From: an uncultured Methylomirabilota bacterium
GTDB taxonomy: Bacteria > Methylomirabilota > Methylomirabilia > Methylomirabilales > 2-02-FULL-66-22
Direction: 5' to 3'
Assembly: GCA_963705305.1 (NCBI GenBank)
Contig: OY970067.1
Coordinates: 5,440,001-5,504,000, forward strand
Length of the DNA stretch: 64,000 nucleotides
Of the stretch, positions 1-64,000 are shown piece after piece. The first letter of the stretch is position 1. Each line of letters opens with the position of its first letter. The notes beneath the pieces are model-generated. The model was given only the letters and a program-made list of their open reading frames with translations. It was not told where the DNA came from and made no database searches. The translations under genes were made by a program, and so were the position numbers.

Positions 1-301
1 CTACGCGCGCCAGGTGGATCTCGAAAAGGTCCCGGTCGGGGTCGGGCTCTTGGCAGCGGGGATCCTTCGGCTCGCCGTAGTACGCCGGCGCCACGTCCTC
101 CCCGCCGCTGAACAGCAATCCGTCCACCGCGCCCAGAATATCGGACAGCACCGCCGGATCGTCATCCGTGATGGGCAGGATGACCGGAAGGCCGCTCGCC
201 GCCCGGACGGCTCCCGTGTACGTATCCCGGATCGCTTCCCAGCGCTCCAGGCCGTCTTTATCGTTCCGGTGCCAGGAAGTGACGCCGATGCGCGGTCGCA
301 T
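1..301 (-). CDS. gamma-glutamyl-gamma-aminobutyrate hydrolase family (peptidase C26) glutamine amidotransferase, partial (runs off window)
   Basis: Manual translation from ATG at 301: MRPRIGVTSW...GLPVILP...VDGLLFSGGEDVAPAYYGE...RDLFEIHLAR, typical C26 N-terminus. Confidence 0.8.
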   Translation of the reverse strand, partial: MRPRIGVTSWHRNDKDGLERWEAIRDTYTGAVRAASGLPVILPITDDDPAVLSDILGAVDGLLFSGGEDVAPAYYGEPKDPRCQEPDPDRDLFEIHLARV

Positions 302-435
302 GGTTTCCCTCGAAAGAACGCTCCGCTTGGCGACGGTTCAGAATGCCGGCAATCCGGAGGCCCTTGAACGGCCGAACGGTCGAGCGTGCGCGATATTCAC
401 CCCTGCTCTGTCCCAGAAGCCGCACATCGGCCGCA

Positions 436-2592
436 TCAGACAGGAGGCAGAGGCGGCTGGGCCGCCTCACCGGCCGCCGCGCGCCGCTCCTGGTCGGCCA
501 TGACCTGTAGGAACGCCTCTACGACCTTGGGGTCGAACGTCCGGCCGCTGCGCTCCAGGACGTACTCGATCACCTGCGGGTGGTCCATCCCCTGACGATA
601 CGGGCGGTCGGAGCTCATCGCATCGACCACGTCGGCCACGCTGAAAATGCGGGCCCCCAGATCGATGGCCTCACCCTTCAGCCCGTCGGGATACCCGGCC
701 CCGTCAAAGGCCTCGTGGTGCTGCAGCACAATGGGCAGCGCCTCGGCAAAGGCGGCAATGGGCTCCAGGATCCGCACTCCTATCCGGGTGTGGTCGCGCA
801 TGATCCGGGCCTCATCCTCGGTCAGTTTCCCGGGCTTGTCCAGAATTTCCGGAGAGATCCCGATCTTGCCGATGTCGTGGAGCAGCCCTCCGCGACGCAG
901 CACCTCCAGTTCCTTGATGCCCAGGCCCATGGCCAGGCCGATCTCCAGGGCCAGGTTGGTCACCCGCTCGGAATGACCCGCCGTCCAGGGGGATTTGGCG
1001 TCAATGGTCCGGGCCAGGGCGGTGAGGGTGCCCCAATTGAGCCGCTCCAGCTCGTCCAGCAGCCGGGCGTTGGACAGCCCAACCGCCACCTGATCGGCCA
1101 GCTGCCGGGCATGGGCCAGGTCGTCTTGATCGGGGGTCCGGATATTGAGGTAGCCGAGGATGATCACCGCGGAGATTCGCTGTTCCACAGCCACGGGCAG
1201 GATGGCGCAGGACTGGATGCCCCGGCGCGCATAGGCTAGAAGATAGCTGGGCATCTCCGGCTCTCCCTGAACCACGGTGCAAGGATGGGTGCGCAGGAAC
1301 GCCACATCCCCCGATTTCAGCAGGACCGGCTCCTCCCCCATTGCGCCCGCGGCGCCGCCGCTCCCAGAATAGAGCGTGGCCGCCCCGATCTCGGCCCGGG
1401 CGGGAAGCAGCACGCCGACCTGGTCGCAGGGACAGACGTCCTGCATCCGCGCCAGGATTGTCTCCACGATCTGCCTCACATCGAAAGAGGATAGTACTGC
1501 CTGCGTGATTCCTGTCAGAGCGGCCTGGGCGTGAAACTGCCGCCCCAGGCGCGAGGCCATGGTGTTGAAGGAGGTCGCCAGCTCTTCGAACTCGTCCCCG
1601 CTGTCGACGCTCACCCGGCTGTCGAAATCCCGTGTGGCGATCCGCCGTGTGCCCTCCTGCAATCTTTCCAGAGGGACGAGGCTGCGCCGGATCTGCCTGA
1701 TGCTCAGCAGGGTCACCACCAGAAAGGAGAGGATCACGAGGGGAAGAAAGAGGGCTCTGAAGTAGGCCAGAGGCGCCAGAACGTTTGCCCTCGACTCGCT
1801 GAGCACCACCGTCCACGAGGCCCCGGCGAACCTGGCCGGCATGAAGATCTGCCACGCGCTGGCCATGTAACGCTCTTCGCCATCCCTCCACTCGAACTGC
1901 ACCGCTTTCGAGCGGCTCCTCGTCTGGATGCCCCGCGTTAGTTCGGCAGGAGGAATCGGAATCGTGCACAGCAGAACAAGGTCCGAGGATTGGAGGACGC
2001 ACAGCTCGGTCAGGGGAGGTATCGGATTGTCTTCTCCCCCCCACAAGTAGTTGGAATTGACCTCTCCCAGCAGGATGGTTTCGCCGGTGCCGGCAGGATC
2101 GAGGGTCCTGGCCATGAAGACACGCGTCGGCTCTGGCGGGCGGGCCCGGGTGAATATGGCCGTTCTGCCCGAGCGGAGTTCGCGCCGCTCTTCGGGGGTG
2201 AGGTCCACAGGAGGCCGGATTTGACCCAGGAGGGGATCCGCCGCTCCCGTCCCATCCATCAGGGCCAGGCCGACGAACTGTTGGAGCATATGCTCCTCGA
2301 AGACATGGCCTGCGCGGGCTGTCCGTCCTCGCCGGCCCGGCGCCACGGTCTCCCCGAGGCCCTCCATCTGCGTCTCGAGGAACAGCAGCCGCTCGTGGAT
2401 GGCCATGCCCACTACCTTGCCAGCCTGGTGGAGCTGTTCCCGGGCCTGGTCCTGGAGCTGTCGCGTCACGCTGCCGTAGGACAGGACGGCCAGCGCCGTG
2501 ATGGGAAGAAGGGCGCAGCCTATAAACAGGAGGAAGATCCGCCGGGCCACCTTGCTGCGCAGAAACGCGGCATCGATCCTCACGAGGCGCAC
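436..2592 (-). CDS. Membrane HAMP/GAF/HD-GYP cyclic di-GMP phosphodiesterase
   Basis: 718 aa; two TM segments, HAMP (DEFEELATSFNTM), HDIGK and HHEAFDGAGYP motifs. Confidence 0.9.
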   Translation of the reverse strand: MRLVRIDAAFLRSKVARRIFLLFIGCALLPITALAVLSYGSVTRQLQDQAREQLHQAGKVVGMAIHERLLFLETQMEGLGETVAPGRRGRTARAGHVFEEHMLQQFVGLALMDGTGAADPLLGQIRPPVDLTPEERRELRSGRTAIFTRARPPEPTRVFMARTLDPAGTGETILLGEVNSNYLWGGEDNPIPPLTELCVLQSSDLVLLCTIPIPPAELTRGIQTRSRSKAVQFEWRDGEERYMASAWQIFMPARFAGASWTVVLSESRANVLAPLAYFRALFLPLVILSFLVVTLLSIRQIRRSLVPLERLQEGTRRIATRDFDSRVSVDSGDEFEELATSFNTMASRLGRQFHAQAALTGITQAVLSSFDVRQIVETILARMQDVCPCDQVGVLLPARAEIGAATLYSGSGGAAGAMGEEPVLLKSGDVAFLRTHPCTVVQGEPEMPSYLLAYARRGIQSCAILPVAVEQRISAVIILGYLNIRTPDQDDLAHARQLADQVAVGLSNARLLDELERLNWGTLTALARTIDAKSPWTAGHSERVTNLALEIGLAMGLGIKELEVLRRGGLLHDIGKIGISPEILDKPGKLTEDEARIMRDHTRIGVRILEPIAAFAEALPIVLQHHEAFDGAGYPDGLKGEAIDLGARIFSVADVVDAMSSDRPYRQGMDHPQVIEYVLERSGRTFDPKVVEAFLQVMADQERRAAAGEAAQPPLPPV

Positions 2593-2632
2593 CCTCTCCG
2601 AAAAACCACAGGCCAGACCAGCTGTGGCCGTT

Positions 2633-4238
2633 TTAGGCGGTCGCCCGCCGCAGGATCTGCCCGGGCCGGGCCCCGGTGTGCTGCCCGCCCTCCACGGCCG
2701 CGACGCCGTTCACCAGAACCATCTCTATGCCGGCGGGGTACCGGATCGGCTCTTCGTACGTGGCGGTATCGTTCACGCGATCGGGATCGAACAGAACCAC
2801 GTCGGCCTTGCAGCCCGGCCGCAGCCGGCCGCGATCGGCGATCCCCAGCCGGCGGCAGGGATCGGAGGTCATCTTGCGGATGGCGGTGGGAAGATCGAAC
2901 AGTCGCTCGTCGCGGGCGTACCGGCCCAGGATCCTGGCAAAGCTCCCGAAGGTGCGGGGGTGCGGGCGTCCCGTGGAGAGCGGCCCGTAGTGGGCCCGGC
3001 AGCCGGAATCGGAGCCGATCATCACGTAGGGCTTTTGCAGGATCAGCCGCAGGTTGTCTTCGCTCATGACGAAGTAGATGGCGTCCACCTCGGTCTTCTC
3101 GGCATGCAGGAGATCCAGGACGAACTCCAGCGTCTCCTGGCCGGCCAGGCGCGCCGCCGCGTCCACGCGGAGCCCCTGGTAGCGGCGATGCTGCGGCAGT
3201 GTGACCTCGGAGATCATCACCTGGCTCCACGCCCGTCCCTGCGGCCGGTCGCCGATCGCCTCCCGAATCCGGGCGCGCGCGTCTGGGTCCGCCAGGCGGG
3301 CGGTCTGCTCGGCCTTGTCTCCCTCCAGAACCCAGCGCGGCAGCATCGCCTGCAGTCCCGTGTTCGATGCCGTGTAGGGATAGCGATCGGCCGTCACGTC
3401 CACGCCGCGGCGCCGGGCCCCTTCGATCAGATCGAAGGCCCGCTGCAGCTTCCCCCAGTTTCCTTCGCCGGCGGTCTTGAGATGCGAGAATCTCGAGCGG
3501 AGCGTGCGCCGTCTCGGCGGCGGCGATGACCTCCCGGATCGCTTCCAGCAGGCCGTCCTCCTCGCTCCGCATATGGGTGGTCAGGAGGCCCCCTTTTCGC
3601 GCTGCGACAGCGGCCAGCGTCGCCAGCTCGCCGGGCGGCGAGAAACAGGCCGGCGAGTAGATCAGACCCGTCGACAGGCCCAGCGCCCCCTCGTCCATCC
3701 CCCGCTCCAGCGCCCCGATCATGGCCTCCAGCTCTGCCGGGGTGGCGGTCCGATCCGCCCCGCCCATGGCCGACCCGCGCAGGGTGTTGTGGCCGACCAG
3801 CAGGCCGAAGTTGATCGAGATGCCGGAATCCAGGAGGCGCCGGAAGTACTCCCCCACCTCGTGCCAGCCGTGGTCCAGGCCGTACACTTCGCGGACGATC
3901 CTGGACCGGTCCTCCCACCAGGGCCCCCAGATGGGGGCGGCCGCGTACCCGCAGTTTCCCCCGACCTCGCTGGTCACCCCTTGGAGGACGGCGCTCTCGG
4001 CCGTGGGGGTCAGGAGCAGGTGGTAATCGGAGTGGCCGTGGATGTCCACAAAGCCAGGGCAGGCCGCCAGCCCCTGCGCCTGGATGATCCGGCGGGCGGT
4101 CGCCCCTTCGGCCTCCTTGCCCACGGCCAGAATGCGATCCCCGTCGATGGCGATGTCGCCGGCCAGCGGGGGAGTCCCGCTGCCGTCGAAGATGGCGGCC
4201 CCGCGAATCAGGATATCCAGCTTGCCGGAGTGGCTCAC
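2633..4238 (-). CDS. N-acyl-D-amino-acid deacylase (D-aminoacylase), one frameshift near 3490
   Basis: N-terminal PGFVDIHGHSD and GNCG in ORF 2580..4238; C-terminal GSDSG, HPRTFGSF and ADVVLFD in ORF 2633..3403; removing one base restores PLEISHLK. Confidence 0.85.
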
Positions 4239-4428
4239 GGTCTATGGGTAGCGCTCAACACAACCGGCAACGAACACCGCGCAACCGGTCGGTGGTCGGA
4301 GCGACCGGTTCTCGGTTGTCGGCTGCCGGTTTTTTCTGCCGAAGGAGGATTCTGATCTACCTGTTATCGGTTTCGTGCCTCGGTTTTCCGTTGTCAGTTT
4401 TACATTGTCAGTTCCCAATCCCCTAACC

Positions 4429-5106
4429 TCACGGCTTGGGAATGAGCAGAACCTGCCCTACCTGCAACTTGAGATCGTTGCCGATGAAGTCCCGATTGGC
4501 TTCATAGATCCTCGTCCATTCGTCGGCATTCCCATAGATGTCCGGTCGCGCGGCAATCTTCGGCAGCGTGTCCCTGCGCTTGACCACGTAATGCGAGAAC
4601 GAGGTCAGGGGTGGTGGGGCCTGAGCGGCCGCAGCCTGCTGCTGAAGCCGGTACACTTCCTGCTCTGTTCGGACGGCCCGGTTCTCGGCCTGCGACGCCT
4701 GGACCTGGGCCGCGTGCGCCGCCTCGCCGGCTGCGGCCGCGCTGGATGCCGCACGGGAGGCTTCCTGCCGGGCCGCCTCGGCCACGCCCTGGGTCTTCTC
4801 CAAATCCGCCCGCTGCCTGGCGGTGACCGCCGCCGAAATGGCCGCCGCCTCTGCCAGGGTCGCCCGATGGCCCGCCCGCACGAGGCTCACAACGTTCCCG
4901 GCGGCGAGGAGCGCCTCACTCTGTTTGAGGTTCTGCTCGGCCTGCTGGAACTCTTCGGGGGCGCGCGTTGGGGCGCCCGCGGCGCGCGCAGCTTCCACCG
5001 CGTTCCTGGCCTCGTCAACCCGCTCGGACACCAGCGGCGCGCACGCCGCCAGGGCCAGAATGACCAGGCTGAGGACGCTCAGGATGCGAAATTCTGGTGT
5101 GCGCAT
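4429..5106 (-). CDS. Lipoprotein with Ala-rich coiled region and C-terminal LysM domain
   Basis: Lipobox LAAC; YVVKRRDTLPKIA...WTRIYEAN...LQVGQVLLIP LysM pattern. Confidence 0.85.
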   Translation of the reverse strand: MRTPEFRILSVLSLVILALAACAPLVSERVDEARNAVEAARAAGAPTRAPEEFQQAEQNLKQSEALLAAGNVVSLVRAGHRATLAEAAAISAAVTARQRADLEKTQGVAEAARQEASRAASSAAAAGEAAHAAQVQASQAENRAVRTEQEVYRLQQQAAAAQAPPPLTSFSHYVVKRRDTLPKIAARPDIYGNADEWTRIYEANRDFIGNDLKLQVGQVLLIPKP

Positions 5107-5172
5107 GATGACCCTCCTTCCCCGGCAAATCGGCCCTCGGCCGTCTGATTGCAGGCCGCCGGATTCATTCTC

Positions 5173-6402
5173 CTATCCGATGTCCAGGCCTCGGAAGCTG
5201 CGACCGGGCACGATGCACCCCAGCACGCGGCGGCCGGCCGCCCCGGTCACAGCCGGAAGATTGCCTGCCCGGCCGGCGGCTGTCAAGTAGGCCAGCACCG
5301 CAAACGCCACTGCCTCGATGGCGCGGGCGGGGCAGCCCGCTTCTTCGCCCGGAACGATCCCGCAGCCCGGCAGGGATCGGGCCAGCTCCCGCATGAGATA
5401 CCCATTCCTGGCCCCCCCGCCCACGACCACCACCTCGCCGACCGCCGTCGCGGGAAAAACAAACGCCATGAGGTTCTCGGCCACCGAGGCGACCGTGAAG
5501 GCCGCCAGCGTCGCCAGGCCGTCCCGCGGCTCCCGGCCGGCGGCCGCGACACGGGCCCGGACCTCCGCCGCCAGTGCCGGCCCGAAGGCCTCGCGGCCGG
5601 TGGACTTGGGAGGCGGCCGGCGGATGAACGGGTGCCGGAGGAGGTCCTCTAGCAGCCGCGCGTCCACCCGGCCGCTCTCCGCCAGGCGTCCATCCTCGTC
5701 ATAGCCCGCTTCCGACAGGCGGGCCGCCCGCACGAACTCATCCAGCAGGACGTTTCCCGGTCCGGTGTCGAACCCGGTCACTTCGGCCGCGGCGGCCCCG
5801 GCGGGAAGGATCGTGACGTTGGCGATGCCGCCCAGGTTGAGGATCACGCGCCCGCGATCCGGGCGCCCGAACAGCAGGTGGTGCGCCAGCGGCGTCAGCG
5901 GAGCCCCCTCGCCGCCGGCGGCGAGGTCGCGCGGGCGAAAGTCCGCGATGGTCGTGATGCCCGTGCGCTCTGCGATCACCGCTGGCTGGCCGATCTGGAG
6001 GGTGGACCGCACGGCGTGGCGCCCCTCCTGCCGCGGAGCCGGCAGATGGTGGATCGTCTGGCCGTGCGATCCGATCAGGTCCACGCTCTCCAGCGGCAGA
6101 CCGGCCGTACGCGCGATGCCGATGGCGGCCTCGGCGAACAGCTCGCCCAGATAGGCGTTCAGGTGGCAGACCTCCTCCGTGGCGCCCGCGGTCGCCGCGG
6201 CCAGGATGCGCTCCCGCAGGCCCGCCGGAAACGGTGTCGTCTCGAACGCGAGAACGCGGATGGCGGGCCGGTCCCCGACGGGCTCCACCTCGACCAGCGC
6301 CGCATCCACGCCGTCGGCCGAGGTGCCGGACATCAGGCCGATGACCGTGAGGGCGTGAGAGCCGCGGGACGGTCTCGCCGGATCCGTACGCTGACCGATC
6401 AC
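5173..6402 (-). CDS. anmK: Anhydro-N-acetylmuramic acid kinase
   Basis: GLMSGTSADGVD, IGSHGQT, GGEGAPL, NLGGIAN, FDTGPGN, PPKSTGRE motifs. Confidence 0.95.
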   Translation of the reverse strand: MIGQRTDPARPSRGSHALTVIGLMSGTSADGVDAALVEVEPVGDRPAIRVLAFETTPFPAGLRERILAAATAGATEEVCHLNAYLGELFAEAAIGIARTAGLPLESVDLIGSHGQTIHHLPAPRQEGRHAVRSTLQIGQPAVIAERTGITTIADFRPRDLAAGGEGAPLTPLAHHLLFGRPDRGRVILNLGGIANVTILPAGAAAAEVTGFDTGPGNVLLDEFVRAARLSEAGYDEDGRLAESGRVDARLLEDLLRHPFIRRPPPKSTGREAFGPALAAEVRARVAAAGREPRDGLATLAAFTVASVAENLMAFVFPATAVGEVVVVGGGARNGYLMRELARSLPGCGIVPGEEAGCPARAIEAVAFAVLAYLTAAGRAGNLPAVTGAAGRRVLGCIVPGRSFRGLDIG

Positions 6403-6805
6403 AACAGACCTCCCCGGGAATTTCGACGAGCCCGTTCAGGATAAGCCGCCGCCCCACGCGGCGGGGGGGAATCACGCGGCACACCATACCATGCGGCCGC
6501 TGATCCGGACAAGCGCCGGAACGGCCGAGCGCAGCGGTGCGCGTTTCCCCGTTTCTCCGTCTCCCGTCTCCCCCTCGCCCCAGCGTTTTTTCGCCTCTGC
6601 GTTCTCTTCCTCGTCTCCCGTCTCCGGTCCCCCGTCTCCCGTAACGTGCGGGTTGCCTGGAACTCCCGATGATCTTGCCGGCGGACGGTCGCGGATGTTT
6701 ACCACGCACCCGGTTGTGGGTATGGTAGGATCGGTGCTGCCGGACTGCGCGACATTGCTAAGTGTTCGATTGCGCAGATTCTATCATTATCCATCGACCG
6801 CATAA

Positions 6806-7007
6806 CTCCCGGCCCCTCGGGCCGACCCGAGACGCTGCGCCCGCGGGTTAGCCGGGTCCGGTCGCCGCGGCCTCATAGGAATCAGGTGGCTTATAGATAG
6901 GCGCTCCGCGGCGCGACGTGCCCCCTTGGGGCAGCGGCGCCGGAGCAAGGCTGACCGGTTGTCGACGAGGCGCTAGGCGTCCGAGGGACGGTCCGGGGGG
7001 CCGGGAG
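6806..7007 (+). repeat. ~200-nt structured intergenic element, copy 1 (candidate ncRNA or non-autonomous element)
   Basis: 19-bp closing stem 6806-6824/6989-7007; core CGGGTCCGGTCGCCGCGG and GGGGCAGCG.CGCCGGAGCAAG shared with copy at 8504-8711. Confidence 0.7.
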
Positions 7008-7086
7008 ATACCACCATAATCCCGGCCAACTCGCGAACTATTGGGGATTGGTGACTGGTCGCCGACCGCTGACCGGAGGAGCCGGC

Positions 7087-7614
7087 ATGCTGGACCATGA
7101 CAGGTACTACTTCACCTACGCCGACATCCACGAAACCATGCGCCGGCTGGCCGAGCAGCTGGAGCAGTCTTCCTTCACGCCGGATGTGATCGTGGCCATC
7201 GGCACCGGCGGCTTCATCCCCGCCCGGATCCTGCGGACCTACATCAAGAAGCCTATTCTCACCGTCGGGCTGGCCTACTACGACGCCGACAACAAGCCCA
7301 CCGGGATCCCCCAGAAAGTGCAGTGGATCGACGAGGTCCAGCAGAAACTGGAGGGGAAGCGCGTCCTCCTCGTGGACGAGGTGGACGACAGCCGCGCAAC
7401 CCTCGAATACTGCCTGCGAGAGCTGCTGGCCAGCCGGCCGCTGGAGGTCGCGGTCATGGTTCTCCACAACAAGCGCAAGCCCAAGCGGGGAAGCCTCCCG
7501 CCGGAGATCCGCCACTACTGGGCCGGCGAAGAGCTGGAGGACCACTGGATCTGCTATCCCTGGGACGCCATCGACATCGCGGCCCACGAGGCCTGGTCCC
7601 GGGGCGAGCGGTAG
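7087..7614 (+). CDS. Type I phosphoribosyltransferase (xanthine/hypoxanthine PRT-like)
   Basis: AIGTGGFIPARIL, VLLVDEVDDSRATL PRPP motif, WICYPWD; GGAGG RBS. Confidence 0.9.
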   Translation: MLDHDRYYFTYADIHETMRRLAEQLEQSSFTPDVIVAIGTGGFIPARILRTYIKKPILTVGLAYYDADNKPTGIPQKVQWIDEVQQKLEGKRVLLVDEVDDSRATLEYCLRELLASRPLEVAVMVLHNKRKPKRGSLPPEIRHYWAGEELEDHWICYPWDAIDIAAHEAWSRGER

Positions 7615-7700
7615 CGCGCTCGTTCTCCGATTTCACCCTTTCGAATCATCTACTTGCAAATTTCCAGTTCTTTTTCTCTCCCATCCGGCGAAGTTTCCAT

Positions 7701-7729
7701 TTTACAACCAAACATATGTTTGGTATTTG
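7701..7729 (+). promoter_or_regulatory. sigma70-like promoter with perfect 18-bp palindromic operator ACCAAACATATGTTTGGT (7707-7724)
   Basis: TTTACA-17 nt-TATTTG; the palindrome fills the spacer; near-identical site upstream of polB2. Confidence 0.7.
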
Positions 7730-7735
7730 TGCTCC

Positions 7736-8491
7736 ATGGCCTGGGTGGGTGCCGTCACCGAAGAGAGAGGTCGTGGTCTCCTGGGCGCCGTGAGCTCTCT
7801 GGCGGAAGGGACCTCGCCGGAACTGGCGAGAGACCGCAAAGGGGTGCGGGCGGGTCTGTCCCTGCTGGCCGGTCCCCCGTTCATCCTGGATTTGGGCACT
7901 ACCCTGGCCGGCCGGGCCGCCCTTGGCGGCCTTATGGTCCTGTACGTGGACGGGGCCAACGCCTTCGACCCCTATATCCTCTCGCGCCTCGCTCGGGAGG
8001 CCGGCCAGCCTCCCGAGCCACTGCTGCGGCGCCTGCACCTCTCCAGGGCCTTCACCTGCCACCAGCTCGAGACCCTCATCGTGGAGCGCCTGCCCGCGGC
8101 CATCCTGCACTACCGCCCGGGCCTGGTGGTGATCTCTGGCTGGAGCCACCTGTTTCACGACGAGAACGTTCCCACGCGCGAGGCGCTCCGCCTGCTCCAG
8201 AACACCGCGCGACGGATCCGGTCGCTCGCCGAGGCCGGCCAGCCGATCCTGGCCACCCATCCCGACGAGCCGGCCACGCCGCGGCTTCAGCCCCTCGGCG
8301 AGATTCTGGCCCGCGCCGCCGACGGCGTCCTTCGTCTGCGCGAGGAGGACGGCCTGATCCTGGCCGTCCAGGAAAAGCCGCCGGACCCGGACGCCCGCTC
8401 GCTGGTCCTTTCGCCGGAAGACTGCCGGCTGTGGATCCACGGCCGCCATTACCAGGAATTGCCGGCGGCGTACCCATGGTCGGGGCGGTGA
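7736..8491 (+). CDS. Inactivated RadA/RecA-like ATPase-fold protein (iRadA/ImuA-like, PolB2-associated)
   Basis: VLYVDGANAFDPY and LHLSRAFTCHQL motifs; no intact Walker A. Confidence 0.75.
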   Translation: MAWVGAVTEERGRGLLGAVSSLAEGTSPELARDRKGVRAGLSLLAGPPFILDLGTTLAGRAALGGLMVLYVDGANAFDPYILSRLAREAGQPPEPLLRRLHLSRAFTCHQLETLIVERLPAAILHYRPGLVVISGWSHLFHDENVPTREALRLLQNTARRIRSLAEAGQPILATHPDEPATPRLQPLGEILARAADGVLRLREEDGLILAVQEKPPDPDARSLVLSPEDCRLWIHGRHYQELPAAYPWSGR

Positions 8492-8503
8492 GGGACGAGC
8501 TTT

Positions 8504-8711
8504 CCGCAATGCCCCCGGGGTCGCCCTGACACGCTGGCCCCGCGGGGACGGTCGGGTCCGGTCGCCGCGGAGACTAAGGTCCCGACGTGATTCCCAGCAT
8601 TGCCCCACGGCGCGGCGTGCCCCATCCCCTCGGGGCAGCGCCGCCGGAGCAAGACCGTCCCGGCAACGTCGGAGGCCAGCAGTAGGAAGGGCGGCCCCGG
8701 GGGCATTGCGG
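8504..8711 (+). repeat. ~200-nt structured intergenic element, copy 2
   Basis: 24-bp closing stem 8504-8527/8688-8711; same core and fold as 6806-7007. Confidence 0.7.
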
Positions 8712-8740
8712 TTGTCCTTGGAAGTGATGAAGGAAAAGTC

Positions 8741-9094
8741 ATGGGACGTACCGTCGCGCCGTTCAGCCAGGTCCTGGAGGCCGAGTTCGAGAGCTGGAGC
8801 AAGTTCCGCCGCGCCCTGCGCCGGGAGGACCAGGAGGCCTTCGACCGGCTCTTTGCCGCCGCCAAGTACCACGTGGCCGCCATGGTCTACGCCTCGCGCC
8901 TGACCCCTCTGGAGGCCATCCTCATGGGCATCCTGGTGGAGCACCAGAAGACCATCGGCCGGCTTGCGACCCGGGTCCGGGATCTGGAGGCGGCGGTCCG
9001 GCCCCCGCTTGTGCTGACCACGCCGGATGGGCAGCTGTCAGCGGTCAGTGGTCAGCAGTCAGCCCGTGAACATCCTCCGGTCGTTGATGGCTGA
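8741..9094 (+). CDS. Small helical PolB2-associated protein (arCOG07300-like, MGRT family)
   Basis: MGRTVAPFSQVLEAEFESWSKFRRALRREDQEAFDRLF...PLEAILMGILVEHQK; AGGA RBS. Confidence 0.75.
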   Translation: MGRTVAPFSQVLEAEFESWSKFRRALRREDQEAFDRLFAAAKYHVAAMVYASRLTPLEAILMGILVEHQKTIGRLATRVRDLEAAVRPPLVLTTPDGQLSAVSGQQSAREHPPVVDG

Positions 9095-9110
9095 TAGCTG
9101 AAGGCTGAAC
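9037..9110. repeat. Inverted pair of heptamer tandem arrays (GTCAGYN x4 / GYTGAWN x4)
   Basis: gtcagcg gtcagtg gtcagca gtcagcc ... gttgatg gctgata gctgaag gctgaac. Confidence 0.7.
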
Positions 9111-9115
9111 GCCCC

Positions 9116-10249
9116 ATGGATACCTTGTTTTCCGAACCGCAATCACCGGCCAAAGGCATCGAGCGTCTGGCGCGCGAGGCGGACCCGCTGCTCTCCAAGC
9201 GCGCCGCCACGTATCTCGGCCTGGAGGTCCGATCGGTCCTCAATCGCTGCTCCAGCGACCGCATGCCCTTCGCCTGGACCATCAATCCCTATCGGGGATG
9301 CGAGTACGGCTGCCGGTACTGCTATGCCCGCTACACCCACGAGTTCATGGGCCTCACGCAGTGGCAGGAGTTCGAGGAAAAGATTTACGTCAAGCGGGAT
9401 GCGGCCCGGATCCTGGCGCGCGAGCTGTCCCCCCGGCGCCTGGCCGGCCAGCGCATCGCCCTGGGGACCGCCACCGATCCCTACCAGCCGGCAGAGCGGC
9501 GCTACCGCGTGACGCGCAGCCTGCTGGAGGTCATGGCGCGGGCCCGCGACCTTCGCCTCTCCATCACCACCAAGAGCGATCTCGTCGTGCGCGACCTGGA
9601 CCTCCTCCGGCGGATCGCCGAACAGAGCAGCCTGCATGTCCACTTCACCGTCACCGCCCTCGACCGCCGCCTGGCGCGGATCCTGGAATTCCGCGCCCCC
9701 ACGCCGGACCTGCGCCTCAACGCCCTGCGGCGGCTGCGCGCGGCGGGAATCGCCGCCGGCGTCACCATCTCCCCGATCCTCCCGGACATCACCGACAGCC
9801 GGGCCAGCCTGGAGGCCGTCGTCGTCGTCGCCAAGGCGCACGACGCCAGCCACGTCTCCGCCAGCGTCCTGTTCCTCAAGCCGGCCGCCCAGCAGGCCTT
9901 CTTCCCGTTCCTGGCGCGTCACTTCCCCCATCTCGCCGCTCGGTACAGGGCCCGCTTCACCCGCTCGGCCTTCCTGGACCGGGGGTACAAGGACCGCATC
10001 TCACGGCTCGTGGCAGAGCTGAAGGCGAAGCACGGCTTCTCCGAGGCCAGCCACGACGAGCCCCCCACCGCCCTGCACGAGCCCGAGCCGGAACAGCTCT
10101 CCCTGCTCCAGACCGAATCCCCCGCAGGGAGAATCCTGCCCGTCGGCGCCCCTCCCGTGCGGCATCCACGGCCGGATGCCCAGACACGGCCGCAACTCTG
10201 TCCGCCCCCAATCAGAAGAGCCCGCCCCGGCAAAGAGGCCTGTCAATGA
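9116..10249 (+). CDS. Spore-photoproduct-lyase-like radical SAM protein (Rv2578c/PA0069 family)
   Basis: INPYRGCEYGCRYCYAR CxxxCxxC, GTATDPYQPAE, ITTKS, acidic QLSL tail. Confidence 0.9.
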   Translation: MDTLFSEPQSPAKGIERLAREADPLLSKRAATYLGLEVRSVLNRCSSDRMPFAWTINPYRGCEYGCRYCYARYTHEFMGLTQWQEFEEKIYVKRDAARILARELSPRRLAGQRIALGTATDPYQPAERRYRVTRSLLEVMARARDLRLSITTKSDLVVRDLDLLRRIAEQSSLHVHFTVTALDRRLARILEFRAPTPDLRLNALRRLRAAGIAAGVTISPILPDITDSRASLEAVVVVAKAHDASHVSASVLFLKPAAQQAFFPFLARHFPHLAARYRARFTRSAFLDRGYKDRISRLVAELKAKHGFSEASHDEPPTALHEPEPEQLSLLQTESPAGRILPVGAPPVRHPRPDAQTRPQLCPPPIRRARPGKEACQ

Positions 10250-10270
10250 CCACTGTATCGATCGGAACGC

Positions 10271-10323
10271 TTGACAGGGAACCTCCAAGAGCGTAGCCTA
10301 GAAACCATAATGGTTCCATAATG
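10271..10323 (+). promoter_or_regulatory. Toxin-antitoxin promoter with probable autoregulatory operator
   Basis: TTGACA-17 nt-TAGCCT followed by palindrome AACCATAATGGTT and a repeated CCATAATG. Confidence 0.6.
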
Positions 10324-10346
10324 ATACCAGAGAGCGAGGTCCGGAT

Positions 10347-10589
10347 ATGCCGACGATCACACTCAAGAATATCCCCGACAAATTGTACGAACGGCTGAAA
10401 CAGAGCGCCGCCGAGCACCGACGCAGCCTCAACAGCGAGATGATCGTCCGGCTCGAGCAGGCGGTTCTGAGTGCGCGGATCGAGCCTGACGCGTATCTCG
10501 CCAGGGTTGATGCGCGACGCAGGCAGTTGGCCCTTCCCCCGCTGACCGAGCGACGTTTGAAGACGATCAAGACCGCGGGGCGGCCATGA
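10347..10589 (+). CDS. FitA/Arc-like ribbon-helix-helix antitoxin
   Basis: MPTITLKNIPDKLYERLKQSAAEHRRSLNSE; overlaps the toxin start (ATGA). Confidence 0.85.
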   Translation: MPTITLKNIPDKLYERLKQSAAEHRRSLNSEMIVRLEQAVLSARIEPDAYLARVDARRRQLALPPLTERRLKTIKTAGRP

Positions 10590-10993
10590 TCGTCGCTGAC
10601 ACCAACATGGTGGCCTACCTTCTCTTGGGAGGGGAAAAGACCCAAGGCGCGCGTTTGGCCTTCCGCAAGGATCCGGCATGGGCTGCCCCCCTTCTCTGGC
10701 GGAGTGAATTCCGTAACGTCCTGGCGACGTACCTGCGTCGCGGGAGGCTAAGCCTTTCCGAGGCAATCGAGGTAATGGGGGATGCCGAGACACTCTTCCG
10801 TGGCGCCGAGTACAGCGTGGACTCCGACCAGGTGCTTAAGCTCGCCTCCGAATCGGGCTGCTCGGCCTACGACTGCGAATTCGTTGCCCTGGCCCAACAG
10901 CTCGACGTGCCCCTGCTCACCTCGGACGCAGAGATCTTGAAGGAGTTCCCGCAGACGGCAACCTCGCTAGAGGCCTTCAGTAAGACACGCTAG
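10586..10993 (+). CDS. vapC: VapC-family PIN domain toxin
   Basis: MIVADTN, SAYDCEFVALA, LLTSD acidic PIN residues. Confidence 0.9.
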   Translation: MIVADTNMVAYLLLGGEKTQGARLAFRKDPAWAAPLLWRSEFRNVLATYLRRGRLSLSEAIEVMGDAETLFRGAEYSVDSDQVLKLASESGCSAYDCEFVALAQQLDVPLLTSDAEILKEFPQTATSLEAFSKTR

Positions 10994-11281
10994 GAGGCTT
11001 TTCGTCGCACCCGCCCTGTCGCGCCCACCCCTGACACTGCCGCCGGGTTGAGAGTAGCGTTGGGCGACTTCGGCGCTCGTCCGGTCCGTCCAGGGGAAGG
11101 CAGTCGGATGAGAGTATTTGAAACGACGGCGCACGTCGCACAGTCCGCGGTCACCCTTGCGCGAGGGGATCCCCTCCACTCCGCGGTCCCGCACTCTTTC
11201 GCACGCCCTTCCCCATCGGGACTTCGAGCAACCCCTACGACTCCCGCCCCTCCCCCTGCGCCCTTCGCTGGCTCATCACGA

Positions 11282-11476
11282 ACCACCTATCATACGTTCC
11301 GGCATTCAGGAGTTTATCCCGCATTATGCGCGACCACTCATGTGCTGGAAGCCGGGTATGACATTCGCACCGTGCAGGAACTGCTCGGACATCAGGATGT
11401 GCGAACCACCATGATCTACACCCATGTCCTGAATCGCGGAGGCAGGGGCGTTCGCAGTCCGGCTGACACGCTGTGA
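11282..11476 (+). pseudogene. intI: Integron integrase C-terminal remnant
   Basis: HTFRHS...[44 protein letters not shown], the IntI C-terminal signature; N-terminal part absent. Confidence 0.85.
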
Positions 11477-11499
11477 TGACGCCGATTGGTGTATGTCTT

Positions 11500-11664
11500 A
11501 TGCCGATCCGTATAGAATGCCATGGTAAAACGGCCCCAACCGAGGGACAGGTTGAAGAATTCACACCTTGGGTGCGATCGCGTTCGCGTATGAACCCGCG
11601 TGTTATCCTGACAGGGATTCAGGGGTTTCGTCCTTACGCGGACCCATATACTCAATAGTTAGGC
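11500..11664 (+). other. Putative attI region downstream of intI, ending in core site GTTAGGC (11658-11664)
   Basis: GTTRRRY core 24 nt before the first cassette ORF; no matching RYYYAAC hairpin. Confidence 0.5.
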
Positions 11665-11687
11665 CACAGCGAGTACTTTCCGATTTT

Positions 11688-11930
11688 ATGAAGCCTGGCA
11701 TTGTCGAAGATGGAGAGTCGAGATTACGGAGCAGCCCGGAGTTTCAGGCGCGCTTGCGTGAGTTGCGAGATTCCATTCGAGCGCGTCACGCGGCGGAGTT
11801 GGCAGCGGCAGGATTTTTTCAGCGTTTGGTTTTGCGCTGGCGGATTGCAGCCGAGTATCGGCGAGAACGCCGGAAGATTGTCCCGTCACCGCATTCACTT
11901 TACAACAGTCATATTTCGGAGCGAGTTTGA
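11688..11930 (+). CDS. Hypothetical protein, first integron cassette
   Basis: 80-aa ORF between GTTAGGC and an attC site. Confidence 0.6.
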   Translation: MKPGIVEDGESRLRSSPEFQARLRELRDSIRARHAAELAAAGFFQRLVLRWRIAAEYRRERRKIVPSPHSLYNSHISERV

Positions 11931-11945
11931 GATATGACGCCCAAG

Positions 11946-12038
11946 GTCTAACTCGCGGCTGGAGCGGGCCGGCGGCGGAGTGGCTCTTCTTGGGCGGACA
12001 GGCTCCGCCGCCCGCCGCTCAGCCGCAGGACGTTCGCT
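11946..12038 (+). other. attC site
   Basis: GTCTAAC...GTTCGCT; gcggctGgagcgg/ccgctcagccgc stem with one unpaired base; inner ggcggcggag/ctccgccgcc stem. Confidence 0.8.
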
Positions 12039-12115
12039 TAAAGTATGAACAGGGCGGTAACCGGAATCTCGCAGCCCGGCTCTGCCGGCGGCTGATTGCT
12101 GACGCTAGCCATCGC

Positions 12116-12541
12116 ATGCGCAGCCCGTGGCTCGATATTCCGTTGGCCGAGTACGAAGGGCACATGTCTTTGCCCGCCGTCGGGCAGGCAGAGATGCTTG
12201 CGGCCCAATTCGCCGAGTTGCTCGTCGAGTACTCTCCGCCATCCGTCGCCGTGATCGGGTGCGCCGGCGGCAACGGCTTTGATCGTATCTCCCCGGGAAG
12301 AACACGCCGCGTTGTCGGAGTCGACATCAACCCAGGCTACATTGAGGAAGCGTCACGCCGGTACGCGAGGAGCCTTCCGGGCTTGGAGCTTTACGTCGGC
12401 GACATTCAACAATCCGGTCTGTCCTGTGAGCCGGTCGATCTCATCTACGCCGCCCTGGTGTTCGAATACATCGAGCCGGAGCCGAGCTTTCAGGCCCTCA
12501 AGTCCCTTTGCAAACCGAACGTGGTTAAGGGACGCTGGTAA
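12116..12541 (+). pseudogene. 3'-truncated duplicate of the class I SAM methyltransferase at 15031
   Basis: 12109-12521 reads identical to 15024-15436, then breaks at the RAYT-element end. Confidence 0.85.
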
Positions 12542-13623
12542 GAAAATAAATATACACTTGGTGTATGTTGTGGTATAGAGAGACGTATGCCTAGATTGGC
12601 TCGTCTTGACGCGCCCGGTGCTTTGCACCACATCATAATCCGGGGGATAGATCGTCGGAAGATATTCCTGAGCGGGAAGGATTACGAAGACTTTCTGGAG
12701 CGTCTCGCAAGTCTTCTTCCGGAGACGAAAACTGCGTGCTATGCGTGGGCCTTATTACCGAACCACGCCCACCTTCTCCTTTGCTCGGGGGCGGTCCCAC
12801 TTGCCCGCCTGATGAGCAGGCTGCTTACCGGCTATGCGGTCGGTTTCAACCGCCGGTACAAGCGCCATGGGCATCTCTTCCAGAATCGGTACAAGTCGAT
12901 CATCTGTCAGGAAGATGTCTATCTGAGAGAATTGGTTCGCTATATTCACTTGAACCACCTCAGGGCCCGCATAGTCGCTGACGTTGCTGAACTGAATGGC
13001 TATTCCTATACCGGCCACAGCGCATTGATGGGGAGGGCGGACAGGCCGTGGCAGGACGCGGGGTACGTGCTTAAGTATTTTGGGGAAACGGTTCGAAGGG
13101 CGAGAAAGGCCTACCTTGCGCATCTCGAGGAAGGAATTGAGCAAGGGCGGCGAGAGGACTTGACGGGCGGTGGATTGATACGGAGTCTTGGGGGGTGGTC
13201 GGAGGCAAAGAAACTCGGAGGCAAGGGAAGAGATCACGTCATGAGCGACGAACGTATTCTGGGGGATACGGACTTTGTGGATTCAGTGCTTTCCCGGGCA
13301 GGAGAAGCATGTGAGCGGCGATATGAGCTGAAGCGACGTGGGTATGATTTGGAACGGATTGCCGGGAGGGTGGCGGAAATCTGTGGTATGGAAGAGAATG
13401 AGGTGTTTTCAAAGGGACGTCAGAAGGAAAAAGTGAGGGCCAGGAGCCTTCTCTGTTATTGGGCGGCCGGCGAGGCGGGGATATCGCTCAGGGCCTTGGC
13501 GAAACGATTGGGGATCAGCGCTCCAGGGGTTGGGTACGCGGTTGCAAGAGGAGAGGCCATGGTCCGGGAGAATCGCTTTGAGTTGATCCAGTGATTTAAT
13601 TACTTTCTTACGAGCGTCCCCTT
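12527..13623 (+). mobile_element. RAYT-like element 1 with imperfect terminal inverted repeats
   Basis: gggacgctggtaagaaaataaat versus reverse complement of aattactttcttacgagcgtccc; lower GC than surroundings. Confidence 0.7.
12587..13594 (+). CDS. REP-associated/IS200-like HUH tyrosine transposase with C-terminal HTH
   Basis: MPRLARLDAPGALHHIIIRGI, NHAHLLL (HUH), GHLFQNRYKS, LVRYIHLN. Confidence 0.9.
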   Translation: MPRLARLDAPGALHHIIIRGIDRRKIFLSGKDYEDFLERLASLLPETKTACYAWALLPNHAHLLLCSGAVPLARLMSRLLTGYAVGFNRRYKRHGHLFQNRYKSIICQEDVYLRELVRYIHLNHLRARIVADVAELNGYSYTGHSALMGRADRPWQDAGYVLKYFGETVRRARKAYLAHLEEGIEQGRREDLTGGGLIRSLGGWSEAKKLGGKGRDHVMSDERILGDTDFVDSVLSRAGEACERRYELKRRGYDLERIAGRVAEICGMEENEVFSKGRQKEKVRARSLLCYWAAGEAGISLRALAKRLGISAPGVGYAVARGEAMVRENRFELIQ

Positions 13624-13657
13624 TTTTCTACATCGAAAGGGAAAGCGAGGGAGAGTC

Positions 13658-13738
13658 ATGGCAAAAGGTAAGGGCGTCCAGAAGAGAGAGACCAGGAAGC
13701 CGAAGAAGGGCACGGCCAAGGGCAGCAAGAAGAAGTAG
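13658..13738 (+). CDS. 26-aa lysine-rich peptide
   Basis: MAKGKGVQKRETRKPKKGTAKGSKKK*, GGGAG RBS, attC follows. Confidence 0.55.
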   Translation: MAKGKGVQKRETRKPKKGTAKGSKKK

Positions 13739-13769
13739 GCCCAACTTGCTCCGATGGGCGGACGCCGTC

Positions 13770-13862
13770 GCCGAACTAGCGGTTGCACCGGAGTCGGCGC
13801 ACACAGATGCTCATTCCCCGTCCGGTGCCGTCGCGCCGGCCCGGTGAACCTTCTCGTTGGGC
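13770..13862 (+). other. attC site
   Basis: GCCGAAC...GTTGGGC; ggttGcaccgg/ccggtgaacc stem with unpaired base. Confidence 0.8.
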
Positions 13863-13918
13863 CCCGTCGTTGAGCTCCATCACCTATTTTCAGTTGAATC
13901 AGTTGGAGGGATTTTCTC

Positions 13919-14125
13919 ATGACTGAAACCATGCCCGACAACACCTGCCCAAAATGTGGGGGCGAGCTACACCAAACAGACAAGAACACATTCACGGGGG
14001 AAGTGTGGCGGGAGTACACCTGCCGCTCCTGTGGGCATGTTTTGGATGTCAATGAGGGCATAGCACTCTGGCAGGTTCTCCACAATTATGCAGAGAACGC
14101 AAAGCAGGAAAAAGATAAGAAATGA
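13919..14125 (+). CDS. Small zinc-ribbon protein (cassette)
   Basis: CPKCGG...CRSCGH; GGAGG RBS. Confidence 0.7.
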   Translation: MTETMPDNTCPKCGGELHQTDKNTFTGEVWREYTCRSCGHVLDVNEGIALWQVLHNYAENAKQEKDKK

Positions 14126-14556
14126 GAACGTCTCCGCCTCACCCTTCGTTCAACTCGGACTCAACAGCCACGGACAGATCTCGCCTTCGCACATCCTACC
14201 CGAGCGAGCATGGACTCGTTTTGTTCCCGGATGCCTCAATCAAGACCAGGTCGATACCTTGGTGCTTTCCGGCAACCAACGGATTTGGGGTCATTGCCTA
14301 CAACGTAAACATACCCATCACCGATCCGGGCACCCTCTCACTGGCGCCGTCCGACATCAGGCCGGCCACACAGTTTGCCGCCGTGAGCATCGATGGGACG
14401 TGCGCGGGCAACAATACGGGCAAGACGTTTCTCCGCCTCGGATATGGCACACAGTGGTCAATGGCCGTCGAGCCCGGCAACTACTGTCTTACCCTGGGTA
14501 AGGCGGCGAATCATGCGGAGGGTGTGTGGTTTACCCTGACCGCGACCCGACCGTGA
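14122..14556 (+). CDS. Hypothetical protein
   Basis: 144-aa ORF before an attC-like site; no motif recognised. Confidence 0.35.
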   Translation: MRTSPPHPSFNSDSTATDRSRLRTSYPSEHGLVLFPDASIKTRSIPWCFPATNGFGVIAYNVNIPITDPGTLSLAPSDIRPATQFAAVSIDGTCAGNNTGKTFLRLGYGTQWSMAVEPGNYCLTLGKAANHAEGVWFTLTATRP

Positions 14557-14578
14557 TCTGTGGATCTGGGACGCAGGC

Positions 14579-14663
14579 GCCCAACGAGGCGTTTCATCCG
14601 GCATCTCTGCCGACGCCGCTTTCCCCCTCCGGGGGAGCCACGGGTGAACTTGTGCATCATGGC
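14579..14663 (+). other. Degenerate attC site
   Basis: GCCCAAC, gttTcatccg/cgggtgaac stem; R' core mutated. Confidence 0.5.
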
Positions 14664-14679
14664 ATCAAGGGGACATCCC

Positions 14680-15018
14680 GTGCAGTACCTGCTGATCATC
14701 TGCCACGATGACGCCTTCACTCCGACGGAGACTCTGGTGAAGGAGATCCGCGACTGGATCACGACCATGGGAGGGCGGGGAATCTGGGTGTACGGTAACC
14801 CGCTGCGACCGCCCGGCGATGCCACGACCGTGCGAGTGCGCGAAGGCAAGCTGGTGCTCACTCCTGGGCCATTCACCGAGTCCAGAGAACACATGTGCGC
14901 GTACGAGCTGATAGAATGCGCAAGCCCCGAAGAGGCCATTGAGGTGGCGTCCCGGCATCCTATGGCAAAGGCGGCCACGATCGAGGTGCGGCCGATTTGG
15001 CGAGAATTGGCCGGCTGA
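14680..15018 (+). CDS. YciI/DGPF-family protein
   Basis: GTG start MQYLLII; ATTVRVREGKLVLTPGPFTESRE...IEVRPIW. Confidence 0.85.
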   Translation: MQYLLIICHDDAFTPTETLVKEIRDWITTMGGRGIWVYGNPLRPPGDATTVRVREGKLVLTPGPFTESREHMCAYELIECASPEEAIEVASRHPMAKAATIEVRPIWRELAG

Positions 15019-15030
15019 GGGACCCATCGC

Positions 15031-15705
15031 ATGCGCAGCCCGTGGCTCGATATTCCGTTGGCCGAGTACGAAGGGCACATGTCTTTGCCCGCCGTCGGGC
15101 AGGCAGAGATGCTTGCGGCCCAATTCGCCGAGTTGCTCGTCGAGTACTCTCCGCCATCCGTCGCCGTGATCGGGTGCGCCGGCGGCAACGGCTTTGATCG
15201 TATCTCCCCGGGAAGAACACGCCGCGTTGTCGGAGTCGACATCAACCCAGGCTACATTGAGGAAGCGTCACGCCGGTACGCGAGGAGCCTTCCGGGCTTG
15301 GAGCTTTACGTCGGCGACATTCAACAATCCGGTCTGTCCTGTGAGCCGGTCGATCTCATCTACGCCGCCCTGGTGTTCGAATACATCGAGCCGGAGCCGA
15401 GCTTTCAGGCCCTCAAGTCCCTTTGCAAACCGAACGGAATTCTGGCCACCGTGCTTCAGTTGCCCTCCCAATCAGTCGCGGCGGTGTCGCCTTCACCTTT
15501 CACCAGCCTTCAGGCGCTCGGTCCGGTCATGCGCCTCATATCGCCAGGCACCCTAAACGCCCAGGCGGAGCAGGCTGGGTTTGTGCTATTGTCATCCCGC
15601 CAGGTTGCCTTGCCTTCGCACAAGGAGTTCGCGGTGCAGGTGTTCCAGCTACCAACGGCGAACCCTTCGCCCCACGGGACGTTCCGACAAGCGGCGCGTC
15701 CCTGA
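15031..15705 (+). CDS. Class I SAM-dependent methyltransferase
   Basis: SVAVIGCAGGNG motif I, GVDINPGY, DLIYAALVFEY. Confidence 0.85.
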   Translation: MRSPWLDIPLAEYEGHMSLPAVGQAEMLAAQFAELLVEYSPPSVAVIGCAGGNGFDRISPGRTRRVVGVDINPGYIEEASRRYARSLPGLELYVGDIQQSGLSCEPVDLIYAALVFEYIEPEPSFQALKSLCKPNGILATVLQLPSQSVAAVSPSPFTSLQALGPVMRLISPGTLNAQAEQAGFVLLSSRQVALPSHKEFAVQVFQLPTANPSPHGTFRQAARP

Positions 15706-15720
15706 ACCTGGACGTTGGGC
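15657..15720 (+). other. attC site (partly degenerate)
   Basis: GGCGAAC...GTTGGGC; caCgggacg/cgtccctg stem. Confidence 0.6.
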
Positions 15721-15810
15721 TCAGGGAGAAGGTCATATTTCGTGAGAGGCTTCGAAGCCTGAAGACCATTGCTCGCTCCACACCGCATGGGCGCTGACAA
15801 GGAGAAACAG

Positions 15811-17160
15811 ATGAGGCAAAAGAAGGGGAACGACGTCGCATCGCACTGCTTGACCCGACGGGAGGCCCTACGGCTCGGGGCCGCGGCGGGGGCGGCCATC
15901 GGACCGTTCGCCTCGACGCCGGCCCGCGCGCAAGCCTTCAACTGGCAGCGCTTCAAGGGCAAAGAGGTGTACCTGATCTTTCTCAAGCATCCGTGGGTGG
16001 ACGAGATCGTCCCGCATATCCCGGAATTCGAGTCGCTCACCGGCATCAAGGTGCAGTATGAGGTCCTGCCGGAAATCCAGGCCCGCCAGAAGCTCACGGT
16101 GGAGTTTCTCTCCGGCTCCGGGGGTATAGATGCATTCATCACCAGCCTGCATGTGGAGAAGCGCCGGTTCTGGAAGGTGGGTTGGTACGAGCCCCTGAAC
16201 AAGTACCTCGCGGACAAGACGCTCACTGCGCCCGATTATGACTGGGATGACTTCACGCCCACCGCCAAGGCGGCGGCCACGCAGCCCGACAAAACCGTGA
16301 GCGCGATTCCGACTTACGTGGACCCCGACATCCTGTTCTACCGGAAAGACATCTTCCAGCAGCAGGGTCTCAAGCCCCCCAAGACCCTGCAGGAGCTGGA
16401 GGCACTGGCGCAGAAGCTCCACAATCCGCCGACCATGTACGGTTTTGTCTCACGGGGGCTCAAGAATGCCAACGCCTCCCCGTGGGCGTACGTGGTGTTT
16501 GCCTTCGGCGGCGAGTACCTCACCCCCGACCGGAAGTCCGCCATCAACTCGCCGGCCTGGGTGAAGGGCCTCGAATGGTATTCGGGGATGCTCCGCCGCT
16601 TCGCCCCGCCCGGCGTCGTGAACTTCAACTGGTACGAATGCAGCTCCGCCTTCATGCAGGGCCAGGTCGCCCTATACTACGACGGGGTGAACTTCGCGAC
16701 CCAGTTCGAGGACAAGGAGAAATCCAAGGTGGCGGGAAAGGTCGGCTACACCCTGCTGCCGGCGGGCCCGGGCGGTCTCCACACCTGCATGTTCACCACG
16801 GGCTTGTCCATCAGCGCCCAGAGCAGGAACAAGGAGGCGGCCTGGCTCTTCATCCAGTGGGCCACCACGAAGCAGAACTGTGTCCGCGAGCTGGTGGCAG
16901 GCGTCGGCGGCGGCCGCGGCTCCATCTGGAACAATCCCGAGGTCAAGGCCAGGCCGCGGATGCCGGCCGACTGGTACACGGCCTTCCAGGAAAGCCTGAA
17001 GATCGGGCGGAACGGCCTGCCCGAGATCGTGGACGTCACGCAGTACCGGGACATCATCGGGCTGGCCATCCAGAAGGCGATCGAGGGGACCAAACCGGCG
17101 GACGCCATCGCCCAGGCACACAAAGAGTTTCAGGAAATGCTGGACAAGACCGAGACGTAG
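15811..17160 (+). CDS. Sugar ABC transporter substrate-binding protein with Tat signal (no permease alongside)
   Basis: LTRREAL Tat motif; LFYRKDIF, PPKTLQEL, NKEAAWLFIQW. Confidence 0.9.
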   Translation: MRQKKGNDVASHCLTRREALRLGAAAGAAIGPFASTPARAQAFNWQRFKGKEVYLIFLKHPWVDEIVPHIPEFESLTGIKVQYEVLPEIQARQKLTVEFLSGSGGIDAFITSLHVEKRRFWKVGWYEPLNKYLADKTLTAPDYDWDDFTPTAKAAATQPDKTVSAIPTYVDPDILFYRKDIFQQQGLKPPKTLQELEALAQKLHNPPTMYGFVSRGLKNANASPWAYVVFAFGGEYLTPDRKSAINSPAWVKGLEWYSGMLRRFAPPGVVNFNWYECSSAFMQGQVALYYDGVNFATQFEDKEKSKVAGKVGYTLLPAGPGGLHTCMFTTGLSISAQSRNKEAAWLFIQWATTKQNCVRELVAGVGGGRGSIWNNPEVKARPRMPADWYTAFQESLKIGRNGLPEIVDVTQYRDIIGLAIQKAIEGTKPADAIAQAHKEFQEMLDKTET

Positions 17161-17299
17161 ATGCGTACCGCTCGGAACGCTGTGTAGTGGGCGACGAAGT
17201 CGTTGAACAGTGTAGTAATTGTGCCGGATCACTCAGCCGTGGGCATCCGGGCTATCGCGTGAACACCATCTACATCCGCCTGCGTTGGCGAAGGGTGTC

Positions 17300-17959
17300 A
17301 TGAACGCGTTTCAGCGTCTCGTGCGCGCTGCGGTCATCGGGGCCCTGCGGGATACGTCCCGGGCCCCGACGGCCGCGGCGCTCGCCACCGCGCTCGGGGC
17401 GACCGAGGGGGATGTCTCGGCGGCATTGCGGGCCCTGGCGGCCGGGCATCGCCTGGTCCTGACCCCGGGGACCGATACGGTGTGGATGGCGCATCCGTTC
17501 TCGGGCATCCGGACGGACTTCCGCGTGGAAATCGGCACTCGCCGCTGGTTCGCGAACTGCGTGTGGGATGGGCTGTCGATCCTGGCCCTGCTGGGTGACG
17601 GCACGCTCGACACGCACTCGCCGGCTACCGGGGACGCCATCCGCTTCGCGGCGGCCGCCGGCCGGGTCTCCGGCGAGGCGCTCGTCCATTTCCTGGTACC
17701 GGCCCGGCGCTTCTGGGACGACATTGGGTTCACCTGAGCCAACATCACCGCCTTCCGGTCGGAGGGCGAGCTGGATGCCTGGCTGCGGGCCGGAGGGTAC
17801 CAGAAGGGCGCGATCGTAACCCCGCAGGCCCTCTACGAGCTGGGAGCGGAATGGTACGCGACGCGGCTCGACGTGGACTGGGAGCCGGCGAGCGCGACCG
17901 AGGCCACGGCGCTATTCGGCCGCCACGGCCTGACGGGACCCTTCTGGACGCTCGCGTAG
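17300..17959 (+). CDS. Alkylmercury lyase (MerB-like) family selenoprotein; UGA at 17735-17737 read as Sec
   Basis: MAHPFS, ANCVWD; frame continues after TGA (FT*ANITAFRSE...WYATRL...GLTGPFW); hairpin 17749-17768. Confidence 0.8.
17749..17768 (+). promoter_or_regulatory. Bacterial SECIS-like hairpin
   Basis: CGCCUUCC-GGUC-GGAGGGCG, loop starts with G about 20 nt after the UGA. Confidence 0.75.
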
Positions 17960-17972
17960 GCAGGGTGCCACC

Positions 17973-19022
17973 ATGCGGCGACTCGGGGAGATGTCCGCCC
18001 TCCAGAGCTGCCTTTCCCAATGGCGCGCGCGGTCCGGAGCTCCAGGTGTCTCGGCGGCCGTGCGGCTGAACGGCCGCCCGCACTGGACAAGCTCGGATTC
18101 GGGGGACGGCGTCCTCGCGGGGGGCGCCCGGTTCCCCATCTACAGCATCACCAAGACCCTGACCGCCATCTGCGTCCTGCATCTCTGGGAGACCGGGCCG
18201 CTGGAGATCGCCGATCCCGTCCGAAAGTGGCTTCCCGATGTTCGCATCCCGCACGACATCACCCTGGTCCATTTGATGCGCCATACCAGCGGATTGGGCG
18301 ACTACGGCCCCCTTCCCGAATATCACCAGGCGCTGCGTTCGCAGCCGGGCGTGCCGTGGAGCCGTCAGTAGTTCCTCGATGCGGTCCTCGCGCAGGGCAG
18401 GCTCTTCCCGCCCGGCGGCGGGTGGGCCTACTCGAACGTCGGGTACCTGCTGCTCGTTCAGGTGCTGGAGCGCGCAACGGGCAGGCCCTTTGCGGACATC
18501 TTGAGGGAAATCGTATTCGCCCCCTTGGACCTGCACCACACGTTTCTTCTCGAAGGAATCTCGGATTGGTCGACCTGCGTTCCGGGATACGGGTCCGAGG
18601 TCGACAGGGACGGCCGGGTGGTCGATGTCCGCAGCGTCTACCATCCGGGCTGGTGTGCCCCGGGCGTCGCGGCGTCCAACGCGGAGGAGACCGCACAGGT
18701 GTTCGACGCCCTGTTCGCGGGGAGCGTTCTGAAGCCGGCCACCCTGCAGGAGATGCTCACGGTCGTGCTCGCTCCCGGCGTGCATCCGCCGGGGACGTCC
18801 CCGGCCTACGGCATGGGCATCATGTCGGACCGCAGTTCTCCGCATGGGGCGCAGTACGGCCACGGGGGAAACGGGCCCGGATTCGATCTGCGGGTGGCGG
18901 TGTTGCCGGAGACGCCACTCGGCCGAGTCTCGGTGGCCGCATTCGTGAACACCAGTGGCGGCCCGAGGGCCAAAGATGCCGAGGCGGCGCTCCGCGCAGC
19001 CCTGTTCGAGGGGGCCGGATGA
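17973..19022 (+). pseudogene. Serine hydrolase (beta-lactamase family) with in-frame TAG at 18369-18371
   Basis: SITK (SxxK), LMRHTSG, YSN, GHGG motifs in one frame across the stop. Confidence 0.8.
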
Positions 19023-19270
19023 CAAAGACGCGCGGCCGACGACAGCGGCACAACGCGGGGAGGCACGTGGATATGGCTTGCATGACGGCCCCCTTGACGA
19101 AGAGCGCGCTCTTGCAAGCGCGGTCAACATGACGGACCCGCGTGGCGTGTATCCGCTTCGCGCGGCCACCGAATTCGGTCAGGCAGGGGTTGCAGGAATC
19201 CTCCTGGGACTTGGGGCGGATGCGTCGCCCGACGGCGAGATATTTCCGACATGGGGCCGACTGCCGAGCC

Positions 19271-19413
19271 ACCCGACTCCGGCTTCCAGCTGACGACGCC
19301 CTCGCTTTGCCCAGGCTATCGTAGCCGAAACCTGGTACAATGCGTTCGCGCTCGCTCGGAGCGTAGGGGCCGTTCCATCACGGCGCCGCCCGCTCGGCCC
19401 CCGATCGTTGGCC
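19271..19413 (+). other. Degenerate attC site
   Basis: ACCCGAC tccggcttccagctgacg ... cggcgccgc...ccgatc GTTGGCC. Confidence 0.5.
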
Positions 19414-19453
19414 GCCTGGGCATCCAAACGGAAGCGAGGCAGAGAGGTTCTGA

Positions 19454-20224
19454 ATGGGGCCCAATCTGAGGATCGGGATCATTGGCGATTTCGACCCATC
19501 ATCTGTCCCTCACACGGCGACGAATGCCTCTCTTGACCACGCGGCCTCCTCTCTGGGCCTGTCCCTTGATGTCTCGTGGGTGCCGACGCCCAGCCTGGCG
19601 GACAGGCCGGCGTCCACCCTCGCGGCATTCGACGGCCTCTGGTGCTCGCCCGCCAGCCCGTACAGGAGCATGGACGGCGCGCTCGCGGGAATCCGATTCG
19701 CCCGGGAGCACGGGTGGCCCTATTTCGCCACCTGAGGCGGGTTCCAACATACTCTGGTAGAGTATGCCCGCAATGTTCTCGGCATGGAGGAAGCGGACCA
19801 CGAGGAATCGTCGCCCCAGGCGGCCACGTTGCTGATCAGCCGATTGGAGTGCTCCATCGCCGGGCAGGCCCAGACCGTTCGACTGGCGCCCGGCACCATA
19901 ACCGGACGGGCCTACGGGCGGACGGAGTCCCGGGAGGAGTTCCGGTGCAACTTCGGCCTGAACCCGAATTACCGGGAGCAGGTTTTGAGCGCGCCCCTCC
20001 GGGTTGTCGGCGTCGATGCCGCCGACGAGGTGCGGGCCGTCGAGCTGGACCGCCATCCGTTTTTCGTGGCCACGCTGTACTTGCCGCAGCTCTCGTCGAC
20101 GCCCGCAGCGCCCCACACGCTGGTGGTGGCCTTCCTGCGGGCCGCCGGTGCTTTTCGCGACGCACGGGACGGCCGCCGGCCCATCGAGCATCCCGGCGCG
20201 GCGCCAGAGCGGGCCGGTGGGTAG
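19454..20224 (+). CDS. CTP synthase C-terminal-related glutamine amidotransferase selenoprotein; UGA at 19733-19735
   Basis: FAT*GGFQH at the nucleophile-Cys position; ORFs 19454 and 19784 in the same frame; HPFFVATLYLPQ. Confidence 0.85.
19737..19771 (+). promoter_or_regulatory. Bacterial SECIS-like hairpin
   Basis: GCGGG-uuccaa-CAUACUCU-GGU-AGAGUAUG-CCCGC immediately after the UGA. Confidence 0.75.
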
Positions 20225-20341
20225 GCGGCTCTGCACTGCGCGCTCACCGGGCGCTCCACTCCGCCCGGCCTGGGGGGTTCGGCCGTGCGCAAGTGTTGTC
20301 CGGATGCATCCCTGGGGCACTGGCCGAGACGCCGGATACGC

Positions 20342-21061
20342 ATGACGCAACCGATGCTCGCCTTGCTGCCATTATTCCTTGTTCCCGCACTGTGCGCCTG
20401 CACCGCGAGGAACGTGGCCGCCCCGGCTGCGTTCCAGGGGCCGGCCCAGACGGTGTACCTCCCCGCCGCCGGCCGGGGGCCGATCGTCGTGGTGATCTCC
20501 GGCCACTCGGGGCCACACCTGTATCAAGACTTCAGCGCCAACGTGGCCCAGCTCGGCTACCTCACCGTCCTCATCAACGGCAACGACATCCTCAGCCGGC
20601 ACCAGGACGGCGCCCTGAATCTCCGGACGGTGATCGCCCGCGCCCAGGCCTCGCCCCACGCCGTGCCCGGCAAAGCCGCCGTGATCGGTCTCTCCCAGGG
20701 CGGGGGCGGCGCGCTGGCCCATGCCGCCGCCATGCCCGAGCTTGTGTCGGCCGTCATCGCGTACTACCCGCAGACCAATTGGTGGAGCGACATGCGGCTG
20801 CTGGCAGAACGCTTCCGGGTTCCCGTCCTCGTGCTGGCCGGCGTCCGCGACCGATACCACAACTGCTGCCTGATCGAATCGATGCGCCGGCTCGAAGCGG
20901 CGGCCCGAGAGCGCCAGGTGCCGTTCCAACTCGTCGAATACCCCCACGCAGGCCACGGCTTCAACCTGGCGGTGTCTGGCTATCGGAGCGAGGACGCCGC
21001 GGACGCGTGGCGCCGAACGACCGAGATGCTCGCCCGGTACCAGCCGCTGGGTGAGGGGTAA
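20342..21061 (+). CDS. Dienelactone hydrolase family alpha/beta hydrolase
   Basis: GLSQGG nucleophile elbow, LAGVRD, YPHAGHGF. Confidence 0.85.
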   Translation: MTQPMLALLPLFLVPALCACTARNVAAPAAFQGPAQTVYLPAAGRGPIVVVISGHSGPHLYQDFSANVAQLGYLTVLINGNDILSRHQDGALNLRTVIARAQASPHAVPGKAAVIGLSQGGGGALAHAAAMPELVSAVIAYYPQTNWWSDMRLLAERFRVPVLVLAGVRDRYHNCCLIESMRRLEAAARERQVPFQLVEYPHAGHGFNLAVSGYRSEDAADAWRRTTEMLARYQPLGEG

Positions 21062-21242
21062 GCTCCTCGTGGCCGACGCAGACTTGAAATTCTTGCCCCT
21101 TCAGGCCGGGGCGCGGAGGGCGCCTTCCACTCCAGGCAGTCGCACTCGGGCCTCCCACCGCCGGCGGCCCGCGCCATTGCCGTCCGCCGGCACGGTTGCG
21201 CCGCGTGAAGACCGAGTGGCGGTTGGTCAAGGGAGACACCCC

Positions 21243-21302
21243 GTGCAGTTCCTCCTGATCATCTGCCACGATGACGCCTTTTGGAACGAACTGGCCGGCT
21301 GA
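21243..21302 (+). pseudogene. Internally deleted YciI-family gene remnant
   Basis: MQFLLIICHDDAF-WNELAG*, matching the first 13 and last 6 codons of the gene at 14680. Confidence 0.75.
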
Positions 21303-21408
21303 CGGAGCATGTGGCGGCTTCGGCCGATACCCGTTGTGCGATTCGGTGCATTCCCGGACGCGCGCGATGGGCCCGCACGCCGGCGAATTCACAAGGCGGG
21401 CCGAAACA

Positions 21409-21756
21409 TTGAGCGTCATCCCTGCATTCGCTAAGACACCCAAGCCACCGTACTACGCTGTGATCTTTTCCTCGCAGCGCACCGAAGGTGACAACGGGTA
21501 CGCCAAGATGGCCGGACGAATGGTTGAACTCGCAGCCCGCCAGCCCGGCTTTCTCGGCGTTGAAAGCGTCAGAGGAGCCGATGGCTTCGGCATCACGGTC
21601 TCATACTGGGCATCCGTCGAGGCCATCGCCCACTGGAAGGCCGATGTCGAACACCTCGCCGCCCAGGAGATGGGGAGGCGGGCGTGGTATGCGCACTACG
21701 AGCTCCGGGTGGCAAAGGTGGAGCGCGCATACGCCAAGCCGCCGGCCGAACCATGA
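21409..21756 (+). CDS. Antibiotic biosynthesis monooxygenase family protein
   Basis: TPKPPYYAVIFSS, QPGFLGVES, GITVSYW. Confidence 0.85.
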   Translation: MSVIPAFAKTPKPPYYAVIFSSQRTEGDNGYAKMAGRMVELAARQPGFLGVESVRGADGFGITVSYWASVEAIAHWKADVEHLAAQEMGRRAWYAHYELRVAKVERAYAKPPAEP

Positions 21757-21963
21757 ATGTCGGCCGCCTGCCGTCGCGTGTTTGAAAGCCGTTCCCGCCG
21801 ATGGTAGTGTCCTGCCGCCAACCGGCTGCGGCACCGCCGTACGCTCTTCCGCGCGGGGCCAGGCGGCCGCCGGGCGGCTGTTTCGGAATAGTGCCCGTCG
21901 GATGAACGGTCCGTGGCGATGCGTGCGCCCATCTGTGCGGGAGAGGACTGCGGGGACGGGATC

Positions 21964-22758
21964 ATGCCGACGGAACAGGACCTGGCGCGCGCCTACGCAC
22001 TCCTCGAGGAGGATCCCCTTCGAAACGTAGTGACTCTCAAGATGCTCAATAGCCACTCGCAGGACATGAGCATTCGTCTCTTACAGGAGGGGCACGACTG
22101 GGCCCTGCTGTCGCTCCTCCCGGTTTCCGTTTCCGAGTGGGATCGCAAGACCTATCCGGATGCCAACCTCGCAGTTTTCATCGATGGGAGCAACACCGAG
22201 CTCATGGGCATCCTCTTCGACACCATTCCAAAGACAACGGTTGTGATAAAGACGGGCGACGGCTTCCTCAAACAGCGAATCGCCCGACAGCCGCACGCAA
22301 CCAGGACGACGGCGTACCTCTCCTTCACGACAGAACGCACATCTGGGAGTCGGATCCCGCATCCTGCGGTACGGCAGTCCGATGCGTACGATGAACGCGC
22401 GTGGCAGCTTTTCTTGAGGAACGGATACGGGCCGGACGAGTTGAGCCGCCATTTCCAGAATGGGGCCCGGTGGTTCAGCATCGATCGGGGCGGATCCCGG
22501 GTCGCGGTGTGCCTTGTCTTCCAGAACTACAAGCAGATCTGGGAAATAGCCGGCGTTCATACAGAGCCGGAGTTCCGAGGGCAAGGCCTTGCGCGAAGCG
22601 TCGTCTTGTCCGCCCTCGCGTATCTCGAGGTGAGAGGCCTCGTTCCGAGATATCAAGCCAGATGGAACAATCACGGTTCGATCCGTCTCGCCGAATCGTG
22701 CGGCCTTTCCGAGTTCCTCCGGGTCGACCATTTCCTCCTGCGCCCGGCTGAGCCCTAG
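21964..22758 (+). CDS. GNAT acetyltransferase
   Basis: VHTEPEFRGQGLA, NHGSIRLAESCG. Confidence 0.8.
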   Translation: MPTEQDLARAYALLEEDPLRNVVTLKMLNSHSQDMSIRLLQEGHDWALLSLLPVSVSEWDRKTYPDANLAVFIDGSNTELMGILFDTIPKTTVVIKTGDGFLKQRIARQPHATRTTAYLSFTTERTSGSRIPHPAVRQSDAYDERAWQLFLRNGYGPDELSRHFQNGARWFSIDRGGSRVAVCLVFQNYKQIWEIAGVHTEPEFRGQGLARSVVLSALAYLEVRGLVPRYQARWNNHGSIRLAESCGLSEFLRVDHFLLRPAEP

Positions 22759-22773
22759 GCGGCACTCTCACCG

Positions 22774-23893
22774 CTAGGGGACGTAGTAGACTTAATAGAC
22801 TTATTCCGTTGACCCGGCCTTCGCCATCAGTTACGCTCCACTGATGCCGCGCGGCCCACGCTTGGATGCCCCTGGGGCCCTGCACCACGTGATGGCCCGG
22901 GGAATCGAGAAAACACTGCTCTTCCGGACCGACGAGGACCGGCGCGACTTTGTCCATCGGTTGGCCGCACAGGTGGAGGCTGGAGGCGCGCACTTGCTCG
23001 CCTGGGCCCTGCTCCCCACCCACTTCCACCTCCTCCTGCGAACGGGTCCTCGCCCACTGGCCGCCCTGATGCGCCGCTTGCTTACCGGCTATGCGGCGGC
23101 CTTCAACCGGCGCCACCATCGTCATGGCCACCTGTTCCAGAATCGCTACCGATCAATCGTCGTGGAGGAGGAGCCGTACCTCCTCGAACTGGTCCGCTAC
23201 CTCCACCTCAATCCTCTGCGGGCAATGTGTGTACCCGACCTGCCTGCCCTTGAGCGCTACCCTTGGAGCGGCCACAGCGCCCTCCTTGGACGGGTCACCC
23301 GCCCCTGGCAGGCGATTGAAGAGGTCCTGAGATACTTTGGCCCAACCCCGCGTACCGCGCAGCAACGCTACGCCCAGTTCGTCGCATCGGGTGTCGCCCG
23401 GGGGCGCCGCCCCGAACTGCAGGGGGGCGGCCTCCGCCGGAGCGCCGGCGGCTGGACTGCCCTTGCAGCTCTGCGTCGTGGTCGGGAGCTTTGGAGCTTC
23501 GACGAGCGGGTCCTCGGCACCGGCCCCTTCGTGGAGCACCTCCTCACGGAAGCTGGCCGAGCCATCCAGGTCCCTTCGGCGACTGCCGCTTGGCAGGCGC
23601 TGCCACGCATCACTCAACGCGTTGCAGCCGTTTTTCAGGTCGCCGTGGGCGAACTCACCGGTGGGAGCCGCCGCCGAGAGGTGGCCAACGCACGCGCCGC
23701 GGCCGGGGCCGTGGCGGTCAGGCACCTCGGCCTGCCCGTCTCCCGGGTGGCCGCGGCTTTCGGGGTCACCAGCATGGCAATCCTCCGCGGTATCGACCGC
23801 GGTTTGGCCGCCCTTCAGGAACACGGCGTTGGTCTGGATCAGCTGGTAAAGGAAGGGCTACAATAAGTCTATTAAGTCTACTACGTCCCCTAG
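22774..23893 (+). mobile_element. RAYT-like element 2 with perfect 32-bp terminal inverted repeats
   Basis: ctaggggacgtagtagacttaatagacttatt (22774-22805) / aataagtctattaagtctactacgtcccctag (23862-23893). Confidence 0.85.
22844..23866 (+). CDS. REP-associated/IS200-like HUH tyrosine transposase with C-terminal HTH
   Basis: MPRGPRLDAPGALHHVMARGI, THFHLLL, GHLFQNRY, LVRYLHLNP. Confidence 0.9.
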   Translation: MPRGPRLDAPGALHHVMARGIEKTLLFRTDEDRRDFVHRLAAQVEAGGAHLLAWALLPTHFHLLLRTGPRPLAALMRRLLTGYAAAFNRRHHRHGHLFQNRYRSIVVEEEPYLLELVRYLHLNPLRAMCVPDLPALERYPWSGHSALLGRVTRPWQAIEEVLRYFGPTPRTAQQRYAQFVASGVARGRRPELQGGGLRRSAGGWTALAALRRGRELWSFDERVLGTGPFVEHLLTEAGRAIQVPSATAAWQALPRITQRVAAVFQVAVGELTGGSRRREVANARAAAGAVAVRHLGLPVSRVAAAFGVTSMAILRGIDRGLAALQEHGVGLDQLVKEGLQ

Positions 23894-23917
23894 ACACTCC
23901 GAGAAAGGAGGGCTGCC

Positions 23918-24985
23918 ATGATCAAACCGTATACCGCCGTCGGGCTGATCCCAACCGTGCGGGGCATCCGCAAGCGCGCCGACATCAAGCGGAACCTCGA
24001 TCACCTTGCCCATTTGGTCAAGGCGGCGGCCTGGCTGTCCAGCTTGGATTTGCCGGTCCGCTTGATCGCTTTCCCCGAAGGTGCACTCCAGGCCTTCAAC
24101 GATGAGGTCCTCGACCTGGACCACGTGCAATTTGCGCGCGAGTGCGCCGTCGACATCCCTGGGGAAGAGACCGAGGCGCTGGGTCGGATCGCAAGCATCT
24201 ACGATGCGTTTATCATGGCCCAAGCCAAGGCGCGGCATCCTGATCTCAAGGACCGCTTCTTCAATGTCGGGTTCATCCTCAACCCGAAAGGGGAGGTCAT
24301 TCTGAAGCATTACAAGGTGTCGCCGCTCTTCCCGGTTGAGCACTCCGTCTGCCCGCATGATGTCTACGACTGGTGGGTGGAAAAGTACGGCCGCACCCTT
24401 AACGCCTTCTGGCCGGTGGTGGATACAGAGATTGGCCGCCTGGGAATCATGATGGCGAACGAAGGCTCGTACCCCGAAAATGCGCGAGCGCTGGCCCTGA
24501 ACGGTGCAGAAGTGGTGTATCGGGCGTCCTATCCGCATCCGGCCACAGGCAACGAGATGTTCGAGATTCAAAGTCGGGCTCGCGCCCTAGACAACAACCT
24601 GTACATCGTGGCCCCGAACATGGGGACCTACTACCTCTTCCCTGAAGAGACCACGCCGATTGATACCTTCGGCGGGCGCTCCTTCATCATCAATTACAAG
24701 GGCCAGATTGTTGGCCGGCAGGACTACGGAGCCGGCTCAACCTACGTGGCCGGAGTGATTGACATCGAGGCGTTGCGCGATCACCGCGCCCGAGCGCAGT
24801 GGGACAACTACCTGAAGGACCTGCGCACGGAACTTTACCAGCTGCTTTACGAGCAGCCCATCTATCCGAAGAACCTGTATCTCGATCGGGAACCGATGAA
24901 GCACGCGGAGTATCGCGAGAAGGTCATTGCGCGCCAGATCCAATTGATGCACGAGCGCGGCATCTGGGTGAAGCCCGAGCGCTAG
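23918..24985 (+). CDS. Nitrilase-related carbon-nitrogen hydrolase
   Basis: LIAFPEG, HYK, DTEIGRLG..., RARALDN. Confidence 0.85.
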   Translation: MIKPYTAVGLIPTVRGIRKRADIKRNLDHLAHLVKAAAWLSSLDLPVRLIAFPEGALQAFNDEVLDLDHVQFARECAVDIPGEETEALGRIASIYDAFIMAQAKARHPDLKDRFFNVGFILNPKGEVILKHYKVSPLFPVEHSVCPHDVYDWWVEKYGRTLNAFWPVVDTEIGRLGIMMANEGSYPENARALALNGAEVVYRASYPHPATGNEMFEIQSRARALDNNLYIVAPNMGTYYLFPEETTPIDTFGGRSFIINYKGQIVGRQDYGAGSTYVAGVIDIEALRDHRARAQWDNYLKDLRTELYQLLYEQPIYPKNLYLDREPMKHAEYREKVIARQIQLMHERGIWVKPER

Positions 24986-25107
24986 GCGGCTGGCGCTGCT
25001 TTTCATCAAGGCGCCAAGAATGCCAGGGCTACAATAAGCGCAGCGCCCAGCGACCGGAGCCGCGTCAAGGGGATGTCTCTTTTTCTGTGCTCTGGGCGGG
25101 GACCCCT

Positions 25108-25665
25108 ATGACCACCGTTTCCGGCTACTTCCTGACGACCGAGCGATTGGGATTCCGCTGGTGGGTCGAAAGCGACCTCGATCTGGCGCTGGGGCTCTGG
25201 GGCGACCCGGAGGTGACACGTTTGATCGTCGCCAGCGGAACCCTCTCGAACGAGCAAGTCCGTGAGCGCCTCCAGCACGAGATCGCCACCGCCCAGTCCC
25301 ACGGGATGCAGTACTGGCCGATCTTCCTCGTGGAAGACGGCGAGCATGTCGGCTGCTGTGGACTGCGGCCGTACGATCCTTCCAGGGGCATCCTCGAAGT
25401 GGGGGTTCATATCCGTTCGGGTCACTGGAACCGCGGGTATGCCCTGGAGGCGACGCGGGCGGTGATGGCGTACGCGTTCGATACGCTCTCCGCCGCCGCC
25501 CTCTTTGCCGGCCACAACCCCACCAACGTGGGCTCCCGCCGACTGTTGACCAAGCTGGGGTTTCGATACACCCACGACGAGTTTTACGAGCCCACTGGAC
25601 TGCATCATCCATCCTATCTTCTCACCGCCGAGGAATTCGCCCGGCTGGGGGACTGCCGGCAGTAA
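25108..25665 (+). CDS. GNAT acetyltransferase (RimJ/RimL type)
   Basis: TTERLGFR, WNRGYALEA, NVGSRRLLTKLGF. Confidence 0.9.
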   Translation: MTTVSGYFLTTERLGFRWWVESDLDLALGLWGDPEVTRLIVASGTLSNEQVRERLQHEIATAQSHGMQYWPIFLVEDGEHVGCCGLRPYDPSRGILEVGVHIRSGHWNRGYALEATRAVMAYAFDTLSAAALFAGHNPTNVGSRRLLTKLGFRYTHDEFYEPTGLHHPSYLLTAEEFARLGDCRQ

Positions 25666-25863
25666 CGGATGCAGAGGCGCTGGGTGGAGCCGGCGGACCT
25701 GCCGGCGCCCTCTCCCGAAAACCCCCTTCTCCTTCCGCCTTAATGAAGTATGATTGAAGACGGTCTTCGTCCGGTACGGTAAACGCTTCGCCGGTCAAGG
25801 CTGAGGGTCCCATGTGCTGCGGCTCCGGCCTGCCCGGTAGTGTCTCGCGGAGGAATTCCGGGG

Positions 25864-26472
25864 ATGATGGATACCCGACCCGTCGGCCTCGAGGGCACGC
25901 ATGTCCGTCTCGTCCCGCTCACCCTGGATCACCACGCCGCGCTGTGCGAGGTTGGGCTGGATGAAGAGCTGTGGCGACTCACGACCTCCGCCGTGCGCAC
26001 GCCGGAGGACATGCGCCGGTACATCCAGGAGGCGCTGGATGTGCAGGCGCAGGGCAGCGCCCTTCCCTTCGCCATGCTGGACAGGCGTTCCGGGAAGGTC
26101 GCGGGCAGCACCCGCTATGCGAATATCGCGCGCGAACACCGCCGCCTGGAGATCGGCTGGACGTGGGTCGCCCGGCCGTGGCAGCGCACCGTGGTGAATA
26201 CCGAATCGAAATACCTGATGCTCACACACGCCTTCCAGGCGCTGGGCTGCATCCGGGTCGAGTTCAAGACCGACTCCCTCAACGAGACCTCTCGCCGTGC
26301 GCTCCTTCGCATCGGGGCCAAGGAAGAGGGCGTCTTCCGGAACCACATGGTCGTCCAGAGTGGGCGGTTTCGGCACTCCGTGTACTTCAGCATCATTCAC
26401 TCCGAGTGGCCGGAGGTGAAGGCCGGTCTGGAGGCGAAGATCGCCGGTTGCCCTCGGCCGCAGATCGCGTAG
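25864..26472 (+). CDS. GNAT acetyltransferase (RimJ/RimL type)
   Basis: LEIGWTW, NTESKYLML, RVEFKTD, GAKEEGVFRNH. Confidence 0.9.
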   Translation: MMDTRPVGLEGTHVRLVPLTLDHHAALCEVGLDEELWRLTTSAVRTPEDMRRYIQEALDVQAQGSALPFAMLDRRSGKVAGSTRYANIAREHRRLEIGWTWVARPWQRTVVNTESKYLMLTHAFQALGCIRVEFKTDSLNETSRRALLRIGAKEEGVFRNHMVVQSGRFRHSVYFSIIHSEWPEVKAGLEAKIAGCPRPQIA

Positions 26473-26526
26473 CCCCGTCGGACTGCGGAACCCCGCAGGC
26501 TAGGTGTGAGCCGAGCAGGTTGTCGA

Positions 26527-26730
26527 ATGGATGCTTCAACGCTGTTTCTCGGATTGATCTTCGGTTCCGTTGGGGCTGGGTATTTCATCTATGGGAAGAG
26601 GCAGCAAAGGATCATGGCCCTGGTGTCGGGGATAATACTCTGCGCAATTCCCTACGTCGTATCGAGCGTAGCTGTGCTGACTATCGCGGGTCTTGTCGCT
26701 GCAGCACTGCCCTTCTTCATCAAAAGCTGA
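26527..26730 (+). CDS. Small membrane protein
   Basis: LIFGSVGAGYFIYGKRQ, hydrophobic helices. Confidence 0.7.
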   Translation: MDASTLFLGLIFGSVGAGYFIYGKRQQRIMALVSGIILCAIPYVVSSVAVLTIAGLVAAALPFFIKS

Positions 26731-26927
26731 CGTTCCTGGGACTGCTCTGCAATGACCGCGCGCCGATCCGCCTGCGGGGGATCGGCTTGAAGGGACGGGG
26801 TGACCATGGGGACCGGTCAACGACGATTCGTTGCGCAATGCCTCATCATCCATCTTCCGCTCGCGAGCCCCCACCACCGTGTGTCCGTCAATTGCGCGCC
26901 GAGTGACATCTGTCCAGGAGGCCAGCC

Positions 26928-27401
26928 ATGGCTGATCACAGCACGTCTGAAGGTTCGTCGTCCCGGGTCCTGTTTGGGTGGATCGCCGGGTTCTTCGCCA
27001 CACTGATTTTCCACCAGTTGACGCTGGGGCTGTTGTGGGAGATGGGACTCGCTCCCTTCGCGCCGTACGGCATGGCCGCCAGCCACCCCTTCGGCGTTCC
27101 GGCGGTCCTCTCCCTGGCGTTCTGGGGCGGGGTCTGGGGCATTGTGTTCGCCCTGGTCGACGGGAAGTTCCCTCGCCATGCCGGCTACTGGGTGACGGCG
27201 TTTGTATTCGGCGCCATCTTTCCGTCGCTGGTGGCGCTGCTGGTGGTGGTGCCGCTCAAGGGCGGCCCGATCGGAGGGGGCTGGCACCTCTTCCTCTGGG
27301 CGAGGGCGTTTCTCATTAACGGCATGTGGGGCATCGGCACCGGGGTATTCCTGAGCCTGTTGAGAGGCTGGTTCGGCAAACTGCGCCCCGCAACTGCCTG
27401 A
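26928..27401 (+). CDS. Hypothetical membrane protein
   Basis: About four TM segments; PFGVPAVLSLAFWGGVWG; GGAGG RBS. Confidence 0.75.
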   Translation: MADHSTSEGSSSRVLFGWIAGFFATLIFHQLTLGLLWEMGLAPFAPYGMAASHPFGVPAVLSLAFWGGVWGIVFALVDGKFPRHAGYWVTAFVFGAIFPSLVALLVVVPLKGGPIGGGWHLFLWARAFLINGMWGIGTGVFLSLLRGWFGKLRPATA

Positions 27402-27694
27402 GCCGACGGAGCTGCCCGACGCCCGGCTGCACCATATTCCTTCCCCCTCGACGAAGCCTGCAGCCGTCCAAGCGGGCGGAGAGGGATGTGTCCGCGCACC
27501 ACCCGGGCTGCTCCTCCACACGGCAGAGTGGTGGCAATGAAGAAGGCGATTGTCGTCACGACCGGCGAATCGAACCGCCTGTTCCCCTGGAGGGCATTCT
27601 CGGGTATGATATGCCGAAATAGGGGGCACCGGGGTCGTAGGGCTGGGCGGCGGGATCGCCCGGTCCGGCCGCAGGTGCGCACTACCCAACGACA

Positions 27695-29818
27695 ATGGAC
27701 ACATTGCGCGCATACCTGCCACGCCTTCTCGACCGGCTCCAACCCACCGAGCGCGTAGTACTCCTCGGGACCTCGATGCTCGTCGGCGCGGGGACCGGCC
27801 TGGGTGCGGTCTTCTTCATCTATCTCATCAGCCTCATCCAGACCGGCTTTTTCGAGAAAGCCGCCGCTCCCTTCGGTTTCCTCGGCCATGGGCTGTTCAT
27901 TCTGGCGCCCGCCGTCGGCGGACTCCTGGCTGGCCCGATAATCGCCTACTACGCCAAGGAGGCCAAGGGACATGGCGTTCCGGAAGTCATGCAGGCGATG
28001 GCGCTGCGCGGCGGGCGGATTCGCCCTCGCGTCGTGCTTGCCAAGGTCGCCGCCTCCGCCCTGTGCATTGGCAGCGGGGGATCTGCCGGTCGCGAGGGTC
28101 CCATCGTACAGGTAGGCGCCGCCCTCGGCTCGACACTCGGCCAGTGGTTCGACCTCTCCGAAGCTCGCATCCAAAACCTGGTGGCCTGCGGCGCAGCCGC
28201 AGGTATCGCCGCCACCTTCAATGCCCCCATCGCCGGCACCCTCTTCGCCATGGAGATCATCCTGGGCGAACTGCGCCTGATGGACATGGGTACCGTGGTG
28301 GTCTCGGCAGTAAGCGGCTCCACCGTGGCACGCGCTTTTCTCGGCCAGCGGCCCGCCTTCTCCATCCCACGCTACACGGTCCTGAATGCCTGGGAGACCC
28401 TATTGTGCGCCCTCCTGGGGCTGCTCGCCGCCCTCGCCGCGATCGGCTTCATCCGCCTCCTGTATTGGTGCGAGGAACAATTCGACCATTGGCGGTTTCC
28501 CGAGGTGCTCAAACCCGGCATGGGGGGCCTGCTCCTTGGTCTGGTGGCCTACGCCTATCCCTATGTCCTCGGCTTGGGATTCGTGCCTGGCATCGACACC
28601 CGTCTCGGCCTCCCGATCTCCGCAAGCATCCCCCATGTCTTTGGGTCGGGGTTCCCCGTGATCGAGAACACCCTCCTGGGGAACTTTTCACTCGGCCTCC
28701 TCCTCGCTCTGATCGTCCTCAAACCCCTCGCGACCTCCCTCACGCTGGGCTCCGGAAATTCGGGCGGGGTGTTCGCGCCGGCTCTCTTCACCGGCGCCGT
28801 TCTCGGCAGCGCCTTCGGGAAGATGATTGGGCTGCTCCTGCCGGGGGTCACGGCCCAGCCGGGAGCTTTCGCCACGGTGGGCATGGCCGCGGTCTTCGCG
28901 GGGGCCGCCCACGCCCCATTCACCGCCATCCTGATCGTCCTGGAAATGACTGACGACTATGGCCTGATCCTCCAGCTGATGACGGGCGTCGTGGCGAGCT
29001 ACCTTGTTTCCGAGTATCTTCACCCCGAGTCCATTTACACGCTCAAGCTCACCCTTCGCGGCATTCGACTGGTCCGCGGGCGCGACGTGGACGCGATGGA
29101 CAGCGTGCGGGTCGAAGAGGTGATGGTTCGGGAGCCGCACACGGTCCCGGCGGACCTGCCCATCAAGTGCCTCGCGAGCGAATTCCTGGAAACGAGCCAG
29201 CACGGTTTCCCGGTCATTGACGTGGATGGGCGCCTTCTGGGGATGGTGTGTGTGGAGGACTACCGCCGCGCCCTGCTCAATGGCGGCCCCCCGACAACCG
29301 AGCTCCTCGTCCGCGATATCGCTTCGCGCGAGCTCGTGACCGCCTACCCCGATGAGACCGTGGGAACCGTCATGCGCCGGATGGCCCCCCGCGACCTCTC
29401 CCGGCTCCCGGTGGTGGAACGGACGAACCCCCATCGCCTCGTCGGGCTCGTACGCCGCAATGACATTGTCCGGGCCCATGACATCGCACTCACGCGGCGG
29501 GCGATTGCGGAACTCTCCCCGACCGAGGGTCGCCTCTGGGCGCGGGCCGCTACGAGCGTAGAGGAGATCCCGGTGGAGCTCGATTCCGCGGCTGCGGGCA
29601 AGCGGGTGGATGAGGTGCCATGGCCCCAGACCTCGGCCCTCGCCCTGATCCAGAGGCAGGGAGAGATGACGGTTCCTCAGGGCGACTCGACCATCGCGAC
29701 CGGGGACGTTCTCATCGTCGTCGGCGACCGCACAGGCTGCGATCAGATCCGTCGGCTCTGTGCCTCCGGGACAATCCGCAGGAACGGCGAAGAACTCCCA
29801 GGCAATAGGGACCGCTGA
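27695..29818 (+). CDS. ClC chloride channel with CBS pair and TrkA-C domain
   Basis: GHGVPEV, GREGP, GGVFAP, SIYT motifs; CBS repeats. Confidence 0.9.
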   Translation: MDTLRAYLPRLLDRLQPTERVVLLGTSMLVGAGTGLGAVFFIYLISLIQTGFFEKAAAPFGFLGHGLFILAPAVGGLLAGPIIAYYAKEAKGHGVPEVMQAMALRGGRIRPRVVLAKVAASALCIGSGGSAGREGPIVQVGAALGSTLGQWFDLSEARIQNLVACGAAAGIAATFNAPIAGTLFAMEIILGELRLMDMGTVVVSAVSGSTVARAFLGQRPAFSIPRYTVLNAWETLLCALLGLLAALAAIGFIRLLYWCEEQFDHWRFPEVLKPGMGGLLLGLVAYAYPYVLGLGFVPGIDTRLGLPISASIPHVFGSGFPVIENTLLGNFSLGLLLALIVLKPLATSLTLGSGNSGGVFAPALFTGAVLGSAFGKMIGLLLPGVTAQPGAFATVGMAAVFAGAAHAPFTAILIVLEMTDDYGLILQLMTGVVASYLVSEYLHPESIYTLKLTLRGIRLVRGRDVDAMDSVRVEEVMVREPHTVPADLPIKCLASEFLETSQHGFPVIDVDGRLLGMVCVEDYRRALLNGGPPTTELLVRDIASRELVTAYPDETVGTVMRRMAPRDLSRLPVVERTNPHRLVGLVRRNDIVRAHDIALTRRAIAELSPTEGRLWARAATSVEEIPVELDSAAAGKRVDEVPWPQTSALALIQRQGEMTVPQGDSTIATGDVLIVVGDRTGCDQIRRLCASGTIRRNGEELPGNRDR

Positions 29819-30147
29819 CGATGTCTCCGCGGGCTCGCGCCCGCAGCGTGCCTGCTCCCCCTCCGTCTCTCTGCTGCCCGCCGGCGACGTGCGGCTCCCC
29901 TTTCCCGCACTGGGGAAGATAGGGTCGACAAATGGGGCCGCGGGAAAGAGGGGGCCAAGAATGGCCAGCCGGCAGGCACTGGACATTCGCCGCTGCGGGC
30001 GCGCGCTGAGCCATACGGTTCCGCAATTCCGGGTGGGCCGAAACCTCGCCTGGAGCGATTCGCCTTGGCTCGATACAATGCGAAAACCGCCGAATGCGGG
30101 CGATCGGAAGCGCGGATTTCTACCTATGGATGAAACGGGAGGCCGGG

Positions 30148-30591
30148 ATGACCCAGCAGGAGGCCAACCAGTGGATCGTTGAACAGGTCTACGCCGCCTT
30201 CGGACGGGGAGACCTGACGCGCATCGTGAACGCCATGGCGGGAGACGTTGAGTGGCGGTGTCCCCGGCTGAGGGATATGCCCTGGGGCGGCGAGCATCGC
30301 GGCCACGGGGGAGTTGCGGAGTTTCTCGAGGCGATCGCCGTGACTCTCACCGTCGAGCGGTTCACGCCGCTGGAGTTCCTGGCCGTGGATGACCGGGTGG
30401 TCGTCTTCGGTCGCGAGCGGATGCGCGTCCGGGCCACCGGCCGGGCGTACGAGGCCGACTGGGTCCACGTCTGGACGGTGCGGGACGGGAAGGTGACACA
30501 CTTCCGCGAGTACACCGACACCGCCGCAATCGTCGAGGCCGCACTGGCGCGGGAGCCGATCCGGGCGGCGGCGCCCCCGGAGGCTCCATGA
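30148..30591 (+). CDS. SnoaL/NTF2-like protein
   Basis: YAAFGRGD, WVHVWTVRDGKVTHFREYTDT. Confidence 0.85.
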   Translation: MTQQEANQWIVEQVYAAFGRGDLTRIVNAMAGDVEWRCPRLRDMPWGGEHRGHGGVAEFLEAIAVTLTVERFTPLEFLAVDDRVVVFGRERMRVRATGRAYEADWVHVWTVRDGKVTHFREYTDTAAIVEAALAREPIRAAAPPEAP

Positions 30592-31271
30592 CCGCTCCCC
30601 GCGGCGGCGGCAGGAGGTTCCTCGACCTCAGCCATGCGATCGAGGCGGGGATGATCACCTACCCCGGCCTCCCCGGCCCGGTGATCGGCGACCATCTCAG
30701 CCGCGAGCAATCGCGCAGTCACTACGGGCCGGGGACGGAGTTTCATATCGGCAAGATCGACATGGTGGCGAACACCGGGACGTACATCGATGCCCCCTTC
30801 CACCGGTACGCCGACCGGCCCGACCTGTCCGGGTTCGCCCTCTCCGCTGTGGCCGATCTGGTAGGCCTCCTGGTCCGCGCTCCCTGGACCGCGGGGCGCG
30901 CCGTGGACCGGCCCGCCCTCGATGGGTGCGACCTGCAGGGAAAGGCCGTCCTAGTGCACACGGGCTGGGACGCGTTCTGGCGGACCGATCGCTACGCCGT
31001 CGGGCACCCGTACCTCACCCGGGGCGCCGCGCAACTTCTGGCGGAGGCCGGCGCCGGACTCGTCGGCATCGACTCGCTGAATATCGACGATACCACCGAC
31101 GCCTGGCGCCCGGCCCACACCATCCTGCTGGCCGCAGGCATCCCCATCGTCGAGCACCTCTGCAACCTGGCCGAGCTGCCGGATCGCGGCTTCCGGTTCT
31201 TCGCGGTGCCCCCCCGGGTGAAGGGCCTGGGATCCTTTCCGGTTCGCGCCTTCGCCATCACGGAGGCCTAG
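30588..31271 (+). CDS. Cyclase family (kynurenine formamidase-like) protein
   Basis: DLSHAI, NTGTYIDAPFH, GIDSLNID, IVEHLCNL. Confidence 0.85.
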   Translation: MTAPRGGGRRFLDLSHAIEAGMITYPGLPGPVIGDHLSREQSRSHYGPGTEFHIGKIDMVANTGTYIDAPFHRYADRPDLSGFALSAVADLVGLLVRAPWTAGRAVDRPALDGCDLQGKAVLVHTGWDAFWRTDRYAVGHPYLTRGAAQLLAEAGAGLVGIDSLNIDDTTDAWRPAHTILLAAGIPIVEHLCNLAELPDRGFRFFAVPPRVKGLGSFPVRAFAITEA

Positions 31272-32175
31272 ATGGGCGCGCCCGCGAAGAAGCCCGTCCC
31301 TTGCCCGGCGCGCCCGGATCCGCTCCTCCCGCGGGGGCGGCGGACGCTCCGGATCGCGTGCGGCGTGTGCCTGCTGCTCCTCGCCGGACCTCCACCCGCG
31401 CTCGCCGCGGACCGGGGGGCGGAGGTGGCCCGGGTGTACGATGGGGACACGGTGCTGCTCCAGGACGGCCGGCACGTCCGGTACCTGGGGATCAACGCCC
31501 CGGAATTCCAGGAGCCCTTCTACCGCAAGGCCAAGCAGTTCAACGAGGCGCTGGTCCTGTATCGGGAGGTCCGCCTCGAGACCGAACGCGAAGCGGTGGA
31601 CGCCTACGATCGCCTGCTGGCCTACGTGTTTGCCGACGATCGAATGGTCAACGCGGCTCTCCTCGAGCGCGGCTTGGCCCACGCGTTCTTCATCGGCCCG
31701 AGGCGCGCGTACGATCAGCTCTTCCTCCGGCTCCAGGCCGAGGCCAAGCGGCGCCGCGTGGGCATGTGGTCGGTCCGGGGGTGGGCCAAGGATTCTCAAG
31801 ATCACCGGCGTCCGCCTCCCCGACCGCGAGCGCCCGGATCTCCACGCGCCCCACGTTCGCATCGCGAATCTCGCGGACGCAACTGTGCGCCTGGACGGGT
31901 ACACGCTCGCCAGCGAGGACGGCCGGCGCTACCGTTTCCCCGATGTGAGCCTCCCCCCGGGCTACACGGTGATCGTGGCCAGCACCCCCGGCCCCGACGG
32001 GCTGGACGCCCGGGGGCAGCTGGTCGTACACTGGCCCCAGCAGGCAGGCGTCTGGGATCCGCAGGAGGACACCGCGATCCTCACCGACGCCGCCGGCCGT
32101 GTCGTCGATACCTTCCACTACAAGGGGAAGCGCGTCAGCCGGTCGCCTCGCCGATCCACGCGGGGCAGCCCCTGA
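31272..32175 (+). CDS. Thermonuclease fused to lamin-tail-like domain; frameshift near 31780-31795
   Basis: YDGDT, VRYLGINAPE, DAYDRLLAYV; +1 frame gives VRIANL...WDPQEDTAILTDAAGRVVD. Confidence 0.75.
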
Positions 32176-32297
32176 GGCCGGCGCCGATCGGCAGCGCGAG
32201 CTGCCGATGCCCGAGCAACCGGTCGAGGGGCCCGAGGAGCCCCGATACGTTGCCGTTGCCGGGGAGGTCCGGCCTTCTGCGCAGGAACCGGGGACCG

Positions 32298-33062
32298 ATG
32301 AGCACCAGCTTCTACTCCGATTTCGCCGACTACTACGAATCCGTCTTCCCCTTCCGGGAAGAGGTGTATGCCTTCCTCAAGAGCGGCTTCCCGGCGGGAA
32401 GTCGCCGCGTCCTGGATGTCGGCTGCGGGACCGGGCACTACTGCGGCCGGCTGGCGGCGGAGGGCTACCAGACGGTGGGAATCGATCTCGATCCGCGGAT
32501 GATCGCCGCCTCCAGCGAACGCTATCCGGCCGCCAGCTTCCGCTGCCTGGACATGCGGGAGGCGGGAGGTCTTGCCGGGATGTTCGATGCCGCTTTCTGC
32601 ATCGGCAACGTGGCGTCCCATCTTACGCGGGCGGAGTTCCGGGCTTTCTTGGCGAGCCTGGTCCGGGTCCTGAGGTCGTCCGGAGTGTGGATTCTCCAGG
32701 TTGTGAATTGGGACTACATCCTCGGCCGCGGCGCGTATCAGTTCCCGCCGCGGACCCTCGACCCGGGGCCCGCCACGTTCTACCGGGACTACCGGGATAT
32801 CTCCGACGACCGAGTCCGCTTCTCCACCCGACTGGCGGCGGGAGGGCGAACGATTTTCGCGGGCGAGGTCTGGCTCCACCCGATCCGGAGCGAGGCGTGC
32901 CTGCGCCTCCACCAGGAGGCGGGCTTCAGCCTGCTCGGACATTTCGCCGATTTCCGTCGGACCCCGTTCGACCCCGCCCGCGACTCGGGAAGTGTGTTCG
33001 TGTTCAGAAAGGCCAAACCGCCGCGGGGGCGGTCCGGGCCGGTCGCCGAGCGCACAGGCTGA
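32298..33062 (+). CDS. Class I SAM-dependent methyltransferase
   Basis: VLDVGCGTG, GIDLD, FCIGN. Confidence 0.85.
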   Translation: MSTSFYSDFADYYESVFPFREEVYAFLKSGFPAGSRRVLDVGCGTGHYCGRLAAEGYQTVGIDLDPRMIAASSERYPAASFRCLDMREAGGLAGMFDAAFCIGNVASHLTRAEFRAFLASLVRVLRSSGVWILQVVNWDYILGRGAYQFPPRTLDPGPATFYRDYRDISDDRVRFSTRLAAGGRTIFAGEVWLHPIRSEACLRLHQEAGFSLLGHFADFRRTPFDPARDSGSVFVFRKAKPPRGRSGPVAERTG

Positions 33063-33099
33063 CCGGACGGCAGCCCGCCGAGGAAAAGGAGACGGTTCC

Positions 33100-33714
33100 A
33101 TGATCGCCAAGCCGGCCGAGACCACGTTCGCCATTCATGACCTGCTTCGGCAGCGCTGGAGCCCGCGGGCCTTCTCCCCGCGGCCGGTCGAGCCCGAAAA
33201 GCTGCAAGGCCTCCTCGAGGCGGCGCGCTGGGCTCCGTCCTGCTTCAACGAGCAGCCCTGGCGCTTCATCGTCTGCACCAAGGACCAGCCGGCCGATCAT
33301 GCGCGCCTGGTCGGCTGCCTGTCCGAGGGAAACCTTCCCTGGGCGCCGCAGGCCCCCGTCCTGATGCTCTCGGTGGCCAAGCTCCAGTTCACCCACAACG
33401 GCCGGCCGAACCGCCACGCCCTGCACGACGTGGGGATGGCCGTCGAGAACCTGGTCATCCAGGCTGTGGCCTTGGGCCTGCATGTCCACCAGATGGCCGG
33501 CTTCGATGCGGCCAAGGCCCGGACCGTGTTCGGCATCCCCGAGGACCACGAGCCCGTGGCGGCCATCGCCCTCGGGTACCAGGGCGACGAGCAGGCGCTG
33601 CCCGCCCAGCTCCGCGAGCGGGAGCTGGCGCCGCGAACGCGCAAGCCCCTGGGGGAGACGGTTTTCGGCGGGCGCTGGGGGGAGGCGTCGGCGCTGGTGG
33701 TCCCCCGCGGCTGA
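33100..33714 (+). CDS. Nitroreductase family protein
   Basis: RWSPRAF, APSCFNEQPW, HQMAGFD. Confidence 0.9.
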   Translation: MIAKPAETTFAIHDLLRQRWSPRAFSPRPVEPEKLQGLLEAARWAPSCFNEQPWRFIVCTKDQPADHARLVGCLSEGNLPWAPQAPVLMLSVAKLQFTHNGRPNRHALHDVGMAVENLVIQAVALGLHVHQMAGFDAAKARTVFGIPEDHEPVAAIALGYQGDEQALPAQLRERELAPRTRKPLGETVFGGRWGEASALVVPRG

Positions 33715-33850
33715 CCGCCAGGCCCTCATCGCGGGAGGCCGTCGGCCCTGCACGGGATCGCCCGCAAGCTGGCGCATCCTTACGCCCTTTCGGGAGCAAT
33801 TGAAGGGAGTCTTGGGGGGCGCGGAGGGGCGAACACAGGAGGAACAACGC

Positions 33851-34969
33851 ATGAGAATCGAGACCCTGGCGGTGCACGCGGGCCACACCATTGACCCCGG
33901 CACGGGCGCAGTCTCCTCGCCGATCCATTTGTCCACCACCTTCGAGCGGGCGGCGGACGGCTCCGTAGCGAAGGGCTACTTCTACTCCCGACACGGGAAC
34001 CCCAACCGGACGGCGCTGGAGGCGTGTCTGGCGGCTCTGGAGGGGGGCGAGGCGGCGGCGGCTTTCGCCTCCGGAGCGGCCGCCACCATGAGCATCCTGC
34101 AGGCGCTGGCCCCGGGTGATCATGTCGTCGCTCCCACCGACGCCTACCACGGCACCACGATCCTGCTGCGCGACATCCTGGGACCGTGGGGGCTCCGTGT
34201 CACCTTTGCAAACATGACCGATCTCGCCGAGGTGCGGCGGGCCGCCTGGCCCGGCACCCGAATGATCTGGGTGGAAACCCCCTCGAACCCGCTTCTGCGA
34301 ATCAGCGACATCGCCGGGATTGCCGATGCGGCTCACGCGGCCGGAGCGTGCTGCGTCGTCGACAACACCTGGGCCACGCCGATCCTCCAGCGCCCGTTCG
34401 AATTGGGGGCCGATCTCATCCTCCACTCCACCACCAAGTACCTCGGCGGCCATTGCGACGTCCTGAGCGGCGCGGTGGTGTCCAGGCGGGATGATGAGTT
34501 TTTCCAACGCCTGAGAAACCTCCAGGCGCAAGGGGGAGCCGTGGCGTCGCCGTTCGACTGCTGGCTGGTCCTGCGGGGGATCCGCACCCTCCCCTACCGC
34601 ATGCGGGGCCATTGCGAGAACGCCCGGCGGGTGGCAGAATTCCTGGCCCGCCACCCCCGTGTGGAGGCCGTGCACTTCCCCGGCCTCCCGACCCACCCCC
34701 ATCACGTCGTCGCGGCAGCACAGATGAGGGACTTCGGCGGGATGCTGTCCTTCCAGGTCGAGGGCGGCAAGGGGGAGGCCCTGGCGGTCGCCGCCAAGGT
34801 CCGGATCATCACGCGGGCCACGAGCCTGGGCGGTCCCGACAGCCTCATCGAGCACCGTGTCTCCGTTGAGCCGCCGGACACGCGGACGCCGCAGAACCTC
34901 TTGCGCCTCTCCGTCGGCCTGGAGCACACGGACGACCTGATCGAGGACCTGGCCCAGGCTCTGGGATGA
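33851..34969 (+). CDS. Cys/Met metabolism PLP enzyme (cystathionine gamma-synthase/lyase family)
   Basis: YSRHGNPN, ETPSNP, DNTWATP, HSTTKYLGGH, SLGG. Confidence 0.9.
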   Translation: MRIETLAVHAGHTIDPGTGAVSSPIHLSTTFERAADGSVAKGYFYSRHGNPNRTALEACLAALEGGEAAAAFASGAAATMSILQALAPGDHVVAPTDAYHGTTILLRDILGPWGLRVTFANMTDLAEVRRAAWPGTRMIWVETPSNPLLRISDIAGIADAAHAAGACCVVDNTWATPILQRPFELGADLILHSTTKYLGGHCDVLSGAVVSRRDDEFFQRLRNLQAQGGAVASPFDCWLVLRGIRTLPYRMRGHCENARRVAEFLARHPRVEAVHFPGLPTHPHHVVAAAQMRDFGGMLSFQVEGGKGEALAVAAKVRIITRATSLGGPDSLIEHRVSVEPPDTRTPQNLLRLSVGLEHTDDLIEDLAQALG

Positions 34970-35012
34970 CGGCGCGCGCGGTACACGAGACCCTCAAGGA
35001 GCGACCAGAGAC

Positions 35013-35843
35013 ATGCAGACACATCCAGATCCTACCCGGAAGGACACAGGCCCCGATCGGCTCCCGCAAATCCTGGCACTGGACTTCGACGGAGTCATCT
35101 GCGACACCGTCCACGAAGGGTTCCGCTCTTCGTGGCAGGTGTGCAGGGAGGTGCGCGGGGCGGGGGGCGCCGCTCCGCCCCCCGGGGCGGAGGAGGCGTT
35201 CGTCCGGCTGCGCCCCATCTTGGAGTACGGCTGGGAGTTCCCCGTCGTCCTGTGCGGAATCCTCGACGGCGTGCCGGAGGCCGACCTCTCCCGGGGCTTT
35301 CAGACGGTTTGGCGGCAGCGAATCGTGGAGAAGTACCGGCTCGGCCCCGCAGACTGGGCAGCGCGCTTCGACGCGGCGCGGGACCGCGCGATCCGGGCCA
35401 GCCTGGACGATTGGCTGGCCGATCAAGGCCTGTATCCCGGCATCGCGGATCGCCTGCGCCGGACTCTCCAGGACGGCGTGCGGCTCTTCGTCATTACCAC
35501 CAAAGAGAGCCGCTTCGCCCACCGCCTGCTGGAGGTCCACGGGGTGTCTCTGCCGATCGCACAGGTGTGGGGGAAGGAGCGCGCTCGCCCGAAACCCGAC
35601 CTGCTGCGCGTCCTGCGGCAGGAGCAGGGGGTGGCCTATACCAGCATCTGGTTCGTCGAGGACCGATTGAAAACTCTGCAGGCCGTCGAGGCCGAGGCGG
35701 ACCTCGACCAGGTGGGACTGTTTTTCGCAACCTGGGGGTACGCCACGCCCGACGACCGCCATAACGCCGCCGCCGATCCCCGGATCGCCCCGCTGACCCT
35801 AGAGCAGTTCCGCGCCGATTTTCCGGCCTGGCAGCGCTCGTAA
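35013..35843 (+). CDS. HAD-family hydrolase
   Basis: LALDFDGVICD, FVEDRLKTL, ATWGY. Confidence 0.85.
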   Translation: MQTHPDPTRKDTGPDRLPQILALDFDGVICDTVHEGFRSSWQVCREVRGAGGAAPPPGAEEAFVRLRPILEYGWEFPVVLCGILDGVPEADLSRGFQTVWRQRIVEKYRLGPADWAARFDAARDRAIRASLDDWLADQGLYPGIADRLRRTLQDGVRLFVITTKESRFAHRLLEVHGVSLPIAQVWGKERARPKPDLLRVLRQEQGVAYTSIWFVEDRLKTLQAVEAEADLDQVGLFFATWGYATPDDRHNAAADPRIAPLTLEQFRADFPAWQRS

Positions 35844-35926
35844 TCAGTGTCGGCGGGGCATTGCGATCTGGAATGCGAGCCCCCGGGGCGCCGCGGCGGG
35901 ATCTGCGGCCCACGCGCGAGGACGGA

Positions 35927-36211
35927 ATGGCGAATCCGAAGGATGGGACCGACCGGCTGATCCAGGCCTGGGACGGGCGGGATTACGAGAAGCATTCGCC
36001 CCACCAGCGGGCCTGGGGCAGCGACGTCGTCACCGAACTCACGCTGGCCGGGGACGAGCGGATCCTGGACCTGGGCTGCGGCGACGGCAGCGTCACGCGC
36101 CGCCTGGCGGAGCAGGTGCCGCGCGGCTTCGTCCCGGGGATCGATGCCGCGCCGGAGATGCTGGAGGCGGCCCGGGAGAAATGCGCCGCCCCTTCCCCAA
36201 TCAAGTGGTAG
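35927..36211 (+). pseudogene. Truncated trans-aconitate-methyltransferase-like gene
   Basis: WDGRDYEKHS...ILDLGCGDG...GIDAAPEML, then stop after about 94 aa. Confidence 0.7.
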
Positions 36212-36299
36212 CGGGAGTGCTCCGGGGTACGCGGCAGCCGGACGGCACGCACGTGGGGCCGTTCCGGCGGATGAACGTGTGGGCACGAACGGGAGCGTG

Positions 36300-36974
36300 A
36301 TGGAAGCGGGCCGCAGGATCCGTTGCGTGCTCTTCGACCTGGACGGGACCCTGGTGAATACCTGGGATCTGTACATCGAGTGCTACCTCTGCACCCTGGA
36401 GCCGTATGCCCGGCGACGGCTGAGCCTGGAAGAGCTGATCGCCCTTGGCCCCACGTCCGAGCTGCGCTTCCTGGGGCGGGGCGTGGCCGGGCAGGACATC
36501 GGGGAGGCGCACCGGGAGTTTCTGCGCCACTACCGTGCTCTCCATCGCCGATTGTTCGGGGGAGTGTACCCAGGCGTTCCCGAGATGCTCGATCGCCTCC
36601 GGCAGAAGAGCGTCATGGTCGGCATCGTGACCGGGAAGAGCCGAGGGGCCTGGGAGATCACCGCGCCGGAGGCGGACCTCGGGGGCTTCGATGTCGTCGT
36701 GACCGACGAGGAGGTCGCACACGCAAAGCCCGATCCCGCGGGGTTGGCCCAGGCCCTCGCGCGCCTTGACGCGACGGCCGGGGAGGCAGTGTACGTGGGG
36801 GACGCGGTGGTGGATGCGCAGGCCGCGCAGGCGGCGGGCATCCGGTTCGCCGCCGCCCTCTGGGCCAAGAGCCGGGACGAGGCGCCGCTGTTCCTGGCCA
36901 AGACGCGCCCGCTGGGGGTGTGGGCCGAGCTGGCGCGGCCCGGCAGCCTTCTCGACGCCCTGGAACGCTCCTAG
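36300..36974 (+). CDS. HAD-family hydrolase
   Basis: FDLDGTL, KPDP, YVGD. Confidence 0.85.
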   Translation: MEAGRRIRCVLFDLDGTLVNTWDLYIECYLCTLEPYARRRLSLEELIALGPTSELRFLGRGVAGQDIGEAHREFLRHYRALHRRLFGGVYPGVPEMLDRLRQKSVMVGIVTGKSRGAWEITAPEADLGGFDVVVTDEEVAHAKPDPAGLAQALARLDATAGEAVYVGDAVVDAQAAQAAGIRFAAALWAKSRDEAPLFLAKTRPLGVWAELARPGSLLDALERS

Positions 36975-37026
36975 CCAGGGGCGGCGCGGGCAGGAACACG
37001 CGGCGCAACAGCGCACCGAGGGAAAG

Positions 37027-37623
37027 ATGCGGACAGGTTTCGTCGTCTTCGATCGGATGACCGCTCTCGACTTCGTAGGAATCTACGACCCGCTCACGCG
37101 GCTGAAATCGATGGGATTCATGCCCGATTTCGGCTGGGAGGTGTGCGGTCTCGCCTCCGAGGTCGAGGACGATCGCGGCCTGCGCCTCCAGATCGGTGCG
37201 GTGGGAGGCTCTCTGGGGGGCTACGATCTTGTGGTCGTTCCGGGCGGCGTGGGAACCAGAGGTGCGATGCGGGAACCGGCCTTCCTGGAATGGCTGCGCA
37301 GCGCCGGCCCGGTGCCGCTCAAGGTCTCTGTCTGTACGGGAGCCCTCCTGCTGGGAGCTGCCGGCTTCCTGGTGGGGAAGCGCGCCACCACCCACCCGAG
37401 CGCCCTCCAGGACCTGGCTCCCATGTGCCGGCAGGTGACCGGCGACCGGATCGTCGACGAGGGGACGGTCATCACCGCCGGCGGAGTCACCGCCGCCCTG
37501 GACGTTGGATTGTACGTGGTGGAAAAGCTGGCCGGCCCGGACGTCGCCTTCCGCATCCGGCGTCAGATGGATTACCCGTATGCGCCGATCCCGGCCGGCA
37601 CCGAACCTCCGCACCCATCGTGA
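37027..37623 (+). CDS. DJ-1/PfpI family protein
   Basis: VVPGG, SVCTGALLL, ATTH, ITAGGV. Confidence 0.9.
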   Translation: MRTGFVVFDRMTALDFVGIYDPLTRLKSMGFMPDFGWEVCGLASEVEDDRGLRLQIGAVGGSLGGYDLVVVPGGVGTRGAMREPAFLEWLRSAGPVPLKVSVCTGALLLGAAGFLVGKRATTHPSALQDLAPMCRQVTGDRIVDEGTVITAGGVTAALDVGLYVVEKLAGPDVAFRIRRQMDYPYAPIPAGTEPPHPS

Positions 37624-38282
37624 AGCACATGCATGTCCTTTTCGACCTCGACGGAACCCTGACGGATTCGCAGGACGGCATCACTCGCTGCATGGTCCAC
37701 GCCCTGACCGCGCTGGGCCGGCACAGCCCCGATCCGGCCGAACTGGTGCGGTTCATCGGGATGCCGCTGGCGGAAGCGTTCGGCGCGCTGCTCCAGACCT
37801 CGGACGCGTCGCTCGTGCGGGAGGCCCTTCGCCTCTACCGGGAGCGTTTTTCCGCGCGGGGGATGTACGAGAATCGGGTCTACCCGGAGATCCCCGACAT
37901 CCTTGCCATCCTGCAATCGCGCGGCGTGGTGCTGTGGGTGGCCACCACCAAGCCGCGGCTTTTCGCAGAGCGGATCCTCGCCCACTTCGGCCTGCAGCCC
38001 CGCTTCCAGGGGGTGTACGGCTCGGAGCTGAGCGGGGAGCGAACCGACAAGGGGGACCTCATCCGGCATCTCCTGACCTCGGAGGGCATTTCCGGGCGTG
38101 AAGCGGTCATGGTGGGCGATCGCGAGCAGGACATCCGCGGGGCCCGCGAGAACGGGGCGGGAGCCATCGGCGTACTGTGGGGCTATGGCACCCGGAAGGA
38201 GTTGCTGTCGGCCCGCCCGGACGCCCTCGCCGAGTTTCCACGCCAGCTGGTCCGATTCGTCGGCCAGCCGGCACGCTGGTGA
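37620..38282 (+). CDS. HAD-family phosphatase
   Basis: FDLDGTLTDS, ATTKP, MVGDR, VLWGYG. Confidence 0.85.
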   Translation: MKHMHVLFDLDGTLTDSQDGITRCMVHALTALGRHSPDPAELVRFIGMPLAEAFGALLQTSDASLVREALRLYRERFSARGMYENRVYPEIPDILAILQSRGVVLWVATTKPRLFAERILAHFGLQPRFQGVYGSELSGERTDKGDLIRHLLTSEGISGREAVMVGDREQDIRGARENGAGAIGVLWGYGTRKELLSARPDALAEFPRQLVRFVGQPARW

Positions 38283-38335
38283 GGCAACCCGGCTGGGATA
38301 CCTCGGTCTGGCTTCTAGGGGAGGCGGAGAACGCA

Positions 38336-39148
38336 ATGGACACCGAGTCTCGGGAGACCCTCGACCGCTATACCGGACTGGCCGAAGTGTACGACGCGTA
38401 CCGGCCGCGGCCGCCGATGGTCATCGCGGACCTCCTCGCACAGCTGGCACGAACCCCCCGGCCGCGGCTGGTCGTGGATCTGGGGTGCGGCACCGGCCGG
38501 TCCACTCTTCTGTGGGCGGGCCGGGCCGATGCCGTGATCGGCATCGAGCCCAACCAGGACATGCGGTGCGTCGCGGAGGCCCGCAGGGCGGAATGCTCCG
38601 AGGCAGGCAGTATCCGGTTCCAGGCGGGCATCGCCGCCGAGACGGGCCTCCCGGACGGCTGTGCCGACATTGTGACATGCTCACAGTCCTTCCACTGGAT
38701 GGAGCCAAAATCTACGCTTGCCGAAATCGCTCGTATCCTGCACTCTGGAGGGGTCTTCGCCGCCTACGACTACCAACGGCCGCCCACGATAGATTGGGAG
38801 GCCGAACAGGTCCTTTTGACCTTCTGGTCCCGGCTGACCGCCGTCCGGGAGGCGCGCGGCTTGTCGCAGGAGCGGCGGTGGCCCAAGGAGGAGCACCTGA
38901 GTCACATGCGAGATTGCGGCCATTTCCGCTACACGCGGGAGAGCTGGGCGCATAACGTCGAGAGCGGCAACGCCGAGCGGCTGGCTGGGTATGCGCGGAG
39001 CCACGGCGGGATCAGCTCGCTGCTGCGGCAGGGACTCAGCGACGCCGAGATGGGCCTGGACGTCCTGCGCGAGGCGGCGGACCGGATCCTGGGAAGCCAG
39101 CCCCGACCCTGGTTTGTCGGCTATGCGATTCGGATTGCCATCAAGTAG
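38336..39148 (+). CDS. Class I SAM-dependent methyltransferase
   Basis: YDAYRPRPP, DLGCGTG, SQSFHWM. Confidence 0.85.
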   Translation: MDTESRETLDRYTGLAEVYDAYRPRPPMVIADLLAQLARTPRPRLVVDLGCGTGRSTLLWAGRADAVIGIEPNQDMRCVAEARRAECSEAGSIRFQAGIAAETGLPDGCADIVTCSQSFHWMEPKSTLAEIARILHSGGVFAAYDYQRPPTIDWEAEQVLLTFWSRLTAVREARGLSQERRWPKEEHLSHMRDCGHFRYTRESWAHNVESGNAERLAGYARSHGGISSLLRQGLSDAEMGLDVLREAADRILGSQPRPWFVGYAIRIAIK

Positions 39149-39260
39149 CGCGCGACAGCCGGCTCTGTGCGCTGCGCATAGTGCGGCCATTCGTTCCGAC
39201 CCCCGGCCGCGACGGCGCGTTCGCGATAGCGCGAGAGGAGAGAGCGCAGGGGGGTCCCCT

Positions 39261-39785
39261 GTGAGAGGGGTGCTTTGCGTCCTGTTCGTTGCCCTGGCCG
39301 TCGCCCTGCCGGTGTGCGCGCAGGCAGCCGACCAGGTGGCGCTGTTCAATGCCCGCCTCGAGTACACGAATCCGGATCCCCTGCGCTGGCACAAGGATGA
39401 AGAACGGCGCGATCCGAACAAGGGAGTGCTCGTCCTGAAGCGCGACGCGGTGACCGGCAGGAGGGGAGAGACCAGCCAGCCGGTGGTGGCCTTCATTTAC
39501 GAAAAGGTGCCGGGAACGGTTCGCACGCTGGACGAATATGTGAAGATGGCGCGGGATCGGACCCCCTTCACGATCGAGGATATCTCCAAGTCCGATGACC
39601 GGATCATCTATTTCTGCAATTACGACCGCGGCACCCTCCACAGGCTCGTGATCGCCCACTTCCTCTTCGAAGGCAACGGCATCCAGGTCATCGCCGATGC
39701 CGACGATGGGGCCTACGACTACGTCCAGGAGGACTTCGGGCGGCTCTTAGCCTCGATCCGGCTCCTCAAGACTGCCGGCGAGTAG
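39261..39785 (+). CDS. Hypothetical secreted protein
   Basis: Signal peptide-like N-terminus; coding-like composition. Confidence 0.6.
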   Translation: MRGVLCVLFVALAVALPVCAQAADQVALFNARLEYTNPDPLRWHKDEERRDPNKGVLVLKRDAVTGRRGETSQPVVAFIYEKVPGTVRTLDEYVKMARDRTPFTIEDISKSDDRIIYFCNYDRGTLHRLVIAHFLFEGNGIQVIADADDGAYDYVQEDFGRLLASIRLLKTAGE

Positions 39786-39868
39786 CGGCGGGCGCCGGCC
39801 CGCCCTTTCCCCTGACCGAAGAGGGGCAATCGGCCGACCGGGGCAACACCGACAGCAGCGCACGGGCT

Positions 39869-40168
39869 ATGTGGCATCCGCTGGGTCTTGCAATTCTTCT
39901 CCTGTACGGCAGCGCCTACTGCGCGGCAGCCATCGCGTGGCTGGCGGCCGTGTCCTACCTGGTCAGGACCGTTGCAAACAGGAAGCCCGGCGTCCGCCTG
40001 TGGAGCGCCGGGCTGGGATACATTCCGCTCAACCTCGTCTTCCGGCCCGATCTTCTGACGGAGCGAGGACAGCTCTGGCGGCGCCGGTTCGGGAGGTCGG
40101 TCCTCGTCTTCGTGGGTGCGCTGGCCGCCGGCGTTGCGCTGACCGGTCTGGCTGCGCTCCTCCACTGA
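39869..40168 (+). CDS. Small membrane protein
   Basis: Two hydrophobic segments. Confidence 0.55.
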   Translation: MWHPLGLAILLLYGSAYCAAAIAWLAAVSYLVRTVANRKPGVRLWSAGLGYIPLNLVFRPDLLTERGQLWRRRFGRSVLVFVGALAAGVALTGLAALLH

Positions 40169-40299
40169 AATCCCGCCCGTCCGGTGCGCGCTGCATTATC
40201 CCAGGGGAATGGGTGCCCTGCCCATCATCGGTCGCAGGCCCTGGGCTGCCAACTGGCCGGCAGAGCAGGCCGGGGCCCGGGCCGGCCCTTCCGGTCCCC

Positions 40300-41232
40300 C
40301 TACCAGATCCACCCCGCCTCGATGGCGGACAGGGTTCCCACCGACACCGCCAGCCAGAGGAGCGCCCCCTGCACCAGCGGGCGAGGACCGTTCTTCCGCA
40401 GCACGTCCCGGGTGAGGCCCAACCCGATGAGGAACAGGGTCACCACCAGGCTCTGCTTGGCCACCCCGGACAGGACATGCCAGAGGGCATCCCCCGACGG
40501 AAGGACGGTGCGGAGCGCCGCCGCCGCCACGAAGCCGGCGATGAAGAGGGGGAACTTGGCCTTGCCTTCGGATCGCATCAGCCATCCGCCGCCGAGGGCG
40601 CAGGGAACGATCCAGACGGCGCGGGTCAGCTTCACCGTGGTGGCGATCACCAGGGCCGTGCTGCCGTAGGCCGCCGCCGCGCCCACCACGCTGCTGGTAT
40701 CGTGGATGGCCAGGGCCGACCAGATGCCGAATCCGTGCTGGGACAGCGCCAGGAGATGCCCGATCACGGGGAAGAGGAGCAGGGCGATGGAATTGAGCGT
40801 GAAGACGGTCGCCAGCGCCACCGCGGTTTCGTCGTCGTCCGAGCGGATGACCGGCGCCATGGCGGCAATGGCGCTCCCGCCGCAGATGGCGGTGCCGAAA
40901 GAGATGAGGGTCGAGGTGCGGAGCGATGTCCCGGCCAGCCGGCCGAGCAGGAGGCCGAGCGTCATCGTGGCGGCGATGCCCACGGCGGTGTACACCGCCG
41001 CGTGGCGGCCGGTCGTCCAGATCGTGGAGAGGCTGATGCCGAAGCCCAGCCCCGTCACCGACGCCTGGAGCAGCCGCTTGCTCCAGCGGGAGACACCCAT
41101 CCCCCACGGGTTGCCGAGAATTATCGCAAAGCCGATTCCCGCCGCCAGCGCCAGGGGCGCCGAGGTCCACGGCAGCGCCGTGGCGGCCAGGAGAACGATC
41201 AACAGTCCCTTCTTCAGCCTGTCAGTCTGCAT
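40300..41232 (-). CDS. YeiH-family (putative sulfate exporter) membrane protein
   Basis: GTAICGGSAIAA, AIHDTSSVV, VKLTRA. Confidence 0.9.
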   Translation of the reverse strand: MQTDRLKKGLLIVLLAATALPWTSAPLALAAGIGFAIILGNPWGMGVSRWSKRLLQASVTGLGFGISLSTIWTTGRHAAVYTAVGIAATMTLGLLLGRLAGTSLRTSTLISFGTAICGGSAIAAMAPVIRSDDDETAVALATVFTLNSIALLLFPVIGHLLALSQHGFGIWSALAIHDTSSVVGAAAAYGSTALVIATTVKLTRAVWIVPCALGGGWLMRSEGKAKFPLFIAGFVAAAALRTVLPSGDALWHVLSGVAKQSLVVTLFLIGLGLTRDVLRKNGPRPLVQGALLWLAVSVGTLSAIEAGWIW

Positions 41233-41356
41233 TCCCTTCCCCCTTCACAATCGTGCGCGATCCGCATCCTGGGAAAATTAGCCTTGCAAAGATAGCAGGC
41301 TAGCTATATAAGCATAAATTCAAAATAGTGATATATATAATCAATCGGATTGATAT

Positions 41357-42307
41357 ATGTCCATCAGCCTCCGGCAGCTCGCCATCTTCGAGAGGGTGGC
41401 ACTTCTTGGCAACGCCACGCAGGCGGGGAAGGCGCTCTTCATCAGCCAATCGGCGGTCAGTATGGCGCTCGCCGAGCTGGAGAATCTGAGCGGCGGCGAG
41501 CTCTTCACCCGGTCGGGTCGGCGGCTGCTCCTGAACGAGCGAGGGCGCCGTCTCTTGCCGGAGGTGACCCAGCTGCTGCGGCAGGCGGAGTCCCTGCAGA
41601 GGGCCTTCCAGGAGAGCGCCGATGAGCCGGCGGGGATCCTCCTCGCCGGGGCCAGTACCACGATCGGCAATTACCTGCTCCCGGCTCTCTTTGGCAAGTT
41701 CGCGCGGCGCTACCCTCGGGCGGAGGTGGCGCTCCAGGTCGGGAACTCGCAGCAGATCACGGACGAACTGTTGGCGGGACGGCTGGACGTCGGCCTGATC
41801 GAAGGGCCGTGCCATGCGGACGAGCTCGACTGCGTCCCCTGGCGGGACGACGAGCTGGTGATCGTCGTCGGACCGGAACACCCGTGGTCCAAGTCGGGGA
41901 GGGCGACGCCGGCGATGCTGGCGGCGGCCTCCTGGATCGTGCGCGAGCGGGGCTCGGGAACGCGAGAGGTGTTCGAGGCGGCGATGGCGCGGCTGGGCAG
42001 GCCCTACCGGATCGCCCTGGAGCTGGGGCACACGGAGGCCATCAAGAAGGGGGTGGAAGGGGGGCTCGGCGTGAGCTGTCTCTCGCGCCTGGCCGTGCGG
42101 CGCGAGCTGGAGCTGGGGTGGCTGCGGGAGATCCGGACCTCCCTCGACCTTCGGCGGAAGCTCCTCCTCCTCACCCGCCGGGAGCGGCGGCAGACGCCGC
42201 TCTACCTGGCATTCCTCGCGCTGCTCACCGACCCGGCGGGTTTCGATGCGGGGGTCGAGAGAGATGAATCGCGTACAGACGAATCGGCCAACGGAGGGGA
42301 AGAATGA
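41357..42307 (+). CDS. LysR regulator (YeiE/CysL-like), divergent from the YeiH-family gene
   Basis: N-terminal HTH ISQSAVS, GASTTIGNY, RERGSGTRE; AT-rich intergenic region 41300-41356. Confidence 0.9.
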   Translation: MSISLRQLAIFERVALLGNATQAGKALFISQSAVSMALAELENLSGGELFTRSGRRLLLNERGRRLLPEVTQLLRQAESLQRAFQESADEPAGILLAGASTTIGNYLLPALFGKFARRYPRAEVALQVGNSQQITDELLAGRLDVGLIEGPCHADELDCVPWRDDELVIVVGPEHPWSKSGRATPAMLAAASWIVRERGSGTREVFEAAMARLGRPYRIALELGHTEAIKKGVEGGLGVSCLSRLAVRRELELGWLREIRTSLDLRRKLLLLTRRERRQTPLYLAFLALLTDPAGFDAGVERDESRTDESANGGEE

Positions 42308-43287
42308 AGACGATCGGCTGGGGACTCATCGGGTGCGGCGACGTGACCGAGGTGAAGAGCGGACCGGGCTTCCAGAAGGCGGCGAATTCCCGACTCATGG
42401 CGGTCATGCGCCGTAACGGGGAGCTGGCGATGGACTTTGCGCGCCGCCATGGCGTCCCGAAATGGTACGACAAGGCGGAGGCCCTCATCGCCGACCCGGA
42501 GGTGGACGCGATCTACGTCGCGACCCCGCCGTACGCCCACAAAGACTACACCTTGATGGCCGCCAAGGCTGGCAAGCCGGTGTATGTCGAGAAGCCGATG
42601 GCCATGAACCTGAGCGAATGCCAAACGATGCTCGACGCGTGCCGCGCCGCGAATGTCTCCCTGCTGGTGGCCTACTATCGGCGGGCGCTCCCCCGCTTTC
42701 TGAAGGTCAAGGAGATCGTCGAGTCGGGCCAGATCGGCCGGCCGCGCGCCGTCACCATCGCGCTCTACCGCCCCCACGTGCCGCCTCCGCCCGGCAGCAC
42801 CGACTGGCGAGTAGATCCCGCCGTCGCCGGCGGGGGGCGCTTCGTGGACATGGCGTGCCACATGCTGGACTTTCTGGATTACGTCCTGGGCCCCATTCGC
42901 ACCGCCTCGGGCCTGGCCGCCAATCAGGCCAAGCAGTACCCGGCCGAGGACTGCGTGACCGCCGCCCTCGAGTTCGAATCGGGCGTGCTGGGTGCCGGCC
43001 TCTGGTGGTTCGCCAGCCCCGACCCCGTGGACCGCACCGAGATCGCGGGTACGCGCGGCCGGGTCGTCTTCGCCAGCTTCGACGAGGGGCCCGTCGTGCT
43101 CGAGGCCGGCGGCAGGACGACCGAGTTTCCGATCCCCCACCCGCCGCACGTGCAGCAGCCGCTGATCCAAACGGTGGTGGATCAGCTCAACGGCGCCGGC
43201 CAGTGCCCCAGCACGGGCGAGTCCGCGGCACGCACGACCCGGGTGATGGACCAGATCCTGGCCGGATTCTACGCACCCAGGTCGTAA
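42304..43287 (+). CDS. Gfo/Idh/MocA oxidoreductase
   Basis: GLIGCGDV, YVATPP, VEKPMA. Confidence 0.9.
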   Translation: MKTIGWGLIGCGDVTEVKSGPGFQKAANSRLMAVMRRNGELAMDFARRHGVPKWYDKAEALIADPEVDAIYVATPPYAHKDYTLMAAKAGKPVYVEKPMAMNLSECQTMLDACRAANVSLLVAYYRRALPRFLKVKEIVESGQIGRPRAVTIALYRPHVPPPPGSTDWRVDPAVAGGGRFVDMACHMLDFLDYVLGPIRTASGLAANQAKQYPAEDCVTAALEFESGVLGAGLWWFASPDPVDRTEIAGTRGRVVFASFDEGPVVLEAGGRTTEFPIPHPPHVQQPLIQTVVDQLNGAGQCPSTGESAARTTRVMDQILAGFYAPRS

Positions 43288-43530
43288 GCAGGGCGCCCGG
43301 CCTCGCGCGGGAAGACCGCCGCCTGAGAATCCCCCGCTGTGACAGGGGGACGTGATTGCCTCGCGCGCCCCCTGTCCTTCTTTCCAGCCGACATATTCCG
43401 ACTCCCCGAGCCCCTTTTCGTCTTGACGCCGGAAAGTTACGAGGGTGTCATGGAAAGGGGGGAAGTCCCCGCCCCGGCAGTGTCGGCGGGGGGGGCGTCC
43501 GACCGAGGACGGCCAAGAGGGAGGGGAAAC

Positions 43531-45006
43531 ATGCCAGCGGAAGAGCTTCGGAATTACATCGGCGGGAAATGGGTGCGCTCCACCGGCCTCGGCCGCCAGG
43601 ATGTCGTGAATCCGGCCACCGGCGATGTTATGGCGTCCGTCCCGTTGTCCTCGCCCGCGGAGGTGGATCAGGCGGCGGCCGCCGCCGAGAAGGCATTCGA
43701 AGGCTGGCGCCGGACGCCCGCCCCCCAGCGCATCCAATGCCTGTTCACGCTCAAGGCACTCCTGGAGGAGCACTTCGAGGACCTCGCCCGCACCATCACC
43801 ATGGAGAACGGGAAGATCCTGCCCGAGGCCCGGGCCGAGATGCGCCGGGCCATAGAGAATGTCGAGACGGCCTGCGGCATCCCCACCCTCATGCAGGGCG
43901 ATTTCTCCGAGGACATCGCCCGGGGCATCGACGAGTACACGATCCGCCAGCCGGTGGGCGTCGTCTCGACCATCGCCCCCTTCAACTTCCCGGGGATGAT
44001 CCCCTTCTGGTACCTGCCCTACGCCCTGGCCTGCGGCAACGCCGTGATCCTGAAGCCGTCGGAGCGGACCCCCATCACCATGCAGAAGGTGTTCGGGCTG
44101 CTGGAGAAAGCCGGCTTCCCGCCCGGCGTCGCCAACCTGATCAACGGCGGCGCGGACACGGTGAATGCCATCCTGGACCACCCCGTCATCCGGGGGATCA
44201 CCTTTGTCGGCTCCACGCCGGTGGCGCGTCACATCTACAGCCGCGCCGCCGCCAACGGCAAGCGCGTCCAGGCGCAGGGAGGCGCCAAGAACCCGCTGAT
44301 CATCCTTCCCGATGCAGACCCGGAGTTGACCACCCGCATCGTGACCGACAGCGTCTACGGCAACGCGGGCCAGCGCTGCCTGGCGGCCTCGCTGGTCATT
44401 ACGGTCGACGGGGCGGATCGCGCCTTCATGCCCGCCTTGAGCGAGGCGGCCGCCAGGCGGGTCGTCGGGTACGGCCTGGATCCCGATGTCCAGATGGGTC
44501 CCGTCATCACCCCCGAGAGCAAGGCCCGCATCCGGGGGCTCGTCCAGAAGGGCCTGGACGAGGGGGCAAAGCTTTTGGTGGATGGGCGGGACGCGGCCGT
44601 CGCGGGGTACGAGCACGGGAACTTCCTCCGCCCGACCATCCTGAAGGGCGTGGCCCCCGGCAGCACCATCGCGCGCACCGAGATTTTCGGGCCGGTCATG
44701 GCCCTGCTGCGCGCGGAGACCGTGGACGAGGCCATTGCCCTGGTCAACAGCGGCGAGTACGGCAACATGGCCTGCGTCTTCACCGGCAGCGGCGCGGCGG
44801 CGCGCCGATTCCGCTACGAGGCCCAGGCCGGCAACATCGGCATCAACATCGGGGTAGCTGCCCCCATGGCCTTCTTCCCCTTCAGCGGCTGGCGGAGCAG
44901 CTTCTTCGGCACGCTGCACGCCCAGGGCAAGCACGCGGTGGAGTTCTTCACCCAGACCAAGGTCGTCGTGGAGCGCTGGCTCGAGGAATGGTCCCGCCCC
45001 TTCTGA
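43531..45006 (+). CDS. mmsA: CoA-acylating methylmalonate-semialdehyde dehydrogenase
   Basis: PFNFP, KPSE, FVGST, GGAKN, GQRCLA, EIFGPV. Confidence 0.9.
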
Positions 45007-45090
45007 CCGCCGCCGCGCGCGACGCGTCTGGGGACAGCTGACCTGGCTTGACCTCTCCCGTGCCCTCCTCCTGCCCGGGAAAGATTCTCC

Positions 45091-45119
45091 TTGAATACCA
45101 TACGCATGTTTGGTATATT
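45091..45119 (+). promoter_or_regulatory. sigma70-like promoter with operator ACCATACGCATGTTTGGT (45097-45114)
   Basis: TTGAAT-17 nt-TATATT; same motif and geometry as 7701-7729. Confidence 0.7.
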
Positions 45120-45143
45120 CGACACGATCCGTGAGCCATTCCC

Positions 45144-47489
45144 ATGAATCCTCCACATGCCTTGCTGACGGGCTGGATCTTCGACACGTACCCGACCAAT
45201 GGCGGGATGGTGGTGTGGATTGTGGACGAGGCGGGGAAGAGCCACCGCCTGACAGACCCGTTCCAGCCCAGCTTCTACGCCGCGGGGCCCGTCAAGGCGC
45301 TCCGGCAGCTCGCCGCAGACCTCGCCCGCCTGCACCTCGCGGCGCCAGTCGGAATGACCCACCGGACGGAATTCTGGAGCGGCGACCTGCGCGAGGTGCT
45401 GGAATTCCGCCTCCTCGATCCCGAGCGGCAGCCGGCCCTCCTCCGCCGGCTCGCGGTCCCGCGCCCCGGGCATCACCCTCTACGACTGCGACCTGGCGCC
45501 GGCGCTCACCTACTGTCACGCCCGGGGGATCTTTCCGCTGGCAAAAGTGACTGCCACCGTGGGAACGACCAATGATCAATTCTCAACGACCAATGCGGGG
45601 GCGGGGGAGGCAAATTCGAAATTCGAAATTCGAAATTGCAGTTTCGGGTGGAGGGATCGACGTGGGACCTGGACTATCCGGAGCCGCCGCTCACGCTGAT
45701 GGTCCTGACCTGCCAGGGGGACGAGCAGGGGCGCGGCGCCCCCCTCGGGAGGCTCCGCTCGCTCACCGTCGCCTGTGCCGGCGACCAAGCCACCATCGAG
45801 GAGGGCGACCCCGAGACGCTCCTCGCCGAGCTGAACACCCTCATCCGCCGCTTCGACCCCCACGCCATCGTCACCGACTGGGGCGACGCCTTCCTGGTGC
45901 CGGCGCTCCTCGCCCTGGCGGCGCGCGCCCGCATCCCGCTGGACCTCGACCGCGACATGGTCCGGCGCCGCATCCGGAGCGCGGGCCGCTCCTACTTCTC
46001 CTACGGGCGCGTCGTCTACCAGGCGCCCTCCTACCCGTTCTTCGGCCGCTGGCACCTGGACTCCCGGAACTCCTTCATCCTGAAAGAGACGGCGCTGGCC
46101 GGCCTGTTCGAGCTCAGCCGCCTGTCCAAGGTCCCCGTGCAGAAGATGGCCCGGACCTCGCCCGGCTCGGCCATCAGCATGATGCAGCTCGACCGGGCCC
46201 TCACCGACGGGATCCTGGTTCCCTGGAAGAAGGGCGAGCCGGAGCGGTGGAAGACCGCCTGGGATCTCTTGGTGGCGGACAAGGGCGGCCTGGTTTACCA
46301 GCCCGTCACCGGCATCCACGAGGGCGTGGCCGAGGTGGACTTCGCCTCCATGTACCCCGCCATGATGGCCCGCCACAACATCTCGCCCGAGACGGTGGAC
46401 TGCGCCTGCTGCCCGGACAATGCCGCCCCCGAGATCGGCTACTCCACCTGCCGCCGCCGGGACGGCCTGGTCACCAGGACGCTGCGCCCGATCTTGGCCC
46501 GCCGGCAAGAGCTGAAGCGGCTGCGGAACGCGGCCTCCGGCTCCGCGCGTGAGCGGTACGACCACCGCCAGACCGCCCTCAAGTGGATCCTGGTGACCTG
46601 CTTCGGCTACCTGGGCTACAAGAATGCCCGCTTCGGGCGGATCGAAGCCCACGAGACGGTGACCGCCTACGCCCGCGAAAAGCTCCTCGCCGCCGTGAAC
46701 CTGGCCGGGGACCGCGGCTTCCGCGTGCTGCACGCCATCGTGGACTCCATGTGGATTGCGAAGCCTGGGGCGACCGAGGCCGAGGTGCGGGACCTCTGCC
46801 GGGCCATCCAGGAGGCGGTGGGGATCGACATCAACCTGGAGGGCTTCTACAAGTGGGTGAGCTTTCTCCCCTCGCGCGTGGACCCCAACGTCTCCGTGGC
46901 CAACCGGTACCTGGGGGCCTTCGCGAACGGGGAGCTGAAGCTGCGGGGGATCGACCTGCGCCGCGCCGACACGCCGCCCCTGGTGGCCGAGGCCCAGCAG
47001 CGCATGGTGGAGATCCTGGGCGCGGCGGACGACCTGGCGGGATTCGCGGCACGGATCCCCCGGGTCCTGGAAGTCCTCGCGGAGTACGCCTGGCGGTTGC
47101 GCGAGGGGCAGGTGCGCCTGGACCAGCTCACCATCAAGCGCACCGTCTCCAAGGAGGCGGGCGAGTACAGGACCAACAGCCAGGTCGGGCTGGCCAGCCG
47201 GCAGATGGCCGACCGGGGCGCAGCCGTGCATCCCGGCGAGCGGGTCCGCTACGTGATCAGCGACGCCGACGCCGGGAACGTCGAGGCGCGGGTCACGGTG
47301 GCGCCCCTCCTCGGCGCCGACACGCCGTATGACACGGCCGCGTACCTGGAGCTGCTCTGCCGGGCGGCCGAGACGCTCCTCTGGCACCACGGCTACGATG
47401 TGGCGCGCCTGAAAGCCTTCCTGGCCGAGCGCGGCGTCGCCCCGGCCGGCCGGCAGGGGTCCCGCGTCTCACGCTCAGCACCAAGGTAA
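45144..47489 (+). CDS. B-family DNA polymerase, PolB2 group; two frameshifts in 45455-45640
   Basis: DFASMYP (motif A), RQTALKWILVTCFGYLG (B), HAIVDS (variant C), KLRGID; +1 frame segment LYDCDL...RGIFPLA joins the two ORFs. Confidence 0.85.
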
Positions 47490-47534
47490 CGGCCTCCGCG
47501 CCTCCGCCTTTGCGCCTCCTCGCCTCCGCCTCTT

Positions 47535-48020
47535 CTATCCTGCCTTCTCCTTCCCGCCAATGCGGGCCACGGGCTTCGCCGTCCCCGGAGGGTTCTGCGC
47601 CACGGTCGCCTCCAGACCATGCACCAGGGCCTGCCGCTCGGCCTCGGACAGTTTCGCTTTGGAATGCATCATGACGTAATACCATGGCGGCATGGAGCCG
47701 CGCTGAACCCGCCTCGCCGACTCGGAGGCTTTCCGCTGGGGGCGGTCCCACTCCGAGAAGTTCACGTGCCGCCGCCCCTCGTCCACGTCATTCTGGACGA
47801 GCCAGGAGACAGGGGCGATCCGCGAGTACCACGGCCAGGTCGTCTGATTGCTGTGGCAGTCGTAGCAGGCCCGAACGGCAAGCTGCCGGGTGGCCGGGCT
47901 GTCCCAGGCCGGCTCTTGGCGAACAGGCGGGTTGGTGTGCGCATGCCCGTAGGGGACCACCTGCATCCCTATCCCGAGCGCAATCAGTGCCCCGAGCGAC
48001 CACATTACGGTCTTCCACAT
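47535..48020 (-). CDS. Heme-binding domain c-type cytochrome
   Basis: CYDCH, WPWYSRIAP, NFSEW, MPP. Confidence 0.85.
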   Translation of the reverse strand: MWKTVMWSLGALIALGIGMQVVPYGHAHTNPPVRQEPAWDSPATRQLAVRACYDCHSNQTTWPWYSRIAPVSWLVQNDVDEGRRHVNFSEWDRPQRKASESARRVQRGSMPPWYYVMMHSKAKLSEAERQALVHGLEATVAQNPPGTAKPVARIGGKEKAG

Positions 48021-48243
48021 CCTTGACTCTCCCCTTGGAGTCACAGTGCAGCCACGACCGGATTCTGCTGGAAAAGCTGCGATGGGCGCACTGGAGGGTT
48101 TCTGACGGCCGGGCAGAACGATTCACGACGCCCGGCCGGGTGAGTCTAGCGGGGCAAGACCCCGCTGGCAACCCCCGCTGCCCTCTTTCTGTCTTTTCGT
48201 GGCTCGCCCCTGCACCCTCGCTCCCCTGCTCCCCCTCGCCCCT

Positions 48244-49626
48244 CTACCGCGGCTCCGTCAGCCGCCTGAGATCCAGTAGCTCCTCCAGCTCCGCCGGCGC
48301 AAGGATCTGCTGGGCCAGCGCCAGCTCGCGAACCGGCCGCCCCGTCCGCCAGCTCTCCTTGGCCAGGGCGGCGGCGCGCTCGTAGCCGATGCGCGGGCTG
48401 AGCGCCGTGGCCAGGGCCACCGTCTCCTCGGCATAGCGCCGGCAGCGCTCCGCGTCTGCCTGGATGCCGGCCACGCAGCGGACGGTAAAGGCCAGGATTC
48501 CGCGAGCCAGAAGGGTGAGCGACTGGAATAGGCTGTGGGCGACGACCGGCATCATCACGTTGAGCTCGAGTTGCCCCGCCTGGACGGCCATGGCGACCGT
48601 CAGGTCGTAGCCGATCACCTGGAAGCAGACCATGTTCAGCATCTCCGCCATCACCGGGTTGATCTTTCCCGGCATGATGGAGGATCCAGGCTGGACGGAC
48701 GGCAGGACGATTTCCGCCAATCCGGTGCGCGGCCCCGAGGCCAGCAGGCGCAGGTCGTTGCAGATCCGGATGAGATCCAGAGCCAGCGAGCGCAAGGCGC
48801 CAGACAGGCCGGCGAAGGGCCGCAGGCTCTGCATCGCGTCGAACGGATCAGCCGGCGAGAGATCCTCGCCCGTCAGCCCGGCCAGATCCTCCACCACCAG
48901 CCGCCGGTACTCCGGACGGCTGTTGAGGCCCGTCCCCACCGCCGTCCCTCCCAGGCCCAGGGCGCGTAACGCCCGGCAGGCCTCGCGCAGGAGTGCCTGA
49001 TGCGCCCCGACGGCCGTGGCATAGCCGCCGAACTCCTGCCCCAGCCGGATGGGCGTGGCGTCCTGGAGGTGCGTCCGGCCCGCCTTCACCACTTCGTCGA
49101 ACCGCTCGGAACAGCCGCGGAGCGCCTCCTCCAGCTTGCCCAGGGCGTGGAGCAGGGGGCGGACCAGACTCAGGGCCGCCAGGCGCATGGCGGCGGGAAA
49201 AACATCGTTGGTGGACTGCCCCAGATTCACGTGGTCGTTGGGGTGCACGCGCCCGTATGCCCCGCGCGGCTCCCCCAAAAGCTCCAGCGCGCGGTTGGCC
49301 AGCACCTCGTTGGCGTTCATGTGGTGCGACGTGCCCGCCCCCGCCTGGTACACATCCACGACGAACTGGTCGTGCCAGCGCCCTCCCACCACCTCCTGAG
49401 CGGCCGCGGCAATGGCGCCGCCTATGGCCGGGTCCAGCCTCCCCAGCGCCACGTTGGCACGCGCCGCTGCCAGCTTCACCTGCGCGGTGGCGACGATGAA
49501 GGCAGGGTGCGCCGTCAGGCCGCTGACGGGAAAATTCTCGACCGCACGGAGGGTCTGGATTCCATAGTAGGCATCGGCGGGAACCGCCTTTTCCCCCAGC
49601 GCATCGTGCTCAAGTCGCGTCTCCAT
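48244..49626 (-). CDS. aspA: Aspartate ammonia-lyase (fumarase/aspartase family)
   Basis: YYGIQTLRA, GAGTS, GRTHLQDA, GSSIMPGKINP. Confidence 0.85.
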   Translation of the reverse strand: METRLEHDALGEKAVPADAYYGIQTLRAVENFPVSGLTAHPAFIVATAQVKLAAARANVALGRLDPAIGGAIAAAAQEVVGGRWHDQFVVDVYQAGAGTSHHMNANEVLANRALELLGEPRGAYGRVHPNDHVNLGQSTNDVFPAAMRLAALSLVRPLLHALGKLEEALRGCSERFDEVVKAGRTHLQDATPIRLGQEFGGYATAVGAHQALLREACRALRALGLGGTAVGTGLNSRPEYRRLVVEDLAGLTGEDLSPADPFDAMQSLRPFAGLSGALRSLALDLIRICNDLRLLASGPRTGLAEIVLPSVQPGSSIMPGKINPVMAEMLNMVCFQVIGYDLTVAMAVQAGQLELNVMMPVVAHSLFQSLTLLARGILAFTVRCVAGIQADAERCRRYAEETVALATALSPRIGYERAAALAKESWRTGRPVRELALAQQILAPAELEELLDLRRLTEPR

Positions 49627-49729
49627 CGCCCCCTCCCGGACGTTCCCCACGCCCCCTCCCAGAGACACGAAGGGGGAAACCCGACTGGCCGGGTTTCCCC
49701 CTACCTGCTCTGCCGGACGAGGAGTCCGC

Positions 49730-49972
49730 TTACTGGATCGGCTCCACCAGGACCGGGTCGCCCCACCAGTGTTGCTCTTGAGCAGCCATGATGTCAGTCT
49801 TCGTGGTCTGCTTCGGCGTCGCGCGGAAGAGCGAGTACCCCATGTGCTGCCAATCCACGAACTGCGCTCCGCCCTTTCGCTCCATCTCCAGATACGGACC
49901 CCAGCTTGCACACGCGGACAGAGAAAGCATTACGGTCAATCCCAGCGCTGCCACCCACGCAAGTTTGCGCAT
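49730..49972 (-). CDS. Small lipoprotein
   Basis: MRK...LSAC lipobox; GGAGG RBS. Confidence 0.65.
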   Translation of the reverse strand: MRKLAWVAALGLTVMLSLSACASWGPYLEMERKGGAQFVDWQHMGYSLFRATPKQTTKTDIMAAQEQHWWGDPVLVEPIQ

Positions 49973-50033
49973 GGCGGTACCTCCTTTCGTTGGAAGATCG
50001 TACTCCGGCAATTCTCCCACTGTCAAGCGCCGC

Positions 50034-52289
<2,256 letters not shown>

Positions 52290-52607
52290 CTGGACCGCGC
52301 CTCGCGAGTTGCCTGTACGCCCCGCATTATCGCCCGACTGCCGCGGGGTGTCGAGGCTGTTCGAAGGTTAGGCGACGTTGCTTCTTTACGTTCCTTGTTA
52401 TGCGTAATCAACGCGAGAGCGCCCCCGCACTCCATTTGCGCGGCGTGGCCGAGGACCTTCTTCACAGATTACCGAGACCGAGTGCCAGGAAAGCACAGAG
52501 CAACGGAGCCGGCACCAATTCAGGCCGGGGCGCTTCGTGGGGGGTTCCGCCGAAGTAAGCGATTGAATGCCGGTGAGGGTCGTAGGCAGATCGCGGGCGT
52601 TGCAAGC

Positions 52608-52865
52608 TCACTCGGCCGAGGCGGACGCCGAGTCATGGTGCCCGAAGAGCCGGCGGAGCCCGCTCCAACCGCCCTTCTTCCGGTTGCTCCGAGGCCGCCA
52701 GGGCGCCTTGGCGTACCGGTGCAGGTAGTACTCCGGCCGAGTCAGAAAGTTCTCGAAGTCGACGCCCGCCTCGTGGATGGCGCAGCGGATGTATAGCTCG
52801 CCGTAGTATTCCAGCTCTTCGTCGGTCACGTGGAGCAGCGAACTGGTGTCCTGGGATTGAGCCAT
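52608..52865 (-). CDS. Small hypothetical protein
   Basis: GAGGAGG RBS; MAQSQD...85 aa. Confidence 0.55.
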   Translation of the reverse strand: MAQSQDTSSLLHVTDEELEYYGELYIRCAIHEAGVDFENFLTRPEYYLHRYAKAPWRPRSNRKKGGWSGLRRLFGHHDSASASAE

Positions 52866-53041
52866 GCGCCTCCTCGGAGCCCGTGGCCACTCTGGCGTTC
52901 GAAGCGGGATGAATATAGCACCGGACCCCGGACGCGACAACGAGAATCCCCGCACGCGAGAGCGACGCGCCGGTTGCCGGGTCGCGGTTCGAGGGCTATA
53001 CTCGATTTCCCGGTGGTGTAAGATACGCTGGGACAGGAGGC

Positions 53042-54360
53042 GTGCAAGTGGCCGGTTCAGCGCGACTCGTGGTCGCCGATTCCAAGGGGCAAATCTTCGA
53101 TCACCCCGGCCTGGGGATGGCCGGCCGGCTGGGAGCCGACGTTCGTGGACGTCCCCTCCGGAGGATCTCCTGCGGATCCCCGAGGGGACGAAGCTCTTCA
53201 CCATGCCGGGCAGCCGGCCCGTCGCCTGGGACGGGCGCCGCCGGGCGTTTCGCGCCGTGGGCCGCAGCCGGATTGCAGGTCGCAGCATCGCCTGCACCAC
53301 GGTGGCGGCGTTCCTGCCTCCGGGCTACACGCGAACCCACCTACCGGCGGCAGCCTATCCCGCACCGCAGCCGCCCCTGCCCCTCTGGCCGTACACCGCC
53401 GTGGGCTGGGACGGGGGATCGTTCGTAGCCGCCGCCATCCGGACCGATCCCATGGACCACTCGGCGGCGCGCCACTACGACGACCGCGAGCTGCTGCCCC
53501 TGATCGAGGCGCGGCGGGCGCAGGCCGCCGCCAACCCCATCCTGAACCAGCTGGTTCGCTGCGCCACCGAGTACCACTGCCTGGCAGCCAAGAATCTCTT
53601 CCTGGGGCGCTGGGAGGCGCCGCTACCCGTGGCCAACAGCTGCAATGCCGCCTGCGTCGGCTGCATCTCGTGGCAGCCCTCCACCGCCTGCGCCGCGTCG
53701 CACGAGCGCATTCGATACATGCCCACGGCGGAGCACGTGGTCGAGGTGGCTCTCCCCTTCCTCCAGAGCGTGCCCGAGGCCATCGCCAGCTTCGGCCAGG
53801 GCTGCGAGGGAGAGCCCCTCCTCGTGGCCGACGTGATGGCCGATGCCATCCGGCGGATCCGCCAGGCCACCGACCGCGGGACCATCAACTGCAACACCAA
53901 CGGCAGCCTGCCGGATCGGGTGGAGCAGATTGCCCGGGCCGGGCTGGACAGCATCCGGATCAGCCTGAACAGCGCTCTGGGCGCGGCCTACACCGCCTAC
54001 TATCAGCCCCGCTCCTACCGCTGGGAGGATGTCCGGGAGTCCATCCGCCGCGCCAAGGCTTTGGGGCTCTATACGACCGTGAACTACCTGGTTTTCCCCG
54101 GGGTGACCGACCGCGAAGAGGAGCTGGAGACATTCCTGCGGCTCATCCGCGAGACCAGGCTGGACATGGTCCAGATGCGGAACCTGAGCATCGACCCGGA
54201 GCTGTACCTCCGGATCGTGCCGCCGGCCCGCGGGAAGTGCCTGGGCATGCGGGCGGTCCTGCGCAGCATCCGGCGGGAGTTCCCACGGGTGGAGATCGGA
54301 TACTTCAACCGGCCCAAGGAGCTGTTCGGGACCACGCTGTGCGAGACGCTGGTGTTCTAG
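53042..54360 (+). CDS. Uncharacterised radical SAM protein; frameshift near 53140-53160
   Basis: GTG start with GGAGG; CNAACVGC, SFGQGCEGEP, NTNGS. Confidence 0.8.
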
Positions 54361-54382
54361 CCTTGAACCGAATAGACAGTTC

Positions 54383-54529
54383 AACCGCCATGGCGCCAAG
54401 GCTCCACAGTCCGTGGAGGCCGGCGGCTTCAATCTCATGCTCCGGGCCGTTCAGGGGTCCTGACGCGGCCCCAGTCTTGGGGCGTTCCGCCCATTCCAAT
54501 CGTGCAATTCTTGGCGTGCTTGGCGGTGA
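54383..54529. repeat. REP-like palindromic intergenic element
   Basis: accgccatggcgccaag ... cttggcgtgcttggcggt inverted ends. Confidence 0.45.
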
Positions 54530-54626
54530 GCTGTGTTCGGAATGGGGCTAGCCGCACCCGATGCCGGAGAAACCGAGAGCGCCTGACCGGGGATCCGCGG
54601 GGGCCGAGGGGCGCCGATCGCGTGAG

Positions 54627-56148
54627 CCCTAATCTCCGGCTAAGCGGTGGCCAGCCGGGCGATCTTGCGCCGCGCCCGGACGAGCAAGGCGTGCTGCAGG
54701 GCGCCCGAGAGCCGCAAGAGCGTCCGTCGGGCATGCGCGACGACCTTCCCGACGGTGTTGAACAGCAGGAACCGGAGACGCTTCGGCCGGGCGGTCCGGA
54801 GATCTCCGGGTAAGGTCAACCGCTTGAGCGCGGTGAGCAGGTTGTAGGTGAGCACGTTCAGCCGGAACCAGGCGGCGTTCGCCCCGAACTTCCCACTGGG
54901 CAGCGCGGCGGCCGCCAGCTCGGTCTTGAGGACGTGATGGGTGTGCTCGATGGTCCCTGCTTTCTCCCGGTGCCACCGGAGGATCGTGAGCCCATCCTCC
55001 GGCCGATTGGTGACCACGGCGAAGTACTGCACGCTACTCCCGTCGGCGAAGAGGCTCCCCTGGCGTCGCTGGATACGCACCGCGAGGTAGCGGCGAACGC
55101 ACGGCCGCGCCTTCCGGTGATCGCCATCCTCGGGGACGTAGGGGACTTCGGCCCAGGCCCGGATCGCCTCGGGCTCCTCCCGCTCGAGCTGCCAGGCGGC
55201 CGCGGGGAGGCGCCGGATTCCTCGGCCTGGAGCTGCGCGGACATATCGGCGCTAATCGCGTAGGCGATTTTCTTCTCCTCGCACCAGCGGAGGACCTCCG
55301 TCTCGTAGAGGGCGCTGTCGGCCCGCAGGGAGATGCGGTCCACGCCCTGGGGCAAGTTGGCCACCGCCTGTTCGAGGACGCGCACGTTGCCGCACCCGGC
55401 GGGCACCTGGCCATCGCGGAACTGGTCGTGCACGATGACATCGTGCTCGGCCCAGAGGACCACGACGGGCTGGTAGCCCCGGGTCCCGTCGTAGGCCACG
55501 GTCGCCGCGTCCTTGTGGCTCTCGACGAGCGTCGCGTCCACATCCAGGGTGGCCGTCGCCGCCCGGGCCCCGCGCTGGACGCCCGCGACCAGCGTCCGGT
55601 TCGCCTGTCCGAGGCCCGCCAAGGGGGCGGACTCCAGGGGGACCGTGGCCGCGGGCCCGGCCACCCAGAGCGGCCCGTCCTCCACGTGGAAGGCCTCGAG
55701 GAAGTCCCGGACCGTGGTCGCGGCCGGCAGGGGGTAGCCGAGCAGCGTGGCCAGGGCCTGATCCTCCCGGAGCGTCGTGAGGTCCTGGCAGCGGTCCCCG
55801 CCGCTCGTCCACAACGCGACGAGACTCTCCACGAGCTGCGAGGGGGGTAATCCGCGCTGCCGCTGCTTGACCGCAACGTGGGTGTCGACGGCCTGGGCCA
55901 CCCCGAGCTGGCGGAACAGCTCGATCACGAGCGGGACCCCGGCCCGGCCCGTGACCAGCGTGGGGTCGATCGCGTCATCGATCTCGAACGGCAACCGGGG
56001 CGAGGTGTCGGGCATCGCTCTCCTCCTTGTGGTGTTTGCACCCACTGGGTGAAACCAAGCAAGGCCGATGCCAACCCCGCGGGCCGCGCGCACTGCGGGC
56101 CGCTGCGTGATTCGCGATCCCCCTCAACTTCTTAGCCGGAGATTAGGG
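54627..56148 (-). mobile_element. IS1380-family insertion sequence
   Basis: Perfect 18-bp TIR ccctaatctccggctaag/cttagccggagattaggg; TGAG direct repeat on both flanks. Confidence 0.9.
54640..56015 (-). CDS. IS1380-family DDE transposase; frameshift near 55220
   Basis: TLDVDAT, FRDG, LRADSA, LPSGKFGANAAW. Confidence 0.85.
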
Positions 56149-56292
56149 TGAGCCGGCGGCCTTGACCCGGAGGTGCTCCGCGTGTAGAGTATCCCCGATT
56201 CACGGGCCGTGGAACGGTCGGTGCCGCGAGGACCAGTCGCCTCGCGGCGCTTTGCTTTTCACCGCTCGCGCGCCCGGCGGCATTCGGGAGGC

Positions 56293-58113
56293 ATGGTGAA
56301 GGAAGCCCGGCAGGACGTCCGCAATCTCGCCATCATCGCCCACGTGGACCACGGCAAGACCACCCTGGTGGACGCCATGCTGTGGCAGAGCGGCATCTTC
56401 CGCGCCAACGAGTACGTGGTCGAGCGGGTCATGGATTCCATCGACCTGGAGCGGGAAAAGGGCATCACCATCATGGCCAAGAACACCTCGGTGTCCTACC
56501 GCGGCGTCCGGATCCACATCGTGGACACGCCGGGCCACGCCGACTTCGGCGGCGAGGTCGAGCGGACGCTGAAGATGGTGGATGGGGTCATGCTGCTGGT
56601 GGACGCCAGTGAGGGTCCCCTCCCCCAGACACGCTTCGTCCTGCGCAAGGCTCTGGAGGCCAAGCTTCCCCCTATCGTGATCATCAACAAGATCGACCGA
56701 AGCGACGCCCGGCCGAAAGAGGTCCTGAACGAGGTCTACGATCTGTTCATTGACCTGGAGGCCACCGAGGAACAACTGGACTTCCCCGTCTTCTACTGCA
56801 ACGCCCGGCGGGGGCTCTGCCGCCTCGATCCCGACGGCCAGGACGGGCCGCTGATCCCACTCTTCGACGAGATCCTGCGGACGATCCCGCCGCCGGCCTA
56901 TGACCCGGACGCGCCCCTGCAGTTGCTCGTCACATCCCTGGACTACGACGACTACGTGGGGCGCCTAGTCATCGGTCGGATCTTCAACGGCCGGCTCCGC
57001 AAGGCCCAGGACGTCACCCTGTGCCGCCTGGACGGAAGTCTCGTCCCCGCTCGCGTCACCGGCCTCTACGGGACCCAGGGGCTGCGCCGCCTGGAGATCG
57101 AGGAGGCCGGTCCGGGCGACATCGTGGCCGTGGCAGGGCTCGCGGAGGCCAGCATCGGGGAGACCCTCTCCGACACGGAGAACCCCCGGTCACTTCCCCC
57201 CATCACGGTGGACGAGCCCACCATCGCCATGATGTTCTCCATCAACACCTCCCCCATGTCGGGCCGCGAGGGGCAGCACGTTACCTCGTCCAAGCTCCGG
57301 CAGCGGCTGGCCCGGGAGATGCTCACCAATGTCTCCCTGCGCATGGAAGAGACCGACTCCCCGGACACCTTCAAAATCTCCGGGCGGGGCGAGCTCCAGC
57401 TCGCCATCCTGATCGAGATGATGCGCCGCGAAGGGTTCGAGCTGTCGGTGGGCAAGCCGGAGGTGCTGACCAAGGAGATCGAGGGCCAGCGCCACGAGCC
57501 CATGGAGCACCTGGTAGTGGATTGCCCGGAGGAATTTATCGGCGTCGTGACCCAGAAGGTGGGCGTCCGCCGCGGCCGCATGACTCGCATGGTCAACCAC
57601 GGTAGCGGCCGGGTGCGCCTGGAGTTCCGCCTGCCCTCGCGCGGCCTGATCGGCTTTCGCACCGAGTTCCTGACCGACACCCGTGGGGCCGGGATCATGA
57701 ACCACCTCTTCGACGGCTATGCCCCCTGGCAGGGGGACATTCCCCAGCGGACCACCGGCGCCCTGGTGGCCGACCGCCACGGCCGCGCGACCGCCTATGC
57801 CAGCGGCCACCTCCAGCCGCGCGGGGTGCTGTTCACATCCGCCGGCGACGAGGTGTACGAAGGGATGATCGTGGGAGAGAACTCCCGCGAAAGCGACATC
57901 GACGTCAACATCACCAAGGAGAAAAAGCTCACCAACATGCGCGCCTCCACCGACGAGGCCACCGTCCTGCTGGTTCCGCCCCGCGTGATGAGCCTGGAGC
58001 AAGCCCTGGAGTTCCTGCGCGAGGACGAGCTGCTGGAGGTGACCCCCAAGGCGTTTCGCCTGCGCAAGAAGATCCTCTCCGCCCAGAAGCGCAAAGCCGC
58101 CCGCTTCGCCTGA
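56293..58113 (+). CDS. typA: Translational GTPase TypA/BipA
   Basis: [40 protein letters not shown]-17-TAGAGT promoter at 56162-56190. Confidence 0.97.
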
Positions 58114-58489
58114 ACCCCTCCCCCCGCATTGTCGTCCATTCGCGCCGCCACTCCCCTTCCGACCCGAGGCCGCCTGCCTCTCCGGGCGCCGGGGGATGGG
58201 ATCCGCAATCCGAGGGGCATTATCCGTCTGGCAACCGCACTGGAAGCGCTTTCTGCTTGACACGCCCCAAACCGGCTTTTACGGTGTGTTTCGAAAATTC
58301 TCGTGTGACCCCTACGCACAGGCCGACTCTCGCGAGGGGCGCCGATCGCCCGCCGGTCGCCGGGCCACAACTTCTGTGGAGAGGTGTGCGCGGCGAACGG
58401 CCCCGAGGGTCCGGCCGGAAGTCTGGTGCCGCATGCCGCCGGTCGAAACCGGCCCGAGGCGCGGCTCGGCACGGAGGAGGCAATCGGGG

Positions 58490-59350
58490 ATGGAGAGTGC
58501 CTCGAACGGCCCGGTGAATCAGCACAAGGTGCTGCTGGCCGACAACGATCGGCTGATACGGGAGACCGTCGGGGACTTCCTCCGCTCGCTGAAGTACAAG
58601 GTGTACCTGGCGGAGGATGGCCTCGAGGCGGTGCGGCTGACCCGGAAGGTCCGACCGGCATGCGTGATTCTCGATGTCATTATGCCGAAGCTGGACGGCA
58701 GTCGCGTCTGTCGGGTGTTGCGGCACGACCCGCGCCTGCAGGAGATCGCCATCATCATCCTCTCCGGGCTGAGCCCGCGCGACTTTCGCACGTTCGCCGG
58801 ACTGAGTGGAGACGTGTACGTGGCCAAGGGCTTCCTGCCCACCGTATGCGACAATATCCGGCGGGCCATCGAACAGGTGGTCCGAGACGGGAGGCCGGAC
58901 CCGCTTGCCTGGGGAGCATTCGGGTATGAGCAGGATCGACCCAATCAGGTCGTCCAGGAGATGCTGGAAGAGCGGGAGCGCTTCGCGGGAATGCTGCAGG
59001 CACTGGGCGCCGGGGTCCTGGAGCTGGATGGAATGGGGCATATCCTGATGGCAACCCCGGGGGCCTGCGACATCCTCGGAGGAACGGAGGCGCAGCTCAT
59101 CGGGGAATCCGTGCTGAAATACTGCTCGGAGCGCAGCCGCCGCGAACTCCGGACACTGCTGCACTCCCCGGCGGCCGAGCCCGGCCTGCATCCGCAGGTG
59201 CTGAACTGCCGATTCGCGTCAGGGCTCGCCCGGCTGCGCCTCTCGACAATCCGCAACGAGGGCGCGTGCACGGGCTTCCTGATGCTCCTCGAGAACGAAG
59301 CGTCGCGCCCGGGGGAGGAGTTTCCCAGCAGCCCTCCGGCTCACGCATAA
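58490..59350 (+). CDS. Response regulator receiver plus PAS-like domain protein
   Basis: VLLADND, ILDVIMPKLDG, YVAK. Confidence 0.75.
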   Translation: MESASNGPVNQHKVLLADNDRLIRETVGDFLRSLKYKVYLAEDGLEAVRLTRKVRPACVILDVIMPKLDGSRVCRVLRHDPRLQEIAIIILSGLSPRDFRTFAGLSGDVYVAKGFLPTVCDNIRRAIEQVVRDGRPDPLAWGAFGYEQDRPNQVVQEMLEERERFAGMLQALGAGVLELDGMGHILMATPGACDILGGTEAQLIGESVLKYCSERSRRELRTLLHSPAAEPGLHPQVLNCRFASGLARLRLSTIRNEGACTGFLMLLENEASRPGEEFPSSPPAHA

Positions 59351-59403
59351 CCCTGCCGGTACAGAGCAATCCTCGTCCACTCTCCCGACCCGCTGGAGGA
59401 CAC

Positions 59404-60297
59404 ATGAACGAGTATCTGCTGTCTGTGCTGCTGGGAACTATCGAAGGCCTGACCGAGTTCCTGCCGGTCAGCTCCACCGCTCATCTGCGCATTGCCGAAG
59501 CTCTTGTCAATATCGACCTGGCCAGTGGCTACTGGAAGATGTACACAATCGTCATCCAGCTTGGCGCCATCCTGTGCCTTCCCCTGTACTTCCGCGCCGA
59601 GATCCGCAAGTTTCTGTCGACGTTCCCACAGGGTGAGCAGGGCGACCGCACGCCATGGACGCATCCTCTCGGCCTGACGATCGTGGCCTTCGTGGTCACC
59701 GCCCTGCCGGCCTTCCTGTTGACCAAGGTCATCGGCAAGCACCTGGAAAGTCTCTTCATCATCGGCAGCTCGCTGGTCATCGGGGGCATCGTGATGTGGC
59801 TGGTAGATGCCAGGAATGCCCGGTCCGAGGCGGCTGGGCCGGCGGCGACCGGAGGGCGCATTCACACCTGGCGGATGGAGGCCATGGGCCTGGGCCAGGC
59901 GGTGTGGATCGGCGCCTGCCAGATCCTCTCGGCCGTCTTCCCGGGGACGTCGCGCTCCATGTCCACCATTGCGGCCGGGCAGCTTGCCGGCATGTCGCGC
60001 GCGGCGGCGCTGGAGTTCTCCTTCTTCCTCTCGATGCCGACCATGGTGGTGGCCACCTGCTACGATCTCCTCAAGTCGCTGCGGCCCGGCCGCGAGAACC
60101 CCATCGGAGCGACCTCCATTGACGCCCACGGGTGGGTGGTTCTGGCCATCGGCTTTGCGATCTCTTTTGTCGTAGGCTACGCCAGCGTGGCCTGGTTTAT
60201 GGCCTGGGTGCGCCACCGGGGATTCACGCCGTTTGCCGTGTACCGGATTCTCTTCGGAACCGCCGTGCTGATCTGGGCTTCCGGGTTGGCCAGGTGA
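59404..60297 (+). CDS. uppP: Undecaprenyl-diphosphate phosphatase
   Basis: EGLTEFLPVSSTAH, IQLGAI, PGTSRS, EFSFFL. Confidence 0.95.
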   Translation: MNEYLLSVLLGTIEGLTEFLPVSSTAHLRIAEALVNIDLASGYWKMYTIVIQLGAILCLPLYFRAEIRKFLSTFPQGEQGDRTPWTHPLGLTIVAFVVTALPAFLLTKVIGKHLESLFIIGSSLVIGGIVMWLVDARNARSEAAGPAATGGRIHTWRMEAMGLGQAVWIGACQILSAVFPGTSRSMSTIAAGQLAGMSRAAALEFSFFLSMPTMVVATCYDLLKSLRPGRENPIGATSIDAHGWVVLAIGFAISFVVGYASVAWFMAWVRHRGFTPFAVYRILFGTAVLIWASGLAR

Positions 60298-60391
60298 GGC
60301 ACGCCCGGCTGGCTGCCTGCCGTCGACTGCGGTTCGCGCACGGAGACCCTGGACACGCCGGGGATGGGGTGCAAGGGGAGGCGGCTGCGGG

Positions 60392-61051
60392 CTACAGGTT
60401 GATCACGCGGCGGGCCATGGCCCGCTCCCATTTCGTGTTGTCGTCCGCGCCGAAGATCAGGGCCTCGTCGGCCGGAGCGGTCACCCAGGCCCCCGCCTTC
60501 ATCTCCCGCTCCAGCTGGCCTGGGGCCCAGCCGGCATAGCCAAGGGCAAACAGGCTTTGGCGCGGCCCGTTCCCCCGCCCGATGGCTCGCAGGATCTCAG
60601 GCTCCGTCGTGAGAGCGATTCCGTCCTTGACGACCCGGCTGTCCGACAGCATGAAGTCCGTCGTATGCAGCACGAAGCCGCGCTCCGGTTCAACCGGGCC
60701 GCCGAAGCGCACCAGGATCTTTCCCTTGGCTCCCTGGCCGTCCAGGCCGAAGCTCTTGAGCAGATCGGCCACGGGCGCTTCCGCCATCGGGCGGTTCACG
60801 ATGAGGCCCATGGCCCCTCCCGCCCCGTGGTAGACGACGTAAACCACCGTGCGAACAAATCGAGGGTCCCGCAGCTCCTCTGCCGCCACCAGGAGCTGGC
60901 CGCTCAGCCCGGTGGATTGAGCGGGAACTGCCGGCCCGGGCCCGCCACCGGGACCCAGGGGGATGAAGCCGACGGCCAGCCCCCCCGCCAGGATTGCCAG
61001 GGTCAGCGAGAGCCACAGGCTCAGGCCACGACAACGCGTTCCCACGGACAT
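60392..61051 (-). CDS. YqgE/AlgH family protein
   Basis: DPRFVRTV, GLIVNRP, FGGPV, GYAGWAPGQLE. Confidence 0.9.
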   Translation of the reverse strand: MSVGTRCRGLSLWLSLTLAILAGGLAVGFIPLGPGGGPGPAVPAQSTGLSGQLLVAAEELRDPRFVRTVVYVVYHGAGGAMGLIVNRPMAEAPVADLLKSFGLDGQGAKGKILVRFGGPVEPERGFVLHTTDFMLSDSRVVKDGIALTTEPEILRAIGRGNGPRQSLFALGYAGWAPGQLEREMKAGAWVTAPADEALIFGADDNTKWERAMARRVINL

Positions 61052-61336
61052 GGTCGAACCGCCTCGATCTGAGAGCTTGGGGATAGAGTATAGCAGATCA
61101 ACTCTGTCTCTTCCGCATTTCTCTCTTCGCGCCTCCGGCCACGCACGCGGGAGGTCGGATCGTCGCCCGTCGCGTTCCCTCCTTGCGCCTTCGGCTTCCT
61201 CTTGCTATACCTTGGAGGACCCTCTCCAAGGACGAGAGATCGCGCAGACTTCTCCGGTCCTCAGGGACCCACATCGCCGCTGTCGGAAGACACGACATAT
61301 CTTGCGCCCCCTGCTGGTCGAGTGCGAGGCTGCCCC

Positions 61337-61609
61337 ATGGGGCTTCCCCCCAATATGTTCGGAGAGCCCGGTGCCCCCAATCGCCAGCGCTGGTTCTCCG
61401 GCTTCCAGCGCGGCCTGGCGCTCTGGCCTCTCTGGATTCTGTTGCGCCTAGCCTCGCTCTTCCTTCCGGCCCGGCACCCCATGAAGGGGCTCAGATTCTC
61501 TTCCTTCCGGACCCACGGCAGCGAAGCCGCCTGCTGGATCGGCATCGGCCTCTGGGCGCTCGTCGCCATCTGGCTTTGGAGTATTTCCATGATTCTCAGC
61601 TCCGGTTGA
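61337..61609 (+). CDS. Possible small membrane protein
   Basis: Trp-rich hydrophobic ORF; no family recognised. Confidence 0.3.
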   Translation: MGLPPNMFGEPGAPNRQRWFSGFQRGLALWPLWILLRLASLFLPARHPMKGLRFSSFRTHGSEAACWIGIGLWALVAIWLWSISMILSSG

Positions 61610-61813
61610 GCCGCCTCCGGGTCTTTGGACCCCCCGCGCCGACAGGGATCCCATCTTGACACCGATCCGAAAAGCCGGTATCTTGCGACCCTCCGCTCCG
61701 GGTGCCGCCGCTCCGGGAATGGTTCCCGACGGGCGGCGTACTGAGCCGCATCTCCACAGGCTGTTCCGTCCGGTCCAGGTTGTGTTCATTTCCGAGCCGA
61801 CGCGAGCGCTCCA

Positions 61814-63193
61814 ATGAAAAAGGATCTCCGCTCCTTCCTCAAATCCGTCGAAGAGAAATCTCCCGAGCTGCTCCTCCACGTAAAAAGGGAGGTCAGCCCC
61901 CGCTGGGAAGCCTCGGCCGTCCAGCGGCGGCTGGAGGCGGACGCCAGGCTGCCCATCCTGATCTTCGACAAGATCGCGGGCCACCAGATGAGGATGGTGA
62001 CCAATCTCTTCGCATCCAAGCGGCACCTGGCGCTGGCGCTGGATACCACCCCCGAGCGGATCGTCGCCACATTCACCGAGGCGCAGAAGCACCGCATCCC
62101 GCCACGGGTGGTGGACACCGGCCCGGTCAAGGAGGTGGTCCTGACCGGGGAGCCAGCGGATCTGCGGGGGCTGCCCCTCGTGACCCACTGCGAGAAGGAT
62201 GCCGGTCCCTACCTCTCCTCCGGCGTGACGATCATGCGGAACCCGTTCACCGGCGTCCTGAACGCAGGCCTGTACCGCAACCAGTACCTTTCCCCCCGGC
62301 GGCTCACTCTCAACCTCGCGCCGCTGTGCCACGCCTCCCAGATCACGGCGGAGGCCGAGGCCAGGGGGCAGGACGTTGACGCGGCGATCGTCATCGGCCA
62401 CCACCCCGCCCTGGGAATGGCATCCCAGCAGCGCGGGACCATCGGCGAGTACGAGCTGGAGACGATGGGGGGGCTGCTGGGGGAGCCCGTGGATGTGATC
62501 CCCTGTGAGACGGTGGATGTCCTGGTGCCCGCCGACGCCGAGATCGTGATCGAGGGGCGGGTCAGGACCGCCGACCGGGAAGAGGACGGCCCCTTCGGCG
62601 ACTACTGGCTGTACTACGCGCCGCCCAAGAAGGCCCGCGTCTTCGAGGTCACGGCCATCACCCGCCGACGCGACGCCATCTTCCATGACATCTTCAACGT
62701 CGGCCCGGAGCACCTGGTGCTGTTCTCCCTGGGGATGGAAGGAGTCGTGCTGTCGCAGCTCCAACAGCTTATCCCGCAGGTCCAGGCCATCAACGTTCCC
62801 GTCGCCGGCTCGGGGAATCTAGTCTATGTCCAGATCCGGAAAGATTTCGAGGGGCTGGGGGTCAACGCCGCCCTGGCTGCCTTGGGCGCCTACCGGTTCA
62901 AGTGTGCAGTGGTGGTGGACGAGGACGTGGACATCTATAACGACCAGAAGGTCCTCTGGGCGATCATGACCCGAACCCAGGCGGACCGGTCCTTCTTCAC
63001 CGTGCCCAACTCCTACATCTCGCGGGTGGATCCCACCGGGTACGCCCCCTGGCAATCCGGCGACGCGGGGGACCGCCTTCTCAGCACGCGGCTGGGTATC
63101 GACGCCACCAAGCCCCTGGACCCATCCTTCCCGCAGGTTGCGGAGCCCCCCAGAGGCCTGTGGACCACGCTTGATCTCGGGCAGTACCTCTAG
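61814..63193 (+). CDS. UbiD-family (prFMN-dependent) decarboxylase
   Basis: DLRSFL, DAGPY, NAGLYR, VPADAEIVIEG, DGPFGD, VVDEDVDI, GIDATKP. Confidence 0.9.
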   Translation: MKKDLRSFLKSVEEKSPELLLHVKREVSPRWEASAVQRRLEADARLPILIFDKIAGHQMRMVTNLFASKRHLALALDTTPERIVATFTEAQKHRIPPRVVDTGPVKEVVLTGEPADLRGLPLVTHCEKDAGPYLSSGVTIMRNPFTGVLNAGLYRNQYLSPRRLTLNLAPLCHASQITAEAEARGQDVDAAIVIGHHPALGMASQQRGTIGEYELETMGGLLGEPVDVIPCETVDVLVPADAEIVIEGRVRTADREEDGPFGDYWLYYAPPKKARVFEVTAITRRRDAIFHDIFNVGPEHLVLFSLGMEGVVLSQLQQLIPQVQAINVPVAGSGNLVYVQIRKDFEGLGVNAALAALGAYRFKCAVVVDEDVDIYNDQKVLWAIMTRTQADRSFFTVPNSYISRVDPTGYAPWQSGDAGDRLLSTRLGIDATKPLDPSFPQVAEPPRGLWTTLDLGQYL

Positions 63194-63276
63194 GAAGGTC
63201 GTTTCGGACGAGGGCCGCCGCGCCCCGGCAACCGTCGCGGTGGCCACGGAATGGCAGACATTCAGTGTATGGAGGT

Positions 63277-64000
63277 ATGACGATCATGACTCGGAGAATT
63301 CTCTGGACGGCAGTGCTGGCGCTCGCGGTTGTTCTCGGCGGCACCCCGGCGGTGCCGACCCCCGCTCTCGCGGCCGAGAAACCTCTGAAGAAGGTGATCT
63401 TCCTCACCAACTACGTCTTTCACGGGCGGCACTCCCCCTTCTTCGTAGGCCTGGACAAGGGATTTTACCGGGAAGCGGGCTTCGACATTCACATCGCCCC
63501 AGCCACGGGCAGCGGTTTCGTGGTCTCGGCCCTGGAGGGCGGGAAAGCCGACTACGGCATGGCGGAGTCCACCTCGGTGGTCCAGGCCGTCGCCAAGGGG
63601 GCCAAGGTCAAGGGATTTGAAGTCTTCATGGACATCACCACCAGCGGCCTGGCCTCCTTCAGCCCGTATCCGACGCCGGCGTCCCTCGCCGGTAAGACCA
63701 TCGCCGCTTCCCTGACCGATAGCGCCAGGGTTATCCTGCCGATCATCTTCCACCAGAAGGGCCTCGATCCCGACTCGGTGAAGTGGCTGGCGGCCGACCC
63801 GGGCGTCTATTTGCCGCTACTGCTGCAGGGGAAGGTAGACCTTTTCACCGCCTCCATCGACGGCGACGTGCCGGCTCTGATGAAGGTGGCCGCCCCACAG
63901 GGCAAGACGGTGTATTTCTCCTCCTTCGCCGACTGGGGCTATGACGTGTTCGGCTACTTCTTGGTGGCGCGGGCCGACCGGATCGCCCAGGACCCGGAGG
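63277..64000 (+). CDS. NMT1/THI5-like ABC substrate-binding protein, partial
   Basis: Signal peptide, then HSPFFVGLDKGFYREAGFDI; open to window end. Confidence 0.85.
   Translation, partial: MTIMTRRILWTAVLALAVVLGGTPAVPTPALAAEKPLKKVIFLTNYVFHGRHSPFFVGLDKGFYREAGFDIHIAPATGSGFVVSALEGGKADYGMAESTSVVQAVAKGAKVKGFEVFMDITTSGLASFSPYPTPASLAGKTIAASLTDSARVILPIIFHQKGLDPDSVKWLAADPGVYLPLLLQGKVDLFTASIDGDVPALMKVAAPQGKTVYFSSFADWGYDVFGYFLVARADRIAQDPE

Follow-up and report, generated by a model that had tools for sequence, protein, structure and literature searches.

A bacterial PolB2 mutasome of known type, putatively encoded as two co-controlled units in a Methylomirabilota genome

The DNA analysed here (the window) is a stretch of 64,000 nt from a bacterium of the NC10/Methylomirabilota group (GCA_963705305.1, contig OY970067.1, 5,440,001–5,504,000), in which the genes for the three components of a previously described DNA polymerase complex for damage tolerance lie at two loci 35 kb apart. 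Unit 1 consists of promoter-operator A followed by the genes for iRadA, PPB2 and an SPL-like radical SAM enzyme (rSAM), and unit 2 consists of promoter-operator B followed by polB2. One promoter-operator design heads both units, and the gene order iRadA, PPB2, polB2 is kept on a single strand. The ORFs, motifs and palindrome located by an initial annotation of this DNA were all found again at the same positions. The features are as follows:

7701–7729, plus strand: promoter-operator A; −35 TTTACA (7701–7706), operator ACCAAACATATGTTTGGT (7707–7724), −10 TATTTG (7724–7729)
7736–8491, plus strand: iRadA; ATG at 7736, 251 aa, Rad51/RadA-like core without ATPase motifs
8741–9094, plus strand: PPB2 (formerly arCOG07300); 117 aa, beginning MGRTVAPFSQ, N-terminal MGRT arm
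9116–10249, plus strand: SPL-like radical SAM enzyme of the COG1533 'DNA repair photolyase' type
10300–41300, no strand assigned: accessory island between the two units
10347–10993: VapBC, in the island
11048–11476: C-terminal remnant of an integron integrase, in the island
12587–13594: REP-type tyrosine transposase sitting within a methyltransferase gene, in the island
45091–45119, plus strand: promoter-operator B; −35 TTGAAT (45091–45096), operator ACCATACGCATGTTTGGT (45097–45114), −10 TATATT (45114–45119)
45144–47489, plus strand: polB2, interrupted; ORFs 45144–45575 and 45636–47489

The iRadA ORF, whose ATG lies 7 nt downstream of promoter-operator A, gave weak matches to Rad51/RadA in a direct search (E 0.002–0.02), and a profile of its family (A2, 44 sequences) matched Rad51/RadA structures at E 8e-10, the match beginning past Walker A. 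The Walker A motif GxxxxGK[ST] was found in 0 of the 44 members, in agreement with the earlier proposal of an inactivated RadA. By tblastn, 56 of 80 PolB2 loci have an iRadA homologue ahead of PPB2-PolB2; the gap between iRadA and PPB2 is 250 nt here, whereas the operons of relatives are tight. The small MGRT protein proved to be PPB2 as suggested, since M1, G2, R3 and T4 are invariant among 59 sequences and homologues directly precede PolB2 in 61 of the 80 related loci. Its AF2 model (pLDDT 83) has an arm (residues 1–7) and helices at 8–24, 28–51 and 56–86, and an array of CAGCGGT heptamers (9032–9063) encodes the C-terminal tail.

The polymerase matched the PolB2-type model NCBIfam NF004416 at 410 bits (E 2e-122) and Pol II models only at E 1e-5 to 7e-10, and it has IVD where DxD is usual, so the proposed assignment to the PolB2 type and not to the E. 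coli Pol II type holds. In alignment A4 it shows 44–52% identity to PolB2 from 60 further loci, mostly operon-borne, and near-identical proteins are listed as PolB2 in a 2025 census (PMC11791011). The initial annotation was right in placing a lone B-family polymerase with PolB2 motifs at 45144, but it missed that the gene is frameshifted into two ORFs: the N-terminal part is read from the ATG at 45144, and KWILVTCFGY and HAIVDS lie in the ORF 45636–47489 (617 aa; in its numbering, iRadA-binding loop 198–214, DK 215–216, motif A D235, motif B K316, IVD 368–370). The in-frame TGA (45573–45575, frame 0) results from one extra base and the absence of one 7-nt repeat unit. Compared with intact relatives, the extra base lies in CGCGCCCCGGGC (45460–45471), frame 0 being followed to about 45465 and frame +1 being the true reading thereafter; an AAATTCG array (45612–45637) then has three full units where relatives have four, and from there the reading is back in frame 0.

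The operator is an 18-bp palindrome, ACYAWAC-N4-GTWTRGT, that fills the 17-nt spacer between −35 and −10. At up to 3 mismatches it had only two matches in 64 kb, sites A and B (0 expected from 100 shuffles), and at up to 1 mismatch 20 sites were found in 1.17 Mb of related loci (0–3 in 5 shuffles). TTGACA stands directly 5′ of 18 of these 20 (TTGAAA in L016, TTGATA in L046; in L066 the −35 box is one base further upstream), and TAT or TAC directly 3′ of all of them. Seventeen precede a Pfam-confirmed lexA of lexA-iRadA-PPB2-PolB2 operons, one directly precedes iRadA (L027) and two precede a lone polB2 (L003 and L004, two of the four close relatives). The operator claimed to be common to both loci was thus recovered, and its type occurs at lexA in related operons. 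Within 2.6–3 kb upstream of polB2 in L001 and L002, the closest relatives with upstream sequence, no operator was found at up to 3 mismatches, so that three of five clade members, not all, carry it at polB2. Promoter B was called as sigma-70-like (9/12, TG-extended), and the consensus promoter scan made no call at promoter A, whose −10 is weak. We know of no LexA box that this motif matches.

Complex modelling, which had been suggested earlier, was carried out for the 617-aa PolB2 ORF with iRadA and gave an ipSAE of 0.77, the best of three controls reaching 0.04. In calibration, 116 of 157 solved complexes attained the ipSAE mark, as did 2 of 215 mismatched pairs; these counts are only rough here because our own alignments were used for the complex model. 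At least 92% of contacts were common to the runs, and the partner pLDDT was at least 70. The predicted interface comprises PolB2 residues 198–215, the loop before DK, which is described as iRadA-binding in the 2025 paper (PMC11791011). The score may owe something to solved Rad51-Rad51 interfaces that the structure predictor had learned. In the available part of that paper, everything published in favour of the PolB2 complex is in silico.

The two-locus split suggested earlier turned out to be typical: in L001–L004, neither iRadA nor PPB2 was found in 0.6–3 kb upstream of polB2, and all 11 window-type PolB2 rows seen in the census are filed in group '6 (only PolB2)', a filing by which the census left the PolB2 of this clade unpaired with its partners. 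Judging from these loci, the two-locus arrangement characterises the clade. In three of the assemblies behind these rows, PPB2 and PolB2 accessions belong to the same accession series. The island between the units is rich in small genes on the plus strand, and several of these are split; GC is 57–63% at 10–16 kb versus 67% overall, and a crude scan found no attC-like sites. The right flank of polB2 (RecD2, a second rSAM, BipA) is conserved in L001, L002, L004 and L005, and upstream genes vary. Most likely, the split arose by accessory-gene build-up between PPB2/rSAM and polB2, with polB2 anchored to its right flank.

The radical SAM ORF matched PF04055 (Radical_SAM, E 2e-16) and, under the cut-off in both cases, NF038135 (258 bits) and NF033668 (244 bits). 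Its AF2 model has a pLDDT of 88, and the top six fold matches in the PDB were spore photoproduct lyase (TM 0.53–0.59). Within the clade, the gene is conserved in the neighbourhood of PPB2, and it comes from a family reported as SOS-regulated (LexA ChIP peak at Rv2578c, PMC3381160; Bacteroidetes network, PMC8565304).

Because polB2 is disrupted in this assembly, either the PolB2 complex does not function here or two local errors are present in the sequence. Decay, with polB2 a recent pseudogene of this strain and the two-locus system a relic, or with iRadA, PPB2 and rSAM working polymerase-free, is a serious contender, at somewhat under even chances. The two lesions put about 150 nt, with the TGA, out of frame. 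Elsewhere in the window, about 7,400 codons of long genes read through without interruption, so random sequencing error is rare. For polB2, the source annotation gives just a 613-aa protein (P0001), the census entry MBI2164113.1 likewise has its start at the matching internal Leu codon (MRFEVEGS), and the window holds further truncated or split genes. However, each lesion falls in sequence where assembly easily goes wrong (one in a C4G3 run, one in a short tandem repeat), the other 617 codons are intact with a GC3 of 0.95 and every catalytic and binding motif, operator B is intact, and polB2 is a single intact ORF in L002, L003 and L004. Less probable is that rSAM acts as a functional fourth component that processes or reverses lesions for PolB2, as its proposed role of mutasome partner would imply. 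It begins 21 nt after the PPB2 stop, a scan found no terminator-like site between iRadA/PPB2 and it, its homologues share contigs with those of PPB2 in 10 cases (some contigs just 1.5–1.9 kb), the solved fold closest to it belongs to a DNA-lesion lyase, and Table S1 records Radical_SAM for 65 of 1823 PolB2 neighbourhoods. Yet a homologue was found in 0 of 80 PolB2 loci; accession gaps suggest 0–2 genes between PPB2 and rSAM in relatives, and the gene is therefore not strictly operonic; and COG1533 enzymes have also been reported from SOS regulons in species that lack PolB2 (PMC3381160, PMC8565304). Partnership was thus not supported, and a separate SOS-induced DNA-repair activity on a common transcript is most likely.

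The control and the pairing of the two loci can also be read otherwise. The palindrome might serve a non-LexA regulator or be a mere conserved promoter element, the loci then not being co-induced by DNA damage; no lexA was found in the 64-kb window, and L052 shows a different, CTGT-N8-ACAG-like site in use by another PolB2-linked lexA. We regard this as quite improbable, since 17 of the 20 sites take the classic autoregulatory position directly upstream of lexA itself, the sites overlap the −35/−10 spacer as repressor sites do, and enrichment of lexA beside bacterial PolB2 has been published. That the loci are unrelated acquisitions, with PolB2 not working with this iRadA-PPB2 pair, would fit their distance and different neighbours and the match lists, where no PolB2 contig equals a PPB2 or rSAM contig. 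This very improbable reading is already disfavoured by the common promoter-operator, the predicted specific PolB2-iRadA interface, the Thermodesulfobacteriota-type operons that hold the nearest outside relatives of both, their co-occurrence in the same assemblies, and the 16 accession numbers that separate OGC01471.1 (rSAM) from OGC01487.1 (PolB2).

The PolB2 mutasome itself is not new, having been published in 2014 and 2025 (Makarova 2014, PMC4104785; Timinskas 2025, PMC11791011). With the described bacterial lexA-iRadA-PPB2-PolB2 operon, the window shares the three proteins, the MGRT arm, IVD, the DK loop, Walker A loss, gene order and a promoter-operator of the type at 17 related lexA genes; it differs in that polB2 lies 35 kb downstream behind its own promoter-operator copy and is frameshifted in the assembly, and in that unit 1 lacks a leading lexA and carries a COG1533 radical SAM gene after PPB2. 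The likeness to ImuA-ImuB-DnaE2 drawn earlier stands insofar as the mycobacterial split imuA'-imuB/dnaE2 (Erill et al. 2006, via PMC10421592) is the closest analogue, but the system had already been described. Both are LexA-associated mutasomes (co-induction being predicted here) with accessory and polymerase loci separate and with an inactive RecA-like/accessory protein and a non-Y-family polymerase; the proteins are unrelated (ImuA', ImuB and C-family DnaE2 versus iRadA, PPB2 and B-family PolB2), and we claim no homology. E. coli Pol V (UmuD'2C-RecA-ATP), a parallel drawn in the 2025 paper (PMC11791011), is similarly a LexA-controlled TLS complex (predicted here) of polymerase, small oligomeric subunit and RecA-family protein, but relies on a Y-family polymerase, on RecA in active form and on one operon, umuDC. 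E. coli Pol II (polB) shares the B-family fold and SOS control (predicted here), but has an active exonuclease and DxD and needs neither iRadA nor PPB2. COG1533 'SplB' proteins of SOS regulons share the rSAM superfamily and a LexA-type operator (putative here), but the window enzyme does not reach the cut-off of either named equivalog, and its place with iRadA-PPB2 on a predicted common transcript was found in neither PMC3381160 nor PMC8565304, in their available parts.

Taken together, the window probably encodes the known bacterial PolB2 mutasome as two transcription units with LexA-type co-control and assembly in trans. A repressor of the LexA type, with its gene at another place in this genome, would sit on the palindrome of both promoters and block RNA polymerase; upon DNA damage it would be cleaved, and both units would fire together. 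In the protein complex, iRadA would dock on the PolB2 loop just before DK, PPB2, as a trimer, would place its MGRT arm in the cleft, and the assembled PolB2 complex would carry out translesion synthesis, with the radical SAM enzyme as a separate SOS-induced repair activity.

The window (GC content, 66.8%) carries a PolB2 module in two units, which we list here together with the start of the DNA between them:

7701–7729, plus strand: site A, TTTACA-ACCAAACATATGTTTGG-TATTTG
7736–8491, plus strand: iRadA ORF (inactivated RadA-like protein), first of three consecutive ORFs
8741–9094, plus strand: PPB2 ORF (small MGRT protein, formerly arCOG07300), second of three consecutive ORFs
9116–10249, plus strand: radical SAM (rSAM) ORF, third of three consecutive ORFs
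10347–11476: VapBC-type toxin-antitoxin pair directly after the rSAM gene, then an integron-integrase remnant
45091–45119, plus strand: site B, TTGAAT-ACCATACGCATGTTTGG-TATATT
45144 (ATG) to 47489, plus strand: polB2, B-family polymerase gene, 35 kb downstream of the first unit

Between the iRadA, PPB2 and rSAM ORFs no terminator-like site was found. A Pfam scan of 52 further ORFs found no lexA within the window, and no Rfam family reached its gathering score there. The closest relatives of the window PolB2, PPB2 and rSAM proteins (63–89% identity) come from MAGs named candidate division NC10 or Methylomirabilota. A GC-rich gap of 250 nt separates iRadA from PPB2 (8492–8740); the same pair abuts or overlaps in related operons.

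The polymerase matched PF00136 with an E-value of 1e-32 and scored 410 bits on NF004416, under its cut-off of 516, whereas the Pol II models reached only E-values of 1e-5 to 7e-10. A search alignment, made from the window ORF plus 12 matches out of the 120 listed and with P0002 as its first row, was used for a profile search of genome contigs, in which 80 PolB2 loci were listed out of 560 confirmed stretches. The window protein is 44–52% identical to the PolB2 genes of loci outside its clade in the PolB2 alignment. Its motifs A and B read DFASMYP and KWILVTCFGY, and the first Asp of DxD is replaced (HAIVDSMWI, with IVD at residues 368–370 of the 617-aa ORF 45636–47489), as in near-identical relatives listed with ‘IVD’ in the 2025 census of PolB2 (PMC11791011). 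The DK loop at ORF residues 215–216 is invariant in the PolB2 alignment, and, by reading of the sequence, PPLTLMVLTCQGDEQ stands in place of the DxE-type ExoI stretch.

By tblastn with the window proteins, a PPB2 homologue was found in 61 and an iRadA homologue in 56 of the 80 loci listed, in almost all cases in the order iRadA-PPB2-PolB2 immediately upstream of PolB2. A profile of 44 iRadA sequences (ORFs of 178–257 aa from 43 of the 56 iRadA-bearing loci, plus the window) matched the structure 1pzn (E = 8e-10) along with 37 other Rad51/RadA/DMC1 chains, with the match beginning past the Walker A region. None of the 44 sequences has a Walker A GxxxxGK[ST], and the Walker B Asp of Rad51 lies opposite a Gly of the profile. 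The window PPB2 begins with MGRTVAPFSQ, in which M1, G2, R3 and T4 are invariant among 59 aligned sequences (from 58 of the 61 loci, with L026 excluded because it has a stop codon and two more rows by the start or length filter), while position 9 is Ser where Arg is common elsewhere. PPB2 (previously arCOG07300) is described as recognisable by its hallmark MGRT motif (PMC11791011, section 3.3). Its AF2 model (pLDDT 83) comprises a free arm, helices at 8–24, 28–51 and 56–86 and a disordered tail, so that PPB2 is, from model and synteny, a small three-helix protein encoded after iRadA. A precomputed assignment places it in PF26485.1; neither Pfam nor NCBIfam gave a family, and we found no mention of PF26485 in the literature. 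The results for PPB2, iRadA and PolB2 thus settle the identity tests of the initial annotation in its favour: the polymerase is of PolB2 rather than Pol II type, the RadA-like protein is inactivated, and the small protein is arCOG07300.

The initial annotation had further proposed that the two loci share an operator, and this holds. At sites A and B a palindrome occupies the 17-nt spacer between the −35 and −10 boxes in the same register, and the two form the only such pair in the window, where 0 matches are expected by chance. Site B was called by a promoter scan (9 of 12, TG-extended) and site A was not. Candidate further copies in the window, with two to three mismatches (19746, 25549, 35635), were rejected as chance-level (5 found versus 2.9 expected), and the one at 19746 has no −35/−10 context.

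With at most one mismatch, the consensus ACYAWAC-N4-GTWTRGT gave 20 sites in the 1.17 Mb of the 80 loci listed, compared to 0–3 in five shuffles. TTGACA lies directly 5' of 18 of these sites (TTGAAA in L016 and TTGATA in L046), the −35 box being one base further upstream in L066, and all 20 are followed directly by TAT or TAC. Seventeen are located just upstream of a Pfam-confirmed lexA heading lexA-iRadA-PPB2-PolB2, mostly in Thermodesulfobacteriota, one directly before iRadA as in the window (L027), and two before polB2 where it stands alone, in the close relatives L003 and L004. No operator was found upstream of polB2 in the other two close relatives, L001 and L002, even at three mismatches, nor before polB2 in the gapped operons L061, L065, L075 and L052. 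From this placement at lexA, iRadA and lone polB2, the most plausible reading of the palindrome is as the LexA box of such PolB2 modules, to which LexA would bind. Both window units carry a promoter-overlapping palindrome of the same kind as those before lexA elsewhere, as would be expected, on sequence grounds, of members of a LexA regulon. A topic search of the literature on PolB2 and LexA in bacteria found no description of this operator. In the delta-proteobacterial locus L052 (9200–9990), lexA stands directly before PolB2, iRadA and PPB2 were not detected, and the lexA promoter bears a CTGT-N8-ACAG-like box (CTGTACAAAAGAACAG) in place of the ACYAWAC type.

Compared to the canonical bacterial operon, in which the genes are contiguous (census group 1a), the window keeps gene order but not adjacency, PPB2 ending at 9094 and polB2 starting at 45144. 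This two-locus split, likewise noted in the initial annotation, is a trait of the clade. Neither iRadA nor PPB2 was found in the available 0.6–3 kb upstream of polB2 in L001–L004, and all 11 rows with the window-type motif, among the 24 NC10 rows of the census table, are filed under group ‘6 (only PolB2)’ (PMC11791011). In three ‘only PolB2’ assemblies, accessions of PPB2 or rSAM homologues and of PolB2 belong to a single series, rSAM OGC01471.1 and PolB2 OGC01487.1 being 16 numbers apart. The relatives' PPB2 and rSAM accessions are absent from the census table (PMC11791011), which fits the filing of their PolB2 as ‘only PolB2’. In an unrooted FastTree of 64 PolB2 rows (the window and 63 of the 80 loci listed), the window was grouped with L002–L004 with a support of 100, and this group shares its half of the tree with the Thermodesulfobacteriota clades that have the operator. 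Downstream of polB2, L001, L002, L004 and L005 all keep RecD2, a second rSAM and BipA, while the genes upstream of polB2 are different in every relative.

Just 3' of polB2 in the window (50034–54360) lie the RecD2 helicase (TIGR01448, 915 bits) and this divergent, unclassified second rSAM (52864–54360); no operator lies between the two. Cargo also separates PPB2 from PolB2 in other lineages, with 5.5 kb in L061 (DNA methylase, MNT/HEPN and GyrI-like), 8.8 kb in L065 and one gene in L075. It is of defence or mobile type at 4500–10000 of L061 and 1200–9960 of L065, comprising across the two loci DNA methylases, an MNT/HEPN pair, a GyrI-like protein, a Ser/Thr kinase and HEAT-repeat proteins.

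The rSAM gene had been taken for a partner in the mutasome, which the results did not support: homologues of it and of five flanking window proteins were found by tblastn in none of the 80 PolB2 loci listed. The protein has a CxxxCxxC motif and scored 258 bits on the Rv2578c model (cut-off 430), 244 bits on the PA0069 model (cut-off 360) and 17.5 bits on the spore photoproduct lyase (SPL) model TIGR04070 (cut-off 400), and no solved structure was matched by sequence. In fold, SPL accounts for the top six PDB matches of its AF2 model (pLDDT 88, 72-row alignment; 4fhc at E = 7e-10, TM 0.53–0.59, 14% identity). It is assigned only to the wider COG1533-type superfamily. PPB2 and rSAM homologues lie on contigs of equal size in ten cases (1452 to 9455 bp), and four pairs of their NCBI accessions are 1–3 numbers apart, indicating that the PPB2-rSAM linkage is conserved with 0–2 genes in between. 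A LexA ChIP peak has been reported at Rv2578c/Rv2579, of the same superfamily (PMC3381160), and a further report mentions “SplB radical SAM ... SOS regulated in several species” (PMC8565304). In Table S1 of the census, Radical_SAM appears uncommented in 65 of 1823 PolB2 neighbourhoods (PMC11791011). We read the rSAM gene as an SOS gene on the common transcript rather than a demonstrated subunit.

In the window, polB2 is not one intact frame: it has a base too many, a 7-nt unit too few and a TGA at 45573–45575. Full-length PolB2 relatives are 746–810 aa long. Frame 0 agrees with them as far as ...LAVPRPG, the next stretch (ITLYDCDL...LAKV...) is readable in frame +1, and frame 0 picks up again at KFEIRNSKLQFRVEGS. 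DNA alignment with L001–L004 placed the extra base within CGCGCCCCGGGC (45460–45471) and showed the AAATTCG array to be short by exactly one unit, with three full units in the window versus four in L002; the net length change is −6 nt, and about 150 nt between the two lesions, containing the TGA, are out of frame. In L002, L003 and L004 polB2 is a single intact ORF. An apparent frameshift in L001 was rejected, the split being a run of N.

Because both lesions sit in slippage-prone contexts, an error of assembly is possible, against which stand about 7,400 uninterrupted codons in the other long genes of the window. The array is kept in L002–L004 (four units in intact relatives, three in the window), and the protein MBI2164113.1 of the same clade begins with MRFEVEGS (supplementary file 1 of PMC11791011, row 2590), at the Leu codon that corresponds to the first of the 617-aa ORF, which hints, judged from sequence, at a similar 5' disruption of polB2 in another assembly. 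That the AAATTCG array is a slipped-strand frameshift switch, turning the polymerase off or on by loss or gain of a 7-nt unit, we consider very unlikely; if true, it would add a contingency locus to the SOS control, and with a separate promoter and an unlinked polB2 the switch would act without affecting iRadA-PPB2-rSAM.

The PolB2 linker joining the N-terminal and exonuclease-like domains consists of heptanucleotide tandem repeats, TGACCAA-like and AAATTCG (45480–45640 in the window), with peptides such as MTNDQ..., NSKFEIRNSK and NPQSAIRNPQ, and differs in length and sequence among relatives (L001 3490–3660 and L002–L004, aligned). Three period-7 tandem arrays are present in the window: CGTCTCC at 6548–6642, CAGCGGT at 9032–9063 and AAATTCG at 45612–45637. 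The second encodes a C-terminal extension of PPB2 (117 aa versus 98–99 aa in close relatives).

The 617-aa PolB2 ORF and iRadA were modelled as a complex of two chains, from the PolB2 and iRadA alignments built here. The pair scored 0.77, compared to 0.04 for the best of three controls; 116 of 157 solved complexes came up to this mark, as did 2 of 215 mismatched pairs, counts that apply only approximately to alignments of this kind. At least 92% of contacts were common to the runs, with a partner pLDDT of at least 70. The predicted interface lies at PolB2 ORF residues 198–215 (KKGEPERWKTAWDLLVAD), in the loop preceding DK, where polymerases of the PolB2 group have their iRadA-binding beta-alpha motif, and the model supports binding of this loop by iRadA. 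Since the loop before DK is described as Rad51-oligomerisation-like (PMC11791011), part of the score may reflect solved Rad51 interfaces that the predictor had already learned.

The gap between the PPB2/rSAM genes and polB2 is a 31-kb accessory island containing VapBC, the integron-integrase remnant and a REP-type transposase, with lower GC at its left end. It first seemed a cassette array because of the C-terminal intI remnant and many small plus-strand genes. Only about the last 57 positions of the integron-integrase profile are matched (TIGR02249, E = 6e-24), the remnant being some 60 C-terminal residues, and a crude scan for attC-like RYYYAAC...GTTRRRY hairpins gave 0 on either strand of the island. 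With no attC-like site, no repeated element and no intact intI, an integron cassette array as the origin of the island (10–41 kb) was rejected. A perfect direct repeat of 300 nt (12109–12408 and 15024–15323) duplicates part of a methyltransferase gene (11927–15705) and flanks an insertion with a REP-associated tyrosine transposase that has a DnaA-C-like HTH (12587–13594), and GC skew is unusual (0.24) at 13–14 kb. Split or truncated genes were observed at 17973–19022, 54640–56093 and 2636–3580, the set comprising two ORFs of one beta-lactamase-family gene, a DDE transposase spread over two overlapping ORFs and an amidohydrolase without its N-terminal half.

The association of PolB2 with iRadA and arCOG07300 and its bacterial lexA link were published in 2014 (PMC4104785), and a mutasome model for PolB2 in 2025 (PMC11791011). 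A split LexA-linked mutasome cassette is also known in imuA'-imuB/dnaE2 (PMC10421592, citing Erill 2006). The window is an extension of this known system, and the picture of how the complex works is unchanged. New are a clade whose unlinked PolB2 has the promoter-operator of the module in a separate copy, an explicit operator consensus, the rSAM companion and the heptamer-repeat lesion. Our results point to an SPL-like rSAM as a recurrent companion in the clade, and they provide a testable operator sequence for PolB2 modules in at least two phyla. The ‘only PolB2’ class was set aside in the census (PMC11791011); as seen in the window, such polymerases of NC10/Methylomirabilota are not orphans, having iRadA-PPB2 elsewhere in the genome under the same promoter-operator.
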